Source: an uncultured Gammaproteobacteria bacterium (GTDB lineage: Bacteria; Patescibacteriota; Patescibacteriia; UBA1558; UBA10009). Taken from it: DNA of 42,610 nucleotides. Made by a program: the position numbers and the translations under genes. The notes below the pieces were generated by a model, which worked only from the letters and a program-made list of their open reading frames with translations, did not search any database and had not been told where the DNA came from. The stretch is taken from assembly GCA_964588165.1 (NCBI GenBank), contig CAZPMS010000005.1:69411-112020 (forward strand). The letters run 5' to 3'. Positions 1 to 42,610 of this stretch are shown here, in pieces. How positions within the stretch are numbered: position 1 is the stretch's first letter; each line of letters begins with the position of its first letter.

Positions 1-102
1 TTACTAAAAAAGCTTTATTTTCACTAATTTTGATGCTTAATTAGGATGTTTAGAATGTCAGTCCAAAATCCTTGCATCCTAACCTCCTAGCATCCTAGAA
101 AT

Positions 103-3036
103 ATGCCAATTCCTCATCTTTCACATAAAATACATTCGCCAAATAACTGGAAAAAAGACAAGGTGGTAAAACGCCCAAAAAAAATTAAACCTTCTAAATT
201 AAAGAAGGGTTTCTTTAATTTTAAGAAAGGCGGTAAAAAGTTTTCTGATATTAGCTTCCGAAAAAAAAGTAGCGGTTTTAAATTCAACCCTTTTAAATTT
301 ATTAAGCGGTATTGGCGGCAACTCGCTGCCGTCTTTTTAGTATTTATAGTTGGCCTTATTGGCCTTTTTGCCTGGTTCTCTAAAGACCTGCCCGATCCAA
401 ACAAATTAAGCGAAAGAGATATAGCCCAAAGCACCAAAATTTACGACCGGACCGGTGAACACCTGCTGTATGAAATTCACGGTGAACAAAAAAGAACCAT
501 CATCCGTTTAGAAGAAATCCCAAACTATGCTATCCAGGCTACCCTTGCTTTAGAGGACCAAAAATTTTATGAACACAAAGGTTTTAATTTATGGGGCATA
601 TTTAGAGGTGTGGTTATTAGAGCTTTAACTGGCAAAACTTTGCAGGGCGGCTCTACATTAACCCAGCAATTAATTAAAAACGCTATTGTAGGTGACGAAA
701 GAACTATTACCAGAAAACTTAAGGAATTGGTTTTAGCTTATCGTATAGAAAAAAAATACTCTAAAGATGAAATTCTGCAGATGTATTTTAATGAAATTCC
801 TTATGGATCTACCACTTATGGCATAGAAGCGGCATCTTATTATTATTTTGCCAAATCAGCTAAAGAAATTACCTTAGGTGAAGCAGCTATACTGGCCGCC
901 CTTCCTCAAGCGCCTTCTTACTATTCACCGTGGGGCAACCATATTGATGAACTTTACGGCCGCCAGCAATATGCTATAGACCAAATGGTTAAAGAAGGTT
1001 ATATAACCACCAATGAAGCAGAGGCAGCTAAACAAGAGGAAATTATTTTTGCCAATAGAGTAGAGGGAATTGAAGCCCCTCATTTTGTTTTCTTTGTTAA
1101 AGAATTATTGAGTGAAAAATATGGCGAAACTTTAATAGAACAAGGTGGTTTTAAAATTATTTCTACCCTGGATTATGATCTACAAAAAAAAGCGGAAGAA
1201 ATAATTAAAGAGCAATCAGAAAAAAATCTGGCTAACTACGACGCCTCCAATGCGGCCCTGGTTTCTATTGATATCCAAACTGGCCAAATTTTAGCCATGG
1301 TTGGTTCTAAAGATTTCTTTGATAAAGAAATAGACGGCCAAGTTAATGTGGTTGTAGCCAATAGACAGCCAGGCAGCTCTTTTAAACCAATTGTTTATGC
1401 CACTGCTTTTAATCAAGGTTATGTCCCGGAAACTGTTCTCTATGACTTAGAAACGGTTTTCCCGGTCTTTGACGGCGATTATATACCCCACAACTATGAT
1501 TTAGAAGAAAGAGGCCCTATTTCCCTACGCAAGGCTTTAGCTGGCTCCTTAAACATCCCGGCTGTAAAAATGATCTATTTGGCAGGCATTGATAATGTCC
1601 TAGATATGGCTGATGATTTGGAATATACCACACTAAAAGATAGGAGTAGATTTGGCCTCTCATTGGTTTTGGGCGGCGGTGAAGTAAAACTATTAGAGCA
1701 TACCAATGCTTATGCAACTTTTGCCAGAGATGGTAAAAAAATGAGATATTCAGCTGTTTTAAAACTTGAAGATAATAAAGGTAAAGCTTTAGAAGAATAT
1801 GATAAACCCCGAAGCCAAAAAATAATAGAGCCGGAAATTGTTAAAATAATTAACGATATTCTTTCGGATAATAATGCCCGGGCTTTTGCCTTTGGTGAAT
1901 CTAACTATTTAACTTTAGGGGATAGGCCAGCAGCAGCTAAAACAGGCACCACTAATAATTATAGAGATGCATGGACTATCGGTTACACTCCGCAAATTGT
2001 TACCGGTGTTTGGGTGGGCAACAATGATAATACCGAAATGAAGCAAGGAGCGGCTGGTGGCACTGTGGCCGCCCCAATATGGCAAAAATTTATGAAAGAA
2101 TCTTTAAAAGAAAAACCTATTGAAGAATTTTCCAAACCATCCTATGAAATTTCTAATAAACCTATGTTAGGCGGTGATGCATCTGGAGTTAAAGTAATAA
2201 TTGATAAAATGAGTGGTTTATTAGCTACTGAGGCCACCCCAGAACATTTAAGGGAAGAAAAAATATTTAAACAAGCACATAGTATTCTACATTATGTAAA
2301 CACTAGTGACCCCCTGGGGCCCGCTCCGGTAAATCCGGAAGTGGATAAATATTATAGTAATTGGGAAGAGTCTGTAGCCAAATGGGCAAAGGAAAATAAC
2401 ATCACCAACGAGCTACCCCCAACTGAATCAGATAATATTCATAAACTATCTGACCGGCCATCTATTTACTGGGTTGCTCCGAGTAACAATAATATAATTA
2501 GTGAACAAACTATTAATTTAGAAATTAATGCTTCAGCGCCAAGAGGGGTAGTTAAGGTAGTCTACTTTATTGATAATAATCCAGTTGGTACAAGTTACCA
2601 AAATCCATATAACTATACCTTAATTATTCCCCCACTACTACTTAATGGTGGCCACACTCTCACAGCTAGGGCCTTTGATAATTTGGAAAATACCGGAGAA
2701 GCTTCTATAACCATTAATCTCCAAAGGGAGGCTTATTTAAATATTGATTGGTTGGAACCCCCGCAAAGCACAACATTCTCCCCTGCTGATTTTCCTTTGA
2801 ATTTAATGATCCATATTGACGATCTATCTAAAGTAAAAAAGGTTGATTTTTATTATCGCCCCCAAGACAGCCAAAACACAGTTTGGTTGAATTATATTGA
2901 AAATCCGATTAGTAATAACCTTGATGTCCTTTGGGCCACCGCCCCCGAATTGGGTGTTTACCATCTTTACCCAGTAATCACCGACTGGCAAGGGCAGCTT
3001 ATTAATGGCCCAGAAATTACTGTTAGTATTGAATAA
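103..3036 (+). CDS. mrcA: Class A bifunctional penicillin-binding protein (PBP1A-type glycosyltransferase/transpeptidase) with C-terminal Ig-like extension
   Basis: 977-aa ORF. GT51 motifs EDQKFYEHKGF, GGSTLTQQL, RKLKE. Transpeptidase motifs SSFKP (SxxK), SLN (SxN), KTGTT (KTG). Lys-rich N-terminal tail, then one TM helix (LAAVFLVFIVGLIGLFAWF). The last ~250 aa look like two beta-rich repeats. Confidence 0.9.
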   Translation: MPIPHLSHKIHSPNNWKKDKVVKRPKKIKPSKLKKGFFNFKKGGKKFSDISFRKKSSGFKFNPFKFIKRYWRQLAAVFLVFIVGLIGLFAWFSKDLPDPNKLSERDIAQSTKIYDRTGEHLLYEIHGEQKRTIIRLEEIPNYAIQATLALEDQKFYEHKGFNLWGIFRGVVIRALTGKTLQGGSTLTQQLIKNAIVGDERTITRKLKELVLAYRIEKKYSKDEILQMYFNEIPYGSTTYGIEAASYYYFAKSAKEITLGEAAILAALPQAPSYYSPWGNHIDELYGRQQYAIDQMVKEGYITTNEAEAAKQEEIIFANRVEGIEAPHFVFFVKELLSEKYGETLIEQGGFKIISTLDYDLQKKAEEIIKEQSEKNLANYDASNAALVSIDIQTGQILAMVGSKDFFDKEIDGQVNVVVANRQPGSSFKPIVYATAFNQGYVPETVLYDLETVFPVFDGDYIPHNYDLEERGPISLRKALAGSLNIPAVKMIYLAGIDNVLDMADDLEYTTLKDRSRFGLSLVLGGGEVKLLEHTNAYATFARDGKKMRYSAVLKLEDNKGKALEEYDKPRSQKIIEPEIVKIINDILSDNNARAFAFGESNYLTLGDRPAAAKTGTTNNYRDAWTIGYTPQIVTGVWVGNNDNTEMKQGAAGGTVAAPIWQKFMKESLKEKPIEEFSKPSYEISNKPMLGGDASGVKVIIDKMSGLLATEATPEHLREEKIFKQAHSILHYVNTSDPLGPAPVNPEVDKYYSNWEESVAKWAKENNITNELPPTESDNIHKLSDRPSIYWVAPSNNNIISEQTINLEINASAPRGVVKVVYFIDNNPVGTSYQNPYNYTLIIPPLLLNGGHTLTARAFDNLENTGEASITINLQREAYLNIDWLEPPQSTTFSPADFPLNLMIHIDDLSKVKKVDFYYRPQDSQNTVWLNYIENPISNNLDVLWATAPELGVYHLYPVITDWQGQLINGPEITVSIE

Positions 3037-3251
3037 TTATAGCCATCAAGCCGGGTATCTATAAACATTATATGATAATCCTATTTCCAAACTTTAGGTT
3101 GGGCTAATTGACAATTTTTTGGAAAAAGTTGAGGCTGATAGCTCGCCTAACGCGAAGCAAATAAATAAATTTTTATTTAAGTATATCCGCGAGTAACCCG
3201 CGGTCCATCGGCGGGCAATCCGTGCTTATTAGTGAGTTCTACATAATAAAC

Positions 3252-3290
3252 AAAACCCGCGTGCTTGAAGACTCGGGTCTTGTTTTATTT
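3252..3290. terminator. Bidirectional hairpin terminator, downstream of the dnaA-dnaN-membrane gene operon on the minus strand and of the PBP gene on the plus strand
   Basis: ACCCG (3255-3259) pairs with CGGGT (3274-3278). Alternative AAGAC/GTCTT stem. A-run before and T-run after. Confidence 0.5.
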
Positions 3291-3345
3291 TAGAGGTAGC
3301 CCGGAGTAGGCGCCAAAGAGGTGCCAACCCCAAAATACCTTAAAT

Positions 3346-3687
3346 TTAAATTTTATTAGCTACTATTATTGACTGTACTTTTAATTTTTTTATTTTTTTA
3401 TAAGAAGCAATGTTTAGGCTTAAACTTATAATAAATGTTGAAAAAAACAATACTATATACATTGACATCAGTCCCCCATAATTTCCTTTCAATAAGCTTA
3501 TAAAATATACAAAAGCAATTAGGGAAAAAATTGTTATTATGGTCAACGCTCCAAATAATACTTTCCAAAAGGTTAAATTTTTAATTTTAAACCAAAACAA
3601 TAAAAATAAACCAACTGGAATAATAGAATAAAAAATTAAAGTATACAGCACCGAAAGCAATACGAAAAGAATTGGGTTTGAGCTCAT
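3346..3687 (-). CDS. Small integral membrane protein (3-4 TM), function unknown
   Basis: 113-aa ORF 20 nt downstream of dnaN on the same strand. Strongly hydrophobic helices and AT-rich backbone composition. Confidence 0.5.
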   Translation of the reverse strand: MSSNPILFVLLSVLYTLIFYSIIPVGLFLLFWFKIKNLTFWKVLFGALTIITIFSLIAFVYFISLLKGNYGGLMSMYIVLFFSTFIISLSLNIASYKKIKKLKVQSIIVANKI

Positions 3688-3707
3688 AAATTAACTTAAT
3701 TATAAAT

Positions 3708-4814
3708 TTATTGCCTAATAGGCATTATAATATAAAGATAGTTATCATCACCAATTGGTTTAATAACACCCGGTGCGCTATTGGAAATTATCTCTATTGT
3801 AGCCTCGTCTTTATTTAAATTATTTAAACCATCAATTAAATATCTATAATTAAATACTGCCTCATTATCTTCTCCGGTGCAATCAGCTTCAACCTTAACC
3901 ATGTTTTCACCGATCGCACTATTTATAGCCGTAACCACAATTTCGTTCTTATCCTTAACAAAAGCTAATTTAATATCATTAATCCCGGGCTTACAAAATA
4001 AAGAAACACTTTTTATTACTTTTAAAAAGTCGCCCACATTAACCTTGGCCTGGGTTTTACTTTCCGAAGGGATTATTTGCTGGTAGTCTGGATATTGGCC
4101 CTCAACCAATCTGGAGATTAATTCAACCTCGCTGTTTAATTTAAACAAAATCTGATTTTCATTAATAAATAAAGTTATTTCACTTTCAGTTGACTCAGCT
4201 AAAATTCTATAGACTTCTTGTAGGGTCCTTAGGGGTATGATTAATTTTTTATCTTCAGCCTCGCTCTGTAATGAAATTTTATCTTCAGCCAAACGATAAC
4301 TATCCGTACCAACTAAAGTTAATTCCTTGGTGGAAAAAGAAAATAAAATACCGCTAATTTCGGGTCTTGATTCATCCATGGCTGCTGCAAAAATAACACC
4401 CGATAAGCCCTTTTTAAAGTTTTTATTTTTTACTACAATTGGTTTTTGCCTTTCCAAATCCGGAATTAGTGGAAAATCGGTTGAATCAACACCCTTAATA
4501 AACGTTTTATAGTTACCACACCTAATATGGAGGGTTTGTTCTTCCAACTCTAATTCAATGTTTTCTTTGGGTAGCAAACCAATATAGTCAGCCAAGAGCC
4601 TAGCTTGAACAGTAAACTCCCCACCCCTTTCAACCTTGCCCCGTACAACCGCGGAAATTCCAATTTCTAAATTTGTGGTGCTTAACCTTATAACACCAGC
4701 ACTAATTTTAATTAAAACATTGTTTAATATTGGCAACGTTGCATTTCTACCAGCAATATTACTTACAATAGAAAGCCCCCTATTTAAATTTTCTTGTGTA
4801 CATGTGAATTTCAT
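3708..4814 (-). CDS. dnaN: DNA polymerase III beta sliding clamp
   Basis: 368-aa ORF. N-terminus MKFTCTQENLNRGLSIVSNIAGRNATLPILNNVLI is typical of DnaN. Three-domain length, located directly downstream of dnaA. Confidence 0.9.
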   Translation of the reverse strand: MKFTCTQENLNRGLSIVSNIAGRNATLPILNNVLIKISAGVIRLSTTNLEIGISAVVRGKVERGGEFTVQARLLADYIGLLPKENIELELEEQTLHIRCGNYKTFIKGVDSTDFPLIPDLERQKPIVVKNKNFKKGLSGVIFAAAMDESRPEISGILFSFSTKELTLVGTDSYRLAEDKISLQSEAEDKKLIIPLRTLQEVYRILAESTESEITLFINENQILFKLNSEVELISRLVEGQYPDYQQIIPSESKTQAKVNVGDFLKVIKSVSLFCKPGINDIKLAFVKDKNEIVVTAINSAIGENMVKVEADCTGEDNEAVFNYRYLIDGLNNLNKDEATIEIISNSAPGVIKPIGDDNYLYIIMPIRQ

Positions 4815-5088
4815 ATTATTAGTTATTTATATATTAAATTAATAATAATAATAATAAGTATAGGTTAATAAGTTAATAAGTGGTTTTGGGTTTGTTTTTG
4901 TTGTGTTTTGGGTTTGTTTTTGTTGTGTTTGTTTTGTTTAAAAAGCTGTTTTTATTTTTTAATAGTTTTGGGATAAGTGGTTTTTTGGTTTTTTAGTTGT
5001 GTAAGGTTTTTTATTTTATTAACTTATTTATTTATTTTAATAACAGTTTTAAATATATTTATAAATATATTTTCCAAAAGATATTAGA
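4815..5088. other. Candidate oriC segment (dnaA-dnaN spacer) with AT-rich unwinding-type tract
   Basis: 274-bp non-coding spacer between dnaA and dnaN. Contains an (AAT)n run at 4841-4857, a 22-bp tandem repeat and a degenerate DnaA box TTGGGATAA at 4968-4976 (7/9 to TGTGGATAA). Nearly pure A/T tract at 5011-5080. Confidence 0.45.
4883..4926. repeat. Perfect 22-bp tandem duplication GTTTTGGGTTTGTTTTTGTTGT x2
   Basis: Direct reading: 4883-4904 and 4905-4926 are identical. Strongly G/T-skewed on the plus strand. Confidence 0.9.
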
Positions 5089-6447
5089 CTAGTTTTGGTA
5101 TAACCTTTCTTTAATTGTTGTTATATCGTTTTTAATTTTTTCATCCTTTTCAATAATTAAAGAAATTTTATTACAAGCGTGGATAGCTGTGGTATGGTCT
5201 CTGCCCCCCAATTCTTGGCCGATAGAGGGGTAAGAAGAATTTATTTCTTGTCTCATTAAATACATTACAATTTGCCTAGGGATCACCATTTCTTTTCTTC
5301 TACAACTACTAATTAGGTTATCAATTGATATATCAAAATAACTACTAACAATTTGAATTATTTTTTTTGGAGTTAAGTTAACTTTAGGAATAGACGCTGT
5401 TAGGGCCTGTAAAACTTGTTTGGTAGAGTCTAGTGTTGGCTCTGTGTTATTAATTTGATGATAAGCAATAATTCTATTTAAAGCCCCCTCTAATTCCCTG
5501 ACATTATTTTGTATATTTTCTGCTAAATAATTAATAATTTCAGGAGTTAAATTATAATCTTTTTCTTGGCATTTTGCTTCTAAAATAGCGATTCTGGTTT
5601 CAAAATCGGGAGCACCCACATCAGCTGTCATACCCCATTCAAACCTAGAAATCAGCCTTTGTTCTATATCAGGAATAGCCTTAGGCGGCCTATCTGAACT
5701 TAAAACAATCTGTTTGTTATTTTGATGTAAGGCATTAAAGGTATGAAAAAACTCTTCCTGGGTTTGTTCTTTACCGGAGATAAAATGAATATCATCAATT
5801 AGTAAAACATCAACATTGCGATAGGTCTTTTTAAAATTTTCAGTCTGCCCGGTTTTAATAGCTTGGACATAATCATTGGTAAACGTTTCACTATTAATGT
5901 AAAGGATCTTTAATTTAGGATTGCCATTTAAAAGTTCATTACCAATTGCCTGGACTAAATGGGTTTTCCCTAGCCCCACACCTCCATAGATAAAGAGAGG
6001 ATTATAAACTTCTCCCAAACGTTCGGTAACAGCTTTAGAGGCGGCACTGGCCAATTCGTTACCTTTGCCTACAATAAAGTTTTCAAATATATATTTTTTA
6101 TTGAGTCCGAATTTATTGAGCTCTACAGTTTCATTAATATTACTTTTTTCTACTCTTGGAGTTACAGCATCAATAGGCTGTTTAGTTGGGACCGGTTTAG
6201 AAGTTTGTACCACGTAAGATATTTTTGTTACAGAGTCATTTGTAATACTTTTGAGAGCTTTTAAAATCTGTTCGCTGTATTTTTTTTCTAACCAAGTTTT
6301 AGTAAAAGCGTTAGGGGTGCCCACAATCACCTCTCCGTTTTCTTGAGAAGCAATAAAGGTATTTTTAAACCAAGTAGTAAAATTAGCTTTACTAATTAGT
6401 AACTCTAATTCGCCTAAAACTGCTTGCCACAATTGTTCATTATTCAT
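5089..6447 (-). CDS. dnaA: Chromosomal replication initiator DnaA
   Basis: 452-aa ORF. Walker A GGVGLGKTHL, Walker B LLIDDIHF, C-terminal DnaA signature IGQELGGRDHTTAIHACNKI. Confidence 0.95.
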   Translation of the reverse strand: MNNEQLWQAVLGELELLISKANFTTWFKNTFIASQENGEVIVGTPNAFTKTWLEKKYSEQILKALKSITNDSVTKISYVVQTSKPVPTKQPIDAVTPRVEKSNINETVELNKFGLNKKYIFENFIVGKGNELASAASKAVTERLGEVYNPLFIYGGVGLGKTHLVQAIGNELLNGNPKLKILYINSETFTNDYVQAIKTGQTENFKKTYRNVDVLLIDDIHFISGKEQTQEEFFHTFNALHQNNKQIVLSSDRPPKAIPDIEQRLISRFEWGMTADVGAPDFETRIAILEAKCQEKDYNLTPEIINYLAENIQNNVRELEGALNRIIAYHQINNTEPTLDSTKQVLQALTASIPKVNLTPKKIIQIVSSYFDISIDNLISSCRRKEMVIPRQIVMYLMRQEINSSYPSIGQELGGRDHTTAIHACNKISLIIEKDEKIKNDITTIKERLYQN

Positions 6448-6470
6448 TTTGATGTTTTATTTTAATTTTT

Positions 6471-6499
6471 GCGCCAAAGGCGCATTCGCCTTGGGCGAA
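6471..6499. repeat. Twin short GC-rich hairpins (GCGCC-AAA-GGCGC and TTCGCC-TTG-GGCGAA)
   Basis: Seen directly between the TrmB-like gene and dnaA. The core CGCCTTGGGCG recurs at 21189-21199. Confidence 0.6.
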
Positions 6500-6623
6500 G
6501 ATTTATTATTTAATCCACCCCCTTATTTTATTTTTAAAAGTTATTTAGAAAGGGTAATTAAAATAGTAGCATAAAATGCCAATAATCAAAATATCCCCAA
6601 AAGAGGATAGCTTGTTTATAAAT

Positions 6624-6642
6624 TGTGGATTTAAGTGGATAA
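6624..6642. promoter_or_regulatory. Two adjacent DnaA-box-like 9-mers upstream of dnaA
   Basis: TGTGGATTT (6624-6632, 7/9) and AGTGGATAA (6634-6642, 8/9), scored against the reverse-complement DnaA box consensus TGTGGATAA. Confidence 0.5.
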
Positions 6643-6647
6643 ATAAT

Positions 6648-7385
6648 TTAGGCAATGCCCTTATAATTTAAGGCTGATTGCCAAGCAAGTAAGAAGAAAT
6701 TTTTATAAGTTTTAGCTAAATCTTCCGATTCAATTAAAACCCCAAATAAGTTATCCAAAGAAATAATAAAAATTTTATTTTCCGTAATGGCTGAGTCAGC
6801 AAAAACTGGCAGGTTTTTGGGCATAAGCTTTATTGGCCTGCTGGTAAAATAATTTTTAGCATATTCTAAGCTGGCTTGGTCTGAAGAAACTATTTCCATG
6901 GTTTTTTTCCGGCCATCAATAATTACTTTATCCAATATATTAATAATTCCCGGAAATGCCTCATTAATTTTCCCTACGTCGCTGCCAAAAAAGTAGAGCT
7001 CTTTAGAGGGGAAGATAATTTTAGTATAAACATTCCATAACTCTTCCTTTCCCTCATAGTATTTAATTTTAGGCTTAGCGCCTTTACTAAATTTTGTTTC
7101 AAAATAAGGTAAAAAATCTTTAAAATTAGCCACTTTTTCCTTATATTTATTCAAAATTATCTTAGGATCCTCGGCAGTGTATGAGCTGGTATTCTTTTTT
7201 TCTATTTTTGTCACATATCCCTTTTTAGTTAAATTATCCAAGGAAACATAACAGGTGGGCCTTTTAATTTGGGCTTTTTTGGCGATATTTAGAACAGTAT
7301 CAGACCCCAACTCTAAACAAGCTAAATAGATTTTAGCCTCAATTTCTGTTAAACCCAGATCAACTAATATTTTTTCTTCAATCAT
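6648..7385 (-). CDS. TrmB-family winged-helix transcriptional regulator
   Basis: 245-aa ORF. N-terminus LVDLGLTEIEAKIYLACLELGSDTVLNIAKKAQIKRPTCYVSLDNLTKKGYV matches the TrmB wHTH pattern. Paralog at 17234-17974. Confidence 0.75.
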   Translation of the reverse strand: MIEEKILVDLGLTEIEAKIYLACLELGSDTVLNIAKKAQIKRPTCYVSLDNLTKKGYVTKIEKKNTSSYTAEDPKIILNKYKEKVANFKDFLPYFETKFSKGAKPKIKYYEGKEELWNVYTKIIFPSKELYFFGSDVGKINEAFPGIINILDKVIIDGRKKTMEIVSSDQASLEYAKNYFTSRPIKLMPKNLPVFADSAITENKIFIISLDNLFGVLIESEDLAKTYKNFFLLAWQSALNYKGIA

Positions 7386-7448
7386 GTAAAAAGCTTATCA
7401 AAATACAATAAGTCTGTCAATATTCCTGACAACAATCATTTAATTTTG

Positions 7449-7510
7449 GCTAATATTAGTTTAATTAGTAAGTTACTATTATTGACATAATATCTTAAAT
7501 ATGCTAATTT
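7449..7510 (+). promoter_or_regulatory. Promoter module: palindrome GCTAATATTAG, -35 TTGACA, extended -10 TGcTAATTT
   Basis: GCTAATATTAG at 7449-7459; TTGACA at 7482-7487; 17-nt spacer; TAATTT at 7505-7510 preceded by TGC. Homologous to the module at 11976-12035. Confidence 0.5.
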
Positions 7511-7566
7511 AATCTGTTTAGAACGTTGACAGTTTAGTGAGGAACAACCACAAAAGGAGAAGAGTC

Positions 7567-8382
7567 ATGAACACTAATAGTGCAAAAGACACACCAGTCA
7601 AGATGTTTGAGTGGGTTGTCATTTTAAGTGTTTTGGCGGGCGCTGTTTTTTTAACCGCTATTATACATAATTCGGGGTTTTGGGTGGCCGTGCTGCCAGC
7701 CACTTTCTTTTTTGGGGTAATTTTTAAGCTTGATACTCTAGCTAAAAAAGAAAAGAAAAACAACAACCTGCTCTTAGTAAGGAGGGCTAATTTAAGGACA
7801 TTGTGGGCCCCAACAATTCTTGTTTTATTGTGGGGGTTATTAAGCTTTCTTCGGTTTGATTTGAGCCCCCTAACTATCTACAACCACAATACTGGAGAGC
7901 TGGCAGAGGTTGGTAGGGTTGTTTGGGTTAGTCCATCTCAGTCGGTGGTTAAGTTTACTGAGCCGGACGACTCAACTGAAGAATATTATTTCAACTGCCG
8001 TGAAAACAGGGGCAACGAGTTTGTTTATCGAGAAGGCGAGGGGTATAAAATCAAAATCTTATTAAACTTTGATTATTATAACCGAGCCGAGCTTCTTAAT
8101 TACTTTTATCCTATAATCAGCGAGCGTGTGGAGGAAAGATGGTTTTGGTTTGAGTCTTTTAAGTTTACAGCGGACAGGTTGGCATGTGATTTACTAGCTG
8201 ACTATCATCGTCAAAACCTTGAGGCCCAACACTTGCTAGTTAATAAAAACCTTGGCCCGCAAAACCGCCAGCATTTAAAAATCCAACTTGAGGAAGGGTT
8301 TGAGGCGGTTTTAGTTGCCAATAAGATTGATGATATTGTTGATGTTGTTGTTGACAGTATCTATGTGGAAATTAGTTTTTAA
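7567..8382 (+). CDS. Membrane protein, function unknown (N-terminal TM helices plus ~170-aa soluble domain)
   Basis: The ORF-track start is 7537. ATG at 7567 is preferred because AAGGAG lies 7 nt upstream. TM segments WVVILSVLAGAVFLTAII, FWVAVLPATFFFGVIF, LWAPTILVLLWGLLSFL. GC-richer than the backbone. Confidence 0.6.
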   Translation: MNTNSAKDTPVKMFEWVVILSVLAGAVFLTAIIHNSGFWVAVLPATFFFGVIFKLDTLAKKEKKNNNLLLVRRANLRTLWAPTILVLLWGLLSFLRFDLSPLTIYNHNTGELAEVGRVVWVSPSQSVVKFTEPDDSTEEYYFNCRENRGNEFVYREGEGYKIKILLNFDYYNRAELLNYFYPIISERVEERWFWFESFKFTADRLACDLLADYHRQNLEAQHLLVNKNLGPQNRQHLKIQLEEGFEAVLVANKIDDIVDVVVDSIYVEISF

Positions 8383-8483
8383 CTGTATTTGTTTAGGTTG
8401 AGCTTGTGTTGTAGTTATGCAAGAGTGTTAGCGAGATTGTTAACTCAATTTTGCCAACACTATAAACTGTTAAGGAGGTTATT

Positions 8484-8801
8484 ATGCAGTGGTATATTGA
8501 TTTTATCCAGATGGTGGCCAATTGTCTGGGCACCTACCCATTTTTAGCGCCAACAGTACTTGGTTTGATTGGTTCGCCAATCATGGCCTGTTTCCCGGGA
8601 TTAAAGTGGTGGCAGCGACCAATAGCCTTTGTTTTGACGCCAATAGTGGGAACTGTTGTGTTTTATCTAGCCGAACTTGTAGTAGGCTTGGGTGTTGTAG
8701 TGTTTTTGGGTATAGGCATTTTTTCAGCAATACACACAGTATCTTGGCTTCTACCCAAAGCAATTTTTACCGGTGATTGGGGGTCACCTCAACCTGAGTA
8801 A
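8484..8801 (+). CDS. Small membrane protein (3 TM), function unknown
   Basis: 105-aa ORF with AAGGAGG 6 nt upstream of the ATG. Hydrophobic throughout. Followed by a terminator. Confidence 0.6.
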   Translation: MQWYIDFIQMVANCLGTYPFLAPTVLGLIGSPIMACFPGLKWWQRPIAFVLTPIVGTVVFYLAELVVGLGVVVFLGIGIFSAIHTVSWLLPKAIFTGDWGSPQPE

Positions 8802-8827
8802 CAAAAGCTAGATTCAACAAAACTACA

Positions 8828-8859
8828 AGCCGTTGTGTAATTCAACAACGGCTTTTTTA
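8828..8859 (+). terminator. Intrinsic terminator of the 7567-8801 cassette
   Basis: AGCCGTTG (8828-8835) pairs with CAACGGCT (8846-8853), followed by TTTTTT. Confidence 0.7.
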
Positions 8860-8888
8860 TTGACTTAATACTAAAAAATTGGTAGACT
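8860..8888 (+). promoter_or_regulatory. Putative rpmH operon promoter
   Basis: TTGACT at 8860-8865, 17-nt spacer, TAGACT at 8883-8888. Confidence 0.45.
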
Positions 8889-8990
8889 AAAGCTCAAGTT
8901 TTTTGTTATCATTAATTATATGTCGTATAACTTGTAACATATATCGTCAGTCTTAAGATATGTGTTACACGATACACAATACACGATATT

Positions 8991-9128
8991 ATGCCTAAAA
9001 GAACTTATCAACCTAAAACAAGGAAGAGAGCTAAAACCCATGGTTTTAGAAAAAGAAGCGCTAGCAAAACCGGCAAGCGTGTTTTAAAGAGCCGCAGAGA
9101 TAAAGGTAGAAAAAAATTAGCTGCTTAA
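8991..9128 (+). CDS. rpmH: 50S ribosomal protein L34
   Basis: Not in the ORF track because it is under 60 aa. Translation by eye gives [45 protein letters not shown] (45 aa), the canonical L34 sequence. Lies directly upstream of rnpA. Confidence 0.9.
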
Positions 9129-9131
9129 TAA

Positions 9132-9470
9132 ATGCTTCCCCAAATAAACAGACTGACCAAAGAGTCAGACTTTAAAATAGTAGCCAAAAAAGGGAGGCCT
9201 TTTTATTCATCCTGCTTAACTATTAAAACTTTTAAAAATAACTATGAGGCATCTCGGTTTGGCATTGTTATTTCAGCCAAAGCTAGCAAGAAAGCAGTTA
9301 CCAGAAACCAATTAAAAAGAAGGCTTTCTGAAATAATTAGAACCAATTTAGATAAACTTAATAAAGGTTTTGATGTGATGATTTTAGTAAAAAAGGAATT
9401 AACTGAAAAAAGTTTTAAAGAAATTGAGGCTGAACTACTTAATTTATTTAAAAAAGCAAAACTACTATAA
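9132..9470 (+). CDS. rnpA: Ribonuclease P protein component
   Basis: 112-aa basic ORF in the conserved rpmH-rnpA-yidD-yidC order. N-terminal LPQINRLTKESDF motif. Confidence 0.85.
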   Translation: MLPQINRLTKESDFKIVAKKGRPFYSSCLTIKTFKNNYEASRFGIVISAKASKKAVTRNQLKRRLSEIIRTNLDKLNKGFDVMILVKKELTEKSFKEIEAELLNLFKKAKLL

Positions 9471-9703
9471 TGAAAATTCTAGTTTTAAAAACCATTAGGT
9501 TATATCAAAAAACACTTTCTCCAGATTCTGGATGGTTTTCTTTTAAATACCCTAACGGTTATTGTCGGTTTCATCCTCACTGCTCAGAATATTCTCATCA
9601 AGCAATAAATAAACACGGCCTTATTAAAGGCTTTTATTTATCTTGTAAAAGAATTTTAAAGTGTAACCCTTTTAATAAAGGTGGCCACGACCCCGTTAAA
9701 TAA
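9470..9703 (+). CDS. yidD: Membrane protein insertion efficiency factor YidD
   Basis: 77 aa. Motifs CRFHPHCSEYSHQAI and RILKCNPFNKGGHDPV. Start overlaps the rnpA stop. Confidence 0.85.
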   Translation: MKILVLKTIRLYQKTLSPDSGWFSFKYPNGYCRFHPHCSEYSHQAINKHGLIKGFYLSCKRILKCNPFNKGGHDPVK

Positions 9704-9738
9704 TCAATCATTAATCTTTAACCATCAATTATTATTCT

Positions 9739-10479
9739 ATGTTTATAGAAATTTACAACACAATTTTGTACGAACCGTTATTTAATTTATTGGTTTTTTT
9801 CTACAATATTGTCCCAGGTAATGATATTGGCTTAGCTATTATCCTGTTAACTATTTTTATAAAGTTAATCCTATCCCCTTTCTTCATCCAATCCATAAAA
9901 GCCCAGAGAGCAATGCAGACTTTGCAGCCTAAATTGGATGAGCTAAAAGAAAAATTTAAAGATGAAAAAGATAAGTTAGGCCCGGCTATAATGGAACTTT
10001 ATAAAAAAGAAAAAGTTAGTCCTTTTTCTTCATGCTTGCCCCTTTTAATCCAACTCCCCTTTTTAATTGCAGTTTATCAAGTGTTTAGGACCGGCTTAGC
10101 TAACGGCAGTTTGGATAAGGTATATTCTTTTATTACCAACCCCGGAGCTATTGATCCCATTTCATTTGGTATTGTAGATTTGGGCCAGGCCAGTATATTT
10201 ATGGCTGTTTTGGCTGGCGGCGCCCAATTTTTACAGTCAAAAATCATGTTAGGCAAAACTAAAAAAATGCAAACCAATACCAAGGCTAAATCCCCTATGG
10301 CTTCTGCTATGGGTAAGCAAATGATGTATTTTATGCCAGTAATTACCGTTTTTATTGGAGCATCATTGCCAGCCGGCTTAACCTTTTATTGGTTTTTAGT
10401 AACTTTATTCGGCGCTTTGCAGCAGTTAATAATTTTTAAGAAAATGGATAAAGCTGAAGCTATACCCGAAAAAACCTAA
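9739..10479 (+). CDS. yidC: YidC/Oxa1-family membrane insertase (short form)
   Basis: 246 aa, multi-TM. Motifs LQPKLDELKEKFKDEKDKL and ELYKKEKVSPFSSCLPLLIQLPFLIAVY. Conserved synteny. Confidence 0.85.
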   Translation: MFIEIYNTILYEPLFNLLVFFYNIVPGNDIGLAIILLTIFIKLILSPFFIQSIKAQRAMQTLQPKLDELKEKFKDEKDKLGPAIMELYKKEKVSPFSSCLPLLIQLPFLIAVYQVFRTGLANGSLDKVYSFITNPGAIDPISFGIVDLGQASIFMAVLAGGAQFLQSKIMLGKTKKMQTNTKAKSPMASAMGKQMMYFMPVITVFIGASLPAGLTFYWFLVTLFGALQQLIIFKKMDKAEAIPEKT

Positions 10480-10490
10480 GTTTATGTTTT

Positions 10491-10760
10491 ATGATTTGTG
10501 GTTTTGATAAAATAAAAAATCTCCCAACCTATACCAAAAGCGGCGATTTTTTAGGCAAAATTGATGGGATAGAAATAAATTGCCAAACTCAGGTAGTAGC
10601 TCGTTATATAATAAAAAGTTCTAAAATAATAAATAGATTAACTTCTCATAAATTGATTGTAAGTGCTAGCCAAGTAATAAGTCTGGATAACAAGAAGATG
10701 GTTGTAGAAGACAGCACCATAGGTAATACCAGACTAGCCCGTCAAGGCGTAGCTTCATAA
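10491..10760 (+). CDS. Small PRC-barrel-like protein (tentative)
   Basis: 89-aa ORF. Pattern LPTYTKSGDFLGKIDGIEIN ... KLIVSASQVISLDNKKMVV resembles a PRC-barrel fold. Based on pattern only. Confidence 0.4.
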   Translation: MICGFDKIKNLPTYTKSGDFLGKIDGIEINCQTQVVARYIIKSSKIINRLTSHKLIVSASQVISLDNKKMVVEDSTIGNTRLARQGVAS

Positions 10761-10770
10761 AAATAATATA

Positions 10771-10806
10771 AAAAACAGCCTACTAAATAAGCGGGCTGTT
10801 TTAGTT
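10771..10806. terminator. Bidirectional terminator between convergent genes
   Basis: ACAGCC (10775-10780) pairs with GGCTGT (10794-10799). A-run before and T-run after. Confidence 0.6.
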
Positions 10807-10819
10807 TATTTAAAATTGT

Positions 10820-11830
10820 TTATTGGTTAGAGAAAAATTCCCAAATAACAGGAGTTTCCCATTGGTACCACCTATGCTCGCCTTGGTTTAAAGTATAAAG
10901 AACCGTATCAGCCTGGCACTGGGTAAATTCTTCACGAACGGCATCATGTTCTATAATATTTTCACTTACTATACCACCTTGGCAGTGATTACTTTCTGAC
11001 CATTTAGCAAAAGCTTCTGGGATAGAGGCTACGCCCGGTTTACCATTATATAAAACTGTTCCATCAAGTAAGCCATTAAACATGATTATAGGTACTGGTT
11101 GGGGAGTTACATCTGTATTTTCACCCATGGTTCCGCCAACTGTAGCAATGCCCGCGAAAGTCCCAGGCAAAGTATAAGCTAAATATTGAGTGAATATGGC
11201 ACCATTTGATGAACCAGTAGCGAAAATTTTAGTTTCATCGATGGCCAGATTTGAAATAAGCTCATCAATTAAAGCTACAATAAAACCTTTATCATCAACT
11301 GGAGCATTATTTGTAAACCACCAGCCGGTTTCATTGGGAGCATTGGTATTGCCGCCAAGTAAGGATTGAGGATAGACTACAATAAAACCCTCTTGGTTAG
11401 ATAGCAGGGAAAACTTAGTGGTACCCTCAAAAGCATAAGAAGTTCCGGTAGTTCCATGGAAAGCCATAACTAAAGGCATTGGTGTTTGGCCGTTATAATT
11501 TGGCGGTAAATGAACACGGTAGGTTCTTATTCCTCCATCATACTCTAAACTATAATTATATGAGCCGATTTGGTAATTATTTTGAGGATCATTAACAGGC
11601 TCTTCAATAGGTTCTTCTGGCGGAGTGTCAGGATCACTAGGTGTTATCTGGGGAACAGTTTTTGGCGCAGTTTTTGATGTTGGCGGGGTAGTGCCAGCTG
11701 GGTACTGCTCATAATTATTATTTTGCCTAAAGTTGGCAATTCGGTTTCGCCTTTTTTGCTGTAGAGCCACTGCCAAAACCACAATGATTAAGACTAAAAT
11801 TATTAGGATAAATATTTGTTTCTTTCTCAT
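10820..11830 (-). CDS. Secreted or membrane-anchored alpha/beta-hydrolase esterase, PHB-depolymerase/LpqC-like family
   Basis: The ORF-track start is 11911. The internal ATG at 11830 (MRKKQIFILIILVLIIVVLAVAL) gives a signal anchor right at the N-terminus. Pro/Thr-rich linker. YRVHLPPNYNGQTPMPLVMAFHGTTGT and nucleophile-elbow-like GSSNG. Confidence 0.65.
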   Translation of the reverse strand: MRKKQIFILIILVLIIVVLAVALQQKRRNRIANFRQNNNYEQYPAGTTPPTSKTAPKTVPQITPSDPDTPPEEPIEEPVNDPQNNYQIGSYNYSLEYDGGIRTYRVHLPPNYNGQTPMPLVMAFHGTTGTSYAFEGTTKFSLLSNQEGFIVVYPQSLLGGNTNAPNETGWWFTNNAPVDDKGFIVALIDELISNLAIDETKIFATGSSNGAIFTQYLAYTLPGTFAGIATVGGTMGENTDVTPQPVPIIMFNGLLDGTVLYNGKPGVASIPEAFAKWSESNHCQGGIVSENIIEHDAVREEFTQCQADTVLYTLNQGEHRWYQWETPVIWEFFSNQ

Positions 11831-11975
11831 ATTGATTTGATTTAATTTTTTTCTCTTGCGGAACCAGATACGCTGTGTTAGGCGCCATTCCATTTCCCCC
11901 TGTTTTCTCATAATTCATCTAAAAACGAAAAATTCTGATTTTACAAGGTATTTTAAATAATTTTTGTTATTTTTG

Positions 11976-12035
11976 GCTAATATTAGGAAAATTTATTAAT
12001 TTATAGTTGACATAATTATTTAGATATGCTATAAT
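11976..12035 (+). promoter_or_regulatory. Promoter module: palindrome GCTAATATTAG, -35 TTGACA, extended -10 TGcTATAAT
   Basis: GCTAATATTAG at 11976-11986; TTGACA at 12007-12012; 17-nt spacer; TATAAT at 12030-12035. TTTTGGCTAATATTAG is identical over 16 nt to 7444-7459. Confidence 0.55.
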
Positions 12036-12089
12036 TTATTATCTTGTGAAGTTTTAAAACATAACAGATGAAGATTGGAGGAAACATCG

Positions 12090-12383
12090 ATGAAATGCAA
12101 AGTTTTCTTTGCTTTTGGTGAACCAGGAGTCGCAAATTCACTTACCCGTTCAGGGGAAAGAACATCTTTCTATGTTCCCGCAGATCGTGAAGAGTATGAA
12201 AGGAGTAGGGCGAGTGAAGTTCCAACTGCAGCAGATGAAATACTTGAAGTTGAGGTTAACACCTGGCTTCGAGAGAACCCCGAAGTTGTAATAATAAGTC
12301 AATCATTGACGGTTATGCCACATACTGATGGCGTCTACAGAACACTGTATCTGTCAGTTTTGTACGAACAACCCGAGGAATAG
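12090..12383 (+). CDS. Small acidic cytoplasmic protein, function unknown
   Basis: The ORF-track start is 12075. ATG at 12090 is preferred because GGAGG lies 8 nt upstream. GC-richer sequence. The C-terminal part (EVEVNTWLRENPEVVIISQSL...LYLSVLY) has an alpha/beta small-domain look. Confidence 0.55.
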   Translation: MKCKVFFAFGEPGVANSLTRSGERTSFYVPADREEYERSRASEVPTAADEILEVEVNTWLRENPEVVIISQSLTVMPHTDGVYRTLYLSVLYEQPEE

Positions 12384-12403
12384 CCTCAAGAAAACTCGCA
12401 ACT

Positions 12404-12440
12404 GAGACCCAGCGAGTATAAATAAAGGGTCTCTTTTTTT
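12404..12440 (+). terminator. Intrinsic terminator of the 12090 gene
   Basis: GAGACCC (12404-12410) pairs with GGGTCTC (12427-12433), followed by TTTTTTT. Confidence 0.75.
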
Positions 12441-12441
12441 A

Positions 12442-12484
12442 TAAAAAATAGAATGTGGGGCACACCATAAAACTGGTATGCCCC
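12442..12484 (-). terminator. Intrinsic terminator of the 12704-12504 gene
   Basis: GGGGCA (12457-12462) pairs with TGCCCC (12479-12484). The A-run at 12442-12449 is a T-run on the minus strand. Confidence 0.6.
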
Positions 12485-12503
12485 GGAGAGAATAATGTAA
12501 TTC

Positions 12504-12704
12504 TCAAGTAGATTTTGTAGGAGAAGGTAAAGGACGATTGCCCCACATTTCCACACAAATGAACAATAAGCCGAGAGGCCCCAGCACATAGAGGATGGGC
12601 ACAGTAATACTGTGGTGCCATCTTAATTTCCCCCATTTTCTTTTGATATAGATTAGGGATATTATGGCTGCCAGTAGGCCACTTACTAACCAGAGCGCTT
12701 CCAT
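12504..12704 (-). CDS. Small membrane protein (2 TM), function unknown
   Basis: 66-aa ORF. AGGAGGG lies 5 nt upstream of the ATG (minus-strand reading AAAAGGAGGGTGCAATG). Chosen over the overlapping frames 12386-12589 and 12439-12636, which lack an SD. Confidence 0.55.
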   Translation of the reverse strand: MEALWLVSGLLAAIISLIYIKRKWGKLRWHHSITVPILYVLGPLGLLFICVEMWGNRPLPSPTKST

Positions 12705-12775
12705 TGCACCCTCCTTTTTGTTGTCTGGAAGTATATATTCATCTGCTAATATTTTAGCTATTATTAATAAAAAAG

Positions 12776-12810
12776 TAAATAAAAATCCACCCCGTTTACC
12801 TTCGGGTGGA
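12776..12810 (-). terminator. Intrinsic terminator of the lipid-kinase-like gene
   Basis: TCCACCC (12786-12792) pairs with GGGTGGA (12804-12810). T-run on the minus strand. Confidence 0.6.
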
Positions 12811-12835
12811 AATCATAAATACTATTTTGTTTTTT

Positions 12836-13597
12836 TTAAAATAATCTTTTACTGCCAACAATTATTTTTAGTTTTTTAGGGGCAATAGAAACTTTAACCG
12901 GTGTTTTAAAAACTGCCTGCTGGTCTATAGTAACGGTTACCGGTTCAGATTTGCTGCCAATCATAATTTTTTTAAAAGGGAAAATACTTTGCTTATCTGC
13001 TTTGGGTTTGGAAAATAATTTTTCTTTAACTGGTGCAATCACAGCTTCCAGCAAACCATCAGTCGGAATAGATATCCTTTGTTTATAAACTGATTGGTTA
13101 GTGCTTAAAAAGCCCAGATTGCAGATGCTGATAATTGATTTTTTAGAAACCGGGCTTATTTTAAATTTATCAAAATCCAAGATTGCCTCGGAGTCAGAAA
13201 TAGTGGCAGAATCAATAAAGTACTGATGGTTTATTTTACCCAAGTCAATTTTTTTAACCAAGCGTTGGGCCAAAACATCGCAAGCCTTTTCCCCTTCGGG
13301 CACGCCCAATATTTCCGCTACCTTACTTTTATTATTAATTGGAATTATTCCTAGTGTAACATCCATCTCCGCTATAATGTTTACGATTTTGGAAAAAGTT
13401 TCATCATCACCAACAGCCACCACGGTTTTAACTCCCTGTTTAATACCATCCTCTATAACCTCCTGCATATTTTTTAAAACATTTAGCCTGCAGATCTTTC
13501 CTTTAATCTCTAAGTCAGCCAATCTGTTTTCAATCCGGTTTAGGACATTAGTATATTTTTTATTATTCAAAAAAATATCGTAAATATACAAATACAT
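12836..13597 (-). CDS. Diacylglycerol-kinase-catalytic-domain (YegS/BmrU-like) lipid kinase family protein
   Basis: 253 aa. VKTVVAVGDDETFSKIVNIIAEMDVTLGIIPIN corresponds to the GGDGT-type nucleotide-binding segment of DAGK_cat proteins. Confidence 0.65.
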   Translation of the reverse strand: MYLYIYDIFLNNKKYTNVLNRIENRLADLEIKGKICRLNVLKNMQEVIEDGIKQGVKTVVAVGDDETFSKIVNIIAEMDVTLGIIPINNKSKVAEILGVPEGEKACDVLAQRLVKKIDLGKINHQYFIDSATISDSEAILDFDKFKISPVSKKSIISICNLGFLSTNQSVYKQRISIPTDGLLEAVIAPVKEKLFSKPKADKQSIFPFKKIMIGSKSEPVTVTIDQQAVFKTPVKVSIAPKKLKIIVGSKRLF

Positions 13598-13603
13598 ATA
13601 ACT

Positions 13604-14017
13604 CTATTTTAATTTTGCGTCTGGGATTTCTTCTGCTTCCTTTAACTTTTCAGGGATAACCATCTTTTTGCTGTTCATACTAATTTTGCCATTTACCCTA
13701 GCGCCTTTTTCAATAGAAATTAAATTTGTAGAAATGTCACCTTTTACTTTGGCAGTAGAAGTTAGTTCAATCTCATTCTCGGCTACAATATTGCCTGTAA
13801 CTTCACCGGCAACAAAAGCGCTTTGGGCAAATACTTTAGCCTGAACTTTGGCATCCTTGCCCACTTTTAAATGGTTTTTGGTGTTTAAATTACCAATAAC
13901 GACTCCTTCAACAATTACATCACCATCACCATTAAAATCTCCTTCTACTTTTACTGAAGGGCCAATGATTGTTTCTACATTTTTTGAAGGTTTAGTTGGG
14001 TTCTCTCCTTTGAACAT
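13604..14017 (-). CDS. Bactofilin-family cytoskeletal protein
   Basis: 137 aa. Repetitive beta-helix pattern IIGPSVKVEGDFNGDGDVIVEGVVIGNL...VAGEVTGNIVAENEIELTSTAKVKGDI...GARVNGKISM. Confidence 0.8.
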   Translation of the reverse strand: MFKGENPTKPSKNVETIIGPSVKVEGDFNGDGDVIVEGVVIGNLNTKNHLKVGKDAKVQAKVFAQSAFVAGEVTGNIVAENEIELTSTAKVKGDISTNLISIEKGARVNGKISMNSKKMVIPEKLKEAEEIPDAKLK

Positions 14018-14131
14018 AAGTATTTTGTTTTTAATAATTAATTAGCAGTAGTTAAATTTTAGTGAAAAGATGGATTAATGTCAAAGCCATAGATATTTTA
14101 TTTTTTTGTGTTATTATATAAGGAACAAATT

Positions 14132-14266
14132 ATGCAAAACTATTTTAAAAAAGACTTAATAAAAATTATAATTTTAGCTGCAATGGTTTTGGCTGTTTTA
14201 ATTGGTTTGACTATTTGGGATAACCAATCAGGCACACTTGAGAGCCTTTCTGGCAGGTATTTTTAG
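14132..14266 (+). CDS. Possible 44-aa single-TM micro-protein
   Basis: ATG..TAG read by eye: MQNYFKKDLIKIIILAAMVLAVLIGLTIWDNQSGTLESLSGRYF. No SD, which is normal for the backbone. Below the ORF-track cutoff. Confidence 0.3.
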   Translation: MQNYFKKDLIKIIILAAMVLAVLIGLTIWDNQSGTLESLSGRYF

Positions 14267-14375
14267 TTGATTTTTAGGATTTTTACTCAAAAAAAACATT
14301 TTAACATTTTACGACGCTATATTTTGTTTTATGTTAGGCAAAAATGGGCAAATTAGTCCAATTTTCAATAACTAA

Positions 14376-14391
14376 TGTTCCACGTGGAACA
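14376..14391. other. parS-like ParB-binding palindrome TGTTCCACGTGGAACA
   Basis: Perfect 16-bp palindrome made of two TGTTCCAC half-sites. 15/16 to the Bacillus-type parS TGTTCCACGTGAAACA. Intergenic, about 8 kb from dnaA. Confidence 0.7.
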
Positions 14392-14563
14392 TCGAGTTAT
14401 CACTCGTTTCGGCTTACACAATCGAACAAGTTCAATTGGTTCAGCCTTCACGCGCGTCCCCCTCTCCACTCCTCATTTTATTCGGAATGGTTTAAAATAA
14501 GGGCATTGATAAGCAATAATATCTGACAAATTATTGAGTTTCCATTCAAACGAGCGTAATTTA

Positions 14564-14638
14564 GCCCCGATAGTTCAATGGATAGAACGTTGGCCTCCTA
14601 AGCCGAAGATTCAGGTTCGATTCCTGATCGGGGTACCA
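14564..14638 (+). tRNA. tRNA-Arg (anticodon CCT), CCA encoded
   Basis: Manual cloverleaf. Acceptor GCCCCGA/TCGGGGT, D arm GTTC..GAAC, anticodon stem TTGGC/GCCGA with loop CTCCTAA, T arm TCAGG-TTCGATT-CCTGA. 75 nt. Confidence 0.85.
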
Positions 14639-14644
14639 AAATAA

Positions 14645-14692
14645 GCTAATATTAGTCCAAATATTGACAATCGCATTGAAATAGTGTATATT
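14645..14692 (+). promoter_or_regulatory. tRNA-Ala promoter with upstream GCTAATATTAG palindrome
   Basis: GCTAATATTAG at 14645-14655; TTGACA at 14664-14669; 17-nt spacer; TATATT at 14687-14692. The tRNA starts 12 nt later. Confidence 0.5.
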
Positions 14693-14704
14693 AAGCCCAC
14701 TTTA

Positions 14705-14781
14705 GGGCCTCTAGCTCAGCTGGTTAGAGCGCTTGCATGGCATGCAAGAGGTCAAGGGTTCGAATCCCTTGAGGTCCACCA
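14705..14781 (+). tRNA. tRNA-Ala (anticodon GGC), CCA encoded
   Basis: Manual cloverleaf. Acceptor GGGCCTC/GAGGTCC with the G3:U70 Ala identity pair. Anticodon stem CTTGC/GCAAG with loop ATGGCAT. T arm AAGGG-TTCGAAT-CCCTT. 77 nt. Confidence 0.9.
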
Positions 14782-14804
14782 TTAAAGTATAAGAAAAGCG
14801 ATTT

Positions 14805-15101
14805 ATGTATTTTGTTTATATACTTCAAAGCTTGAAAGATTCAGGCTATTATATCGGAGTTACATCAAATATTGAAAGAAGATTTCGTGAACATAATTTA
14901 GGCTTGGCTAAATCAACAAAATCCAGAAGACCTTTCAAAATGGCAAGAATCGAGCAATATTTTTATATAAAAGACGCTTATAGACGGGAAAAGTTTTTAA
15001 AATCAAAGAAAAGCAGTAAAATTATAAGTAAGATTGTTGCCAGTCCCGACGTCCCGACCAAAGGTCGGAAATCGGGATCCCGACATAGCTCTTTGAGCTA
15101 G
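14805..15101 (+). CDS. GIY-YIG nuclease family protein (UPF0213/YhbQ-like)
   Basis: 98 aa. MYFVYILQSLKDSGYYIGVTSNIERRFREHN carries the GIY-(10)-YIG and R..EH motifs. The last ~20 codons run through a GC-rich multi-hairpin. Paralog at 41110-41388. Confidence 0.8.
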   Translation: MYFVYILQSLKDSGYYIGVTSNIERRFREHNLGLAKSTKSRRPFKMARIEQYFYIKDAYRREKFLKSKKSSKIISKIVASPDVPTKGRKSGSRHSSLS

Positions 15102-15109
15102 CGTCGGGA

Positions 15110-15154
15110 CATGGCATGCAAGAGGTCAAGGGTTCGAATCCCTTGAGGTCACCA
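15110..15154 (+). pseudogene. Duplicated 3' part of tRNA-Ala(GGC), from anticodon loop to CCA
   Basis: CATGGCATGCAAGAGGTCAAGGGTTCGAATCCCTTGAGGTC-ACCA matches 14736-14781 except for one missing C in the acceptor strand. There is no matching 5' half, so it cannot fold as a tRNA. Confidence 0.85.
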
Positions 15155-15172
15155 CTAATTAAAACAAAATTT

Positions 15173-16087
15173 ATGGAAAAACTTATTATTATAGGCTCTG
15201 GTCCGGCTGGTTTAACAGCAGCAATTTATTCAGCTAGAGCTAATTTGAACCCCCTGGTTATTGAGGGCAATGTACCAGGCGGCCAACTTTTATGGACTAC
15301 AGAGGTAGAAAATTTTCCTGGCTTTGAAAAAGGCATAATGGGGCCAGAATTGATGCAGAATATGAAAAAACAGGCCGAAAGATTTGGAGCGAAATTTGCC
15401 GCAGATATGGTAAAAAGTACTGATTTTAGCCAAAAACCATATAAAATCATAGTTGGTGACGAAACTTATGAGTCAGAAGCAGTTATTGTGGCTACTGGAG
15501 CCAGAGCTAGAATGCTTGGGATTAGCAATGAAGATGAATTATTAGGCAAAGGAGTCCATACTTGCGCAACCTGTGACGGAGCTTTTTATAGGGGAAAGGA
15601 AGTTATTATAGTTGGCGGTGGTGATAGTGCCATGGAAGAGGCCAATTTTTTAACTAAATTCGCTAAAAAAGTATATGTTGTTCATAGAAAGGAAACTCTT
15701 AACGCTTCTGAAATAATGCAGAAAAAGGCTAAAAGTAACCAAAAAATTGAATTTATTTGGAATTCAGTGATAAAAGAGTATATTGGTAAAGATAAATTAG
15801 AGGCTGTTAAATTGGCTAATAGTAAGTCAAATAAAGAAAAAGAAATGAAGATTGACGGTGTTTTCTTGGCAATTGGCCATATTCCCAATACAGAGATATT
15901 TAAAGATCAGCTTGATTTAGGCAAATTTGGCTATATTGAGCCAAAAAATAATGTCTTTACAGAAATAGAAGGTATTTTTGTGGCCGGAGATGTTTCTGAC
16001 TGGAAATACCGCCAGGCAGTTACGGCAGCCGGTTTTGGTTGTATGGCTTCATTGGAGGCAGAGAAATACTTAGATTCATTGGAATAA
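15173..16087 (+). CDS. trxB: Thioredoxin-disulfide reductase
   Basis: The ORF-track start 15116 lies inside the tRNA remnant. ATG at 15173 gives MEKLIIIGSGPAGLTAAIYSAR (FAD GxGxxG). Redox-active CATCDG. NADPH site VIIVGGGDSAMEEA. Confidence 0.9.
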   Translation: MEKLIIIGSGPAGLTAAIYSARANLNPLVIEGNVPGGQLLWTTEVENFPGFEKGIMGPELMQNMKKQAERFGAKFAADMVKSTDFSQKPYKIIVGDETYESEAVIVATGARARMLGISNEDELLGKGVHTCATCDGAFYRGKEVIIVGGGDSAMEEANFLTKFAKKVYVVHRKETLNASEIMQKKAKSNQKIEFIWNSVIKEYIGKDKLEAVKLANSKSNKEKEMKIDGVFLAIGHIPNTEIFKDQLDLGKFGYIEPKNNVFTEIEGIFVAGDVSDWKYRQAVTAAGFGCMASLEAEKYLDSLE

Positions 16088-16147
16088 AAACCTTGCCCGA
16101 TTCGTAACGACGTGCAATTGCACGTCGCAACTAAGCAAGGTTTTTTT
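16086..16147 (+). terminator. Compound hairpin terminator after trxB
   Basis: AAAAACCTTGC (16086-16096) pairs with GCAAGGTTTTT (16135-16145). Inner palindrome CGACGTGCAATTGCACGTCG at 16109-16128. T-run follows. Confidence 0.7.
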
Positions 16148-16162
16148 GTTCCACGTAGAACA
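16147..16162. other. parS-like site TGTTCCACGTAGAACA
   Basis: 15/16 to the perfect palindrome at 14376-14391. Intergenic, abutting the trxB terminator. Confidence 0.6.
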
Positions 16163-16290
16163 TCTTTTAAAAAACTCTCATCCGACAGATGTTCGAATGA
16201 GGCTTTTGATTCGGAGTGAACACAGCCAAAGTTATACTTTCTTTTTAAAGCTTTTAAGAAATAACTTACTATTAATTTCATTCAGCGGAC

Positions 16291-16325
16291 GAAAAAGCCC
16301 CTCGTCAGTAGAGTCGACGAGGAGC
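16291..16325 (-). terminator. Intrinsic terminator of the 17097-16340 two-gene unit
   Basis: CCTCGTC (16300-16306) pairs with GACGAGG (16316-16322). The A-run at 16292-16296 is a T-run on the minus strand. Confidence 0.6.
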
Positions 16326-16339
16326 CATGAACGTAAAAA

Positions 16340-16642
16340 TCACACTCGCTTGATTTGTGCACATGCTCGACGTATGGTGGTTCTTGCAGAACATTTTTTT
16401 ACCAAGCAATTAATCCAGCACAGTGACCGTTCCTGCGTTGGCTCCTGAGCGCATTTTATTGCAAGGGCACCTGTTCTATTTATAATACTACGGGCGGTAT
16501 CCCAGTAACTACTATTTGCTTCATCAAATGTTTCAGCCTTGGGCATTGGACAGTCCGCAGGATGATCATCGATGGGATAGAATGTCACAACCCGCAAAAC
16601 GAAGCCCCAGTATCTTTTCCCTCTCGTTTTCCTTGATTCCAT
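16340..16642 (-). CDS. Hypothetical 100-aa protein, Cys-rich C-terminus, function unknown
   Basis: AAGGAGG lies 8 nt upstream of the ATG (minus-strand reading CAAGGAGGCATATCGCATG). GC-richer sequence. A terminator follows directly. Confidence 0.5.
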   Translation of the reverse strand: MESRKTRGKRYWGFVLRVVTFYPIDDHPADCPMPKAETFDEANSSYWDTARSIINRTGALAIKCAQEPTQERSLCWINCLVKKCSARTTIRRACAQIKRV

Positions 16643-16722
16643 GCGATATGCCTCCTTGTTTGTATTTTACCAAGTTTTACTTTGAGTAGGCTAAGAGTCG
16701 TGTGTGAGTGTTTGCTCTTGAA

Positions 16723-17097
16723 TTATCGCTTTGCCAAAAGTGAGTCCTTGGGGATTATTAATTTAAATAATATTTCCGGCTCACCTTTCCTAACTAATGA
16801 CAGCATGTTGTTATAAGAAATAAAATTCAGTTGCTCTTCTACCTCCTTTCGCTCAGTTTCATTTAAGTTCATCTTTTCGAGTATCTCCAAAGCAACAATG
16901 AACTTGCTCAAAGCTTGAATGAATTTAATTTCTGATGGTATACCATGAGACAGATCGTTATCAGAATCAAGAGAGCTCTTATGGAAAAGAGTGGGGGATG
17001 TAATTTTCAAATAACTATATATTTCGGCAACGCTCTCTTCAATCACTTCCAAAACTGCTTTGTGTGCAAGTATCTGGCCATCCAATTTTAATGCCAT
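16723..17097 (-). CDS. Hypothetical 124-aa helical protein, function unknown
   Basis: AAGGAG lies 7 nt upstream of the ATG (TAAAGGAGATGCGTCATG). First gene of the minus-strand pair. Confidence 0.55.
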   Translation of the reverse strand: MALKLDGQILAHKAVLEVIEESVAEIYSYLKITSPTLFHKSSLDSDNDLSHGIPSEIKFIQALSKFIVALEILEKMNLNETERKEVEEQLNFISYNNMLSLVRKGEPEILFKLIIPKDSLLAKR

Positions 17098-17138
17098 GAC
17101 GCATCTCCTTTATGTTGCTTTTGTACTATAAACATGTA

Positions 17139-17210
17139 ATAATATTTAAAATATGCTACAATGTCAATATAAATGGAACAGTCAACTTGAAAATATTATC
17201 TAATATTAGC
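17139..17210. promoter_or_regulatory. Back-to-back promoters plus GCTAATATTAG palindrome between the orphan pair and the TrmB-like gene
   Basis: Minus strand: TTGACA (rc of 17162-17167), 17-nt spacer, TATTAT (rc of 17139-17144). Plus strand: extended -10 TGcTACAAT (TACAAT at 17157-17162). Palindrome CTAATATTAG at 17200-17209 (GCTAATATTAG on the minus strand, 17200-17210). Confidence 0.4.
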
Positions 17211-17233
17211 AAAAAAAATAAAAAAAAATAACT

Positions 17234-17974
17234 ATGTTGAAAAATATTGACAACAAAATTGAAACATTAAAAAAGCTGGGCATGGCAGAAAACGAGGCAG
17301 AAATTTACCTTGTTTTACTAAAAACAGGAGGTGCAACTGCCACTATTTTGGCAAAATCATTGGATTTACAGCGAACTTCTGTTTATCACACCTTAACAAA
17401 GATGACTCGGCAGAAATTTATACAAGTTTATTATGAAAAGAATAAAAAGTTTTTTAAGCCAATTAAGCCATATAATCTGGCAAATCTGTTCAAACGAAAT
17501 CTAGAAAGCTTTAATAATTTAATCCCAAACTTAGATATCGCACAAAAAAGGGCCAATCAACAGGCCGGGCTTAGATTTATTCAAACTATAGAAGAATTAA
17601 AGGAATTTTATTTGCAGATTTTAGAGGATTATAAAGGCCAGAGCTATAAAATTATTGGTGATGCTGCTTCATGGGAAAATCTGGATTCCAACTTTTTTAT
17701 TGATTTTAGGAAAAAAAGAGGCAAGGCTAATATAAAAACCAAACTGCTTTTAACCAATGAATCAAAATCAATTAATCCAAAAGACAAGTCATTGCAAAGA
17801 ATAGTCAAGTTTTTGCCGGAAAAATATAGCTTTAAAAGCACTATAGATATTTACGACGATAAAATTTTAATTGTTGGATCAGATATTTCGGCTGTTGGCG
17901 TGGTTATTGAAGTCCCAGCCATGGTTGACGTTTTTAAAGAGACATTCAATATTCTATGGGAGGTTTTTTCTTAA
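17234..17974 (+). CDS. TrmB-family winged-helix transcriptional regulator (second copy)
   Basis: 246 aa. LKKLGMAENEAEIYLVLLKTGGATATILAKSLDLQRTSVYHTLTKMTRQKFI matches the TrmB wHTH pattern. Same length and architecture as 6648-7385. Confidence 0.7.
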   Translation: MLKNIDNKIETLKKLGMAENEAEIYLVLLKTGGATATILAKSLDLQRTSVYHTLTKMTRQKFIQVYYEKNKKFFKPIKPYNLANLFKRNLESFNNLIPNLDIAQKRANQQAGLRFIQTIEELKEFYLQILEDYKGQSYKIIGDAASWENLDSNFFIDFRKKRGKANIKTKLLLTNESKSINPKDKSLQRIVKFLPEKYSFKSTIDIYDDKILIVGSDISAVGVVIEVPAMVDVFKETFNILWEVFS

Positions 17975-18144
17975 AATTGAAAGACTGCTTCATGCGGGGC
18001 AGTTTTATTTTAATTAAGATTTAATTGGGGAAGCGTCATAAAATTGAGATAAATTTAGCTTTTTAGACTATTTCCCCCAGAATTTACAATTTAGAAAATT
18101 TCCTATATAATTAGATAGCTCTAATAATTAAGAATTTTTATTCT

Positions 18145-18459
18145 ATGGAACTTAATGATAATAACTTTGAACAAGAAGTCTTAAAAAGTGATCAGCCGGT
18201 TTTGGTAGATTTTTTTGCTGAATGGTGCGGCCCTTGCAAAATGCAGGCTCCGATTATTGATGAGCTGGAAAAAGAATATAAAGGAAAAGCCAAAATTTAT
18301 AAATTGGATGTTGATAAGGCCCAAGAAACTGCCAGCAAATACCAAGTAATGAGCATTCCCACAATTGTTATATTTAAAGATGGCAAAGAAGTAGAAAGAT
18401 TAATGGGCTTGCAGCAAAAACCGGCCTTAACAGGAAAGCTTGATGGTTTAATTAAATAG
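18145..18459 (+). CDS. trxA: Thioredoxin
   Basis: 104 aa. Active site WCGPC. SIPTIVIFKDGKEV typical. Confidence 0.9.
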   Translation: MELNDNNFEQEVLKSDQPVLVDFFAEWCGPCKMQAPIIDELEKEYKGKAKIYKLDVDKAQETASKYQVMSIPTIVIFKDGKEVERLMGLQQKPALTGKLDGLIK

Positions 18460-18535
18460 TTTTGTTTTAAATTTAAAAATTTAAGGGTCGCTAACTAAGG
18501 CGGCTTTTAAAAACTAAATATTTATTTACTAATAT

Positions 18536-19795
18536 ATGTCGCAAACATTTAATAATACTCTTAAGCAGTTTAAGAAAGCAGCTGACTTTTTGGGTTTAAG
18601 TGAATCAGTTGTAAAAAAATTAACAACACCTGATAATATTTTAACTAAAAATATTTCAGTTAAAATGGACAACGGTAAAGAAAAAGAATTTGAAGCTTAC
18701 CGGGTTCAGTTTAATAATATCCGCGGACCCTACAAGGGTGGCATTAGATATCACCCCCAAGCTGATTTAGACGAAGTAAAAACCTTAGCCATGCTTATGG
18801 CTATTAAATGTGCAGTAGTGGATATTCCTATGGGAGGCGGCAAGGGCGGAATAAAAGTAAATCCTAAGGAATTATCTGAAAGGGAACTGGAAAAACTTTC
18901 TAGGGCTTGGGTTAGGGCTTTTAAAGATGATATTGGTCCTAATAAAGATGTACCGGCTCCAGATGTTTATACTAATCCCTTAATTATGTCTTGGATGATG
19001 GATGAATATAGCAAACTTGTTGGTAAACCAACCCCGGCAGTTATAACCGGCAAGCCTTTAGATAAAGGTGGAAGTGAGGGAAGGGATACTTCCACCGGCC
19101 AAGGCGGTTTTTATGTTTTAGAAGAAGCTGTTAAAAAAATAAACGCAACTATAAATGATGCTAAGGTAGTGGTGCAGGGTTTTGGCAATGCCGGTTACAA
19201 TATTGCTGAACTATTATTTAATGCTGGTGGTAAAATGGTTGGCCTTTCTGATTCTAAAGGCGGCATTAAAGCTTTAAATAATAAAGATATGAATCCGGCT
19301 GAAGTTTTAAATACTAAAAAGGAGCAAGGTAAAATTCATGCTTGTTATTGTTTGGGTACTGTTTGTGATTGTGAAAATTATACCAGAGTTTCTAATAAAG
19401 ATTTATTAGAAATAGAAACTGATATTTTAGTACTAGCTGCTTTAGAAAATCAGATTACTAAAGAGAACGCTGATAAAATAAAAGCTAAAGTTATTTTAGA
19501 ATTGGCCAATGGCGGCATTGATCCAACAGCCGATGAGATTTTAGAAGCCAAGGGCATTTTAGTTTTACCGGATGTTTTAGTTAATGCAGGCGGGGTTACA
19601 GTTTCTTATTTTGAATGGCTGCAGAACAAAAAAAATGAGCATTGGAGCAAGCAAGAAGTATTTAATAAATTAGAAAAGATAATGGATGAAAATTTTGCCA
19701 AGCTTTGGCAGAAGAAAAAAGAATATAAAACTACATCCAGGACTGCCGCTTTTATTCTTGGTCTAGAAAGAATTGTTAAGAAGATGAAAAAATAA
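18536..19795 (+). CDS. gdhA: Glu/Leu/Phe/Val dehydrogenase family, most likely glutamate dehydrogenase
   Basis: 419 aa. Catalytic-Lys region PMGGGKGGI. Dinucleotide fold VVVQGFGNAGYNIA. Confidence 0.85.
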   Translation: MSQTFNNTLKQFKKAADFLGLSESVVKKLTTPDNILTKNISVKMDNGKEKEFEAYRVQFNNIRGPYKGGIRYHPQADLDEVKTLAMLMAIKCAVVDIPMGGGKGGIKVNPKELSERELEKLSRAWVRAFKDDIGPNKDVPAPDVYTNPLIMSWMMDEYSKLVGKPTPAVITGKPLDKGGSEGRDTSTGQGGFYVLEEAVKKINATINDAKVVVQGFGNAGYNIAELLFNAGGKMVGLSDSKGGIKALNNKDMNPAEVLNTKKEQGKIHACYCLGTVCDCENYTRVSNKDLLEIETDILVLAALENQITKENADKIKAKVILELANGGIDPTADEILEAKGILVLPDVLVNAGGVTVSYFEWLQNKKNEHWSKQEVFNKLEKIMDENFAKLWQKKKEYKTTSRTAAFILGLERIVKKMKK

Positions 19796-19945
19796 GTTCC
19801 CATTGGCAATTAGCCGAAGAGGCGAGAGAATAAGATGGTAGAAATTTAAAAGATTATTTGTAAAAAGCCGGATTTTCTGAAAATTCGGTTTACGGTTGGA
19901 GCGTGCCATACACAAAACACTTCTTTTTATTTTCAATATAAAGGT

Positions 19946-19982
19946 CAAAAAAACCCGTCTGCTGAATACAGTAGGCGGGTTT
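19946..19982 (-). terminator. Intrinsic terminator of the KAS III-like gene
   Basis: 9-bp stem (19952-19960 with 19973-19981, one G-U pair). The A-run at 19946-19953 is a T-run on the minus strand. Confidence 0.7.
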
Positions 19983-19991
19983 GTGGTTGGC

Positions 19992-21032
19992 TTAAAGACG
20001 CAAGGCGTGCATAGCAACGCTGAGGCCGGAGCCAAAGGCTACTACCACAACTAGTTCACCGGGCTTAATAACACCATTTTGCCAGGCTTCGGAAATTATC
20101 AGGCCGGTACTGGCGCTGCTTAGGTTGCCGCAGGTTTCCACGTTGCGATGGAAAGTTCCGGCAAAACCAGAGTGTTTTTTTTGAAAATTTTTCAAAAGCA
20201 GGTCCAGAGTCTTACCGCTAGGCTGATGTGGCACTAGATGTTTTATATTTGCCGGATCAATTCCGGTCTCTTTTATAAAATCGGTTAGACGTTGAACTAC
20301 TGTCCGACCGACAAATTTATGGACGCTATTGCCGTCCTGATCAAAACCATCGGGCGTATTGGCAATCTTATGAAGATTATTTCCTTGCGGTAGAGAAACA
20401 ACATCAAAGGCGATAAAGCTATCGGTAGTGTCTGTAGCCAGCAAGAAAGCCGAGGCTCCATCGCCGAAAAGGTTGCTGTGCTTCCAGTTGTCATACGGTG
20501 CTAAGGTTGTGTTTTTCTCTGCACAGACCACTAGCACTTTTTTGGCTGCGCCGCTTTTGATCAGGTTCCAGCCGGCAAAAAGAGCCATAACACCGGTCGG
20601 GCAGGCCTCCTGAACATCAAAGCAGCCAATGTTGCTGGGCTTGTCCAATAGAGCATCAAGTATATGGTCGGCCAGACTGGGATAGCCTTGATTGGTATTG
20701 CTGCCGCCAATAATAAAATCCAATTGATTGGCTTTTACATCGGCGTTATCTAAACAGTGGCGAGCAGCAATGATTGCCATTTGTTCCGCCGAACCGTCAA
20801 ATAAAATACGACTTTTGACTCCGGTATGTTGTTGCCAGTTATCTGCTACCCGGGCAATTTCATTATCGTCCCAGGGAGGACCATGGTCGAATAATTTGGT
20901 TTTGCCACCACCTGACATGAGGCGCTGGATAAACCGAATATTGGAGATAATGGAAAATCCCGAGTCTTGCTTGGGGTCGGTATGGCCCAAGCCAATGACT
21001 TTGCAACCCGATGGGCTAGGGTGGATAAGCAT
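19992..21032 (-). CDS. 3-oxoacyl-ACP synthase III (FabH/KAS III)-like condensing enzyme
   Basis: 346 aa. Cys-His-Asn triad contexts VQEACPTGVMAL, LVPHQPSGK, ETCGNLSSAS. C-terminus VVVVAFGSGLS. AGGAG lies 9 nt upstream. TTGACA-N17-TAATTT promoter. About 45-50% GC by eye. Confidence 0.8.
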   Translation of the reverse strand: MLIHPSPSGCKVIGLGHTDPKQDSGFSIISNIRFIQRLMSGGGKTKLFDHGPPWDDNEIARVADNWQQHTGVKSRILFDGSAEQMAIIAARHCLDNADVKANQLDFIIGGSNTNQGYPSLADHILDALLDKPSNIGCFDVQEACPTGVMALFAGWNLIKSGAAKKVLVVCAEKNTTLAPYDNWKHSNLFGDGASAFLLATDTTDSFIAFDVVSLPQGNNLHKIANTPDGFDQDGNSVHKFVGRTVVQRLTDFIKETGIDPANIKHLVPHQPSGKTLDLLLKNFQKKHSGFAGTFHRNVETCGNLSSASTGLIISEAWQNGVIKPGELVVVVAFGSGLSVAMHALRL

Positions 21033-21174
21033 TTTTAAGCTCTCCTGTTTTGTGAAGTTACAAGAATAGGGGTAAATTAATGAAAATAAGCATTTTTGTC
21101 AAGGTGTATTACTTGAGCTATGCTTTATTATATGAAACTATCTTCTTATAATTTGGAAGAAAAATTAATAAAAA

Positions 21175-21190
21175 AGTTCCATGTGGAACG
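21175..21190. other. Degenerate parS-like site AGTTCCATGTGGAACG
   Basis: 13/16 to TGTTCCACGTGGAACA, core GTTCCAtGTGGAAC. Lies in the AT-rich spacer between two GC-rich cassettes. Confidence 0.4.
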
Positions 21191-21239
21191 CCTTGGGCGA
21201 TTCAGGAACGTTTTTTACTTGCCCGACTTGGGGTAAGAT

Positions 21240-21269
21240 AAAAAACCCCGTGGTCTAAAGAGCCACGGG
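21240..21269 (-). terminator. Intrinsic terminator of the RidA-like gene
   Basis: CCCGTGG (21247-21253) pairs with CCACGGG (21263-21269). A-run on the plus strand is a T-run on the minus strand. Confidence 0.7.
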
Positions 21270-21284
21270 AAAATAATTTGTTGT

Positions 21285-22052
21285 TTATGAAATGGTTTTC
21301 TCAGCCACGATAACCCATTTCAGTTTTGAGCCAAAGGGTAGGCCCGAGACCATTCTTGCATCAATACTCGCATCAGTATCCCTAAGCGATTGGAAGGGCG
21401 TGAGGCCACTGCTCACGGCATTTGGGGTGAGGCTTAGTAATTCTTCATCTGGTTTGGTGAATAAAGCTGTTACCTTTTTGACATGACGTAAAGAAAGGTT
21501 GCAAATTTCAAGCAATTCGTTCAGGCGCTGAGCCATACTTTCTTGTTGCCTCCAGAACTCTTGATGAACGGGCTTGCCATCTGCAATTGCAGGAATGATG
21601 CCAGAGAAGTAATACCGCTCAACGTTGCCAAAAACAACCTTGATAACTGGTAAAAACGGAAAATCCCAGCCTGCTGGAATTGTGCCCCCTGGGATAATGA
21701 TTATGTTTGTTTCAGGTGCCAGATCAACAGTTAAGCTGATTAAAGCACCGTTAGGCATTTCCACTCGAGGTAGGGCATAAGCAGCTCGAGCTGGAAACCT
21801 CTTTTCGCCGCCAAACTTTTCTACATAGAGCTTGTTCAATGTCCCATAGGCATTGAGGTCATCAGCCAGATTGACAGTAACCCTAATAACTCTGTTGAGA
21901 GATAAACCGTTTCGCTTCAACGTATCAGCCAGTGATAAAAATGTTGACTTGATGTGAGTGGCTGGATTGTCGCTAAGACCTGAAGATACAATTAGCGGGA
22001 TTTGCGCAACACCCCCAACTGTCACGACCTGCGGAACAAAGCTTTCAATCAT
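21285..22052 (-). CDS. Tandem RidA/YjgF/L-PSP-like two-domain protein
   Basis: 255 aa. First half LADTLKRNGLSLNRVIRVTVNLADDLNAYGTLNKLYVEKFGGEKRFPARAAYALPRVEMPNGALISLTV fits the RidA pattern. The second half repeats the pattern more weakly. AGGAGG lies 7 nt upstream. Confidence 0.55.
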   Translation of the reverse strand: MIESFVPQVVTVGGVAQIPLIVSSGLSDNPATHIKSTFLSLADTLKRNGLSLNRVIRVTVNLADDLNAYGTLNKLYVEKFGGEKRFPARAAYALPRVEMPNGALISLTVDLAPETNIIIIPGGTIPAGWDFPFLPVIKVVFGNVERYYFSGIIPAIADGKPVHQEFWRQQESMAQRLNELLEICNLSLRHVKKVTALFTKPDEELLSLTPNAVSSGLTPFQSLRDTDASIDARMVSGLPFGSKLKWVIVAEKTIS

Positions 22053-22206
22053 CGGTAATCCTCCTAGTTTGTACTATTAAACAACTTGAATAGCTACAGT
22101 TTAGTTACTTTAGATTTTTTTGTCAATTATAATGGAATTGAAATTTAGCTTTATTACAATTAGGTCTTGGTAACGCGAATTTTATGATAGAATAATAAAA
22201 GATACT

Positions 22207-22815
22207 ATGGATTATCCTAACTACAATTTAGAAAACAAACTTATAAAACAAGGCTATAAAAATATAGTTGGTATTGATGAAGTTGGACGAGGAGCGCTAG
22301 CCGGACCGCTAGTCGCGGTCGCGGCAGAAATTTTGAATTTAAAATTTCCAATTTCAAAACAAATACGCGATTCAAAATTATTGTCAGAAAATCAAAGGGA
22401 GAAAATATTTGAAAACTTGTCAGAAAAAGTTATTTGGTCGGTTGGTATTGTTAGCCATAAAGAAATAGATAAAATCGGAATAACTAAAGCTAATATTTTA
22501 GTTATCAAGCGTGCCATAAGAAAGTTGGAAATAGATCCAGATTATTTGTTATTAGATAAAGTTTATGGTTTTAAACATAACTTGCCATTTGAATCTATTG
22601 TAAAAGGTGATAGTAAAGTTTTATCAATTGCTGCCGCTTCCATTTTAGCTAAAGTTTACCGCGATAGAATGATGCGGAAATATCATAAAAAATATCCTAA
22701 CTATAATTTTAATAAACATAAAGGTTATGGCACAGCCTTGCATAAGTTATGCTTAAAAAAACACGGCGTTTGTAAAATCCATCGGACCAGTTATCGACCG
22801 GTTAAAAATTTCTAG
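22207..22815 (+). CDS. rnhB: Ribonuclease HII
   Basis: 202 aa. GIDEVGRGALAGPLV (DEVGRG catalytic motif), DSKLLS, AASILAKVYRD. Confidence 0.9.
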   Translation: MDYPNYNLENKLIKQGYKNIVGIDEVGRGALAGPLVAVAAEILNLKFPISKQIRDSKLLSENQREKIFENLSEKVIWSVGIVSHKEIDKIGITKANILVIKRAIRKLEIDPDYLLLDKVYGFKHNLPFESIVKGDSKVLSIAAASILAKVYRDRMMRKYHKKYPNYNFNKHKGYGTALHKLCLKKHGVCKIHRTSYRPVKNF

Positions 22816-22847
22816 TTGGTAGGTGGTAGTTTGTAGAATGATATTTA

Positions 22848-22915
22848 AACCTACTCACCTGCCTCGCCGGTCCGCTTCGACGCGAGGCGAGCAAGGCGGG
22901 CTACAACCTACTCAC
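22848..22915. repeat. GC-rich 46-bp hairpin segment flanked by 11-bp direct repeats AACCTACTCAC
   Basis: AACCTACTCAC at 22848-22858 and 22905-22915. Between them lies CTGCCTCGCC..GCGAGGCGAGC, containing the CCTCGC/GCGAGG stem. Confidence 0.6.
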
Positions 22916-22936
22916 TATTTTTGCTATAATACCAAT

Positions 22937-23494
22937 ATGGACAATCAAAGATATGCCGGAGGCAATGAACTGCTTGATCCGGAGCATTTACTAAAAAATG
23001 TTTTAGAAATCCCTTATGGATCCAAGGTGGGTGATTTAGGCTGTGGTTCTATGGCTTTTTTTAGTTTGCAGGCAGCTAAGTTGGTGGGTGACAAGGGGAT
23101 TGTTTATTCATGTGATATCCAAAAAGATGTTTTATCTTCAGTGGAAGGTAAGGCCAAGCAGGAAGGTTTGCAAAATATTAAAACTGTCTGGACTAATTTA
23201 GAGATGGTTGGTGCCACAAAAATTTCTGGACCTTTAGATTATGTTTTATTGGTTAATACTTTATTTCAATCCAAGGCTCATCAAGAAATGTTAAAAGAAG
23301 CACACCGGCTATTAAAGAAGGGTGGCAAGCTTTTACTTATAGAGTGGCGGGCAACTTCTGGTCCGGTTGGCCCAGCCCAAGATATGAAGGTACCTAAGGA
23401 ATTGGCTGAAACTTTAACAACAGAAGCCGGCTTTAAAAAGCTAAAAGATTTTGAGGCTGGTAATAGTCACTACGGCATTATTTTTGAGAAATAA
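22937..23494 (+). CDS. Class I SAM-dependent methyltransferase
   Basis: The ORF-track start 22823 reads through the GC-rich repeat. ATG at 22937 follows a TATAAT box. Motif I VGDLGCGSM. GGKLLLIEW post-motif. Confidence 0.7.
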   Translation: MDNQRYAGGNELLDPEHLLKNVLEIPYGSKVGDLGCGSMAFFSLQAAKLVGDKGIVYSCDIQKDVLSSVEGKAKQEGLQNIKTVWTNLEMVGATKISGPLDYVLLVNTLFQSKAHQEMLKEAHRLLKKGGKLLLIEWRATSGPVGPAQDMKVPKELAETLTTEAGFKKLKDFEAGNSHYGIIFEK

Positions 23495-23630
23495 TAATCA
23501 ATGATTTAAAATTAATGATTGATGACTAAGGATAAACACCTTAGTTTTTAAAAACTATCAATCATTAATCATTATTTATTTTTTTTAACCTCACCTTGCA
23601 AAAATTGTAAATTGATTTAAAATATGGCAT

Positions 23631-24023
23631 ATGAGCAATTTATTAGATTTATCATTTTGGTTTGACTTTATTCCTTTGCCTTTTAATCGAACTGCTTTTT
23701 ATATGGTAACCGGTTTGTTTGTTTTAGGTATTCTTTGGGGAATAATCAGCCTAATTTATAAAAAGAAAAATAAGAATAATAGTTTAACCCAGAAAATATG
23801 GATTAAATTGGCCAATTTCGGATTTAGTTTTGGCATAGTTGGTTTAATTCTAGTTTTTCTAAAACAACAGAGAACTCCTTATTTAGGCATGAGAATTTGG
23901 CTGGCTGTTTGGATTTTAGTCTGTTTAGTTTGGCTAGCGTTCATTTTAAAGTATATTTTTATTGAAGTGCCTAAAATAAAGCAACAACAAAAAGAAAAGG
24001 CTGAATTTAATAAATATATTTAA
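23631..24023 (+). CDS. Membrane protein (3-4 TM), function unknown
   Basis: 130-aa hydrophobic ORF with backbone composition. Confidence 0.5.
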   Translation: MSNLLDLSFWFDFIPLPFNRTAFYMVTGLFVLGILWGIISLIYKKKNKNNSLTQKIWIKLANFGFSFGIVGLILVFLKQQRTPYLGMRIWLAVWILVCLVWLAFILKYIFIEVPKIKQQQKEKAEFNKYI

Positions 24024-24062
24024 ATAATTAGTAAAACAGGGTTTTAAAATAACTCTGTTTTT

Positions 24063-24431
24063 ATGTCCAGTAAATCAAAAATTGGCAAATTAGGCGAGAA
24101 ATTAGCTTGCCAGCATCTAAATCGCCATGGTTATAAGATAATTGGGAATAATTTTAGAATAAAGAGCGGTGAAATTGATATAATTTGCCAAAAAAATGAA
24201 AAATTGGTCTTTGTTGAAGTTAAAACACGGACAAGTTTAATCTTTGGATTCCCAGAAGAAGCTTTTGATGGTAGAAAGCAAGCCAGATTCAATAAGGCCG
24301 TTAATAGGTATTTGGTTGATAAAGAATATAATAAAGATTGGCAAATAGATTTAATTGCAATTCAGATAAAGAAATCACAAAAAAAAGCTTATCTTAGGCA
24401 TTTCCAAGCAGTAGAGATGGATAATTATTAA
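24063..24431 (+). CDS. yraN: YraN-family (UPF0102) endonuclease-fold protein
   Basis: 122 aa. GKLGEKLACQHLNRHGYKIIGNNFRIKSGEIDIICQKNEKLVFVEVKTR matches the YraN signature. Confidence 0.8.
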   Translation: MSSKSKIGKLGEKLACQHLNRHGYKIIGNNFRIKSGEIDIICQKNEKLVFVEVKTRTSLIFGFPEEAFDGRKQARFNKAVNRYLVDKEYNKDWQIDLIAIQIKKSQKKAYLRHFQAVEMDNY

Positions 24432-24484
24432 CAACTTATACTCATTTTTACCACTTGCTTTTTAGCCCATTTTTAAGTTAAGTT

Positions 24485-25597
24485 ATGGTGATGATAAGAA
24501 TAATTTTACTTACGGAAAAAAGAATATTTATAGGGGGAATAATTCTATTTTTAATTTTAACCGTTCTGCCATTTGGAGTGAGTGCAGCTGAGGGTGAATG
24601 CCATCTTAAGCATTGCTTGGTGCCTGCGCCAACAACCTTTACACCGGCAGAAAATGAAGTAACTTCTGCCAGGCCAGCCATAACCGGCTTAACTTGGAAA
24701 ACAACTGTGGTAAAGGTTTTTTTAGACGGCGTGGAACTTACTGGAGTAAAACAAGTTAAACATGAAGATTATTACGGCAGTTTTTATGTGAAGCCTTCTT
24801 TTAACTTGGCCCCAGGTAGGCATTATGTTTACACCATTGCATATAGTGAAAAGCCAGGTTGGTATGATCAAAGCAAAGAATCTGAATATATTTATTTTAA
24901 TGTTCCAGAGCCTAAGCCTATAACTAAAGAACCGGCTGATCCTGCTTCTGATGAATTGGATCAAGATAAACCAATAGATATTATTGAACCGAAAGTTGAA
25001 CAAGAAGTTGATATTATTGAACCAGATCAAGAACTTCATCAAGTAGAAGTAGAGGCTGGCCGTATAGAGGGCGGTGTTTCAATTGAAACTGAAACTACTA
25101 TTACAAAAGCAGATTTAATGAAAGAAGAAGAGCTTGGTGAATCTAATAATACACTTCAAGAAGCAGCAACTTTTAGTGAGTTAGGCAACGCTTTAGAAGG
25201 CGAATTTAAAGAAAAGAAGCTACAGGAGAAAATGAAACGCAACCGAGTTATCGGCATATCTTTACTGGCTTTACTGATGGTGATTGTATTTGTTTGGCTG
25301 GCTGTTAGCCGGGGCAATATTAAAAAAGATTTTAAAAGAGAAGGAGAAGGTGGCCTGCCTCCTCCGCCTGTTCCGCCTTCCACTAAGCCACCCGAAAGCC
25401 CGCCGACTTGGATTAATGAAGTCCCGAAGAAAACATCTAATGAGGAAATAAAGATAGAGCCGATAAAGCCGGAAGAAGATGATTCAGCAATAGATTCCTT
25501 GGTTCAAGAAGAAATGGATTACTGGGCCTCTCCACCACCTTCCGCTTATACACCTTATCCTACTGAAAAAGACGACCAAGAAAAACTTGACAATTAG
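24485..25597 (+). CDS. Surface or membrane protein: signal or N-anchor, Ig-like module, acidic linker, TM helix, Pro-rich tail
   Basis: 370 aa. N-terminal hydrophobic IFIGGIILFLILTVLPFGVSA. Acidic repeats DIIEPKVEQEVDIIEPDQE. TM VIGISLLALLMVIVFVWLAV. LPPPPVPPSTKPPESPP. Confidence 0.55.
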   Translation: MVMIRIILLTEKRIFIGGIILFLILTVLPFGVSAAEGECHLKHCLVPAPTTFTPAENEVTSARPAITGLTWKTTVVKVFLDGVELTGVKQVKHEDYYGSFYVKPSFNLAPGRHYVYTIAYSEKPGWYDQSKESEYIYFNVPEPKPITKEPADPASDELDQDKPIDIIEPKVEQEVDIIEPDQELHQVEVEAGRIEGGVSIETETTITKADLMKEEELGESNNTLQEAATFSELGNALEGEFKEKKLQEKMKRNRVIGISLLALLMVIVFVWLAVSRGNIKKDFKREGEGGLPPPPVPPSTKPPESPPTWINEVPKKTSNEEIKIEPIKPEEDDSAIDSLVQEEMDYWASPPPSAYTPYPTEKDDQEKLDN

Positions 25598-25671
25598 AAA
25601 ATAGATTGATATATTGAAATTAAGCTAGTGTTAATAACACTAGCTTTTTTTAAACCTTTAATACAAAATTT

Positions 25672-27030
25672 ATGTCAGATTTAAAAAATGCTATTCAGCA
25701 GATTTGTGATGAAAAAAATATTTCTCTTGATTCTGTTCTATCAACTATAGAAGCAGCTTTGGCTGCTGCTTTTAGGAAAGATTTTGGCCAAAAAAATCAA
25801 AATATCCAAGTTAATTTTGATCTTGATACCGGAGATATGGAAGTTTTTGATGTTAAAATTGTGGTAGAAGATATGGATTTGGAAGAACTGGAAAAAGAAC
25901 GTGAGGAGTTTGAAAAGAAAAAGGAAGCTGGTGAAGAAGTGGACGAAGAAAGCCTTAGAAAATTCAATCCCAAAATCGAAATTATGCTATCTGAAGCTAA
26001 AGAATTAAAAGCTAAGGCAAAAACTGGTGAGGAGATTAAAACAAAGCTGGAAGTGCCGGATGAATTTGGCAGAATGGCAGCTCAAACAGCCAAACAGGTT
26101 ATCATCCAACGTTTAAGGGAGGCCGAAAGAGAAGTTATTTATAATGAATTCAAAGAGAAAGAAGGCAAGATAGTTACCGGCTCCATCCAACGCAGAGAAG
26201 GCAAAATAGTCTTTGTTGATATCGGACAAACTTTAGCCATTATGACTCCCGAGGAGCAGATTTTTTCCGAGAGGTATGAATCGGGCCAACGTTTTAAGTT
26301 TTATCTTGTTTCTGTTAATATGACTCCTAAAGGTCCAGAATTAATAGTTTCCAGAACCCACTCCAGTTTGTTAAACGAATTATTTAAAACCGAAGTGCCG
26401 GAAATAGAAGCAGGTACAGTAGAAATTAAGTCGGTAGCCAGAGAAGCAGGCGCCAGATCTAAAATTGCCGTAATTTCTAACCAAGAAAATATTGATCCGG
26501 TTGGTTCATGTGTGGGCCAAAGGGGTACCAGGGTTCAAACAGTAATCACTGAACTGGGCGGTGAAAAAATTGATATTGTAGAATGGTCCGAGGAACCGGA
26601 AAAATTTATTACTTCTGCTTTGTCTCCAGCTAAAGTGGAATCGGTAAAAGTAAATGAAAAAGAAAAAACAGCCGTGGTTAAAGTAAAAGAAGACCAACTT
26701 TCATTAGCCATTGGCCGCGACGGTCAAAATGTTAGGTTAGCAGCCAAGTTAACTGACTGGAAAATTGATATAGAAGGCGCTGAAAAAGTTTTGGAAAAAA
26801 CTTCTGAAGATAAATCAGACGAGCCGAAGCCAGAGGAAAAAGAAGATAAAAAAAAGTCTAAAGCTAAAAAAGAACCATCCTCCGTTGAAGCTACGGATGA
26901 TAAAGAAGACAAAGAAAAATCAAAAAAGAAAGATAAAAAGGAAGAAGCCAAGGAAGAAGTTGAAGAGGAAGTAACAACTGATGAAAAACCTAAGGAGAAA
27001 AAATCAAAAAAACAGGAAAGTGAGAAATAG
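25672..27030 (+). CDS. nusA: Transcription termination/antitermination factor NusA with Lys/Glu-rich C-terminal tail
   Basis: 452 aa. S1 region GKIVTGSIQRREGKIVFVDIG. KH motifs GSCVGQRGTRVQ and LAIGRDGQNVRLA. Confidence 0.9.
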   Translation: MSDLKNAIQQICDEKNISLDSVLSTIEAALAAAFRKDFGQKNQNIQVNFDLDTGDMEVFDVKIVVEDMDLEELEKEREEFEKKKEAGEEVDEESLRKFNPKIEIMLSEAKELKAKAKTGEEIKTKLEVPDEFGRMAAQTAKQVIIQRLREAEREVIYNEFKEKEGKIVTGSIQRREGKIVFVDIGQTLAIMTPEEQIFSERYESGQRFKFYLVSVNMTPKGPELIVSRTHSSLLNELFKTEVPEIEAGTVEIKSVAREAGARSKIAVISNQENIDPVGSCVGQRGTRVQTVITELGGEKIDIVEWSEEPEKFITSALSPAKVESVKVNEKEKTAVVKVKEDQLSLAIGRDGQNVRLAAKLTDWKIDIEGAEKVLEKTSEDKSDEPKPEEKEDKKKSKAKKEPSSVEATDDKEDKEKSKKKDKKEEAKEEVEEEVTTDEKPKEKKSKKQESEK

Positions 27031-27071
27031 GATAAATAATCAATAATCAATTATTAATAATCATTAAACCT

Positions 27072-29063
27072 ATGTCAATGAGCGTAATTTTTTCACTTGT
27101 GGCTGCAGCTGCAGCCATTATTTATGGAATTATTTTAATTCAAACGGTTTTTAAAAAACCGGCCGGTTCTGAAAAAATGCAAGAGATTGCTAAAGCCATT
27201 CAGGTGGGGGCTAAGGCCTATTTAAACCGCCAATATAAAACTATTGCTTTAATTGCTGTAGTTTTATTTGTTGTATTATGGTTGGTTTTAGGCATGGATA
27301 TTGCCTTGGGCTTTATTGTGGGCGCAGTTTTATCAGCTTTAACCGGTTATATAGGCATGAATGTTTCGGTAAAGGCCAATGTTAGAACCACTGAAGCCGC
27401 TAAAACAGGTTTAAAACAAGCTTTAACTGTAGCCATAAGGGGCGGAGCTGTTACCGGTTTTTTGGTAGTTGGCTTGGGCCTCTTAGGTGTGGCTGGTTTT
27501 TATGCTTTAGGCGGAAGCATCCATGCTTTAATTGGTTTAGGCTTTGGCGGTAGTTTAATTTCTATATTTGCGCGTTTGGGCGGCGGTATTTTTACCAAAG
27601 CAGCTGATGTAGGTGCAGACTTAGTTGGCAAGGTTGAAGCTGGCATCCCAGAAGATGATCCCAGGAACCCGGCTGTAATTGCTGATAATGTAGGCGATAA
27701 TGTAGGCGATTGTGCTGGCATGGCCGCTGACTTGTTTGAAACTTACGCTGTTACTTCTGTAGCGGCTATGTTACTTGGAGCCTTAGCTTTTGGCAATAAT
27801 GAAAACGCCATGGTTTATCCATTGGTGATTGGCGGCCTTTCTATAATCAGTTCCATTGTGGGCAGTTGGTTTATCCGCTTGGGTAAGAAAGAAAATATCA
27901 TGGGTGCTTTATATAAAGGTTTAATAGCTGCCGGTGTTATTGCAGCAATTTTGTTTTACCCTGTTACTAACTGGTTGATGAAAGGCGTTGTAGGCTCCAC
28001 CTTAAATTTATATTTGGCTGCATTGATTGGTTTAGTAGTAACGGCTTTAATGGTTTTTATTACTGAATACTATACTTCTACAAAATATAGGCCGGTAAAG
28101 GCTATTGCTAAAGCATCCGAAACCGGACACGGCACCAATATTATTACTGGCCTGGCTGTTTCTATGAAATCTACAGCTTGGCCGATGATAGTAATTGTAG
28201 CCGCCATTTTAGGGGCCTACTATCTGGCTGGTTTATATGGCGTGGCCATTGCGGCTATGAGCATGCTTTCTTTAACTGGGATAATTGTAGCCATTGATGC
28301 TTACGGCCCAATCACAGATAATGCCGGTGGCATTGCCGAAATGGCCGGCTTAGATGAATCTATAAGGAAGATTACTGATGAATTGGATGCCGTGGGCAAC
28401 ACCACTAAAGCAGTTACCAAAGGCTATGCCATTGCTTCGGCCGGATTGGCAGCTTTGGTTTTATTTTCTTCTTATGTTCAAGAATTTGCTGATAGAGGAA
28501 TTTATTTACAATTTCCTTTAGAAAATCCATTGGTATTGGTTGGCTTATTTATTGGTGGCCTATTGCCTTATATATTTGGCGCCCTAAGTATGGAAGCTGT
28601 GGCTAAGGCAGCTGGCGGTGTAGTAGAAGAAGTAAGAAGCCAGTTTAAAAATAACCCAGGTATTATGGAAGGCACAAGCAAGCCGGATTATTCTAAAACA
28701 GTAGACCTGGTTACTAAATCTGCTCTAAGGCAAATGATTGTACCAGCTTTAATTCCGGTAGTTGTTCCTATTTTGGTAGGCTTTATTTTAGGACCGGTTG
28801 CTTTAGGCGGTTTATTAGTTGGTTCGATTATTACTGGATTGTTTATTGCCCTTTCTATGACATCAGGTGGAGGTGCTTGGGATAACGCCAAAAAATATAT
28901 AGAAGAAGGCAATCATGGCGGCAAAGGCAGCGAGGCACACAAAGCAGCAGTAACAGGTGATACAGTTGGTGATCCTTATAAAGATACAGCCGGCCCGGCC
29001 ATTAATCCAATGATTAAGATATTGAATGTGGTAGCCCTTTTATTGGTAGCTTTATTGATTTAA
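27072..29063 (+). CDS. hppA: Membrane-integral H+-translocating pyrophosphatase, K+-independent type
   Basis: 663 aa, many TM helices. [56 protein letters not shown]. Confidence 0.95.
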
Positions 29064-29119
29064 AATAGTTTTTGAAAGAAACCGATCTTTTACATTTTTT
29101 GTACAACTAGGAGGAACTG

Positions 29120-29818
29120 ATGAACGACAGTATTATTGTTGCTTTAGATGGTATGCCCAAAAATCGTGCCTTGAAAATGGCCATGCTTCTTTCGGGCAAA
29201 CCAGGTTTGTGGGGATTCAAACTCAATGATTTATTGGGTGAGTATGGTTATTCGGTTATTGCTGAAATCGGTCAGTATGGTCGAGTGTTTGCCGATCCGA
29301 AGCAGCATGACGTGCCTCCAACTGGCATGAATTTCGGTCGCAAACTTTTAGAGTACTCACCAAGCCTGGTGACTGTGCATGCTTCGGCTGGGCCTGAATT
29401 CATGATGAAGTTTGGTGAGGGTCTGGGCGGTATGTCTAAGGTGCTGGCAGTGACTGTTCTTACCAGTATGAGCGAGGAACAGTGTCAACTTACCTATGGC
29501 GGTTCGGTCAAGGCGACCGTTCTCAAGTTTTCGAGATGGGCAAAGTTGGCTGGAGCACCACAGGTTGTGTGCTCAGCTCGTGACTTTTCGGTCTTCGATG
29601 ATAATTTGGAAATCAAAGATCTGAAAAAAGTGACGCCAGCCATTCGACCGTTGTGGTATCAGGAATTGAAACCCGACTTTGATTATCAGCGAAGGAAAAC
29701 CACGGCTAAGGATGCGGTTGAGGGTGGATCGGATTTGCAAGTGATTGGAACTCCGATCATTACGGCAGAAGATCCAGTTGAGGCACTTCGTTTAACTGTG
29801 GAGGAAACAAACGGCTAG
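29120..29818 (+). CDS. pyrF: Orotidine-5'-phosphate decarboxylase family protein
   Basis: 232 aa. IIVALD, DxKxxD as ADPKQHDVPPT, VTVHASAG, TPAIRP, VIGTPIITAEDP. AGGAGG lies 6 nt upstream. GC-richer than its neighbours. Confidence 0.65.
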   Translation: MNDSIIVALDGMPKNRALKMAMLLSGKPGLWGFKLNDLLGEYGYSVIAEIGQYGRVFADPKQHDVPPTGMNFGRKLLEYSPSLVTVHASAGPEFMMKFGEGLGGMSKVLAVTVLTSMSEEQCQLTYGGSVKATVLKFSRWAKLAGAPQVVCSARDFSVFDDNLEIKDLKKVTPAIRPLWYQELKPDFDYQRRKTTAKDAVEGGSDLQVIGTPIITAEDPVEALRLTVEETNG

Positions 29819-29841
29819 TTTTGGATCTTATACATAGTATT

Positions 29842-29872
29842 AAAAGCTTTGCTTTTTCAGCAAAGCTTTTTT
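29842..29872. terminator. Hairpin terminator after the pyrF-like gene
   Basis: AAAAGCTTTGC (29842-29852) pairs with GCAAAGCTTTT (29860-29870). T-run follows. Confidence 0.75.
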
Positions 29873-29873
29873 A

Positions 29874-29907
29874 AATAAAAAAACCGCCAAAGATGTATTT
29901 GACGGTT
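29874..29907 (-). terminator. Terminator of the 30814-29915 membrane protein gene
   Basis: AACCG (29882-29886) pairs with CGGTT (29903-29907). The A-run on the plus strand is a T-run on the minus strand. Confidence 0.5.
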
Positions 29908-29914
29908 AGCAAAA

Positions 29915-30814
29915 TTATTCTTGCCAAGGATTTTGTCCAAGAGCATCTTCAAGCAGCACAACCTCTCCCCGGCTTATTAGGTCTTTTAAAACACCAGGAC
30001 CAAGCACAAAGACTCGGGGTTTAGCTGAGGGATGGAGAGTTTCACAAGCATATGGATAACGTTGAATAACTACATCCTTAACCCAGTTCCACCAGTGGGC
30101 AGACAGATTTTTCCGAGCGATCCTTTTGGTCCAAGGCCTGATTATGCCAAGGGTAATAAAATTGGTTAAAATAAAAGTAAGCAACCAAATAATAAACAAA
30201 AGGTAATTCTGCTGGAAAAGGCTGGTTAGGCTGGCGGCTAAAAAGGTAACTATCATCCCCCGCCAGTAACTTTTAGGGATTCCTAAACGGAAATTTTGGA
30301 ACCAAGGCACGAAGTTTTTATTATGCCTGGCGGGTCCGTAGTAAGGGTGGATTAAAAACCAAATATAGTCTTCCACTACCACCAGTTCAATATAGCAGCA
30401 AGCTGCCAAGGTAAATAAAGCCCAAAAGGCCGGCCAATTCCACTCTTCCCCCATAAATAAAGTGTAGGCCGGAATAAAAAATATTACTCCGGCATAGATG
30501 GCCATCCAAATAAGCATGGAATTCAGGTGATATTCGGTAGCCCACTTATCCTGTCCGGTAATCCATCGGAAAAATTTGCTGTACCAGTGGCTAATAGAAA
30601 ACCGGTTGGTAAAAGTTAAGGCGCTCCAGCCAAATGGCCCTTCAATAGCTACTTCTTGCTTAGCAATTAGAATAGCCGGAATAATAATTGAAGCTGTTGC
30701 CAGTAGGGCATAAAGCAGATGGGCAACTTCTATTCCAAACATAACTACTCCGAAGTTTAGTTGTTTTTTATGTGCTGAATATAATAAATTATCAAAGAGT
30801 TTGGTTTTTGTCAA
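29915..30814 (-). CDS. Polytopic membrane protein (6-7 TM), function unknown
   Basis: 299-aa ORF rich in Trp/Phe/Tyr with multiple hydrophobic helices. A possible alternative start is Met25 (MFGIEVAHLLY). Confidence 0.55.
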   Translation of the reverse strand: MTKTKLFDNLLYSAHKKQLNFGVVMFGIEVAHLLYALLATASIIIPAILIAKQEVAIEGPFGWSALTFTNRFSISHWYSKFFRWITGQDKWATEYHLNSMLIWMAIYAGVIFFIPAYTLFMGEEWNWPAFWALFTLAACCYIELVVVEDYIWFLIHPYYGPARHNKNFVPWFQNFRLGIPKSYWRGMIVTFLAASLTSLFQQNYLLFIIWLLTFILTNFITLGIIRPWTKRIARKNLSAHWWNWVKDVVIQRYPYACETLHPSAKPRVFVLGPGVLKDLISRGEVVLLEDALGQNPWQE

Positions 30815-30816
30815 TA

Positions 30817-30855
30817 TAAAAAAAGAAACCCTGTCTACAAAAGTAAACAGGGTTT
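30817..30855 (-). terminator. Terminator of the 31480-30899 gene
   Basis: AAACCCTGT (30826-30834) pairs with ACAGGGTTT (30847-30855). The A-run at 30817-30824 is a T-run on the minus strand. Confidence 0.65.
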
Positions 30856-30898
30856 GCTGTATTCGCAGGGGGGTATGATTACCCCTGCCCAGGGCGGA

Positions 30899-31480
30899 TC
30901 AGACGAAGCTCAATTGTACGGATGGAAGGTTGAGGTGAATACCATCATAATCGAATTGATCGAAGGTCGAATAATTCAATCGCAGGATGGTTTCAACCTC
31001 TTGGAATTTTCCCGGATCCGATACGGTCCAGTAGTCGTTGAAGTATCCGCCGATGCTGCCAGCTGCCATCATATTGTCAGTTGGACAGTTCATCGTGAAT
31101 GCATTCTGATCGCAGCCTCCAAAACCAAATAGTTCGTTATTTTCCCAGTCATGCCAATAATCCGGCATGATTACATTTTCGCCGAAATCGCCGAGGGTAC
31201 TTTCATCATCAATATAAAAGGCGTTTACGGCTGTGTTGTTGACCGTTTCTGCAATCGGCAGAGGCGGGGCCAGCGACCCGGGCGAGTAGACGGCGTATTC
31301 GATGGTGAACGGATGCTCGTACATCAACGAGATACGGTCCAGCGCGACCGGAACATCAAAATCGGTGGAAGACACTTCAGAGCTTATGGCGAAGGAATCT
31401 TCAACCATTGGCGGCCCAGTATCAACGAACCAGGCGAGCAAGAAGAGCATCACAAACATCAGAATGACGTGTCGTTTCAT
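30899..31480 (-). CDS. Secreted orphan protein (signal peptide followed by a GPP motif)
   Basis: 193 aa. N-terminus MKRHVILMFVMLFLLAWFVDTGPP. GGAGG lies 9 nt upstream. About 50% GC (31/60 at 31021-31080). TTGACA-N17-TATTAT promoter with a ~110-nt leader. Confidence 0.6.
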   Translation of the reverse strand: MKRHVILMFVMLFLLAWFVDTGPPMVEDSFAISSEVSSTDFDVPVALDRISLMYEHPFTIEYAVYSPGSLAPPLPIAETVNNTAVNAFYIDDESTLGDFGENVIMPDYWHDWENNELFGFGGCDQNAFTMNCPTDNMMAAGSIGGYFNDYWTVSDPGKFQEVETILRLNYSTFDQFDYDGIHLNLPSVQLSFV

Positions 31481-31655
31481 ACTCGGTTTCCTCCGTGTGT
31501 TGGGTTGCTACTTCCCAGTGTTTTACCGGGATTATATTTATAATGTTTTGTTTAAAGGTTCTAATTGCGAATAAAGCATAATAACACAATATACTATCTG
31601 TGTCAATACTAAATTATAGCTATATTAATTTAACATAAGCTATTTTTTTTGGCAA

Positions 31656-31690
31656 ATAAAAAGAGCCCATCATTTATGAGTGACGGGCTC
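31656..31690 (-). terminator. Terminator of the 32304-31738 gene
   Basis: GAGCCC (31663-31668) pairs with GGGCTC (31685-31690). The A-run on the plus strand is a T-run on the minus strand. Confidence 0.65.
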
Positions 31691-31737
31691 CAGAGCTGTT
31701 CTTGCTACTTGCTACCGGATCGAAAGGGATCCATTCC

Positions 31738-32304
31738 CTACGTCGTTGATCCGGCAGATTGAAGCGAGCTTCTATTGAACGGGTTGTTGATGCTTCGAAT
31801 CAGCATGATAGTTTCAACCCCGGGCACTTCTTCGCCATAAACGGTATGATGGTTGTTGCGCGCGTTCTGCGAATTGCTCAGGCCTACCACGATCACAATA
31901 TCTTTGGCATCGAGCGACCTCATCAAATCACTTACGTGGTTAAACGTGCCAAGAATGGCGTAATCGCTAACGTTTGGAACCGGCCGTTCGTTTGAGTCGT
32001 TCAGATACTGCACATCGTTGAGCACAACGAGTTTGGCATCGAGCGACCCCATTAGTAATGTTTCGTCGTTGCCAGCAATCATCATGGTCTGGTTCAGACT
32101 CGGCACGATGTTTGCAACTTGACTGCCGTCAACCACCGCCTGGTTGAACGGGGTCGTAATCACGAAGTTGAACGGGGTCGTAATCACGAAATCGAATGTT
32201 GCCATGTTATCATCGGTCGCCCCGATGTAGGGTGGGCCGATGGCATGGCTCAAACCAATGACCATGAATAACATGGCCATCAAAACAAGGAGCAGATGTT
32301 TCAT
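31738..32304 (-). CDS. Secreted orphan protein (signal peptide followed by a GPP motif) with an internal 8-aa duplication
   Basis: 188 aa. N-terminus MKHLLLVLMAMLFMVIGLSHAIGPP. GGAGG lies 10 nt upstream. FDFVITTPFNFVITTPFN is encoded by a 24-bp tandem repeat. Confidence 0.6.
   Translation of the reverse strand: MKHLLLVLMAMLFMVIGLSHAIGPPYIGATDDNMATFDFVITTPFNFVITTPFNQAVVDGSQVANIVPSLNQTMMIAGNDETLLMGSLDAKLVVLNDVQYLNDSNERPVPNVSDYAILGTFNHVSDLMRSLDAKDIVIVVGLSNSQNARNNHHTVYGEEVPGVETIMLIRSINNPFNRSSLQSAGSTT
32144..32191. repeat. 24-bp tandem duplication inside the secreted-protein gene
   Basis: TTGAACGGGGTCGTAATCACGAAG (32144-32167) and TTGAACGGGGTCGTAATCACGAAA (32168-32191). In frame. Confidence 0.9.
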
Positions 32305-32444
32305 CCTATGCTACCTCCGTTTTTTTGCCTAGTTAATTAACCAGGCTATTTCCCCTAAAAGGGGTTGGGATTGAATGAACAAAATGTAAATTTTTTAAAA
32401 TTACTATTTAATTAAAACACATTTTTTTATTTTTTGCAAAGGTT

Positions 32445-32487
32445 AGCCGATAATCGGCTTGACAAACTGTTATGGGTAAATTACAAT
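32445..32487 (+). promoter_or_regulatory. tig promoter with abutting 15-bp palindrome AGCCGATAATCGGCT
   Basis: Palindrome at 32445-32459 overlaps the first T of TTGACA (32459-32464). 17-nt spacer. TACAAT at 32482-32487. Confidence 0.5.
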
Positions 32488-32520
32488 ATACCCTACATTT
32501 ATAAATAAATTTTTAAAATC

Positions 32521-33801
32521 ATGAAGATAAGTAAGTCACAACCAAAAAAATCAGAAGTGCTATTGGAGATTGAAGTATCTACCGATGAAGCCAGGCCGTT
32601 TTTAGAAAAAGCTGCAGCTAGGGTTTCTAAAAATACTAAAATAGAAGGCTTTAGGCCGGGCAAGGCGCCTTACCATATTGTTAAACAAAAGGTTGGTGAA
32701 ATGAATATTTACCAGGAAGCTCTGGATAATATTGTTAGCCATTTTTATATTGAAGCTGTAAAACAGGAAGATCTTGATGCCGTAGGCCAGCCTAAAATTG
32801 AAATGGAAAAAGTGGCCCCAGGCAATCCCATTGCTTTTAAGGCTACAGTTAGCCTAATGCCGGAAATAAAACTGGGTGATTATAAAAATATTAAAGTAGA
32901 AAAAAAGGAAATTAAAGTTGAAGATAATGAAATAGACAAATCTATTAATGATTTAAAAAAGATGCAGGTTAAGGAAGTTTTAGTGGCAAGAGAAGCACAA
33001 AAAGGTGATAGGGTGGAAGTTGATTTTGAAGTAAGCCTGGACAAAGTGGTTATAGAAGGCGGCCAAGGCAAAAAATATCCGATTGTTTTAGGCGAAGGCC
33101 AGATGATTCCCGGTTTTGAAGAACAAATAGAAGGCTTAAAGAAAAATGAAGAAAGAGAATTCAAATTAAAATTTCCAACAGAGTATCAAAATAAAATGGT
33201 GGCCGGCAAAGAATGTGATTTTAAAGTTAAACTGCTTGCCGTTTATAATCAAGAACTGCCTAAGGCAACCGATGAGTGGGCTAAAGGTTTAGGCGCAGAA
33301 AGCCTGGAAGATTTAAAGTCTAAAATCAGAAAAAACCTTGAAGACGAAAGAAAATTTCATGAAGAGCAACGAGTAGAAATTGAACTTCTAAAAAAGATTG
33401 TAGAACAGGCAGAATTTTCTGAAATCCCGGAAAATTTAATCCATTCAGAATCCCATAGAATGCTCCATGAATTTGAAGACAGCATTACCAGGCAGGGTTT
33501 AACTTTTGATGATTATTTAAAAAGCATTAAAAAAGATAAAAAAGAATTGGAAAAAGAATTCAAGCCCAAGGCAGAAGACAGGGTAAAAACTTCAATCATA
33601 ATCAAAGAAATTGGCGATGCTGAAAAAATAGAAGTTACAAAAGAAGAACTGGCAGAAGAAACTAAGAAAATTTTAACTCAAGCCCAAGGCAATCCAGAGG
33701 CAGAGGCTAATGTAAAAACAGACGGCTATCAAGGTTATTTAAAAACCATTGTCAGGAACAGGAAAGTTATTGAAATGTTAAAAAAGGAAAGTTTGAAATA
33801 A
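32521..33801 (+). CDS. tig: Trigger factor
   Basis: 426 aa. N-terminal ribosome-binding motif GFRPGKAPYHIV. Central FKBP-like region GMIPGFEEQIEGLKKNEEREF. Confidence 0.9.
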   Translation: MKISKSQPKKSEVLLEIEVSTDEARPFLEKAAARVSKNTKIEGFRPGKAPYHIVKQKVGEMNIYQEALDNIVSHFYIEAVKQEDLDAVGQPKIEMEKVAPGNPIAFKATVSLMPEIKLGDYKNIKVEKKEIKVEDNEIDKSINDLKKMQVKEVLVAREAQKGDRVEVDFEVSLDKVVIEGGQGKKYPIVLGEGQMIPGFEEQIEGLKKNEEREFKLKFPTEYQNKMVAGKECDFKVKLLAVYNQELPKATDEWAKGLGAESLEDLKSKIRKNLEDERKFHEEQRVEIELLKKIVEQAEFSEIPENLIHSESHRMLHEFEDSITRQGLTFDDYLKSIKKDKKELEKEFKPKAEDRVKTSIIIKEIGDAEKIEVTKEELAEETKKILTQAQGNPEAEANVKTDGYQGYLKTIVRNRKVIEMLKKESLK

Positions 33802-33825
33802 ATAATTTAAAGTATAATAATAAAT

Positions 33826-33847
33826 GGGGCAGAAATGCCCCTTTTTT
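33826..33847 (+). terminator. Intrinsic terminator after tig
   Basis: GGGGCA (33826-33831) pairs with TGCCCC (33836-33841), followed by TTTTTT. Confidence 0.8.
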
Positions 33848-33860
33848 GCTATAATTAATG

Positions 33861-33950
33861 AACCACACGACCGTCATTTAAGCAACGTAACGGAGTGAAG
33901 TGATAGAATCTGGTCGTGTGAGACTCTATCGCTTCGCTCCAGAGTGACAA
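33861..33950. repeat. About 90-bp GC-rich imperfect-palindrome element (left of nfo)
   Basis: 16-bp stem GGAGTGAAGTGATAGA (33892-33907) with TCTATCGCTTCGCTCC (33925-33940), containing two G-U pairs. Competing stem CACACGACC (33864-33872) with GGTCGTGTG (33912-33920). Confidence 0.65.
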
Positions 33951-33955
33951 TAACT

Positions 33956-34801
33956 ATGAAATTTGGTTCACATGTATCAATTGCCGGTGGAATTTATAAA
34001 GCACCTAGCAATGCTAAAGCTGTTGGAAATGAAGTTTTCCAAATTTTTTCACGTTCTCCAAGGGGCGGCAAGCCACAAGAATTAACCAAAGAAATTGTTA
34101 AAAGTTTTCAATCGGAGATGAAGGTAAACGGCCAGTCGGAAGCTTATATTCATACGCCATATTACATCAACCTGGCTTCAACCAATAACCGGATAAGGCA
34201 CGGGTCAATTGAAGTTATTAGAGAAGAATTGGAACGAGCAAGCAAGCTAGGCGTTAAATATGTGATGACTCATTTAGGCAGCGCCAATAACTTACCTCGC
34301 AACCAAGCAGTCAGCCAAGTTATAAAAGGCATTAAGAAAATTTTAACCGGTTACAAGGGCGCTGCTACGTTTTTAATAGAAAATTCAGCCGGTTCCGGAA
34401 ATATTGTTGGTGATACTTTTGAAGAAATTAATACTATCATTAATGGGGTCCCTCGTTCCGCTCGGGACAGACTTTCAGTCTGCCTTGACACCTGCCATGC
34501 TTTTGCTACAGGTTATGATCTGCGGGATAAAAAGTCAGTCAACAAAACTCTAAAGGAGTTTGATAAAATAATAGGCTTGTCAAAACTCAAATTAATTCAC
34601 CTTAATGATTCAAAAACAGATTTCGGCAGTAAAGTTGATAGGCATGAACATATTGGCAAAGGTAAAATCGGTTTAGTGGGCTTTAAGGAATTTATTAATC
34701 ATCCCAAGCTTAAAAAAGTTAGCATGATTTTAGAAACCCCGATTGATGAGAAGGGAGATCATAGTACGGATTTAAAAGTGATTAAAAAGTTAAGAAAATA
34801 A
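33956..34801 (+). CDS. nfo: Deoxyribonuclease IV (endonuclease IV, AP endonuclease)
   Basis: The ORF-track start 33944 is GTG inside the repeat. ATG at 33956 gives MKFGSHVSIAGG. YIHTPYYINLAS, MTHLGS, CLDTCHAFATGYD and HLNDSK metal-ligand motifs. Confidence 0.9.
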   Translation: MKFGSHVSIAGGIYKAPSNAKAVGNEVFQIFSRSPRGGKPQELTKEIVKSFQSEMKVNGQSEAYIHTPYYINLASTNNRIRHGSIEVIREELERASKLGVKYVMTHLGSANNLPRNQAVSQVIKGIKKILTGYKGAATFLIENSAGSGNIVGDTFEEINTIINGVPRSARDRLSVCLDTCHAFATGYDLRDKKSVNKTLKEFDKIIGLSKLKLIHLNDSKTDFGSKVDRHEHIGKGKIGLVGFKEFINHPKLKKVSMILETPIDEKGDHSTDLKVIKKLRK

Positions 34802-34810
34802 AATTTTAAA

Positions 34811-34897
34811 ACGTCATTCTGAGGCATAGCCGAAGAATCCCACTACTTTAGCACGTGGTAAATTTAATGGGATCCTTCACTCCGTTTAGGATGACGT
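34811..34897. repeat. About 87-bp GC-rich imperfect-palindrome element (right of nfo), same family as 33861-33950
   Basis: ACGTCAT (34811-34817) pairs with ATGACGT (34891-34897). ATCCCA (34837-34842) pairs with TGGGAT (34868-34873). CTTCACTCCGTT (34875-34886) is the exact reverse complement of 33889-33900. Confidence 0.65.
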
Positions 34898-34924
34898 AGG
34901 AAAAATTTTATTTAGAATTTAACT

Positions 34925-35569
34925 ATGACAGTCGGTATTTACATTATCATAATTTTAATCCTCGGCTACTTTAGTGTTTACCTTAGAGAAAGGTATTTAA
35001 AGGTAAAATGGATGAAGCCGTTAACTTGGCTGGGAATTTTTATCCATGAATCATCGCATGCTCTGTTTTGTATTTTAACGGGCGGGCGGGTAACCGGTTT
35101 TAGGGTAACTTCAACTGTAGGTTATGTAACCCATTACCGGCCTAAAGTACCAATTTTAGGGCCTATGCTTACAGCTATCGGCCCGATGATAGTAGGTTTA
35201 GTTGTTGTAGGCATTTTAAATTATTTTTGGTTGGAAACATCCTTAGCCATTAACACGCCAAACATTTGGGAAAATCTAATTGCCATTGCATCTGGTTTGA
35301 ATTTATTAACTTGGCAGGCTTGGGTTTTATTGGTAATCTTTTTAAACATCGGAGTAATGCTGGGGCCTTCGGTAGCTGATTTAAAAACTATCTGGCCACT
35401 TATTGCTGCATCTTTTTTTATTAATAGTGAAGGTTTGGCTCAAGTTCTGGCTTTAGTGATAGCTATGATAATTGTAAATATTATTTTATTTTTAGTTATA
35501 TTGTTGTTAAAAAAGTTATTAACTAAAAAAAATCGACCTGTTGGTCGATTAGATTTTCCCAGAGATTAA
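34925..35569 (+). CDS. Membrane protein with HExxH motif, peptidase M50B-like (tentative)
   Basis: 214 aa, 5-6 TM. IFIHESSHALFCILTGGRVTGF resembles the HExxH..TGG segment of M50B-like membrane metalloproteases. Confidence 0.55.
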   Translation: MTVGIYIIIILILGYFSVYLRERYLKVKWMKPLTWLGIFIHESSHALFCILTGGRVTGFRVTSTVGYVTHYRPKVPILGPMLTAIGPMIVGLVVVGILNYFWLETSLAINTPNIWENLIAIASGLNLLTWQAWVLLVIFLNIGVMLGPSVADLKTIWPLIAASFFINSEGLAQVLALVIAMIIVNIILFLVILLLKKLLTKKNRPVGRLDFPRD

Positions 35570-35854
35570 ATCTAAGATCATGTTTTGTACGTTGCGGTTG
35601 CTTTTATACCACACCCCTTCAGTTTTAATAAATATTCCGTAAATTGTAAATTCTTTTACTTGGCAACCAAGATCAAACAGAGTGATAGTGAGAAAATTGA
35701 CTTTACCTCTAATTTGGACAGAATCCAGTTTTAGCAAGTCTTCTGCCTCTAATTCGTTCAACACAAATTTAATCTTATCATTGCATATTACAGTTAGCTC
35801 AAAAGATTTACCCCTATTGGTTCCAAATGTAATCACTGTATCAGCTTGTGTCAT
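35549..35854 (-). CDS. Hypothetical 101-aa protein, function unknown
   Basis: AGGAGG lies 6 nt upstream of the ATG (CTAGGAGGAAAAGATG). Convergent with 34925-35569 and overlaps its end by 21 nt. Confidence 0.45.
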   Translation of the reverse strand: MTQADTVITFGTNRGKSFELTVICNDKIKFVLNELEAEDLLKLDSVQIRGKVNFLTITLFDLGCQVKEFTIYGIFIKTEGVWYKSNRNVQNMILDLISGKI

Positions 35855-35919
35855 CTTTTCCTCCTAGTATGTACTTAACTAAATCATTTTATAGTAATTA
35901 ATAATTTTGTCAAACAATT

Positions 35920-36585
35920 ATGAGTAATGAAATTTTATTTATAATAATGACCCTAGTTTCTTTAAGTTTTGTTTTGCTGGCTTTTAGGTTAGGTAGAGCC
36001 TGGCTGATTGGCTTAATAGCTGTCCAAGTGGTTTTAATGAATATTTTTGTGGTAAAAGGCATCTATTTATTTGGCCTGGCTGTAACCGGCGGTAATGTAT
36101 TATATGCTTCTATATTTTTAGCTACTGATTTATTGTGTGAACACTGGGGTAAAAAAGAAGCTGTCCGTGCCGTTAGGATTGGTTTTTTTGTTTCTGCCTT
36201 CTTTTTAGTAATGAGCCAGTTTATTATCAGGTTTATTCCGGCAGATTATGACTTTGCCCAAGAAGCTATGCAAACTTTATTTACTTTGGTTCCCAGGATA
36301 GTTTTAGGTTCAATGGTTGCCTATTTAATCAGCCAGCACTTAGATGTTTGGATTTTTAATAAAATAAAGCAAAAAACCGGTGGCAAAATGTTGTGGTTAA
36401 GGAATAATGGTTCAACTCTCATTTCACAGTTAGTTGATTCTGCCATTTTCACTATTATTGCTTTTGCCGGAGTATACCCGCTCTGGGAATTAATGTTGTT
36501 TACTTATATAATAAAAGTGATTGTGGCAGTTTTAGATACGCCGTTTATGTATTTAGCTAAGAAGATAAAATATGGAGATAACTAA
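35920..36585 (+). CDS. yhhQ: YhhQ/VUT-family queuosine-precursor transporter
   Basis: 221 aa, 6 TM. GGNVLYASIFLATDLLCEHWGKKEA and LISQLVDSAIFTIIAF match the DUF165/YhhQ pattern. Confidence 0.75.
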   Translation: MSNEILFIIMTLVSLSFVLLAFRLGRAWLIGLIAVQVVLMNIFVVKGIYLFGLAVTGGNVLYASIFLATDLLCEHWGKKEAVRAVRIGFFVSAFFLVMSQFIIRFIPADYDFAQEAMQTLFTLVPRIVLGSMVAYLISQHLDVWIFNKIKQKTGGKMLWLRNNGSTLISQLVDSAIFTIIAFAGVYPLWELMLFTYIIKVIVAVLDTPFMYLAKKIKYGDN

Positions 36586-37132
36586 AGATCAGCTTAATAA
36601 AATAGAAAAGTTTGTAGAAAGCAAACTGGATTCTTTGAATTGGTATCATACCCAGGCCATGCGTCCGATTGCCAAAAAACTAGCCGGTTTAGAAAAGGCT
36701 GATAAAGATATTGTAGATGTAGCTGTTTTGTTCCATGATATTGTCAAAGGTAGCAAGGATCATGGAGAGAAAGGCGCCGAGATAGCTAGGAAATATTTAG
36801 AAAAAGAAAATTTTGAACAAAGGTTTGTGGAGGAGGTTGTTTATTGTGTTATTGCCCATCAATTGCCCTGGAAAAATCAATCCAATTTAGTTAACACACC
36901 GGAAGCTAAAGTTTTATTTGATAGTGATATGATCCAGCAAGTTGGCAGATTTGGAATTATTAAAGAGTCTATTAATTATCAAGATTTGATAAGAAAAAAC
37001 CATAGAGACGGCCTTAAAAAGGTGCGGGATATTTTATTTGAGGAATATAATAACATTTTTACCAATAATGGCCGAAAAATGGCTGAAGAAGGATATAAAT
37101 TTGTTAAAGATTTTTTTAAGGATTTATTATGA
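36572..37132 (+). CDS. HD-domain phosphohydrolase
   Basis: 186 aa. H...HD pattern (WYHTQAM ... AVLFHDIVKG) and a downstream D (LFDSDM). Confidence 0.65.
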   Translation: MEITKDQLNKIEKFVESKLDSLNWYHTQAMRPIAKKLAGLEKADKDIVDVAVLFHDIVKGSKDHGEKGAEIARKYLEKENFEQRFVEEVVYCVIAHQLPWKNQSNLVNTPEAKVLFDSDMIQQVGRFGIIKESINYQDLIRKNHRDGLKKVRDILFEEYNNIFTNNGRKMAEEGYKFVKDFFKDLL

Positions 37133-37887
37133 AATTAACTATTTTAGGTACAGGAACTATAATCCCATCATTAAAAAGAAATGCTTCTGGCTATTTTTTA
37201 AATATTGGAGGAGATAATGTATTAGTAGATTGTGGAAGCGGAGTTCTTAGACAACTAATTAAAGCAAAAATTAATTATAATGATCTGGATTATATTTTTA
37301 TCACCCACAGGCATACTGACCATATAGCTGATTTGGTTTCTATTCTACACTCTCTTCATATTTTAAGAAGGGTTCATAATAAAAAATCTAAAAAAATTAC
37401 TTTAGTTGGCTACAAAGGTTTTAAAAGAGACTATCAACATTTTAGGAAGGCTTGTTTTCCTGAAGGTAAAGAGCAATATCCTGTTAAAGTAGAAGAGCTG
37501 GTTAATAACAGAAAGAAATTTGGAAAATGGAAAGTTAAATCAAAAGACGTTAAACATTCACATTCAATTTGTAGCGCTTATAGATTTGAATATAATAATA
37601 AAAGTATTGTTTTTGGAAGTGATGGTTATTATGATCAAAGTTTGATAAAGATATGCAAGAATGCAAATGTGGCGATTTTAGATTGCTCTACACCGATTCA
37701 GAAGAAGGTAGACGTTCATATGTCTCCGGAAGAGTGTGGAAATACAGCCAATGAAGCAGGGGTTAAAAAGTTAATCCTTTCACATATTTCTTCATTAGCT
37801 GAAAAATATGATTTAAAAAAACAAGCTCAAAAATATTATAAGGGCCCGATTGTGGTAGCAAAAGATTTAATGAAGGTTGAAATATAA
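37129..37887 (+). CDS. Metallo-beta-lactamase-fold hydrolase (RNase Z/BN-like)
   Basis: 252 aa. HxHxDH motif as THRHTDHIADL. LVDCGSG. Terminal LILSHIS. Confidence 0.7.
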   Translation: MKLTILGTGTIIPSLKRNASGYFLNIGGDNVLVDCGSGVLRQLIKAKINYNDLDYIFITHRHTDHIADLVSILHSLHILRRVHNKKSKKITLVGYKGFKRDYQHFRKACFPEGKEQYPVKVEELVNNRKKFGKWKVKSKDVKHSHSICSAYRFEYNNKSIVFGSDGYYDQSLIKICKNANVAILDCSTPIQKKVDVHMSPEECGNTANEAGVKKLILSHISSLAEKYDLKKQAQKYYKGPIVVAKDLMKVEI

Positions 37888-37974
37888 GAATACCTATTTT
37901 TTGAATGATAAGGCTTGACATTAAATAAAAAAGGTAATAAAGTAAGAATGTAAGAAAGTATTACTTATAAATTT

Positions 37975-38217
37975 ATGACTATTATAGCTAAAGCGACAAC
38001 TAAAGGACAAATTACCCTGCCGGCTAAATGGCGCAAGAATTTTAATACCGACAGGTTTTTTATTAAAGAAAAAAAAGATGTACTGGAAATTAGGCCTTTG
38101 GATTTGAGTAAGCTTGATAAACAAGAATATACTGTTTTTGATGCTATTAGGGATAATAAGGGTAAAGGTATTAAAGCTAAAGACCTATTAAAAGTTTTAA
38201 AGAAAATTGATGGATAA
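37975..38217 (+). CDS. AbrB/MazE/SpoVT-type antitoxin
   Basis: 80 aa. ATTKGQITLPAKWRKNF is a swapped-hairpin AbrB-type DNA-binding motif. Overlaps the next gene by 11 nt. Confidence 0.7.
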   Translation: MTIIAKATTKGQITLPAKWRKNFNTDRFFIKEKKDVLEIRPLDLSKLDKQEYTVFDAIRDNKGKGIKAKDLLKVLKKIDG

Positions 38218-38449
38218 AATAGAAAAGCTTTTAAGAAAAATAAGTCAAGAAGATCGCCAAAGAATTTTTAAACTAATTAATGATTTGGATCAAGGAAATC
38301 AAATAGGTTTTAAAATAATTAAAATTAAAAACAGCGATTTTTATCGTATAAAATCTGGAAATTTTCGGGTTATTTTTCATTATGAAAATAATGATGTTGT
38401 TATTGATGCTGTTAAATTAAGAAATAAAGATACTTATAAAAATCTATGA
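38207..38449 (+). CDS. RelE/ParE-family toxin
   Basis: 80 aa. FYRIKSGNFRVIFHYENNDVVIDAVKLRNKDTYK matches the yRiRvGdyRviY...v..v.hR..vY pattern. Confidence 0.7.
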   Translation: MMDKIEKLLRKISQEDRQRIFKLINDLDQGNQIGFKIIKIKNSDFYRIKSGNFRVIFHYENNDVVIDAVKLRNKDTYKNL

Positions 38450-38949
38450 AAATAGCCATAATTTCCGACACTCATGATAACGTGCCTAATTTAGAAAAGG
38501 CTTTGGCGTGGATGAAAAAAAATAAAATTGAACAGTTAATCCATTGCGGGGATTTGTGTGCACCGTCAATAATAATAAATACTTTGGGTCCAGATTTTTC
38601 CGGCCCGATTCATATGGTTTTTGGCAATGTGGAAGATCGGGATAAAACCCCGGAATTAGCTAAAAATTTTTCTCAAATAATTCATTATGGTGATAAGGGA
38701 GAATTTGAAATTGACGGCAAAAAAATTGTAGTAGTCCATTATCCTCACTTGGCTAAGGAGCTGGCAGAAGCAGGAAAATACGATTTAGTTTTTTATGGCC
38801 ATAACCATAAGCCCTGGGAAGAAACAGTCGGCAAAACCAAACTGGTTAATCCCGGAACTTTGGCCGGCTTGTTCCAGCGGGCCACTTTTGCCGTTTATGA
38901 TACAAAATCAGATGAGCTGGAATTGAAGGTTTTAGATCAGATGAAGTAA
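38446..38949 (+). CDS. YfcE/MJ0936-family metallophosphoesterase
   Basis: 167 aa. MKIAIISDTHDN, HCGDL, FGNVED, YGHNHKP. Confidence 0.8.
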   Translation: MKIAIISDTHDNVPNLEKALAWMKKNKIEQLIHCGDLCAPSIIINTLGPDFSGPIHMVFGNVEDRDKTPELAKNFSQIIHYGDKGEFEIDGKKIVVVHYPHLAKELAEAGKYDLVFYGHNHKPWEETVGKTKLVNPGTLAGLFQRATFAVYDTKSDELELKVLDQMK

Positions 38950-39010
38950 TATCGCAGATAGTTCACGGATCAATCGCAGATATTTTAATCATCAATCATT
39001 AATTATATTT

Positions 39011-39802
39011 ATGAATTTCAATAAAGAAAAAAAATTAGCCAAAGAAATGGCACAAGAAGTGGGAATTTTTCTAAAAAAGAATTTTGATAAGTTTGATAGG
39101 TCCAAAGGTTTAAAGTTTAAGTCCAAAGACCAAATTCAAACTTGGGTGGATACGGCGGCCGAAAAAATTATTCTAAATAAAATAAAAAAGAATTTTCCTT
39201 CACATAAAATTTTATCAGAAGAAATTGGCCAGAATAATAAAAAGTCCGATTATTTTTGGATAATAGATCCGCTTGATGGTACTACCAATTATTCCATGCA
39301 CTTGCCGGCATATGGCGTTTCAATCGCTTTGGCTTATAAAAATGAAATGGTTTTAGGGGTAACCAATATTCCTGAACTTAATGAATTAACAGTTGCAGAA
39401 AGAGGCAAGGGCGCTTTTACCAATAGTAAAAGGCTAAAAGTTTCTAAACAAAAATTAATGAGTAAATCATTATTAACTTTTTGCCATGGAAGTTTGAATA
39501 ATGATATAAAGCGAGCTATTAAACTTTATTCAGAATTTAAACAAAAGGGCTTTGATTACCGTCAGATTGGCTGTGCGGTGATGGAATTTAATTTTGTAGC
39601 CGCTAGCCGGACTGAAGCCATAATGCTGCCAGGCGCTAATTTATATGATGTAGCTGCCGGAGCTTTAATTGTAAAAGAGGCCGGCGGCAGGGTAACAGAT
39701 TTCAAAAATAAAAATTGGACCATAGGGTCCAAAGATATTTTAGCCACCAACGGTCTGGTCCACGAGCAGATTTTAAAAATTATTTATAAAGCTAAATTCT
39801 GA
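39011..39802 (+). CDS. suhB: Inositol monophosphatase family protein
   Basis: 263 aa. SEE metal site (KILSEEIG), WIIDPLDGTTNY, and a downstream D (LYDVAAG). Confidence 0.85.
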   Translation: MNFNKEKKLAKEMAQEVGIFLKKNFDKFDRSKGLKFKSKDQIQTWVDTAAEKIILNKIKKNFPSHKILSEEIGQNNKKSDYFWIIDPLDGTTNYSMHLPAYGVSIALAYKNEMVLGVTNIPELNELTVAERGKGAFTNSKRLKVSKQKLMSKSLLTFCHGSLNNDIKRAIKLYSEFKQKGFDYRQIGCAVMEFNFVAASRTEAIMLPGANLYDVAAGALIVKEAGGRVTDFKNKNWTIGSKDILATNGLVHEQILKIIYKAKF

Positions 39803-40772
39803 TATAGCCTCGGGAAATACGATTAAGAGAGTCATTTAAGAAGAGTATTAGATTAAAGGTGAATTTTTTAATTAAGTATATTCTAGTTATTTTTTTAACT
39901 TCTTTTTTTAAAATAAATAAAACCTCTTTATAAGTTTTTTGATCAACAACTTCTTTGTATCCTTCTATAACTTTTCTATATAAATCAAGTGCCTTTTTCT
40001 TAGGAAGGCTATAAAATAATTGTTCTGAAAGGTATCGCAAGTCATTACTAAAATCATTTATAGATCCAGTTTTTGTTAGAAGTTCACAGTCAATAAAAGT
40101 AATATTTTCTGACTTTAAATTTATAAAAGTGTGTTGAGGTTTTAATTTTCGGTAGGTAATATTTAAGAGATGAAGTTTACCTAAGTGCCTGCCAGCTCTT
40201 TTAAAAATTTCAGTAGTTTTGTCGCAATCATTTTTTAAGGCCTTCTTAAGAGGTAAATCCTTGATGTATTCAGTTATTATAATCCTCCGGTTTTTACAGA
40301 AAAAAAGAGGTCGAGGCACTTTAATACCCTGCTGGAAGATAAACTTATGTAAATGGTAGTTATGATCTTTTAGGTGGGAAGTCCCTTTAAATTTAAATGG
40401 GGGCCGTGCCAGGCAAAACCATTTTAGTTTTGTATTCCTTTTTACAAATAGCTTTAAGGGGGGGTTGTTATTAAAATTAACTTTAACTAAAAAAGAGCCA
40501 CCATCATAGGCTCTATAATTCATCCCATCTCTAATTGTAATTAATTCAATTGACCGGTAATTTATTTTTTTTGATTTTAGATATTCCTTAACACATTGCT
40601 CTGTAATTTTCTTAACCTTTTTCTTGTAGTCAAAGAGTGTTAAGCCCGTAAGCTTATGAATTGTTTTGACCCAAAAGTTAGGCAAGTCTGATTCCATAAT
40701 ATTTTGAAATACCCATGAATAATCAGCTACCTCCCCATCTATTAACTTATATATTAAAATTAACCTTGTCAA
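39792..40772 (-). CDS. Protein-kinase-like fold protein (Kdo/WaaP/RIO-like) with a non-canonical catalytic loop
   Basis: 326 aa. The start at 40772 is TTG; an alternative ATG lies at 40697. LFVKRNTK (beta3 Lys-like), ITEYIKDL hinge. LHLLNITYRKLKPQHTFIN sits where HxDLKPxN is expected. FIDCE sits where DFG/IDFD is expected. Confidence 0.45.
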   Translation of the reverse strand: MTRLILIYKLIDGEVADYSWVFQNIMESDLPNFWVKTIHKLTGLTLFDYKKKVKKITEQCVKEYLKSKKINYRSIELITIRDGMNYRAYDGGSFLVKVNFNNNPPLKLFVKRNTKLKWFCLARPPFKFKGTSHLKDHNYHLHKFIFQQGIKVPRPLFFCKNRRIIITEYIKDLPLKKALKNDCDKTTEIFKRAGRHLGKLHLLNITYRKLKPQHTFINLKSENITFIDCELLTKTGSINDFSNDLRYLSEQLFYSLPKKKALDLYRKVIEGYKEVVDQKTYKEVLFILKKEVKKITRIYLIKKFTFNLILFLNDSLNRISRGYIRI

Positions 40773-40820
40773 CCCAGCCGCTCGCGAGTAGCTGGGTCAA
40801 GAAAAATGACAAATACATAA

Positions 40821-41051
40821 ATGACTGAAAAAATAGTAAAAATTAAGGTAATTTCCAGATCCAGCATTGCATATATTCAGGAGAATTTAATGGGTGAGCT
40901 AAGGGTGAAAGTTAAATCCCCTCCTGTTGGTGGCCAGGCTAATCAGGAAGTTGTTGAATTATTGGCAAAATACTATAATGTTTCTAAGAGTAATATAGAA
41001 ATAATAAGGGGAAGAATTTCAAAAAATAAAGAAATTAGAGTTATTTATTAA
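40821..41051 (+). CDS. DUF167/YggU-family protein
   Basis: 76 aa. VKVKSPPVGGQANQEVVELLAKYYNVSKSNIEIIRGRISKNKEIRV is the typical YggU pattern. Confidence 0.75.
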   Translation: MTEKIVKIKVISRSSIAYIQENLMGELRVKVKSPPVGGQANQEVVELLAKYYNVSKSNIEIIRGRISKNKEIRVIY

Positions 41052-41109
41052 GGTATTTACAAATAAGTAAATTTTGGTTATAATCGCTAAAGATTAAAGA
41101 AAAGTGATT

Positions 41110-41388
41110 ATGTATTATGTATATATTTTATTAAGTTATGAGGATTTTGGTATTTATACAGGCTGTACTAGTAATTTAAATAGAAGGCTGAAACAGCATA
41201 AATTAGGGCTTGTAGAATCAACTAAAAATAGATTACCCTTTAAATTAATATATTTTGAGGGATATTTATTTAAAAATCAGGCTTTTAAAAGAGAAAAATA
41301 TTTAAAAACTGGTTGGGGTAGATATTATATTAGTAAAGTTATTGGAGGTACAAAGAGTCATCTAGATAAAGATGGCCCGCTCGCCTAA
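41110..41388 (+). CDS. GIY-YIG nuclease family protein (UPF0213/YhbQ-like), paralog of 14805-15101
   Basis: The ORF-track start 41104 is GTG. ATG at 41110 gives MYYVYILLSYEDFGIYTGCTSNLNRRLKQHKLG. The 3' end runs into a hairpin that overlaps the start of tRNA-Gly. Confidence 0.8.
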   Translation: MYYVYILLSYEDFGIYTGCTSNLNRRLKQHKLGLVESTKNRLPFKLIYFEGYLFKNQAFKREKYLKTGWGRYYISKVIGGTKSHLDKDGPLA

Positions 41389-41415
41389 ATTTTCGCAGAG
41401 CGAAAGTTTTGGCGA

Positions 41416-41492
41416 GCGAGTGTAGTTCAGTTGGCTAGAACGTTTCCTTGCCAAGGAAAAGGTCGCCGGTTCGAATCCGGTCACTCGCTCCA
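41416..41492 (+). tRNA. tRNA-Gly (anticodon GCC), CCA encoded
   Basis: Manual cloverleaf. Acceptor GCGAGTG/CACTCGC, D arm GTTC..GAAC, anticodon stem TTTCC/GGAAA with loop TTGCCAA, T arm GCCGG-TTCGAAT-CCGGT, discriminator U. 77 nt. Confidence 0.9.
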
Positions 41493-41495
41493 TCG

Positions 41496-41627
41496 GGTTA
41501 TTATTCACTTCAGGTTTCGCATCCGAATAAATTCGAATGCTTTACCTTTCGTGAATATCCCCCTCTTCAGCCCGCCTATAGGTGGGCTGACAAAATTTAC
41601 CTTTGGTAAATTTTGAGAGGAATAACC
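41496..41627 (+). ncRNA. Candidate structured RNA or processed spacer between tRNA-Gly and tRNA-Leu (unassigned family)
   Basis: Nested helices read by eye. GGTTATT (41496-41502) with AATAACC (41621-41627). A long interrupted hairpin spans 41504-41555. CAGCCCGCC-TATA-GGTGGGCTG at 41568-41589. AAATTTACC-TTT-GGTAAATTT at 41593-41613. Confidence 0.3.
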
Positions 41628-41691
41628 GCGTGGAAGCTGAAATTATTGGCTCTTAAGCCAAAAATGAAAGCTGGAGCACGGTTATGACGAG

Positions 41692-41778
41692 CCGTGGTGG
41701 CGGAATTGGTAGACGCGCTGGACTTAAAATCCAGTGGGAGCAATCCCGTGAGAGTTCGAGTCTCTCCCGCGGCACCAG
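41692..41778 (+). tRNA. tRNA-Leu (anticodon TAA), long variable arm, CCA encoded
   Basis: Acceptor GCCGTGG/CCGCGGC. Anticodon stem CTGGA/TCCAG with loop CTTAAAA. Variable arm GTGGGAGCAATCCCGT. T arm GAGAG-TTCGAGT-CTCTC. 87 nt. Confidence 0.9.
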
Positions 41779-41955
41779 CGAATTATTTTAATAATTTCCA
41801 GTAGTAATACTGGAAAAATAAAAAATCTTCCTATTTTAAGGTTTGACCAATAATTGGTTATTCCGGAAGGGAAGTAAACATTGTTTATTTGCGTGAAAGT
41901 TCTCTTTTTATTAATAAAGGAGTTGAGCTACGCAAATATAAATAGTTTATATGGG

Positions 41956-41988
41956 CACCTCGCCAATTTGGCGGGGTGTTCTTTTTTT
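41956..41988 (+). terminator. Strong orphan intrinsic terminator
   Basis: CACCTCGCC (41956-41964) pairs with GGCGGGGTG (41970-41978) for 9 bp including one G-U, followed by TTCTTTTTTT. No annotated CDS lies upstream on this strand. Confidence 0.75.
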
Positions 41989-42342
41989 AGCTAGCTTTAG
42001 TAACATTTGACATTTTTTTTGACATTAACTAAGATAAAGATAGCAATAAGTGACGGCTCTAAAAATTGCGCCGTCGCATAATAGTTAAATTACCTATTTT
42101 AAAGGAAAAAATGACTAAAGTTAGGGCTTTTTTCAAAAATAAGTACTGAATTATAGTCAAAATAGAATTGTTAGTTATTTGTTAAAAACAAGATATATAG
42201 TAATAAACAGCACAAAGTAGTTATTTTTTAGAGTTTATTTGATCTAAAAATAGATTATTTAAAATTTTATTTATGCAAAATAAAAAAATAAGCTTTATAA
42301 AAAGCTTAAAAAATAAATATTGGCTCAATAAAATGCTGAAAG

Positions 42343-42576
42343 ATGTTAGAAAAAGTTTTTATAAAAACCAAAAATCCCATTGGGTTACCTCAGGGATTCC
42401 TGGCGAAAAGCGATTTTGATGCTTTCCTCCAAGGTATAAATACTTTGGAGGATAGCCTCAAGTACATTATAGATGTCATTTTAAAGATGTCAAGAGTAAA
42501 GTTTATCTTTAACAGAAAGGGTTACATAATAATTAAAGGTTATAAAGTAGGTTTGCTAAAATTAGTCTCTTTATAG
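42343..42576 (+). CDS. Hypothetical protein, weakly supported
   Basis: 77-aa ORF with no recognisable motif. A 49-codon ORF in another frame (42273-42422) overlaps its start, so a frameshifted or mis-called gene is possible. Confidence 0.25.
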   Translation: MLEKVFIKTKNPIGLPQGFLAKSDFDAFLQGINTLEDSLKYIIDVILKMSRVKFIFNRKGYIIIKGYKVGLLKLVSL

Positions 42577-42610
42577 CTTAAAGGAAAAGTGATTATGAAT
42601 TTGAACAAAG

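Follow-up and report, generated by a model that had tools for sequence, protein, structure and literature searches.

Since most genes of the present window, a stretch of 42,610 nucleotides near the chromosomal origin of a tiny-genome CPR bacterium (Patescibacteria, Paceibacteria type), start without a Shine-Dalgarno (SD) sequence and since a minority is SD-led, the question arises whether this minority stems from foreign cassettes of an SD-using donor, as the initial annotation proposed, or represents a distinct, differently translated class of accessory genes, which it offered as the alternative. The split itself proved to be real. At 12/12 named starts a canonical SD (GGAGG, AGGAG or AAGGAGG) is located 5–9 nt 5' of the ATG, with duplex energies to the anti-SD 5'-ACCUCCUUA-3' of -7.4 to -12.8 kcal/mol, whereas the remaining ~40 genes of the window, termed backbone in the following, reach -5.9 kcal/mol or weaker (median -0.2 kcal/mol). 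The bimodality that had been suggested as a check for every start was found within the window, as the energies of its 52 genes are cleanly separated into two groups with 12–13 SD-led members; just 4% of the ATGs across the window reach an energy of -7 (binomial p = 9e-7 for 12/52). All 12 ORFs reported before could be confirmed, and a thirteenth had been missed. Together they form 11 promoter-to-terminator units at six intergenic sites, two of which units comprise two genes (those starting at 7567 and 8484, and at 17097 and 16642). The SD-led genes are mostly orphans and lie mostly on the lagging strand, and a further one, coding for a 93-aa orphan, is found ~5 kb upstream of the window amid nine SD-less genes.

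The products are mostly envelope or secreted orphans, accompanied by lone KAS III-like, RidA-like and PyrF-like enzymes. The first pair consists of a 271-aa ORFan with an N-terminal membrane anchor (7567..8382, +; SD AAGGAG 7 nt before the ATG), preceded by a TTGACA promoter at 7483 and a GCTAATATTAG motif at 7449–7460, and of a predicted 105-aa membrane protein (8484..8801, +), whose SD TAAGGAGGT is the strongest of all (-12.8 kcal/mol) and which is followed by a terminator at 8827–8854. The ORFan has no Pfam, PHROG or NCBIfam match and no homologue among 1.84 billion (1.84e9) representative proteins, and its junction with TrmB/dnaA recurs in independent assemblies; the 105-aa protein forms a singleton cluster present on 10 contigs. 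A 97-aa acidic orphan (12090..12383, +; SD GGAGG; terminator ~12404–12441) with a perfect promoter (TTGACA-17-TGnTATAAT at 12007–12035) is convergent with a 66-aa two-TM orphan (12504..12704, -; SD AAAGGAGGG; terminator hairpin 12484–12457). The second pair starts with a 124-aa acidic helical orphan (16723..17097, -; SD AAAGGAG; promoter TTGACA-17-TATTAT at 17167–17139), which has a backbone-like GC of 0.36, is divergent from a TrmB-like gene at 17234 and is 100% identical in at least 8 independent assemblies, and ends with a 100-aa basic, Cys-rich orphan (16340..16642, -; SD AAGGAGG) and a strong terminator (16326–16296). Next to each other lie the genes for a KAS III (FabH)-like condensing enzyme (19992..21032, -; SD CAGGAGA; promoter TTGACA at 21102–21097; terminator ~19981–19946) and a 255-aa RidA/YjgF-like protein (21285..22052, -; SD TAGGAGGA; promoter 22126–22098; terminator ~21269–21240). 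The latter had been described as tandem RidA-like, which holds clearly for its N-terminal half, whereas the C-terminal half gave only a weak second RidA match; no other homologue emerged from a word-indexed search. A 101-aa orphan (35549..35854, -; promoter TTGACA-16-TAAAAT at 35913–35886; terminator 35550–35531) combines the perfect SD TAGGAGGA with a backbone-like GC of 0.33.

The remaining four SD-type units make up a strain-variable island of 3.3 kb in the slot between hppA and tig (29064..32319), which extends from the hppA stop codon to 32319/32320, exactly where an SD has its 5' border. The OMP-decarboxylase (PyrF)-like gene (29120..29818, +; SD TAGGAGGA; terminator ~29842–29875), in whose product the DxKxxD motif aligns, starts 56 nt after hppA and has no clear promoter of its own. 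It is followed by the thirteenth SD-led gene, a 275-aa multi-TM orphan (29915..30742, -) with a weak SD (cGGAGtagttATG, -6.1), its own promoter (TTGACA at 30813–30808) and a terminator (29907–29882), for which neither family matches nor viral relatives were found. Two secreted or anchored orphans complete the island. The first, of 193 aa (30899..31480, -; SD CGGAGGA; GC3 0.58; promoter TTGACA-17-TGnTATTAT at 31606–31578; terminator 30855–30826), shows an N-terminal hydrophobic helix followed by ..GPP.., is modelled confidently by AF2 only for this helix and has no viral relatives; the second, of 188 aa, contains an internal repeat (31738..32304, -; SD CGGAGGT; GC3 0.63; terminator 31691–31662). 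In three relatives (L012, L053 and L008) hppA is directly followed by tig, and in L015 the slot holds two other SD-led minus-strand genes. Over 32320–39801 strain L120 matches the window at 100% identity, and its divergence sets in precisely at the 5' boundary of the SD that precedes the 188-aa gene. This gene is read from a leader that in L120 belongs to another gene, which is SD-less. In L127 the divergence lies at 32398, and a large number of assemblies are interrupted at the island borders. Since an otherwise identical strain diverges at this very SD, the island is recent, and for this block, absent in relatives and variable between strains, the proposal of foreign cassettes is supported.

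As a class, the SD-led genes indeed reside in GC-richer DNA (GC/GC3 of 0.44/0.44 vs 0.335/0.29 for the backbone; Mann-Whitney p = 9e-6 and 2e-6), with the exception of the two backbone-like orphan genes starting at 17097 and 35854. The amino-acid usage of the classes differs as well, with 5% vs 10% Lys. Near-consensus promoters (TTGACA-N16-17-TAnnnT) are found 5' of 7567, 12090, 17097, 21032, 22052, 30742, 31480 and 35854, and hairpin plus T-run terminators after 8801, 12383, 12504, 16340, 19992, 21285, 29818, 29915, 30899, 31738 and 35549, so that the postulated equipment of most SD-led ORFs with their own expression signals was largely recovered, the PyrF-like gene being without an obvious promoter. 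The backbone, however, uses the same promoter consensus (e.g., at 14084, 18083, 25587 and 32459), and promoter type therefore does not tell the classes apart. As the backbone promoters are positioned 25–45 nt upstream of the ATG, these genes are leadered and not leaderless. What differs is the leader: the GC content of the 5'UTR is 0.39 in the SD class vs 0.23, and the initiation region (-30..+30) folds with -8.45 vs -4.81 kcal/mol (p = 0.003), a modest difference with overlapping distributions.

The KAS III-like gene is of particular relevance for the question of origin. Its product matches Pfam ACP_syn_III and ACP_syn_III_C and belongs to a CPR-centred family, with ~55 homologues at 38–55% identity, canonical FabH falling to ~30%, and Cys144, His269 and Asn303 being invariant. 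In five diverged genomes the gene adjoins a Trx-TrxB-Gdh-RnhB cluster, and the pairwise identities of the KAS III-like proteins track those of Gdh; by this conserved synteny and congruence, the gene is ancestral and vertically inherited. The initial annotation had stated that synteny in relatives would mark a cassette as ancestral rather than acquired, and for this gene that is what was found. In the five syntenic genomes, KAS starts are SD-led (5/5) and the backbone starts of Trx, TrxB, Gdh and RnhB are SD-less (18/18). Overall, the gene is SD-led in 15/16 distinct genomes (the window and 14/15 other contexts), while the other genes of these loci are mostly SD-less, with a median energy near 0 in most; the exceptions are three short loci and L108 with 71% GC. 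Its GC3 is elevated in 4/5 of the vertically related genomes, for which ancient acquisition does not account.

The same pattern extends beyond this family. In three other Patescibacteria loci (L112, L113 and L114) the PyrF-like homologues are also SD-led, and the adjacent, clearly housekeeping genes (protease, ClpB and sigma-factor genes; rpsB/tsf; SMC, GyrA and FtsH) are SD-less. Across 27 related loci, ~10% of 479 genes are SD-led, a figure that is biased because the loci were picked via KAS, PyrF and hppA and that drops to ~7% when these selecting genes are left out. Among 30 SD-led genes of these loci that were scanned, 18 are orphans and the rest are mostly accessory enzymes.

As the split is retained in relatives, it does not merely reflect recently imported genes but is an enduring trait of one class of genes, and the alternative of the initial annotation provides the better fit. 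From our point of view, the reading to be favoured, with some reservation, is that two modes of initiation coexist, in which core genes are SD-less and accessory genes carry a canonical, conserved and selected SD. Core genes would be transcribed from ordinary sigma-70-type promoters into short, A/U-rich, unstructured leaders and would manage without an SD, which would be a selected, gene-specific feature of the accessory genes. The dates at which the latter were gained by the lineage may range from ancient (KAS III-like) to recent at the strain level (hppA-tig island), and the orphans among them probably derive from horizontal transfer. As their initiation regions are GC-richer and more structured, the SD-led genes would depend on SD-anti-SD pairing, and the SD would be kept since mRNA structure presumably makes it necessary.

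It is also conceivable, but unlikely, that all of these genes are recently imported, un-ameliorated DNA from SD-using, GC-richer donors, with SDs that are non-functional relics in a lineage whose anti-SD is lost or hidden. The higher GC and GC3, the low Lys content, the lagging-strand bias, the orphan status, the inserted and strain-variable hppA-tig island and the low detection of the anti-SD motif in Parcubacteria would all be in line with this. A mere donor relic would, however, not be expected to persist in 15/16 genomes of a vertically inherited gene, and as a general explanation import is not supported. Moreover, the KAS copies of L096, L100, L104 and L106 have backbone-like GC3 and yet the strongest SDs, the genes starting at 17097 and 35854 combine backbone GC with perfect SDs, and the spacing is a canonical 5–9 nt at every SD.

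Somewhat more doubtful still is a translational regulon, in which the anti-SD would be exposed conditionally or in a sub-population of ribosomes and the SD-led genes would be switched as a group, on the pattern of the bS21-controlled recognition of SDs in Flavobacteriia. The sharp separation of the classes, the conservation of the SD on specific families and the many envelope or secreted members, which are plausibly condition-specific, point in this direction, and there is a precedent in Bacteroidia, where initiation is SD-blind and, in Flavobacterium johnsoniae, the SD-led rpsU mediates bS21 autoregulation (PMC9976891, PMC13000453). As in the window, most leaders are A/U-rich without an SD and a minority has a strong, canonical and conserved one. 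In Bacteroidia, however, this minority SD is known to be functional and the anti-SD to be sequestered by bS21/bS18/bS6, whereas any ribosomal mechanism here is putative. In addition, the SD-led set comprises essentially one regulatory gene there and 10–25% of genes here, consisting, unlike in Bacteroidia, of accessory genes or orphans that are often GC-richer and functionally heterogeneous.

Known mobile elements, be it integron cassettes, a prophage remnant or a transposon/MITE, are very improbable, even though the units are small, discrete and intergenic and one site is a strain-variable hotspot. In line with the initial annotation, no integrase or transposase was found in the window, nor in its flanks, and no repeats common to the cassette flanks, no attC-like family, no PHROG matches and no IMG/VR relatives were found. 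Small single-gene modules in series at one site (29.1–32.3 kb) resemble integron cassettes, but IntI, attC and a common Pc are missing, and promoter, SD and terminator are assigned to the individual unit. Closer are genomic islets or flexible-genome hotspots, which share the atypical composition, the orphans, the lagging-strand bias and the insertion between syntenic core genes, and the content of the hppA-tig slot likewise differs between strains and species; such islets differ in that here the KAS III-like gene, at least, is ancestral and passed on vertically, and the mark is a conserved translation signal and not merely un-ameliorated DNA. That GC-richer pieces of another organism were stitched into a CPR contig can practically be dismissed despite the jumps in composition at the cassette borders, because numerous assemblies made independently (JGI, ENA, Logan and NCBI; contigs up to 112 kb) show the junctions at 100% identity and the SD split recurs in unrelated MAGs.

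A division of SD use between core and accessory genes has, to our knowledge, not been described in CPR bacteria. Differing start signals and composition within one genome are captured by the mixed RBS models and 'atypical gene' classes of GeneMarkS-2 (bioRxiv 10.1101/193490), which, however, cover leaderless plus SD or Bacteroidetes-type genomes. In the same lineage as studied here, a study that found the anti-SD motif at low frequency in a subgroup of the Parcubacteria detected CCTCCT in no more than 48% of the Parcubacteria 16S genes (PMC9297842, Tsurumaki et al. 2022), which explains the SD-less backbone; that work addressed rRNA only, and a conserved SD-led gene minority is unreported there. 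The present contig reaches a 23S that has no 16S next to it, and given the detection rate of 48% it is from SD conservation that we infer a functional anti-SD, i.e., that the ribosome of this organism probably retains a usable CCUCC tail. As such, the SD-led minority would mean that SDs are still recognised, at least in these genomes.

All twelve starts for which the initial annotation had claimed a canonical SD have a GGAGG, AGGAG or AAGGAGG motif located 5-9 nt upstream of the ATG, and, scored by their duplex energy against 5'-ACCUCCUUA-3', they reach values of -7.4 to -12.8 kcal/mol. The remaining genes (about 40), which had been described as an SD-less backbone, do not surpass -5.9 in strength, and their median is -0.2. 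Since just 4% of the ATGs across the window reach -7, the occurrence of 12 SD-led starts among 52 genes corresponds to p=9e-7. A 13th unit had escaped notice, namely a 275-aa membrane protein (29915-30742, minus strand) with a weak GGAG SD (-6.1) and its own promoter and terminator, so that the SD-led genes of the window number 13, distributed over 11 units and six sites.

The two classes also differ in composition and orientation. GC content is 0.44 in the SD class vs 0.335 in the backbone (p about 1e-5), as had been proposed, but the genes starting at 17097 and 35854 on the minus strand have a backbone-like GC and do not fit the proposal. GC3 is 0.44 vs 0.29 (p=2e-6), with both C3 and G3 raised, the Lys content is half that of the backbone, and 8 of the 12 SD-led genes are encoded on the lagging strand vs 6 of the 40 others (p=0.001). 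The promoters and terminators ascribed to the SD-led units are indeed present. Backbone promoters are sigma-70-like and located 25-45 nt upstream of the ATG, with A/U-rich leaders in between; backbone mRNAs are therefore leadered and SD-less, and a leaderless backbone can be dismissed.

The window represents an origin-proximal part of the chromosome of a CPR bacterium, as is evident from its gene content (dnaA, dnaN, rpmH-rnpA-yidD-yidC, trx/trxB, gdh, rnhB, nusA, hppA, tig and four tRNAs), from the closest HppA homologues, which stem from Paceibacteria/Patescibacteria MAGs (70-72%), and from the minimum of the cumulative GC skew near 7.0-7.5 kb, beside dnaA. Its sequence is contained in a 65.6-kb JGI metagenome contig (3300009375, Ga0118721_1000270) and is likewise found in NCBI, ENA and Logan assemblies, with contigs of up to 112 kb. 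A chimeric assembly can be rejected, as identical junctions occur in many independent assemblies. Outside the window, the contig flanks contribute one additional SD-led orphan and about 13 genes that lack an SD. The first SD-led unit, situated between TrmB/dnaA and rpmH, falls into the likely oriC region (GC-skew minimum, 7000-9000); in the related locus L015, dnaA is located about 0.6 kb from rpmH-rnpA-yidD, which leaves no space for TrmB or this unit. A 23S rRNA gene starts about 3.3 kb past the window end (10546-13613 of L115, the contig just past the window end, which it runs off); tRNAs and the gene of a 23S_rRNA_IVP-family protein lie ahead of it. As no 16S rRNA gene adjoins it, the rRNA genes are unlinked.

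The suggestion of the initial annotation that the SD-led units are foreign cassettes was examined for the KAS III-like gene (19992-21032, minus strand), one of about 55 members of a CPR-centred family with 38-55% identity. Among 15 other distinct genomic contexts in which homologues were compared, 14 show a strong SD and an own TTGACA promoter, and the surrounding genes are SD-less in most contexts (median energy near 0), the exceptions being the short loci L095, L096 and L105 and the 71%-GC locus L108. Apart from SD and promoter, the KAS leaders are unalignable across contexts, and in four of the loci (L096, L100, L104, L106) the GC3 of the gene equals that of the backbone and the SD is nonetheless AAGGAGG. 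In five genomes, the gene is found 0.2-4 kb from a Trx-TrxB-Gdh-RnhB cluster, in which all 18 scored starts are SD-less, and the KAS start is SD-led in all five. Because of this synteny, and because the pairwise KAS identities follow those of Gdh (L093 and L094 being closest and the window the outgroup), the gene has been inherited vertically together with its conserved SD. Its GC3 is persistently raised in four of these five vertically related genomes. Together with the RidA-like gene (21285-22052, minus strand) and the gene of a 124-aa protein (16723-17097, minus strand), it is fixed in the population across all assemblies sampled. The initial annotation had itself held that conserved synteny in sister genomes would point to ancestral rather than acquired genes, and for the KAS III-like gene such synteny is what we found.

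A different picture emerges for the region between hppA and tig (29064-32319). In three relatives (L012, L053 and L008) tig directly follows hppA, and the window holds 3.3 kb with four SD-type units at this position. The strain contig L120 is 100% identical to window positions 32320-39801, and its divergence begins precisely where the SD of the gene for a 188-aa protein (31738-32304, minus strand) has its 5' edge. In place of this gene (L120 1-156, left of window position 32320), and behind the leader from which the 188-aa gene is read in the window, L120 carries an AT-rich, SD-less gene starting MGKNILKISISQLNPTV..., the N-terminus of which, read by eye, looks NadE/CN-hydrolase-like. A further contig (L127, 1-35) provides a third variant, assembly breaks at 29.07, 30.1 and 32.3-32.5 kb recur in many assemblies, and in L015 the slot is occupied by two unrelated SD-led genes on the minus strand, to which the two secreted proteins encoded in the slot of the window show no homology. 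Given the absence of the island in relatives, the strain variants, the breaks and the different content of L015, the slot is a hotspot with recent turnover. The existence of two start classes is confirmed and the import interpretation is partly supported: among the units with informative relatives, it stands for the strain-polymorphic hppA-tig island and fails for the syntenic KAS III-like gene. Other strain-level breakpoints are located in the backbone, at 24337 (L131), 7155 (L005), 37100 and 39792-40772 (both L117), and L117 further has one 301-aa ORF in the position of two genes (175 and 106 aa) that are separate in the source contig. Heterogeneity of the population thus extends beyond the SD-led units.

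With regard to mobile elements, the statement that integrase, transposase and attC are lacking holds, as no integrase was seen in 56 kb of the contig and no transposase in the Pfam lists. No shared family of inverted or direct repeats and no attC-like set was found at the unit borders, and since the units also carry their own promoters, an integron cassette array is rejected. A prophage or transposon remnant is disfavoured as well, as there was no PHROG match for 10 SD-led orphan proteins and no relative in IMG/VR for the three queries tried. The only element shared among cassette borders is a near-palindromic motif, (TTTTG)GCTAATATTAG, at 7449-7460, 11976-11987, 14645-14656 and 17199-17210, located 8-31 nt ahead of the tRNA-Ala promoter and of the TTGACA box in each of three SD-led units. 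Because the tRNA gene has it too, GCTAATATTAG is a promoter feature of the host type; it may represent an operator or UP-like element, and two copies lie in divergent regions beside two TrmB-like regulators. The 3' half of tRNA-Ala is present as a perfect 41-nt direct repeat (14736-14776 and 15110-15150) flanking a 98-aa GIY-YIG gene (14805-15101), which looks like a small mobile insertion into tRNA-Ala with the tRNA 3' end restored. The trxB start of the long ORF (15116) lies inside this repeat, and public gene calls give a shorter TrxB of 304 aa. A second GIY-YIG gene (41110-41388), just upstream of tRNA-Gly, is found without such a repeat.

Family assignments could be made for three SD-led proteins, namely the KAS III-like, the RidA-like and the PyrF-like protein (29120-29818, plus strand), and for the remaining ten neither Pfam nor NCBIfam nor PHROG gave a match. 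Six or seven of these ten appear membrane-bound or secreted. For the 271-aa protein (7567-8382, plus strand), an exhaustive HMMER search of 1.84 billion representatives returned no homologue, tblastn of the orphans against 1.9 Mb of related loci gave no match, no paralogy was detected among the SD-led proteins, and the structure prediction for the 193-aa orphan (30899-31480, minus strand) was unusable (pLDDT 35.5). In the KAS III-like protein, the ACP_syn_III domains (thiolase fold) pass the Pfam gathering threshold and the Cys-His-Asn triad (C144, H269, N303) is invariant in 54 family members. Its scores are below the NCBIfam cut-offs for FabH (158 bits vs 249; 133 vs 292) and its identity to canonical FabH is about 30%; the family is a distinct CPR-centred clade below the level of FabH orthology. 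In L106, an SD-led NAD_binding_4 gene (fatty-acyl reductase-like, 9267-10319) immediately follows the KAS homologue, which hints that in some genomes the KAS family serves a small pathway of the lipid or polyketide type. The PyrF-like protein matches Pfam OMPdecase with 84 bits (cut-off 27), the catalytic DxKxxD motif of 3tfx has an aligned counterpart in its 'DPKQHD', and its NCBIfam scores are under the cut-offs (124.9 vs 193; 90.3 vs 92.3). The RidA-like protein, for which a word-indexed search found no homologue, had been read as a tandem; its N-terminal half matches Ribonuc_L-PSP (47 bits vs a cut-off of 27) and its C-terminal half only weakly (E=0.011, 16 bits).

The split extends beyond the window. 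PyrF-like homologues are SD-led in three other Patescibacteria loci, in which clearly housekeeping genes (ClpB, SMC, GyrA, FtsH, rpsB/tsf) are SD-less. In one of them, the CPR-like contig L113, PyrF accompanies a purine-synthesis cluster (PurM-like, PurH, PurB, PurE, PurC; 2271-11423), most genes of which are SD-led and GC-richer and which an SD-less rpsB-tsf adjoins; this cluster shows the same split on a larger scale. In 27 related loci, 48 of the 479 genes (10%; about 7% without the locus-selecting genes) reach -8 or stronger, and their GC3 averages 0.05 above the local backbone. Eighteen of the 30 SD-led genes scanned from these loci have no Pfam match, and the rest are mostly accessory (DUF3006, DUF218, HAD hydrolase, DNA methylase, WD40, acyl-reductase-like and PurM-like, with PurA and CarA also counted as such); SSB and a PilB-type ATPase are among the SD-led genes as well.

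The question arises how the two classes would be translated. The conservation of a canonical GGAGG at canonical spacing implies that the 16S rRNA of the organism should have a usable CCUCC tail; no 16S rRNA gene was found in the window, in the contig flanks including an extra 10 kb upstream, or in any fetched locus. A C-rich motif resembling the 16S anti-SD tail, CCTAACCTCCTA, occurs in two copies (window 78-97 and L143 5274-5293), 10-22 nt upstream of the start codons of PBP1 (103) and YebC, and the opposite strand reads TAGGAGGTTAGG-ATG before a 17-codon ORF (window about 87-66). Initiation regions of the SD class are GC-richer and fold more stably (-8.45 vs -4.81 kcal/mol, p=0.003). From our point of view, an SD dependence specific to the gene class is the best-supported reading: the structured, GC-richer leaders of the SD class would need SD pairing and the A/U-rich core leaders would not. 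A rival that is still alive regards the SDs as non-functional relics of imported genes, and the detection of an anti-SD motif in only 48% of Parcubacteria 16S sequences (PMC9297842) speaks in its favor. Beyond class-specific SD dependence, one could speculate, although we consider it rather improbable, that Paceibacteria employ a two-tier translation in which the core is SD-independent and an accessory set is read only via SD-anti-SD pairing, with anti-SD access being regulated or restricted to a sub-population of ribosomes. If true, this set would comprise the KAS III-like and PyrF-like proteins and lineage-specific envelope orphans, and, through the SD, translation of an episymbiont's flexible genome would be switched as a group.

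Among the closest known cases are the Bacteroidia, in which ribosomes are SD-blind and rpsU is a rare SD-led gene, the reported loss of the anti-SD in Parcubacteria (PMC9297842) and ordinary flexible-genome islets; the literature searched does not describe a split of SD use between core and accessory genes in CPR.

A large share of bacterial diversity belongs to the CPR/Patescibacteria, whose ribosomes are unusual; absence of the anti-SD motif has been reported for a subgroup. As the split is both sharp and evolutionarily conserved, SD recognition should still operate in some of these lineages at least, and the SD offers an easily read sequence marker of the flexible gene pool outside the core in such genomes. 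Two start models are hence needed for gene finding and expression design in CPR, and the way in which SD-poor bacteria handle incoming SD-bearing genes becomes experimentally approachable.

Follow-up and report, generated by a model that had tools for sequence, protein, structure and literature searches.

A palindrome recurring before origin-proximal promoters in an uncultivated Patescibacteria bacterium

In the genome of an uncultivated Patescibacteria bacterium, the palindrome GCTAATATTAGC, of 10-12 bases, recurs before promoters that lie close to the replication origin. In the stretch of 42,610 nucleotides analyzed here (the window) and in the relatives compared with it, the palindrome is real, intergenic, restricted to one clade, conserved in position, adjacent to promoters, and distinct from the conserved repeats of the TrmB family. 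As far as sequence comparison goes, its intergenic enrichment, its clade specificity and its maintenance in position at orthologous regions support a selected functional cis-element. It appears reasonably probable that GCTAATATTAGC is the site of a dimeric DNA-binding protein of this Patescibacteria clade, acting in cis beside sigma-70-type promoters and separately from the TrmB operators, with its sites concentrated around the origin and with TrmB-like genes among those it helps to regulate.

Copies of the palindrome and the promoters they adjoin

The 10-mer CTAATATTAG has exactly four matches in the window (7450-7459, 11977-11986, 14646-14655, and 17200-17209); 100 dinucleotide-preserving shuffles of the window gave 0.09 on average, and none reached four. 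The 11-mer GCTAATATTAG lies on the plus strand in copies 1-3 and on the minus strand in copy 4. All four copies are intergenic (15% of the window is intergenic DNA), and no copy of the 10-mer occurs in the window's coding DNA. The sequence-only reading had claimed four copies of the 11-mer, all intergenic and above chance, and this is borne out. The check for intergenic enrichment that it had proposed gives 4 observed versus 0.02 expected for the 10-mer in the intergenic DNA of the window (first-order Markov), and 8 versus 0.14, an enrichment of about 57-fold, for the palindrome in that of 14 loci from close relatives. Among 43 loci from distant Patescibacteria, none was observed versus 0.14 expected, that is, there is no intergenic enrichment. 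The central pair of the site varies (TA, AA/TT, CA, TC, GG), while the CTAA/TTAG arms and the G/C at the next position out are conserved, and for this reason a dimer-type site is suggested.

The four copies in the window are oriented alike, with G-CTAATATTAG followed by the -35 element, and they adjoin strong sigma-70-like promoters: three of the five best promoter matches between 7 and 18.2 kb start 8, 20, and 32 nt downstream of palindrome copies. Copies 1 (7445-7460, plus strand) and 2 (11972-11987, plus strand) share an identical TTTTGGCTAATATTAG, and the similarity of their modules extends over about 85 nt, with TTGACATAAT and TATGCTA(T)AAT both included, in agreement with the homologous promoter modules described earlier. 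Copy 1 lies between the divergent promoters of the regulator gene TrmB-like 1 and of gene 7567-8382, which is SD-led. Promoter 1, assigned to the latter by reading of the sequence (7482-7510, plus strand, TTGACA-N17-TAATTT with a TG upstream), starts 22 nt downstream of copy 1 and falls below the threshold of the promoter scan owing to its weak -10. Promoter 2 (12007-12035, plus strand, TTGACA-N17-TATAAT with a TG, 12/12 consensus), predicted by the scan to drive 12090-12383, is the highest-scoring promoter in 7-18.2 kb and starts 20 nt downstream of copy 2.

Copies 3 and 4 have only the 11-mer in common with copies 1 and 2. Copy 3 (14645-14655, plus strand) lies between tRNA-Arg and tRNA-Ala and does precede a tRNA-Ala promoter, as had been proposed: promoter 3 (14664-14692, plus strand, TTGACA-N17-TATATT, an 11/12 match in the scan) starts 8 nt 3' of it and ends 12 nt ahead of tRNA-Ala (14705-14781). 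Copy 4 (17200-17210, minus strand) was correctly placed between the orphan gene pair and the second regulator gene, TrmB-like 2, downstream of TGCTACAAT; its immediate neighbors are 16723-17097 (minus strand) and 17234-17974 (plus strand). Promoter 4 (17139-17167, minus strand, TTGACA-N17-TATTAT, also an 11/12 match in the scan) starts 32 nt downstream of copy 4 and would drive 17097-16723 and probably 16642-16340. On the other strand, sequence reading places TGCTACAAT (17154-17162, plus strand) as the extended -10 of the likely TrmB-like 2 promoter, of which the -35 is weak; given this promoter and the start deduced from it, copy 4 would likely lie at about +31 to +40 of the TrmB-like 2 transcript. 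The spacing variant GCTAATATTTTAGC (GCTAA-TATT-TTAGC, 12745-12758), which sits upstream of the small membrane gene 12504-12704 and overlaps a weak minus-strand promoter, had been taken for a one-base insertion; relative to the 12-mer palindrome, the insertion is of two bases.

The arrangement motif-N18-22-TTGACA is also found in L010, L012, L078, L079, and L068 (L numbers denote loci of relatives and metagenomes). A fixed spacing to the -35, proposed as a check, is not seen: across all loci the gap ranges from 2 to about 43 nt and, therefore, no single geometry of activation or repression emerges. In the window and the nearest relatives, palindrome centers calculated from these gaps lie at about -48.5, -60.5, -62.5, -69.5, and -72.5, relative to predicted start sites, assumed to be 7 nt past the -10. 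Given that promoters 2-4 are already near consensus, they would scarcely need an activator. Many of the copies in relatives, such as those in the arrays of L002, L012, and L013, have no recognizable promoter nearby, and in L022 both copies lie inside an ORF, again with no recognizable promoter close by.

The TrmB-like regulators and their inverted repeats

TrmB-like 1 (6648-7385, minus strand, 245 aa) has a TrmBL2-like architecture and matches the Pfam TrmB winged helix-turn-helix PF01978 with an E value of 1.5e-14. Its orthologues in Patescibacteria are 60-80% identical, and its AF2 model (pLDDT 84.8) has TrmBL2 (5bpd) as best structural match. TrmB-like 2 (17234-17974, plus strand, 246 aa; PF01978, E 1.7e-13) belongs to an accessory island and is 25% identical to TrmB-like 1; its nearest homologues reach at most 53% identity, no orthologue above that was found anywhere, and its segment is absent from the syntenic relatives L010 and L001. 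Both regulators carry the N-terminal TrmB-type winged helix-turn-helix; an alignment profile matches TrmB 3qph, and the best full-length fold match is TrmBL2. Neither of them (245-246 aa) contains the C-terminal sugar-binding effector domain of TrmB/TrmBL1, a domain that TrmBL2 does not have (PMC4158304), and they score 28-33 bits against the NCBIfam TrmB and TrmBL1 equivalogs, for which the cut-offs are 600-650.

Upstream of TrmB-like 1 lies O1 (TGTCAATATTCCTGACA, 7415-7431), the sole perfect TGTCA-N7-TGACA inverted repeat in the window. Given that O1 contains the -35 of TrmB-like 1 (TTGACA, minus strand), is invariant in 13 aligned orthologous regions and is linked to the family across the phylum, it is probably the autoregulatory operator of TrmB-like 1. 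Indeed, of 57 loci spanning the phylum, about 40 have TGTCA-N7-TGACA ahead of a gene of the TrmB-like 1 family, and nearly all of the roughly 44 occurrences of the repeat in these 57 loci are 20-160 nt from the start of a TrmB-like gene. A second, degenerate repeat of TGTCA-N7-(T)GACA type, O2 (7471-7487, from sequence reading), contains the -35 (7482-7487, plus strand) of the 7567-8382 promoter and is better preserved at the same place in L003, L004, L012, and L013 (e.g., TGTCAATAATTCTGACA). Copy 1 of the palindrome lies 65-74 nt upstream of TrmB-like 1. In the window, L001, L002, L010, L012, and L013, the region upstream of TrmB-like 1 or its orthologue contains the palindrome (variants of the central dinucleotide included), always 17 nt from TGTCA-N7-TGACA. 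When the co-occurrence of motif and regulator is followed further, this fixed spacing holds for some orthologues, but about half lack the palindrome or carry an altered form: it is present, variants counted, in about 6-7 of 14 orthologous promoters, versus 14/14 for TGTCA-N7-TGACA. L003, L006, L008, L011, and L014 retain TrmB-like 1 and O1 and have lost or changed the palindrome, so the palindrome is not kept wherever this regulator is kept.

At TrmB-like 2, copy 4 lies 24 nt upstream of the gene and had been said to sit where an autoregulatory operator would. Such a role for copy 4 is unlikely, given that TrmB-like 2 has a candidate family-type operator, TGTTGAAAAATATTGACA (TGTTGA-N6-TTGACA, 17235-17252), which overlaps its start codon. 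The same pattern occurs just 5' of the ATG in its homologues, as TGTTGATAAATTTTGACA in L179, TTGTTGTAAATTTTTGACA in L181, and TGTCTA..TAGACA in L178 and L180, and no palindrome copy was found in the 43 kb around these homologues, one origin region included. From this comparison of control regions, TrmB-like 1 and 2 most likely recognize TGTC...GACA-type repeats and not the palindrome.

Distribution among relatives and alternative readings

In relatives and metagenome contigs, the palindrome is found upstream of dnaA, rpmH/rnpA, yidC, bactofilin, trx, infA, adk, and nusG, as well as in the yidD-yidC spacer, in the bactofilin-trx region, at a sigma-r4/HARE-HTH gene (twice), and at a tRNA. This set consists mostly of housekeeping and origin-proximal genes and not of cassettes alone, in statistics of gene context that are biased because all loci from relatives were fetched via TrmB-like 1, itself origin-proximal. 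Of the 120 metagenome matches to the 16-mer, most arise by chance in unrelated DNA, and membership of the clade was judged by homology and context. In metagenome locus L074, a third, unrelated TrmB-like gene has the palindrome across its -10/+1.

The regulon proposed in the sequence-only reading, in which the palindrome is the site where TrmB-like 1, TrmB-like 2 or both repress or activate the cassettes and their own genes, stands in part: the palindrome appears selected, is promoter-adjacent and lies near TrmB-like genes, but binding by these proteins is unlikely, since each keeps a TGTC...GACA repeat. An inverted repeat is present in the regulator's own control region both at TrmB-like 1 (copy 1) and at TrmB-like 2 (copy 4). 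Both upstream regions are among the four of about 38 intergenic regions that contain the palindrome (hypergeometric estimate, p ~0.009), an adjacency that exceeds chance, and the third TrmB-like promoter in L074 and the fixed spacing upstream of TrmB-like 1 orthologues point the same way. Characterized TrmB-family regulators bind palindromes and often autoregulate, and two different site types have been reported for P. furiosus TrmB (PMC4158304). Moreover, the GCTAA-N4-TTAGC at 12745 resembles the TCTAA-N4-TTAGA core of the operators of TrmB-like 2 homologues in L178 and L180. Nonetheless, the half-site GCTAA is unlike the family repeats TGTC...GACA with their spacers of 9-12, and these are the better conserved element at each family's own promoter. 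The residues of the TrmB-like 1 recognition helix are invariant among orthologues, yet five of the loci named above have a changed palindrome or none; TrmB-like 2 is accessory, yet the palindrome is common to relatives and is absent around the homologues of this protein.

Placement near the origin suggests another role, in which the palindrome would be mainly a site of origin or centromere architecture for a replication, segregation or nucleoid factor, with promoter adjacency being secondary; parS sites are bound by ParB and datA-like sites by DnaA. The four copies lie within 9.8 kb, beginning 1 kb from dnaA, with no copy in the other 46 kb examined of the same contig, but this clustering is modestly significant (estimate, p ~0.02). 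Copies in relatives fall in the dnaA-rpmH-yidC-bactofilin-trx cluster and are missing from loci in which TrmB-like 1 lies away from origin genes, in a sampling that is biased to origin regions, and metagenome copies also occur by infA, adk, nusG, and orphan genes. Six copies in the L002, L012, and L013 arrays are 11-14 nt from parS-like sites, a fixed spacing that duplication of whole modules could explain. In metagenome matches, the DNA up to 150 nt from the motif shows an about 9-fold enrichment in perfect DnaA boxes (eight loci, one just upstream of dnaA and one within a four-box cluster), and in some of these loci the boxes stand beside the palindrome, never overlapping it; the window has no perfect DnaA box, and its DnaA-box-like sequences at 6622-6642 are not beside the palindrome. 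On balance, an architectural role is doubtful. The palindrome itself is neither a DnaA box, having no similarity to TTATNCACA, nor a parS site, being unrelated to TGTTCCACGTGAAACA, which we take to be the B. subtilis parS consensus. The sequence TGTTCCACGTGAAACA occurs in PMC8299390. Separate parS-like sites are present in the window at 14376 (TGTTCCACGTGGAACA, 14376-14391, marking the origin-proximal context), 16147, and 21175. That the palindrome is itself functionless, and travels as a passenger of duplicated promoter modules or short dispersed repeats, would fit the likeness of the copy 1 and 2 modules and, in relatives, the motif-bearing repeats, some in tandem with a unit of about 78 bp and others larger. 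It is nevertheless very improbable given the bare 11-mer shared with copies 3 and 4, the absence from the window's coding DNA, the motif being kept at orthologous TrmB-like 1 promoters where the flank on its O2 side is not, and its recurrence in many unrelated contexts in genomes whose proteins are 45-75% identical. A hairpin function at the RNA level, in termination or processing, has next to no likelihood: the sequence is palindromic and a T run follows it in L009, L083, and L095, but in the window the T run is 5' of the motif, the copies lie upstream of predicted promoters, and the predicted hairpins (-0.7 to -3.2 kcal/mol) are not more stable than those of shuffled sequence (z -1.2 to +0.45). 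An intrinsic terminator or structured RNA was discarded on the basis of these weak folds, and Rfam gives tRNAs alone in the window.

Proposed role and comparison with known systems

For the preferred reading, a cis-regulatory site of a dimeric protein, we infer protein binding at the palindrome and modulation of transcription initiation, by a protein that would be neither TrmB-like 1 nor TrmB-like 2. The extended half-site would be TTTT-R-GCTAAT, with the two central bases free, and its center would lie mostly about 48-72 bp upstream of the presumed start, with some copies overlapping the core promoter or falling in the 5' leader. The present genome has the palindrome ahead of four promoters within 10 kb of dnaA: two of orphan accessory genes, that of tRNA-Ala, and the divergent regions that control the two TrmB-like genes. 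The TrmB operators would be separate, TGTCA-N7-TGACA for TrmB-like 1 and TGTTGA-N6-TTGACA for TrmB-like 2. Beside TrmB-like 1, the elements form a fixed composite (center to center, O2 - 24.5 bp - palindrome - 31.5 bp - O1), and for this reason the palindrome-binding protein probably acts there together with TrmB-like 1.

A broader and only tentative possibility is that the palindrome belongs to a hitherto unrecognized global regulator or nucleoid protein of this clade, linking the origin with its DnaA-box regions, the dnaA promoter, parS arrays, tRNA and housekeeping promoters, and TrmBL2-like regulators with a TGTC-Nx-GACA 'spacer code'. If true, a network controlling transcription and replication in these uncultivated bacteria with reduced genomes would be outlined for the first time. 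Full-text literature searches returned no paper on TrmB-like regulators in Patescibacteria (Candidate Phyla Radiation), and titles and abstract openings on binding motifs in Patescibacteria contained nothing related. Two testable cis-elements result: the clade-specific palindrome of origin-proximal and housekeeping promoters and, as a by-product, the phylum-wide TGTCA-N7-TGACA, which probably serves a conserved TrmBL2-like protein as autoregulatory operator. Both are accessible with purified proteins, without cultivation, and offer entry points to the reconstruction of regulons.

Known operators of the TrmB family comprise TACT-N3-AGTA, TATCAC-N5-GTGATA (TGM), and TACT-N7-8-GAGTA (PMC4158304). 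The palindrome is like them in being a short inverted repeat at or near promoters, beside genes of the TrmB-family winged helix-turn-helix type that are probably autoregulated. It differs in its GCTAA half-site with a 2-bp spacer, given that the Patescibacteria TrmB-like genes conserve TGTC-N9-12-GACA, and in not tracking the regulators across genomes. CRP binds at class I and class II upstream positions, and Fis has sites at stable-RNA promoters, at oriC and at its own gene. The palindrome resembles such sites in its centers about 48-72 bp upstream of strong promoters, a tRNA promoter included, in its copies near the replication origin and at regulator genes, and in its A/T-rich core between A/T tracts; unlike them, it has no similarity to their sequence, and with gaps of 2-43 nt helical phasing is not demonstrable. 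With the parS sites of ParB, it has in common a palindrome of similar size, clustering at the origin and, in relatives, interleaving with parS-like sites, but its sequence is unrelated and the parS-like sites are separately present.

Occurrence and form of the palindrome

The 42,610-base window contains four copies of the palindrome CTAATATTAG (copies 1-4, at 7450, 11977, 14646 and 17200), against a mean of 0.09 after dinucleotide-preserving shuffling, and none of 100 shuffles reached four copies. The 11-mer that includes the flanking G lies on the plus strand for copies 1-3 and on the minus strand for copy 4. All four copies are in intergenic DNA, which by a crude gene model makes up 15% of the window (ORFs 85%) and for which a Markov model expects 0.02 copies. 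The sequence-only reading, which had claimed four intergenic copies beyond chance, is supported by these counts. Its description of the sites also holds: copies 1 and 2 have TTTTGGCTAATATTAG in common, with TTGACATAAT and TATGCTA(T)AAT downstream of both, copy 3 directly precedes the tRNA-Ala promoter, and copy 4 is placed between 17097-16723 and 17234-17974. The variant at 12745-12758 is present, but is not the one-base insertion that had been described, given that GCTAA-TATT-TTAGC has two additional bases relative to the 12-mer palindrome. Beyond the window, 9.9 kb of the same contig on its left side and 3.3 kb on its right gave no further copy, and all four fall within 9.8 kb of the 55.8 kb of contig sequence seen. 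A second 13-mer, ATCAATCATTAAT(C), recurs in intergenic DNA at 9703-9716, 23511-23524, 23557-23570 and 38991-39004; one copy is in the yidD-yidC spacer, two flank a hairpin in inverted orientation, and one lies 20 nt ahead of the ATG at 39011.

The intergenic enrichment extends to close relatives. In 14 genome loci with orthologues of TrmB-like 1 at 61-76% identity (233 kb), eight intergenic copies were observed for 0.14 expected, while the distant Patescibacteria (43 loci, 623 kb) show none for 0.14 expected, and one coding copy for 0.33 expected. Six more copies of the close set are inside called ORFs, four of them in doubtful ORFs over non-coding arrays or in the yidD-yidC spacer. The relaxed form CTAA-NN-TTAG is found 18 times in intergenic DNA of close relatives, versus 1.8 expected; the central dinucleotides seen are TA, AA/TT, CA, TC and GG. 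The half-site, as an average over both arms of 19 unbiased copies, is TTTT-R-G-CTAAT; at some copies the palindrome extends to the full 22 bp, TTTTGGCTAATATTAGCCAAAA. This is a genuine, selected and clade-restricted palindromic site, and its anatomy is that of a dimer-binding operator or upstream site.

Promoters and the origin region

The five best sigma-70-like matches between 7 and 18.2 kb include promoters downstream of copy 2 (12007, plus strand, 12/12 match), copy 3 (14664, plus, 11/12) and copy 4 (17167, minus, 11/12); the other two, at 14084 (minus) and 18083, both 11/12, have no copy. The promoter at copy 1 reads TTGACA-N17-TAATTT. Copies 1-4 are separated from the -35 by 22, 20, 8 and 32 nt, with the G and the T-rich flank pointing away from the promoter in every case. 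Assuming that transcription starts 7 nt past the -10, the centres of the copies would be at about -62.5, -60.5, -48.5 and -72.5; the TrmB-like 1 promoter gives -69.5. The arrangement motif-N18-22-TTGACA recurs in L010, L012, L078, L079 and L068. Nonetheless, a fixed spacing of class I/II type, suggestive in the window, does not hold up over all loci, where gaps range from 2 to 43 nt and a clear promoter is lacking at many copies. For this reason, adjacency to promoters is claimed here, and no defined activation geometry.

Other identities for the motif were rejected. An RNA hairpin or terminator is ruled out by folds that, at -0.7 to -3.2 kcal/mol, do not improve on shuffled sequence, and the search of RNA families (Rfam) returned tRNAs only. 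By eye, a sigma-54 promoter (TGGCAC-N5-TTGC) fails on a GG-GC spacing one base short, and a -10 element (TGACA-N17-GCTAAT or N19-TAATAT) on the missing A at -11 or a 19-nt spacer. Sequence comparison rules out a DnaA box or a parS site.

The window is a replication-origin region of a Patescibacteria (CPR) bacterium, the homologues of TrmB-like 1 being labelled Patescibacteria, Komeilibacteria or Parcubacteria. It carries dnaN (3708-4814), dnaA (5089-6447) and TrmB-like 1 (6648-7385), all on the minus strand, rpmH at about 8992-9126, and also rnpA, yidD and yidC, and the minimum of the cumulative GC skew falls at about 4-8 kb. A candidate oriC is the spacer upstream of dnaA (6448-6647), which contains the DnaA-box-like sequences TGTGGATTT and AGTGGATAA at 6622-6642, together with runs rich in A/T and a GC hairpin; the perfect DnaA box TTATNCACA is absent from the window. 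Three intergenic parS-like sites were found, at 14376-14391 (perfect TGTTCCACGTGGAACA, no mismatch), 16147-16162 (one mismatch) and 21175-21190 (three mismatches), while the window showed no ParB gene. We take TGTTCCACGTGAAACA to be the parS consensus. The sequence itself appears in PMC8299390.

The closest syntenic relatives, L001 and L010, lack the segments 7567-8801, 10820-12704 and 16340-17974, the last of which includes TrmB-like 2. The genes behind copies 1, 2 and 4 are absent from these relatives and therefore belong to accessory islands; one esterase excepted, their products matched no Pfam, NCBIfam or PHROGs family. A duplication of the ancestral promoter that diverges from TrmB-like 1 seems to have given rise to the promoter of 12090-12383. 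These segments hold mostly orphan genes with strong Shine-Dalgarno sequences and near-consensus promoters. Elsewhere in the window, small GIY-YIG domain genes at 14805-15101 and 41104-41388 adjoin tRNA genes (tRNA-Arg/Ala and tRNA-Gly/Leu, respectively).

Candidate operators of the TrmB-like genes

When the upstream regions of TrmB-like 1 in the window and in 12 relatives are aligned, ATGTTGTCAGAAATATTGACA shows essentially no variation. This sequence is the inverted repeat TGTCA-N7-TGACA (O1, 7415-7431), and its right arm serves as the -35 box of the TrmB-like 1 promoter; a looser second repeat (O2, 7471-7487) overlies the -35 box of the divergent promoter. The palindrome sits between the two, exactly 17 nt from O1 in the window, L001, L002, L010, L012 and L013 (with centre TC in L001, CA in L002 and one mismatch in L013), and is shifted, altered or missing in L003-L009, L011 and L014. 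Counted from the sequences, its centre is 31.5 bp, or three helical turns, from that of O1 and 23.5-24.5 bp from that of O2. The repeat TGTCA-N7-TGACA occurs once in the window and about 44 times across the 57 genome loci, where fewer than about two are estimated by chance, and nearly all sites are 20-160 nt from the start of a TrmB-like gene, down to 27-30% protein identity. The residues K41, R42, P43, T44 and Y46 of the recognition helix are invariant in the TrmB-like 1 family. Conservation of O1 at the gene's own promoter, together with this invariant helix, argues that TGTCA-N7-TGACA, and not the palindrome, is the site of TrmB-like 1, and makes it a candidate autoregulatory operator that is phylum-wide among the sampled Patescibacteria. 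In the same promoter (7386-7431), the -10 ends about 8 nt ahead of the ATG in all orthologues, with no Shine-Dalgarno sequence, and the mRNA is probably leaderless.

TrmB-like 2 (17234-17974, plus strand) is 25% identical to TrmB-like 1, and no homologue anywhere exceeds 53% identity. Four homologue loci (L178, about 5970-5990; L179, about 1690-1710; L180, about 5975-5992; L181, about 2908-2927) carry a conserved inverted repeat just 5' of the ATG, with the forms GTGTCTACAAAATTAGACAC, TGTGTCTAACTTTTTAGACA, TGTTGATAAATTTTGACA and TTGTTGTAAATTTTTGACA. The window has TGTTGAAAAATATTGACA at 17235-17252, overlapping the start codon, so that TrmB-like 2 appears to keep the operator of its family, with the palindrome (17200-17209) as an additional site. 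CTAA-NN-TTAG does not occur in the four homologue loci (43 kb), one of which includes the dnaN-dnaA-rpmH region. Metagenome locus L074 encodes a third TrmB-like protein, with 22-27% identity to the two of the window; the promoter of its gene has TGTCA-N9-TGACA (about 2730-2750) over the -35 and the palindrome over -10/+1. Among the metagenome matches listed, no other TrmB-like gene adjoins the palindrome; that of L103 is 4 kb off. The spacers between TGTC and GACA are 9 for TrmB-like 1, 10 for the TrmB-like 2 family, 11 for L074 and 12 for repeats in the L012/L013 arrays (L012, 9050-9075 and 9218-9240). The TrmB-like paralogues thus appear to have TGTC/GACA arms in common with family-specific spacers, which may be a code that keeps the paralogues apart, and the palindrome appears to be a distinct companion site.

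Candidate roles of the palindrome

The palindrome adjoins both TrmB-like genes of the window (hypergeometric estimate, p about 0.009), as well as orthologues and the gene of L074, and the association is real. Of the proposal that the TrmB-like proteins control a regulon through it, the adjacency holds and the assignment of binding is not supported: the comparison gives these proteins probable TGTC...GACA operators of their own, and across genomes the motif follows neither TrmB-like 1 nor TrmB-like 2. Most likely, the palindrome is bound by another factor. This putative factor would modulate initiation at the adjacent promoters and co-regulate the TrmB-like genes.

A site belonging to origin or centromere architecture is a live rival. 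In relatives, the origin-proximal cluster holds the motif at several places: ahead of dnaA in L083 (as a variant in L012), ahead of rpmH/rnpA in L133 (as a variant in L005), between yidD and yidC in L005 and L009, and between bactofilin and trx or tRNA genes in L090, L133, L154 and L161, where four perfect DnaA boxes surround the L161 copy. In the loci whose TrmB-like 1 gene lies away from origin genes (L003, L004, L006-L008, L011), no copy was seen. These placements suggest a concentration near the origin, in a sample biased by the fact that all loci of relatives were fetched via an origin-proximal gene. The motif also occurs in non-coding arrays of 0.7-1 kb that adjoin tRNA genes (L002, 500-1500; L012, 8660-9400; L013, 2440-3150), 11-14 nt from parS-like TGTTCCATATGGAACA sites interleaved with GTCTAG...CTAGAC palindromes. 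These arrays may be a centromere or oriC region. They have 5-6 TGTTCCATATGGAACA sites, DnaA-box-like TGTGAATAA, TTTTGGTGGAAAA, and tandem units of about 78 bp in which the motif is joined by a hairpin and a T run.

A metagenome scan with an exact 16-mer gave at least 120 stretches, of which only those supported by homology or context were used, because the matches listed are mostly chance (e.g., the histidine-kinase H-box coding sequence FLANISHE). Within 150 nt of the motif, the stretches listed show about 9-fold enrichment of perfect DnaA boxes (8 loci), and the genes beside intergenic copies include infA, adk, nusG, trx, a UPF0102 gene and a tRNA. In two unrelated contigs the palindrome is just 5' of homologous proteins of about 370 residues (L068, about 2538-3751; L119, 1166-2336), with, by eye, a sigma-70 region-4-like HTH and a HARE-HTH-like C-terminal part. 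This protein is a candidate recurrent target or autoregulated binding protein of the palindrome. As it stands, we regard the palindrome as an orphan candidate transcription-factor site. The literature searched held no work on TrmB-like regulators in Patescibacteria, and titles and abstract openings on regulatory or binding motifs in this group held nothing relevant.

The resemblance of the window proteins to TrmB is confined to the wHTH domain, and the proteins reach 28-33 bits with the NCBIfam equivalogs TrmB and TrmBL1, whose cut-offs are 600-650. The AlphaFold model of TrmB-like 1 (mean pLDDT 84.8) has TrmBL2 as its best full-length structural match (E 1.7e-13) and TrmB as the second, and its C-terminal half resembles PLD-like folds. 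A by-product of this analysis is a phylum-wide candidate operator of a TrmBL2-like regulator. TrmBL2 itself is an archaeal chromatin protein and repressor without the sugar-binding domain (PMC4158304, the source used here for known TrmB-family motifs and TrmBL2 biology).

Follow-up and report, generated by a model that had tools for sequence, protein, structure and literature searches.

What is a nuclease gene doing between a complete tRNA-Ala gene and a second copy of that tRNA's 3′ part? This arrangement occurs in a window of 42,610 nucleotides (contig CAZPMS010000005.1, positions 69,411 to 112,020) from an uncultured bacterium that GTDB places in the Patescibacteriota. All coordinates below refer to this window and all features lie on its forward strand (+) unless stated otherwise. 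A sequence-only reading had taken the locus for the footprint of a tiny element, devoid of an integrase, in a tRNA gene. Here we describe the anatomy of the locus, an empty site in relatives, the recurrence of the layout across many phyla and an identical cassette that has spread recently. On balance, we think that this is probably a promoter-less selfish cassette that resides in tRNA genes without disrupting the tRNA and moves by recombination triggered by its nuclease.

Anatomy of the tRNA-Ala locus

The intact tRNA-Ala(GGC) lies at 14705..14781 (ARAGORN; Rfam tRNA, 67 bits, E 3.5e-14) and, as read from the sequence, has the G3:U70 alanine identity pair. Its last 46 nt (nt 32-77; 14736-14781) recur as a displaced 3′ remnant at 15110..15154, running from nt 32 to CCA with one C deleted in the acceptor 3′ strand. 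A repeat search found the two copies to be exact over 41/41 nt (14736-14776 and 15110-15150, spacing 374), and by an arithmetic estimate ~1e-16 exact 41-mer repeats are expected by chance in 42.6 kb. The repeat begins at nt 32 of the gene, the base that closes the 5′ strand of the anticodon stem just ahead of the anticodon loop; owing to an additional base in the D loop, it corresponds to canonical position 31. No further piece of tRNA-Ala, its 5′ half included, was found anywhere in the window, nor were fragments of other tRNAs. The sequence-only reading had described a complete tRNA followed by a 3′ copy with one missing C and no 5′ half; ARAGORN and Rfam agree on the former, whilst the repeat and window searches bear out the latter.

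The insert between the two copies (14782-15109, 328 bp) consists of a leader, a GIY-YIG ORF and a hairpin dimer. The leader is 23 nt long (14782..14804, TTAAAGTATAAGAAAAGCGATTT) and resembles that of a second GIY-YIG gene in the window (ATTAAAGAAAAGTGATT; alignment A4). The ORF (14805..15101) encodes 98 aa and matches Pfam PF01541 with 59 bits against a cut-off of 22.6 (E 5.7e-16), as had been proposed for an insert of this length. The proposal that the ORF is its sole content did not hold, as the final 66 nt (15044-15109) form two tandem GC-rich hairpins. The conserved GIY-YIG core of 80 aa ends at ~15043 and codons 80-98 are read-through of hairpin DNA. An alignment of 22 sequences shows no variation at the catalytic residues Y5, Y16, R26 and E62 or at G18, and at least 90% conservation of the catalytic H30; C-terminal tails occur only where hairpin DNA is translated; in three relatives (L013-L015) the ORF stops at the first hairpin. 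A functional role of the tail SPDVPTKGRKSGSRHSSLS as a domain was therefore rejected, since close relatives end before the hairpin.

The protein is a predicted single-domain nuclease. Pfam returned overlapping GIY-YIG-like hits (PF01541, T5orf172, MUG113) and no separate DNA-binding domain. Classical GIY-YIG homing endonucleases carry a separate DNA-binding region. In contrast to those of the I-TevI/Seg type, only the catalytic domain is present here, and on profile scores the putative nuclease belongs to the single-domain Ssn/UPF0213/SLX1-like branch rather than to the I-TevI type with its DNA-binding domain. The family profile scored an Ssn homologue flanked by SRM repeats at 60.7 bits, the UPF0213 proteins 1zg2 and 1ywl at 58.5 and 51.8, and SLX1 at ~30, so that the cassette protein is as near to Ssn nucleases as to UPF0213. 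PHROGs and NCBIfam gave no useful family name; the single NCBIfam match, to TIGR01453 (group I intron endonuclease), reached 19 bits where the cut-off is 56. At E <= 0.001, 5,993 database proteins match.

Both hairpins have a GC-rich stem base, TCCCGA/TCGGGA. Hairpin 1 (15044..15077) reads TCCCGA-CG-(TCCCGACC AAA GGTCGGA)-AA-TCGGGA and hairpin 2 (15078..15109) TCCCGA-CA-(TAGCTC TTT GAGCTA)-GCG-TCGGGA, with folding, covariation and comparison of seven loci as evidence for each. The RNA fold of 15030-15160 has z = -6.7, and the consensus structure of five copies of the dimer shows compensatory changes. The unit common to the seven loci is the gene followed by two TCCCGA-N-TCGGGA modules; similarity ends at the last TCGGGA, beyond which each locus runs into its own tRNA fragment. 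The last base of hairpin 2 (15109) thus marks the right end of the conserved cassette. Across the homologous loci described below, CCCGA..TCGGG hairpins occur in ~24/81, and such hairpins stand at fragment junctions in MAGs of Patescibacteria, Bacteroidota, Zixibacteria and Bdellovibrionales/Micavibrio. In many remnants a GC-rich hairpin stands in for a whole tRNA arm.

Within the window there are no further copies of the hairpin core. The TCCCGA/TCGGGA pairs are confined to the 3′ end of the insert, with no partner upstream of the gene, and the terminal inverted repeats at both ends that would mark an IS or MITE are absent. Three other views of this region were rejected. As a known RNA family it gave only a 14.6-bit match to 'skipping-rope' (Rfam, E 3.9); a four-way 'cloverleaf' whose outer stem extends into the remnant, seen in the first fold, gave way to two tandem hairpins in the consensus fold of five copies; and pairing of the ORF end TTGTTGCCAG with the anticodon loop was taken as coincidence, not being conserved in relatives. 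Likewise, a group I intron or other known RNA was discarded for the locus, where the two tRNAs are all that Rfam reports with E up to 10. No Intron_gpI match appeared in 14300-15400 at that threshold and the upstream tRNA is complete.

An 18-nt spacer (15155..15172) separates the remnant from trxB (15173..16087; thioredoxin reductase, 304 aa; Pfam Pyr_redox_2, E 7e-50). The spacer aligns with the 25-nt spacer of relatives that lack the insert, and we take it to be the native tRNA-trxB spacer. Gene calls on the same DNA in public contigs and alignment with relatives place the true trxB start at ATG 15173. The longer frame of 323 aa begins at 15116, inside the remnant, and its N-terminal extension is indeed spurious, as had been suspected. 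Further downstream, 16270-16700 looks like a small protein gene on the minus strand with an AAGGAGG ribosome-binding site, as read from the sequence. It was dismissed as a candidate ncRNA, having no Rfam hit and a fold z of +0.8.

A predicted sigma-70-type promoter precedes tRNA-Ala (14664..14692; TTGACA, 17 nt, TATATT), matching the consensus at 11/12 positions. A scan found no strong promoter-like site inside the cassette, and therefore the tRNA promoter most likely transcribes it by read-through. Between this promoter and trxB no terminator-like site occurs, and the promoter probably drives both the GIY-YIG gene and trxB. Such read-through would also explain why the homologous genes are always on the strand of their tRNA.

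The second GIY-YIG gene of the window (41110..41388; motif scan, ORF list, alignment A1) encodes 92 aa and shares 42% identity with the first. It sits between its own promoter-like site (41056..41084; TTTACA, 17 nt, TATAAT, again 11/12 consensus positions) and an intact tRNA-Gly(GCC) (41416..41492; ARAGORN; Rfam, 71 bits). A hairpin seen in sequence and fold, CGCTCGCC...GGCGAGCG enclosing TTTCGC-AGA-GCGAAA (41378..41418), overlaps the stop codon of this gene and the first 3 nt of its tRNA partner. No partial copy of tRNA-Gly was detected in the window.

Empty sites, spread and recurrence at other tRNA genes

The site without the insert is preserved in relatives. In two loci (L090, L119), whose TrxB is 72% identical, tRNA-Ala is followed by 25 nt and the trxB ATG, in the gene order of the window, tRNA-Arg(CCT)/tRNA-Ala(GGC)/trxB. 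The remnant occupies the position where the tRNA 3′ end sits in these relatives. Given a TrxB identity of only 72%, the two loci show the ancestral state and not a polymorphism within a population. In none of the 80 trxB loci compared was a GIY-YIG gene found.

The cassette itself has been found behind a different flank. Two contigs from other samples (L005, L006), representing another organism, match the window at 100% identity for 467 nt: the tract starts at tRNA nt 1, takes in the gene and the hairpins and runs into the remnant, where both contigs end. Upstream of this tract, their promoter and spacer (~50-70 nt) differ from those of the window by 17 mismatches and 3 gaps, and the tRNA ahead of that spacer has a different 3′ end. 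An identical cassette behind a divergent flank points to recent lateral spread, on contigs that stop within the remnant. No integrase domain lies within 3 kb, the neighbours being DAGK_cat, bactofilin, TrxB and TrmB, and the description of a tiny, integrase-less element with one GIY-YIG ORF stands. A search of IMG/VR viral contigs turned up no relatives, and a plasmid search gave only 4 weak matches, one of which yielded the SRM-flanked Ssn reference.

We then considered 89 homologous GIY-YIG genes, whose loci were picked by protein similarity only and located with alignment A2, the broad alignment A1 being too diverse. Of these, 60 abut a tRNA gene on the same strand (34 with the tRNA upstream, 20 downstream and 6 on both sides); in no case is the nearest tRNA on the opposite strand. 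As a control, only 12/80 trxB loci have a tRNA within 2 kb. A partial copy of the adjacent tRNA lies on the far side of the gene in 44/60, an upstream tRNA being associated with 3′ pieces and a downstream tRNA mostly with 5′ pieces, whilst the other 16 show no detectable duplication. Both signs that had been named as worth seeking, empty sites and further GIY-YIG genes with a partial tRNA duplication beside them, are thus present, and together they support an insertion footprint in a tRNA gene.

The association spans most tRNA isotypes and a tmRNA gene (L071), and the layout recurs beside tRNA genes in many bacterial phyla. The protein's nearest neighbour has the same tRNA isotype in 33/61 cases against 4.2 expected, a value reached by 0/1000 shuffles; this tracking is partly confounded by vertical inheritance. 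One locus (L022) holds three tandem GIY-YIG genes, and two distant members (L043, L048) sit beside group I introns. In another (L008) the remnant is a tRNA-Val allele different from the intact copy. Comparison of Val-associated relatives with the Ala copy of the window shows the gene and hairpins in common and the tRNA part not. We found no description of this layout in the freely accessible literature.

Relation to known systems

The closest enzymatic parallel is the Ssn family (CDD cd10448), GIY-YIG nucleases of a single domain whose genes are accompanied by NTS/SRM hairpin repeats (Chenal et al. 2025, PMC11893778). These enzymes attach to the hairpins in single-stranded DNA and cleave next to them, and they also cleave with a hairpin assembled from two separate oligonucleotides; their role outside Neisseria is unknown according to the authors, who describe an IS-like 'repeat-gene-repeat' appearance and in whose paper 'tRNA' occurs 0 times (PMC11893778). 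The two systems share a GIY-YIG domain on its own (~80-95 aa) and a gene with flanking hairpin repeats that are 20-50 nt long and have TCCCG...CGGGA at the base of the stem. They differ in that the hairpins described here abut or replace parts of a tRNA copy, with an intact tRNA directly beside the gene. The core of NTS reads ATTCCCGCG..CGCGGGAAT (PMC11893778), and the SRM consensus HGTCWYN(0-2)YYVSBRHN(0-5)WNVSBRGN(0-2)RNCYNB had 0 matches in the window and 0 in 81 GIY-YIG loci (237 kb). As a control, the same pattern recovered the consensus of NTS as well as 4 copies surrounding a homologue from Azospirillum. The published SRM matches none of these hairpins, and therefore the Ssn analogy is a lead and not a test.

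An identical geometry is known from fungal mitochondria, where mORFs carry the 3′ end of a gene (Allomyces atp6; Glomus atp6, atp9, cox2 and nad3): the 5′ part of the host gene is followed by an inserted 3′ part, an endonuclease ORF and the displaced native 3′ part (PMC3630166). Also alike are a GIY-YIG enzyme in atp9, an empty allele in relatives and co-transcription of the mORF with its host gene (PMC3630166). However, the host there is a mitochondrial protein gene and here a bacterial tRNA. The inserted part here equals the native part (41/41) with no foreign origin visible, a foreign allele being seen in L008. Moreover, the present unit has a minimal single-domain enzyme, hairpin modules and mirror forms with 5′ duplications.

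Integrase-borne islands and prophages in tRNA or tmRNA genes likewise leave a complete and a partial tRNA copy flanking the insert (PMC9897764). Breaks at the anticodon loop are among the typical sublocations, as is a tmRNA gene, represented here by L071 (PMC9897764; Williams 2002 therein). In contrast, islands measure 9-100 kb (PMC9897764) whereas the insert here measures 0.33 kb and has no integrase, partial copies of 5′ halves also occur, and hairpins cap the fragment.

Homing provides the paradigm for the step that we propose below. SegB of phage T4 is a free-standing GIY-YIG homing endonuclease in a tRNA gene cluster, reported to be required for preferred inheritance of the tRNA region (PMC2330249). 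It shares with our cassette a GIY-YIG nuclease gene among tRNA genes; it differs in being homologous to classical GIY-YIG homing endonucleases and in belonging to a phage and not a chromosome (PMC2330249), and we know of no tRNA duplication or hairpin module described for it. Like a classical homing endonuclease gene, the cassette has occupied and empty alleles (L090 and L119, which are distant relatives) and shows signs of lateral spread independent of its upstream flank (L005, L006). A last parallel is the REP/BIME palindromes with their RAYT enzymes (IS200/IS605-like), a small nuclease gene with multiplying GC-rich palindromes recognised as ssDNA hairpins, in which the enzyme is of the HUH and not the GIY-YIG superfamily. 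To our knowledge, REPs do not replace tRNA arms. The REP/RAYT comparison was also drawn by the Ssn authors (PMC11893778).

Proposed movement of the cassette and its implications

We suggest that a cassette of leader, nuclease gene and two hairpins inserted into a tRNA-Ala(GGC) gene that originally stood directly before trxB. Insertion would have produced two copies of tRNA nt 32-77, of which the promoter-side copy completes the functional tRNA and the native 3′ segment, headed by the hairpins, would remain beside trxB as a dead remnant. From the Ssn analogy we infer nuclease activity, its substrate and a copying step: the protein may recognise its own hairpins, and perhaps arms of tRNA genes, in ssDNA and cut beside them, the break being repaired by copying of the cassette. 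The tRNA sequence flanking the cassette would act as a portable homology arm, and any genome with the same tRNA could thus be invaded without loss of the tRNA. Two observations weigh against this scheme. No immunity polymorphism is visible between intact tRNA and remnant, and because they are identical over 41 nt a nuclease recognising that part would cut the occupied allele too. Furthermore, Val and Ala copies lack a common tRNA part, so that at least the change of tRNA type cannot be put down to simple homologous homing and the duplication must then arise at insertion. An attL/attR analogy drawn from the sequence holds for the geometry only, and the data accommodate either a carried-in or a duplicated origin of the 3′ segment.

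The latter origin is central to a rival that we regard as unlikely, although the strongest of the alternatives, namely a transposition-like insertion with a long target-site duplication. Here staggered cuts would fall at the tRNA terminus and, on the other strand, at an internal arm; the cassette would be joined, the gap filled and the stretch between the cuts duplicated, with no need for a homologous donor allele. This would suit the duplications, one end of which is usually the tRNA terminus whilst the other varies (nt 8, 11, 19 or 32, or the T arm; in the six loci with tRNAs on both sides the duplicate is a whole tRNA). It would also suit the Val and Ala copies, which have a common cassette and different tRNA parts, and the duplicates within a locus, which are usually 100% identical (0 mismatches/171 nt of long 3′ pieces). 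However, the model needs strand transfer, and GIY-YIG enzymes are hydrolytic nucleases for which we know of no such activity. Nor is there a fixed pair of ends, as the hairpin is 3′ of the gene in loci with an upstream tRNA and 5′ in those with a downstream tRNA. The remnant of L008, being another tRNA-Val allele, better fits a carried-in segment than a fresh duplication, and a 100% identical tract that starts exactly at tRNA nt 1 is left unexplained. A different objection is that nothing here is mobile: the gene may be a resident and possibly domesticated host gene, co-transcribed with tRNAs by chance, with the copies and hairpins as scars of hairpin-directed cutting at heavily transcribed and often single-stranded tRNA genes. 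Such a role has a precedent in Neisseria Ssn, for which domestication and a modulating effect on transformation have been proposed (PMC11893778). The architecture of gene, hairpin and remnant is kept across GIY-YIG proteins only 64-70% identical to that of the window, and several hairpin substitutions pile up in remnants without extra nuclease genes. We nevertheless hold this to be improbable in view of the empty site in relatives, the identical cassette behind a divergent flank, two diverged copies that lie beside different tRNA genes within 27 kb of each other in a single genome, and the involvement of most tRNA isotypes and tmRNA, with L022 carrying three tandem GIY-YIG genes.

That the locus is a decayed integrase-borne island or prophage in tRNA-Ala, of which attL, attR and one cargo gene are left, seems very improbable. 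Integrase-mediated integration does leave a complete and a partial tRNA, the latter often comprising everything 3′ of the anticodon loop along with the loop itself (PMC9897764). Against this, there is no integrase within 3 kb, and >40 unrelated loci have the same content of ~250-330 bp between tRNA and fragment, namely a single GIY-YIG gene that may or may not be accompanied by hairpins. Moreover, versions with 5′ fragments exist, and the hairpins abut the fragment exactly. Lastly, a repeat-induced misjoin could in principle have made the second tRNA piece, and the short contigs of L005 and L006 do end inside the remnant, as where a repeat breaks the assembly graph. This artefact, which the sequence-only reading had itself raised as fatal to its claim, is effectively refuted. 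Four contigs of 2.2 to 65.6 kb, one from each of four samples (JGI 3300009375, 3300009008, 3300009128 and ENA ERZ23498905), are 100% identical over 14601-15260 and cover both junctions, and the 1-nt deletion in the copy is not expected from a misjoin.

A bolder version of the selfish cassette, which we offer as a long shot, is that hairpin-capped remnants are the targeting half of a nucleic-acid-guided GIY-YIG nuclease system that can be retargeted to any tRNA. The nuclease would grip the TCCCGA/TCGGGA hairpin as a handle, and the adjoining tRNA segment would pair with, or mimic, the single-stranded tRNA gene of a naive genome, so that the fragment beside the hairpin sets which tRNA is targeted. 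This would explain how one protein lineage came to lie on most tRNA isotypes and a tmRNA gene, and why remnants are near-identical to the live tRNA whilst whole arms are swapped for the cognate hairpin.

For Ssn-like enzymes, these loci suggest a role for a large sister clade, as the engine of minimal selfish cassettes in tRNA genes. If confirmed, this would be a new form of tRNA-gene parasitism that neither uses an integrase nor inactivates the gene, and a bacterial counterpart of the mitochondrial elements made of a mobile ORF and a carried gene end. Annotation of such genomes should expect tRNA-like pseudogenes with hairpin-substituted arms, contig breaks at the repeats and false N- or C-terminal extensions of neighbouring ORFs, as with trxB and the nuclease tail here. 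The many pairs of hairpin and enzyme with natural tRNA-adjacent targets would also form a ready panel for ssDNA work. Moreover, several tRNA loci of candidate phyla look like hot spots that have been hit repeatedly, which bears on how small genomes, probably with few spare tRNA copies, tolerate such hits.

A GIY-YIG cassette between intact tRNA-Ala and a copy of its 3′ part

The tRNA-Ala(GGC) gene at 14705-14781 (+ strand) is intact according to both ARAGORN and Rfam, and the G3:U70 alanine identity pair can be read from it. A repeat search of the window returned an exact 41-nt direct repeat (14736-14776 and 15110-15150) that starts at gene nt 32, the final base of the anticodon stem 5′ strand; the right copy continues to CCA at 15154, its acceptor strand being short of one C. 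Neither the 5′ half nor any further piece of tRNA-Ala occurs in the window. The sequence-only reading, which had described a complete tRNA followed by a 3′ part-copy lacking one C and without a 5′ half, is thus upheld. Its account of the 328-bp insert holds in part: the GIY-YIG ORF of 98 codons is present (14805-15101; Pfam GIY-YIG, E 5.7e-16), but it is not the sole content, as 15044-15109 consists of hairpins. It was right that trxB had gained a false N-terminal extension out of the displaced tRNA piece (the remnant, 15110-15154): the true start is 15173 and the longer ORF beginning within the remnant is spurious. A promoter-like site, TTGACA-17-TATATT (14664-14692; 11/12 consensus positions), lies 12 nt 5′ of tRNA-Ala, and no terminator-like site was found from there to trxB.

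Empty sites in related genomes, a check put forward in that reading, were sought with TrxB as query against metagenome contigs. All 80 trxB loci lack a GIY-YIG gene. In two of these, L090 and L119 (TrxB 72% identical; L119 is a contig of 963 kb), the order is tRNA-Arg(CCT), tRNA-Ala(GGC), trxB, and the trxB ATG comes 25 nt after tRNA-Ala. In an alignment with both loci, the window remnant corresponds to their tRNA 3′ end and the 18-nt spacer behind it to their spacer, so the remnant marks where that end lay ancestrally. Among the trxB relatives, the closest (L091, 76%) also lacks the nuclease gene between tRNA-Ala(GGC) and trxB; its spacer holds 165 nt of GC-rich hairpins (1836-2000), among them CATCCCGCCTATGGCGGGATTCG, which resembles the core of the Neisseria hairpin repeat NTS. 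These hairpins may be the relic of a lost cassette or an insertion of hairpins alone. A same-strand tRNA (Ala, Val or Arg) lies ~25-170 nt 5′ of trxB in L090, L091, L093, L095, L103, L105 and L119, suggesting that trxB is co-transcribed with a tRNA in several lineages, independently of the cassette.

The same cassette was also found behind a diverged flank. L005 and L006, short contigs assembled from other samples, encode a GIY-YIG protein identical to that of the window and match it at 100% over 467 nt, starting at tRNA nt 1 and running across gene and hairpins into the remnant, where both contigs stop. Upstream of the tRNA they are clearly homologous, yet carry 17 mismatches and 3 gaps in ~50-70 nt, and the 3′ end of the preceding tRNA differs. 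The last difference is the base directly 5′ of the tRNA; the left boundary of the identical tract lies at or inside the tRNA. Zero synonymous change in the gene beside so diverged a spacer indicates that the cassette was transferred or converted recently between distinct genomes.

A 16-nt palindrome, TGTTCCACGTGGAACA, occurs twice (14376-14391 and, with one mismatch, 16147-16162; 0 expected), its copies flanking the tRNA-Arg/tRNA-Ala/GIY-YIG/trxB block and each yielding a spurious ORF that begins MFHVEH. Because a TrmB-family regulator gene lies at 17234-17974, the palindrome could be a candidate operator. Separately, 16340-16642 (minus strand) is a GC-richer stretch with overlapping 100-aa ORFs on both strands, of which the minus-strand ORF has a readable AAGGAGG ribosome-binding site and terminator-like hairpin. 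This stretch has no Pfam annotation in public contigs and no Rfam match, and its RNA folding is not unusual (z = +0.8).

Hairpins at the cassette end and inside tRNA remnants

The final 66 nt of the insert (15044-15109) have a G+C of 56%, against 36% for the genome and likewise for the window, and fold strongly (z = -6.7). Across five copies from three loci, two tandem hairpins each keep the stem base TCCCGA...TCGGGA, while the tips vary with pairing held by double changes (9 of the 26 pairs show compensatory changes). This covariation is not proof of selection, as mechanisms that make both arms together can produce palindromes. Hairpin DNA simply read in frame accounts for the final 19 codons of the ORF; the core of the protein measures ~80 aa, and in close relatives the stop codon comes just 5′ of the first hairpin. 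The gene plus (TCCCGA-N-TCGGGA)x2 is common to seven loci, namely one at tRNA-Ala (that of the window), five at tRNA-Val, and L011, whose flanks are degenerate tRNA-like copies. In these seven, similarity stops exactly at the final TCGGGA, after which comes a locus-specific tRNA fragment from nt 11, 19 or 32.

Short CCCGAY-N-RTCGGG hairpins stand at fragment junctions in distant phyla; a Zixibacteria MAG, for example, has three copies of CCCGATAGCAATCGGG, and a Chitinophagaceae MAG has CCCGATTTTTATCGGG. Moreover, in many remnants a hairpin takes the place of a tRNA arm or of one arm strand: the anticodon arm in L078, the D and T arms in L016 (acceptor and anticodon arms retained), the anticodon stem 5′ strand in L020, L024, L044 and L052, and an arm that differs from copy to copy in L046. 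The replacing segments have a G+C of 50-82% in loci of 31-45%. Long 3′ pieces show 0 mismatches to the live tRNA in 171 nt, while the 5′ pieces of those same remnants have one mismatch apiece (3 in 65 nt), which argues that the remnants are not simply decaying. In L007 (Komeilibacteria GCA_026396635.1, 2720-2960) an intact tRNA-Val(GAC) allele sits within the broken body of a second tRNA-Val(GAC) allele, the outer one bearing hairpin insertions in its D and T loops; in L008 (2880-2960) it is the outer tRNA-Val allele that is intact, with a fragment of the inner one 3′ of the nuclease gene. This looks like one tRNA gene successively replaced by another.

Recurrence beside tRNA genes and comparison with Ssn nucleases

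The layout is widespread and strand-locked to the tRNA. GIY-YIG loci were picked by protein similarity alone, one genome per species, from MAGs and one isolate genome. Their taxon labels, some of which may be unreliable for MAGs, span many Patescibacteria classes, Bacteroidota, Ignavibacteriales/Melioribacter, Omnitrophota, Zixibacteria, KSB1, Gemmatimonadota, Bdellovibrionales/Micavibrio, Planctomycetales, Gammaproteobacteria and a Nanobdellati archaeon. A same-strand tRNA adjoins 60/89 genes (34 upstream, 20 downstream, 6 on both sides), often at 1-30 nt, and at none of the loci is the nearest tRNA on the opposite strand; as a control, just 12/80 trxB loci have a tRNA within 2 kb. Beyond the nuclease gene, 44 of the 60 have a partial copy of the adjoining tRNA, which supports the sequence-only reading, one of whose checks was to look for other GIY-YIG genes flanked in this way. 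Where the tRNA is upstream of the gene, these fragments come from its 3′ part; where it is downstream, mostly from its 5′ part. Each of the six two-sided loci has one complete tRNA per side, the same tRNA-Pro in L032, L034 and L063 and different tRNAs in L025, L052 and L059. Nearest-neighbour proteins share a tRNA isotype in 33/61 cases (4.2 expected), a figure that includes vertical inheritance.

Among loci without an ARAGORN tRNA, one has degenerate tRNAs on its flanks, L071 (1000-1758) has its nuclease gene 150 nt 3′ of a tmRNA gene (125 bits), and in L043 (1501-2046) and L048 (1111-1761) it is next to an Rfam group I intron (74 and 96 bits, respectively); these introns might interrupt tRNA genes invisible to ARAGORN. 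Arrays of hairpin-substituted tRNA plus spacer surround one intact tRNA in L020 (1259-1900) and L078 (1286-1951), and two to three tandem nuclease genes with tRNA remnants between them occur in L014 (1000-2250) and L022 (1389-2450), suggesting that the same tRNA was hit repeatedly.

Between an 11/12 promoter match and tRNA-Gly(GCC), the window itself carries another GIY-YIG gene (41110-41388), whose 92-aa product shares 42% identity with that of the first; promoter match, gene and tRNA together occupy 41056-41492. The leader of this gene resembles that of the first, and one hairpin covers both its stop codon and the tRNA-Gly 5′ end. Because no tRNA-Gly fragment is detectable in the window, the insertion may be of greater age or have been made in a different way. 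The 198-nt spacer from tRNA-Gly to tRNA-Leu(TAA) (41493-41690) is full of long hairpins (z = -7.3 for 41360-41700) that have no Rfam match at gathering threshold; one stem-loop, GGCTCTTAAGCC, resembles the tRNA-Lys(CTT) anticodon arm.

The family profile matches the UPF0213 solved structures 1zg2 (E 5.8e-15) and 1ywl, and SLX1 more weakly. The catalytic residues are conserved in the alignment, and no second domain was found in the window protein. The profile also matches an Azospirillum plasmid protein (60.7 bits) whose gene has the published Ssn-related motif around it in four perfect copies, making it a bona fide Ssn by the criterion of Chenal et al. 2025 (PMC11893778). In A. lipoferum 4B plasmid AZO_p3 (L170 1379-1887; NC_016623.1 255396-255904) a 97-aa GIY-YIG gene between sufB and sufC has on each side two near-perfect Ssn motifs (CGTCATCCCCGCGAAGGCGGGGATCCAG) inverted relative to each other, a textbook 'repeat-gene-repeat' unit within an operon. 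According to Chenal et al., Ssn proteins bind their own hairpin repeat solely in single-stranded DNA and cut beside it, and repeats of this kind flank most ssn genes; their text states the role outside Neisseria to be unknown and nowhere mentions tRNA. Since the published motif pattern has zero matches among the hairpins of our loci, Ssn-like working of this family is, by analogy, a lead only.

A possible route of spread

A cassette of gene and hairpins thus has the same part of a tRNA gene on either side of it, at a site that is empty in relatives. We propose that it would be expressed by read-through from the tRNA promoter; an ATG only 1-8 nt past the tRNA in several family members suggests that leaderless mRNAs may arise there from tRNA 3′ processing. 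The enzyme would cut single-stranded DNA next to hairpins or tRNA arms, and break repair would copy the cassette. It would be flanked by two homology arms portable between genomes, one being the tRNA 5′ part and the other the displaced 3′ part, and the tRNA would stay whole throughout, much as the host gene stays whole when mobile endonuclease ORFs (mORFs) of fungal mitochondria bring along its 3′ end (PMC3630166).

Pure homing is strained by two features of the sequences: the Val- and Ala-associated copies have no tRNA part in common, and the two tRNA-Ala copies are identical, so that no immunity polymorphism is visible. On these grounds, entry into new targets would itself have made the duplication, for example by staggered cuts at the tRNA terminus and an internal arm, and this is the main rival. 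Less likely is a resident nuclease gene with the tRNA copies as scars, and so is a decayed integrase island; the genes around the locus encode DAGK_cat, bactofilin, TrxB and TrmB, and within 3 kb there is no integrase. An assembly artefact is ruled out for the tRNA-Ala duplication because contigs from four different samples cross both junctions at 100% identity.

We found no description of a minimal Ssn-like nuclease with cognate hairpins nested in a tRNA duplication in the full-text literature, a search mostly outside subscription journals, and prior description is possible. The parts are known: GIY-YIG homing genes near tRNAs, as with T4 SegB (PMC2330249), the mORF geometry with a transported gene end (PMC3630166), partial tRNA copies left by integration (PMC9897764) and Ssn enzymes with hairpin repeats (PMC11893778). 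What may be new is their combination: a cassette in a tRNA duplication that recurs in many phyla and in which hairpins take the place of tRNA arms.

Follow-up and report, generated by a model that had tools for sequence, protein, structure and literature searches.

Fixed positions between core genes in marine bacteria such as SAR11 and Prochlorococcus carry flexible or hypervariable genomic islands. Phage morons are autonomous promoter-gene-terminator cassettes of deviant GC content. Other families, including the variable surface lipoproteins of mycoplasmas and the toxin precursor superfamilies, combine a conserved signal with a hypervariable mature part. In Sec signals, glycine and proline at the end of the hydrophobic region (h-region) are ordinary helix breakers. 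Patescibacteria are thought to be attached to other cells.

The locus compared here with these systems lies in a stretch of 42,610 nucleotides (the window) from a marine Komeilibacteria-like Patescibacterium. It includes two adjacent minus-strand genes, P1 and P2, between the genes for an H+-translocating pyrophosphatase (H+-PPase) and trigger factor (tig). An earlier note on this DNA had guessed at an organism living attached to another cell, which fits a Patescibacterium.

Results

Gene calls, signals, and composition of P1 and P2

The two minus-strand open reading frames (ORFs) that the earlier note had described were present, with the lengths given there (Table 1). The P2 call was identical in six assemblies. 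P1 was called as a gene of 193 aa by ENA and 186 aa by JGI, and the placement of its GGAGG Shine-Dalgarno (SD) sequence supports a start at Met1 rather than at the JGI Met8. A GGAGG sequence and a terminator had been claimed for each gene; both SD sequences lie exactly 9 nt before the ATG, and a hairpin with a T-run follows each ORF. The further claim that each gene has its own promoter held for P1, with a strong TTGACA-17-TATTAT element, but not for P2, upstream of which a promoter scan detected none scoring at least 9/12. The near-palindrome upstream of the P2 SD sequence is a possible operator or 5'-untranslated-region hairpin.

Table 1. Features of the H+-PPase-tig interval, its flanks, and the related protein K (window positions unless a locus is named)
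Feature	Coordinates	Strand	Remarks
H+-translocating pyrophosphatase, conserved left flank of slot	27072..29063	+	Pfam H_PPase, E 1e-273; no SD; GC3 0.33
pyrF-like orotidine-5'-phosphate decarboxylase, slot gene	29120..29818	+	Pfam OMPdecase, 1.4e-23; NCBIfam PRK00230, 3e-36, below its cutoff
W299, polytopic membrane protein of 299 aa, no family	29915..30814	-	Several hydrophobic segments; GC3 0.41; terminator 29907-29882
Intrinsic-terminator-like hairpin 3' of P1	30826..30855	-	13-pair stem, then CTTTTTTT
P1 CDS, acidic aromatic-rich orphan of 193 aa	30899..31480	-	ORF; predicted N-terminal signal/anchor; C-x8-C pair
P1 leader MKRHVILMFVMLFLLAWFVDTGPP	31409..31480	-	n-region, 15-residue h-region, GPP at residues 22-24
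SD sequence GGAGG of P1	31490..31494	-	ATG 9 nt downstream
Sigma-70-type promoter of P1, TTGACA-17 nt-TATTAT	31578..31606	-	Extended -10 TG; 11/12 matches
Intrinsic-terminator-like hairpin 3' of P2	31662..31691	-	11-pair stem (6 GC pairs), then TTTTATTT
P2 CDS, acidic Asn-rich orphan of 188 aa	31738..32304	-	ORF; predicted N-terminal signal peptide; internal repeats
Perfect in-frame 24-bp tandem duplication in P2 (FVITTPFN x2)	32143..32190	-	TRF score 96; copies 100% identical
P2 leader MKHLLLVLMAMLFMVIGLSHAIGPP	32230..32304	-	GPP at residues 23-25
SD sequence GGAGG of P2	32314..32318	-	ATG 9 nt downstream
20-bp near-palindrome GCCTGGTTAATTAACTAGGC	32327..32346		Just upstream of P2 SD; unique in window; 0 expected by chance
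tig promoter, TTGACA-17 nt-TACAAT	32459..32487	+	11/12 matches; divergent P2-tig intergenic region
Trigger factor (tig), conserved right flank of slot	32521..33801	+	Pfam Trigger_N, FKBP_C, Trigger_C
K, orphan of 140 aa with leader-GPP-acidic start	L019:2582-3004	-	Komeilibacteria MAG; same position beside tig

P1 contains 28 Asp and Glu residues against 5 Lys and Arg, 15% Phe, Trp, and Tyr, and exactly two Cys (residues 123 and 132, within GGCDQNAFTMNCP), in line with its description as rich in Asp and aromatic residues with two Cys. Past position 30, the pI is 4.05 for P1 and 4.34 for P2, and P2 includes an internal repeat (LMGSLDAK.../LMRSLDAK...; P = 0.006). The GC contents of P1 and P2 (48.5% and 49.7%), together with a 500-bp segment at 31001 to 31500 that is the GC maximum of the full stretch (0.50), bear out the statement that this is a region of about 50% GC and the most compositionally deviant in the window. 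Among the 39 ORFs listed, GC3 was highest in P2 (0.64) and second highest in P1 (0.58), followed by 0.47 for the next ORF and about 0.30 for the backbone.

A variable slot between H+-PPase and tig

Twelve distinct related loci were compared. The tig protein was 67 to 68% identical to those of Komeilibacteria and Patescibacteria MAGs. H+-PPase and tig were adjacent in distant relatives, separated by 68 to 190 bp in four loci (L031, L030, L014, and L011); elsewhere among the relatives the gap was 0.65 to 3.5 kb and its contents were unrelated, including an rve-type insertion sequence (IS), one Y1_Tnp-like and one MutS-like gene, and small proteins with signals. The H+-PPase-tig interval is a flexible, hypervariable chromosomal slot, which in the window spans positions 29064 to 32520 (3.46 kb) and contains pyrF, W299, P1, and P2. 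The island is thus larger than the two genes between backbone genes to which it had been confined. W299, which had been taken for a backbone membrane protein, lies inside the variable interval, has no counterpart in the related loci, and is therefore not a backbone gene.

W299 had no hit in Pfam, NCBIfam, PHROG, or PADLOC, and neither the related loci nor IMG/VR contained a relative. Its start is more likely the ATG at 30742 (275 aa); the TTG at 30814 belongs to a TTGACA hexamer, and the ENA call begins 72 nt downstream. The pyrF-like gene, with an AGGAGG SD sequence and a GC3 of 0.47, has a foreign-like signature and was missing from the slot of all relatives. No remnants of P1, P2, W299, or pyrF were found in the relatives' slots. 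Positions 29064 to 32520 contained no integrase, transposase, tRNA, flanking direct repeats, or convincing att sites, and known RNA families gave only chance-level hits between 29 and 33 kb.

Like the islands of SAR11 and Prochlorococcus, the slot has conserved flanks and a content that differs per genome, is rich in envelope or exported proteins, holds an occasional IS, and deviates in composition. It differs from them in being tiny (0.07 to 3.5 kb, 0 to 4 genes), in being GC-richer rather than AT-richer than the backbone, in having SD sites on slot genes amid a backbone without them, and in showing no within-population variation here.

An SD sequence of any kind preceded 7 of the 38 genes in the window, and the motif occurred in 6% of random 17-mers. 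Mean GC3 was 0.48 in SD-bearing genes and 0.30 in the rest (Mann-Whitney, P = 1.5e-6). This association recurred in L033 and L019, and slot genes exceeded the backbone in GC3 in the window, L019, and L010. SD sites are confined to GC3-rich genes, and backbone genes are without them; the slot genes look foreign because they are GC3-rich and SD-led within an AT-rich, SD-less backbone. A subgroup of Parcubacteria is reported to be without an anti-SD sequence (PMC9297842). If the present organism lacks it too, the GGAGG sites would argue for foreign origin and not for translation; the 16S 3' end was not found on the available contig, on which only a 23S start was detected.

These features invite a reading of P1 and P2 as moron-like cassettes that a phage, an IS, or another mobile element left at a hotspot of insertion, with products that serve the element (for example, in exclusion or receptor masking) instead of host-cell interaction. 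Each gene is self-contained and deviant in GC, the slot contents of different genomes are unrelated, and relatives' slots include a Y1_Tnp-like gene in L019 and, in L020, an rve-type transposase together with a DUF4143 protein. As in phage morons, P1 is a complete unit of promoter, SD sequence, ORF, and terminator, P2 has the last three, and both deviate strongly in composition from their neighbors. Unlike morons, they lie outside any prophage, and the window's slot contains none of the mobile-element hallmarks sought, nor any phage gene. There was also no match in PHROGs, PADLOC, or IMG/VR, nor, for P2, in INPHARED phages or PLSDB plasmids. Furthermore, L019 and L010 have in common an ordered three-gene minus-strand array that includes a homologous Cys-rich protein (E = 7e-8), which points to inheritance and not to repeated independent insertion. 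We regard the mobile-cassette origin as unlikely, if slightly less so than the alternatives weighed below.

Export leaders and the GPP motif

The leaders read MKRH-VILMFVMLFLLAWFV-DTGPP in P1 and MKH-LLLVLMAMLFMVIGL-SHAIGPP in P2. Each N terminus has a charged, basic n-region followed by 15 to 16 hydrophobic residues, and neither protein has a second transmembrane-like segment. The proteins of the window total 10,883 residues, in which GPP occurs only three times, and two of these occurrences begin at P1 residue 22 and P2 residue 23; the chance of GPP falling inside a 9-residue stretch is about 1e-3 per protein. Compared with 41 other signal-like N termini, the first 45 residues of P1, P2, and a third protein, K, were each other's best matches, with leader scores of 43, 52, and 37 (null, 22.5 ± 5.5; maximum, 33 to 38). 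The MK(R)H-hydrophobic-xxGPP start that the earlier note saw in both proteins is confirmed, and the likeness of the two leaders is more than chance.

The search for other leader-GPP proteins, which had been suggested, yielded only K in about 250 kb of CPR sequence: of 168 signal-like ORF starts in related loci, plus those of the window, GPP followed the h-region only in P1, P2, and K. Each of these is encoded on the minus strand within the H+-PPase-tig slot, and in each GPP is followed by [DE]-D-x(1,2)-A-[TI]. The K gene has an AAGGAGG SD sequence and a GC3 of 0.83, against 0.49 in the tig of its genome. Its junction segment scored 41 against that of P2 (shuffles, 15.4 ± 3.2), and the post-GPP parts of the two proteins were similar at P = 0.01 (shuffle test); by BLAST alone their homology was not significant (E = 0.019 pairwise and 0.38 in a small database). 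Position, leader, and shuffle tests together make K a probable homolog and positional ortholog of P2.

The suggestion of a common export or processing signal stands in part: Sec-type parts were present in both N termini, but P1, P2, and K had no consistent signal peptidase site at GPP. By a rule-based reading that asks for small neutral residues at -3 and -1 and excludes Pro at +1, candidate cleavage sites in P2 are SHA↓IG at 21/22 and IGA↓TD at 29/30, and the first acceptable site in P1 is SFA↓IS at 31/32, 12 residues past the h-region. By the same rules, no canonical site lay 3 to 8 residues past the h-region in P1, and none fitted well in K. No AXA-type site is well placed in P1 or K, and both may remain membrane-anchored. 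A lipobox ([LVI][ASTVI][GAS]C) was absent from the end of the h-region; P1 has no Cys in its first 120 residues, P2 has none at all, and the GMLC of K does not match. There was likewise no class III (type IV pilin or pseudopilin) signal, the hydrophobic stretch of P1 and P2 preceding the Gly with no G↓F-T-L-x-E-like motif; no Tat twin-arginine motif (S/T-R-R-x-F-L-K), the n-regions MKRH and MKH being without RR; and no sortase LPXTG-like motif, the C termini (...LNLPSVQLSFV and ...SLQSAGSTT) being without a hydrophobic tail or basic end.

Compared with Sec/signal peptidase I preproteins of monoderm bacteria, P1 and P2 are alike in the basic n-region, the single h-region with Gly and Pro at its end, the small residues at -3 and -1 in P2 (SHA↓I and IGA↓T), and the acidic remainder, which is in keeping with the positive-inside rule. 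P1 and K differ in the want of a well-placed AXA-type site, and generic Sec signals do not have the GPP that all three proteins keep at a set distance from Met1. It is conceivable that specific machinery (for example, a specialized peptidase or surface attachment system of the CPR lineage) reads the leader-GPP-acidic motif as a signal dedicated to sorting or processing, in which case the motif would be more than an inherited Sec leader with a helix-breaking GPP. GPP starts at almost the same residue (22, 23, and 22) in three proteins that cannot otherwise be aligned, the motif is kept between marine and groundwater lineages whose tig proteins are only 68% identical, with the mature parts of the GPP proteins diverged to about 25% identity, and the polytopic W299 lies directly downstream of P1 on the same strand. 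However, the three known members all come from one slot, and common descent explains them equally well. No enzyme that might do the processing accompanies them (W299 is without a homolog at the K locus or elsewhere), the Gly and Pro are those of an ordinary Sec signal, and the positional equivalents J141 and J252 in L010 have signal-like N termini without GPP. Such a dedicated signal is accordingly improbable.

Homologs, intactness, and coding strand

The description of P1 and P2 as orphans held. P1, P2, and K retrieved only themselves in a word-indexed search of 5.8e9 proteins, and P1 only itself in an exhaustive phmmer search of 1.84e9 representatives; the P2 result covers the word-indexed search and smaller collections. 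Neither P1 nor P2 had a Pfam match at an E value of ≤1, and hits in NCBIfam, PHROGs, PADLOC, and PDB sequences were at chance level. Searches by tblastn with P2 against the phage (INPHARED) and plasmid (PLSDB) collections found nothing, as did IMG/VR scans with P1, a P2 plus K alignment, and W299. Structure prediction, which had been proposed as a check, gave no confident fold; single-sequence AlphaFold2 reached pLDDT values of 35.5 and 37.4, with the leader helix alone confident (P1 residues 2 to 20). The two proteins had been called otherwise dissimilar, and outside the leader no similarity was detectable (P = 0.99). Paralogy of P1 and P2 beyond the leader is not supported.

Copies of P1 and P2 were 100% identical among eight or more assemblies. 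A check of the reads for presence/absence polymorphism, also proposed earlier, detected no deletion joints or variant islands, even at 80% likeness, and the island was covered at flank depth (about 5x). Contigs broke within the island at 31103 (twice), 31382, 32241, and 32296; low depth together with the 24-bp duplication is the simplest explanation. In metatranscriptomes belonging to the same studies, nothing from the organism was found over 15 kb, nor any contig of it over 25 to 40 kb; they are uninformative, not negative, on expression of P1 and P2.

P1 and P2 are real, intact, lineage-specific minus-strand genes, given that slot content is different in every related genome. Their frames were picked by the JGI and ENA gene callers on every contig and have a codon-position GC order of GC3 > GC1 > GC2. 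It is doubtful that they are instead nonfunctional or decaying leftovers of a horizontal transfer that a clonal population has kept by chance and that an SD-independent host does not translate. Such decay would suit genes without homologs anywhere searched and without a confident fold, their foreign composition and SD sequences amid an SD-less backbone, the perfect 24-bp duplication in P2 as a recent sloppy change, and zero polymorphism, which gives no sign of selection. Against it, both ORFs, each some 190 codons long with a GC content near 50%, are intact (from (61/64)^190, we estimate the probability that a frame stays open for 190 codons at about 1e-4), and each gene retains its ATG, a terminator, a complete leader of signal type, and an SD sequence, spaced identically in the two. 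In addition, every run covered the island as deeply as its flanks, and K, the probable positional ortholog of P2, is intact at its high GC3, which implies long-term coding constraint.

It had been noted that conserved and expressed plus-strand ORFs at 30854 to 31132 and 31151 to 31543 would overturn the minus-strand genes, but we consider it highly improbable that these are the true genes and P1 and P2 their shadows: although the plus frame in register across P1 has a single stop and coding-like G1 and Y3 values, the latter are as RNY symmetry predicts for an antisense frame, and the plus ORFs start at a TTG within the P1 terminator hairpin or at an ATG without an SD sequence, have no detected promoter, were chosen by no gene caller, would give Arg/His/Gly-rich products typical of antisense translation with no signal-like or other recognizable feature, and over P2 give way to frames with 5 to 13 stops.

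Discussion

We infer, with rather more confidence than doubt, the export, cleavage, origin, and role of P1 and P2: they would be surface proteins, exported by Sec or anchored in the membrane, that belong to a rapidly evolving accessory array of foreign appearance. Both products would enter the Sec pathway through the N-terminal signal; the C-x8-C pair of P1 also speaks for export. Cleavage by signal peptidase I is probable for P2; in P1, cleavage may come late, or the leader may persist as an anchor. With either outcome, the acidic domain, about 165 residues long, would be placed outside the cytoplasmic membrane.

Together with K, the two proteins would form a small family defined by the N terminus (the start, 15 to 19 hydrophobic residues, GPP at residue 22 or 23, and an acidic patch ending in Ala), the remainder having presumably diverged beyond recognition. 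Its two members in this genome lie in the hypervariable accessory slot between H+-PPase and tig. As in families whose signal is conserved and whose mature part is hypervariable, adjacent P1 and P2 are recognizably similar in the export leader only. They differ from those families in having no lipobox, phase-variable repeats, or promoter tracts, and in numbering three known members. Their leaders offer no substrate for recombination because they are not conserved at the DNA level.

The likeliest role that we infer for P1 and P2 is one at the bacterial surface, where they would meet a host cell or phages and be under pressure to diversify; their description as secreted effectors is speculation. 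A bolder proposal, which we think has little chance of being right, is that the slot of Komeilibacteria-like Patescibacteria is an inherited, hyper-diversifying array of surface proteins with a lineage-specific leader-GPP-acidic sorting signal, kept compositionally distinct by cassette exchange within a CPR gene pool or by separate SD-dependent translation. The array would then be a dedicated, rapidly evolving host or phage interface module of an episymbiont.

P1 and P2 alone add little, since genomes of this kind commonly encode exported orphans. The contents of the fixed H+-PPase/tig slot turn over from one related genome to the next, and a survey of it across CPR could catalog candidate interaction proteins. 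The leader-GPP-acidic signature, common to marine and groundwater lineages, can be searched for genome-wide. The division between an SD-less backbone and SD-bearing, GC-rich genes is relevant to translation initiation in Parcubacteria that have lost the anti-SD sequence and to the recognition of acquired genes in them.

Position of P1 and P2 in a variable interval

The minus-strand genes P1 and P2 lie in a hypervariable slot between the genes for H+-PPase and trigger factor (tig). The genes for NusA, H+-PPase, tig, and AP endonuclease were collinear between the window and three relatives, a Candidatus Komeilibacteria MAG (L019) and two Patescibacteria MAGs, with which the tig protein shared 67 to 68% identity. 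The PPase-tig distance was 68 to 190 bp in the more distant loci L031, L030, L014, and L011; other gaps are listed in the table. The window's four slot genes had no counterpart or remnant in any relative; therefore, the island spans all of 29064-32520 and includes the gene beside P1 for a 299-aa polytopic membrane protein (W299), which the earlier note had instead assigned to the backbone.

Coordinates of genes, signals, and slot contents (window numbering unless a related locus is named)
Feature	Location	Strand	Details
P1 ORF, SD-bearing	30899-31480	-	193 aa
P1 GGAGG	31490-31494	-	ATG exactly 9 nt away
P1 promoter	31606-31578	-	near-consensus TTGACA-17-TATTAT with TG
Hairpin and T-run 3' of P1	30855-30826	-	
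P2 ORF, SD-bearing	31738-32304	-	188 aa
P2 GGAGG	32314-32318	-	ATG exactly 9 nt away
Hairpin and T-run 3' of P2	31691-31662	-	
K ORF	L019:2582-3004	-	140 aa; start MNKIIGIIALMITVIAGMLCLGPPGQTIDDQAT
SD-bearing gene	8484-8801		
SD-bearing gene	16723-17097		
SD-bearing gene	19992-21032		
SD-bearing gene	21285-22052		
SD-bearing gene, pyrF	29120-29818		
PPase-tig gap	window		3.46 kb; pyrF-like, W299, P1, P2
PPase-tig gap	L009		0.65 kb
PPase-tig gap	L029		1.2 kb
208-aa protein, no known family, in slot	L029:6158-6784	+	
PPase-tig gap	L010		2.0 kb; three genes
PPase-tig gap	L012		2.35 kb; MutS-like gene
669-aa MutS-domain-V protein in slot	L012:4088-6097	+	
PPase-tig gap	L019		3.0 kb; four genes, one Y1-transposase-like
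Y1 (IS200-like) transposase-like gene in slot	L019:239-787	+	
PPase-tig gap	L020		>2.7 kb; rve-type IS and DUF4143 protein
rve-type transposase and DUF4143 protein in slot	L020:1251-2564	-	
Slot gene 1	L019/L010	-	signal- or TM-bearing, 212/252 aa
Slot gene 2	L019/L010	-	Cys-rich, 103/88 aa
Slot gene 3	L019/L010	-	signal-bearing, 140/141 aa
Cys-rich zinc-finger-like protein	L019:1799-2110	-	
Cys-rich zinc-finger-like protein	L010:6966-7232	-	

Because relatives carry transposases, a MutS-like gene, and other genes here, the site appears to act as an insertion hotspot. Transposase-like genes occupy the L019 and L020 slots, and nothing matched P2 in searches of phages, plasmids, IMG/VR, and PDB; that P1 and P2 are mobile-element cargo was judged unlikely.

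L019 and L010 each held three minus-strand genes next to tig, and the window order (W299, P1, P2, tig) is analogous. Their Cys-rich proteins were homologous (E = 7e-8), and their signal-bearing pairs had no detectable mutual similarity. GC at third codon positions (GC3) was higher in slot than in backbone genes in all three lineages (window, L019, and L010). The array would be either inherited and fast evolving or replenished time and again from a gene pool of higher GC content. The Cys-rich protein (motif C-x2-C ... G-[LM]-KG-x-YH-x-x-CF; weak DUF2175 and zf-PARP matches) was not found in the window.

The TTG listed as the start of W299 opens a TTGACA hexamer (30809-30814) straight after the P1 terminator; the ENA start, ATG 30742, 72 nt downstream (275 aa, MFGIEV...), is likelier. 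The lone pyrF-like slot gene, with a Shine-Dalgarno (SD) site and GC3 of 0.47, scored under NCBIfam equivalog cutoffs, and the organism likely lacks de novo pyrimidine synthesis.

Gene signals, composition, and orphan status

The gene signals of P1 and P2 are intact. Both ORFs described in the earlier note were present, each with its GGAGG site and terminator; the promoter also ascribed to each was found for P1, whereas the scan upstream of P2 found none at ≥9/12 matches. The P2-tig intergenic region contains the tig promoter on the opposite strand. Eight nucleotides upstream of the P2 SD site is a unique 20-bp near-palindrome, GCCTGGTTAATTAACTAGGC (32327-32346), which could be an operator or 5'-UTR hairpin, with a CCCC-TTTTA-GGGG hairpin just upstream.

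The compositional deviance reported earlier was borne out: GC content was 48.5% (P1) and 49.7% (P2) versus 36% for the window, and GC3 was 0.58 and 0.64 versus 0.47 for the next gene and ~0.30 for backbone genes. Composition and SD signature are foreign-looking. Dead acquired DNA is, on balance, a rather unlikely reading.

P1 had no match other than itself among 5.8 billion clustered proteins or, by exhaustive phmmer search, among 1.84 billion representatives, and P2 likewise matched itself alone in an indexed search of 5.8 billion proteins; no curated family matched either. Both appear to lack relatives, in agreement with their earlier description as orphans.

Predicted export features and the leader-GPP signature

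Both N termini have a basic n-region and a single apolar run of 15 to 16 residues followed by GPP; they are predicted to be Sec-type, and neither protein had another membrane-spanning segment or a lipobox, pilin-type, Tat, or sortase signal. Acceptable SPase I sites in P2 are SHA|IG or IGA|TD, and P2 is probably released or cleaved. The first in P1 (SFA|IS) lies 12 residues past the h-region; therefore, P1 may be cleaved late or kept anchored. The predicted extracytoplasmic-type domains are highly acidic (pI 4.05 for P1 and 4.34 for P2). Asp, Phe, Tyr, and Trp are abundant in P1, whose two cysteines, noted earlier, form a single C-x8-C pair (residues 123 and 132). In P2, a 24-bp unit is duplicated perfectly in tandem and in frame (FVITTPFN twice, 32143-32190), and there is also an older internal repeat, ~43 residues long. 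AlphaFold2 without an alignment gave pLDDT values of 35 and 37, with the leader helix alone confident, so the proposed structure prediction yielded no fold to search with. Judged by these features, P1 and P2 would be exported.

The window's 10,883 encoded residues include three GPP motifs, two of them at residues 22 (P1) and 23 (P2). The proposed search for further leader-GPP proteins covered ~250 kb of CPR sequence, with 168 signal-like ORF starts in related loci plus those of the window and its extension; GPP followed the h-region in only three, P1, P2, and K, a 140-aa ORF of L019. K directly adjoins tig in divergent transcription, as does P2, and has AAGGAGG ahead of a GTG start, a TTGACA/TACTAT promoter, a pI of 4.1, and GC3 of 0.83 versus 0.49 in L019 tig. 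It recurs in the same population only, and the protein search found no relatives.

Over the first 45 residues, P1, P2, and K were mutual best matches against 41 other signal-like N termini (scores of 43, 52, and 37; null, 22.5 ± 5.5; maximum, 33 to 38), and all three have [DE]-D-x(1,2)-A-[TI] after GPP. The leader-GPP motif is not due to chance and is a signature common to P1, P2, and a syntenic gene of another lineage. P2 and K also showed weak collinear similarity past the leader (shuffle P = 0.01; pairwise BLASTP E = 0.019; ~25% identity versus 68% for tig) and are probable positional orthologues. As to the common ancestry suggested earlier for P1 and P2, their similarity is confined to the leader, with none found in the remainder. 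A dedicated GPP sorting signal seems a rather improbable explanation.

Coding strand

That plus-strand ORFs are the true genes, which the earlier note had set against its own reading, is highly improbable: although just one stop interrupts the in-register antisense frame over P1, as expected from RNY symmetry and sense-strand codon usage, the plus-strand ORFs start at a TTG within the P1 terminator or an ATG without an SD site, had no promoter found, encode Arg/His-rich products, and meet 5 to 13 stops over P2, and JGI and ENA gene callers picked the minus frames in every assembly. JGI starts P1 at Met8; the SD position supports Met1.

SD sites and GC3

An SD site (GGAG or GAGG at -4 to -20) preceded 7 of the 38 window genes, the seven GC3-richest but one: two unknowns (105 and 124 aa), fabH-like, Rid-family, pyrF, P1, and P2. 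Mean GC3 was 0.48 with and 0.30 without SD sites (Mann-Whitney, P = 1.5e-6; P = 5e-5 without P1 and P2), and no site was found at dnaA, dnaN, nusA, PPase, or tig. Ten more genes of the contig (also L033) and the L019 slot versus backbone genes followed the same pattern. The split fits the anti-SD loss from 16S rRNA reported for a Parcubacteria subgroup (PMC9297842); this organism's 16S rRNA gene is not on the contig. SD presence suggests acquired genes here; thus GGAGG, which the earlier note took to indicate a sound gene, also points to foreign origin.

A second GC-rich patch (0.45 to 0.48; 19992-22052) probably represents further acquired DNA; it contains SD-led genes for a fabH-like ketosynthase and for a 255-aa protein with a Rid-family domain. 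Downstream on the contig (L035:15010-16947), a 23S rRNA gene starts with no 16S upstream; ahead of it lie a tRNA and a 23S_rRNA_IVP-domain gene. Therefore, the rRNA genes appear unlinked.

Population data and significance

At least eight metagenome assemblies, marine or from seawater, contained the DNA with 100% identity over the island. The check for presence/absence polymorphism proposed earlier found none: island and flank depths were equal (~5x), and there were no deletion joints or variant islands, even at 80% likeness. Same-study metatranscriptomes contain nothing of this organism and have no bearing on P1/P2 expression. At 40458, in ORF 39792-40772 (minus strand), the window lacks two G's relative to same-population assemblies L035 and L036, which reflects either a polymorphism that shifts the frame or a difference in assembly; gene calls there vary (326 aa in the window; 175 + 106, 175 + 81, or 301 aa elsewhere).

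P1 and P2 would function at the cell surface and be subject to diversifying pressure; an effector role is speculation. Exported orphans encoded in variable islands are already familiar, and no new mechanism is demonstrated; the slot, the leader signature, and the SD/GC3 split add useful features that can be tested.
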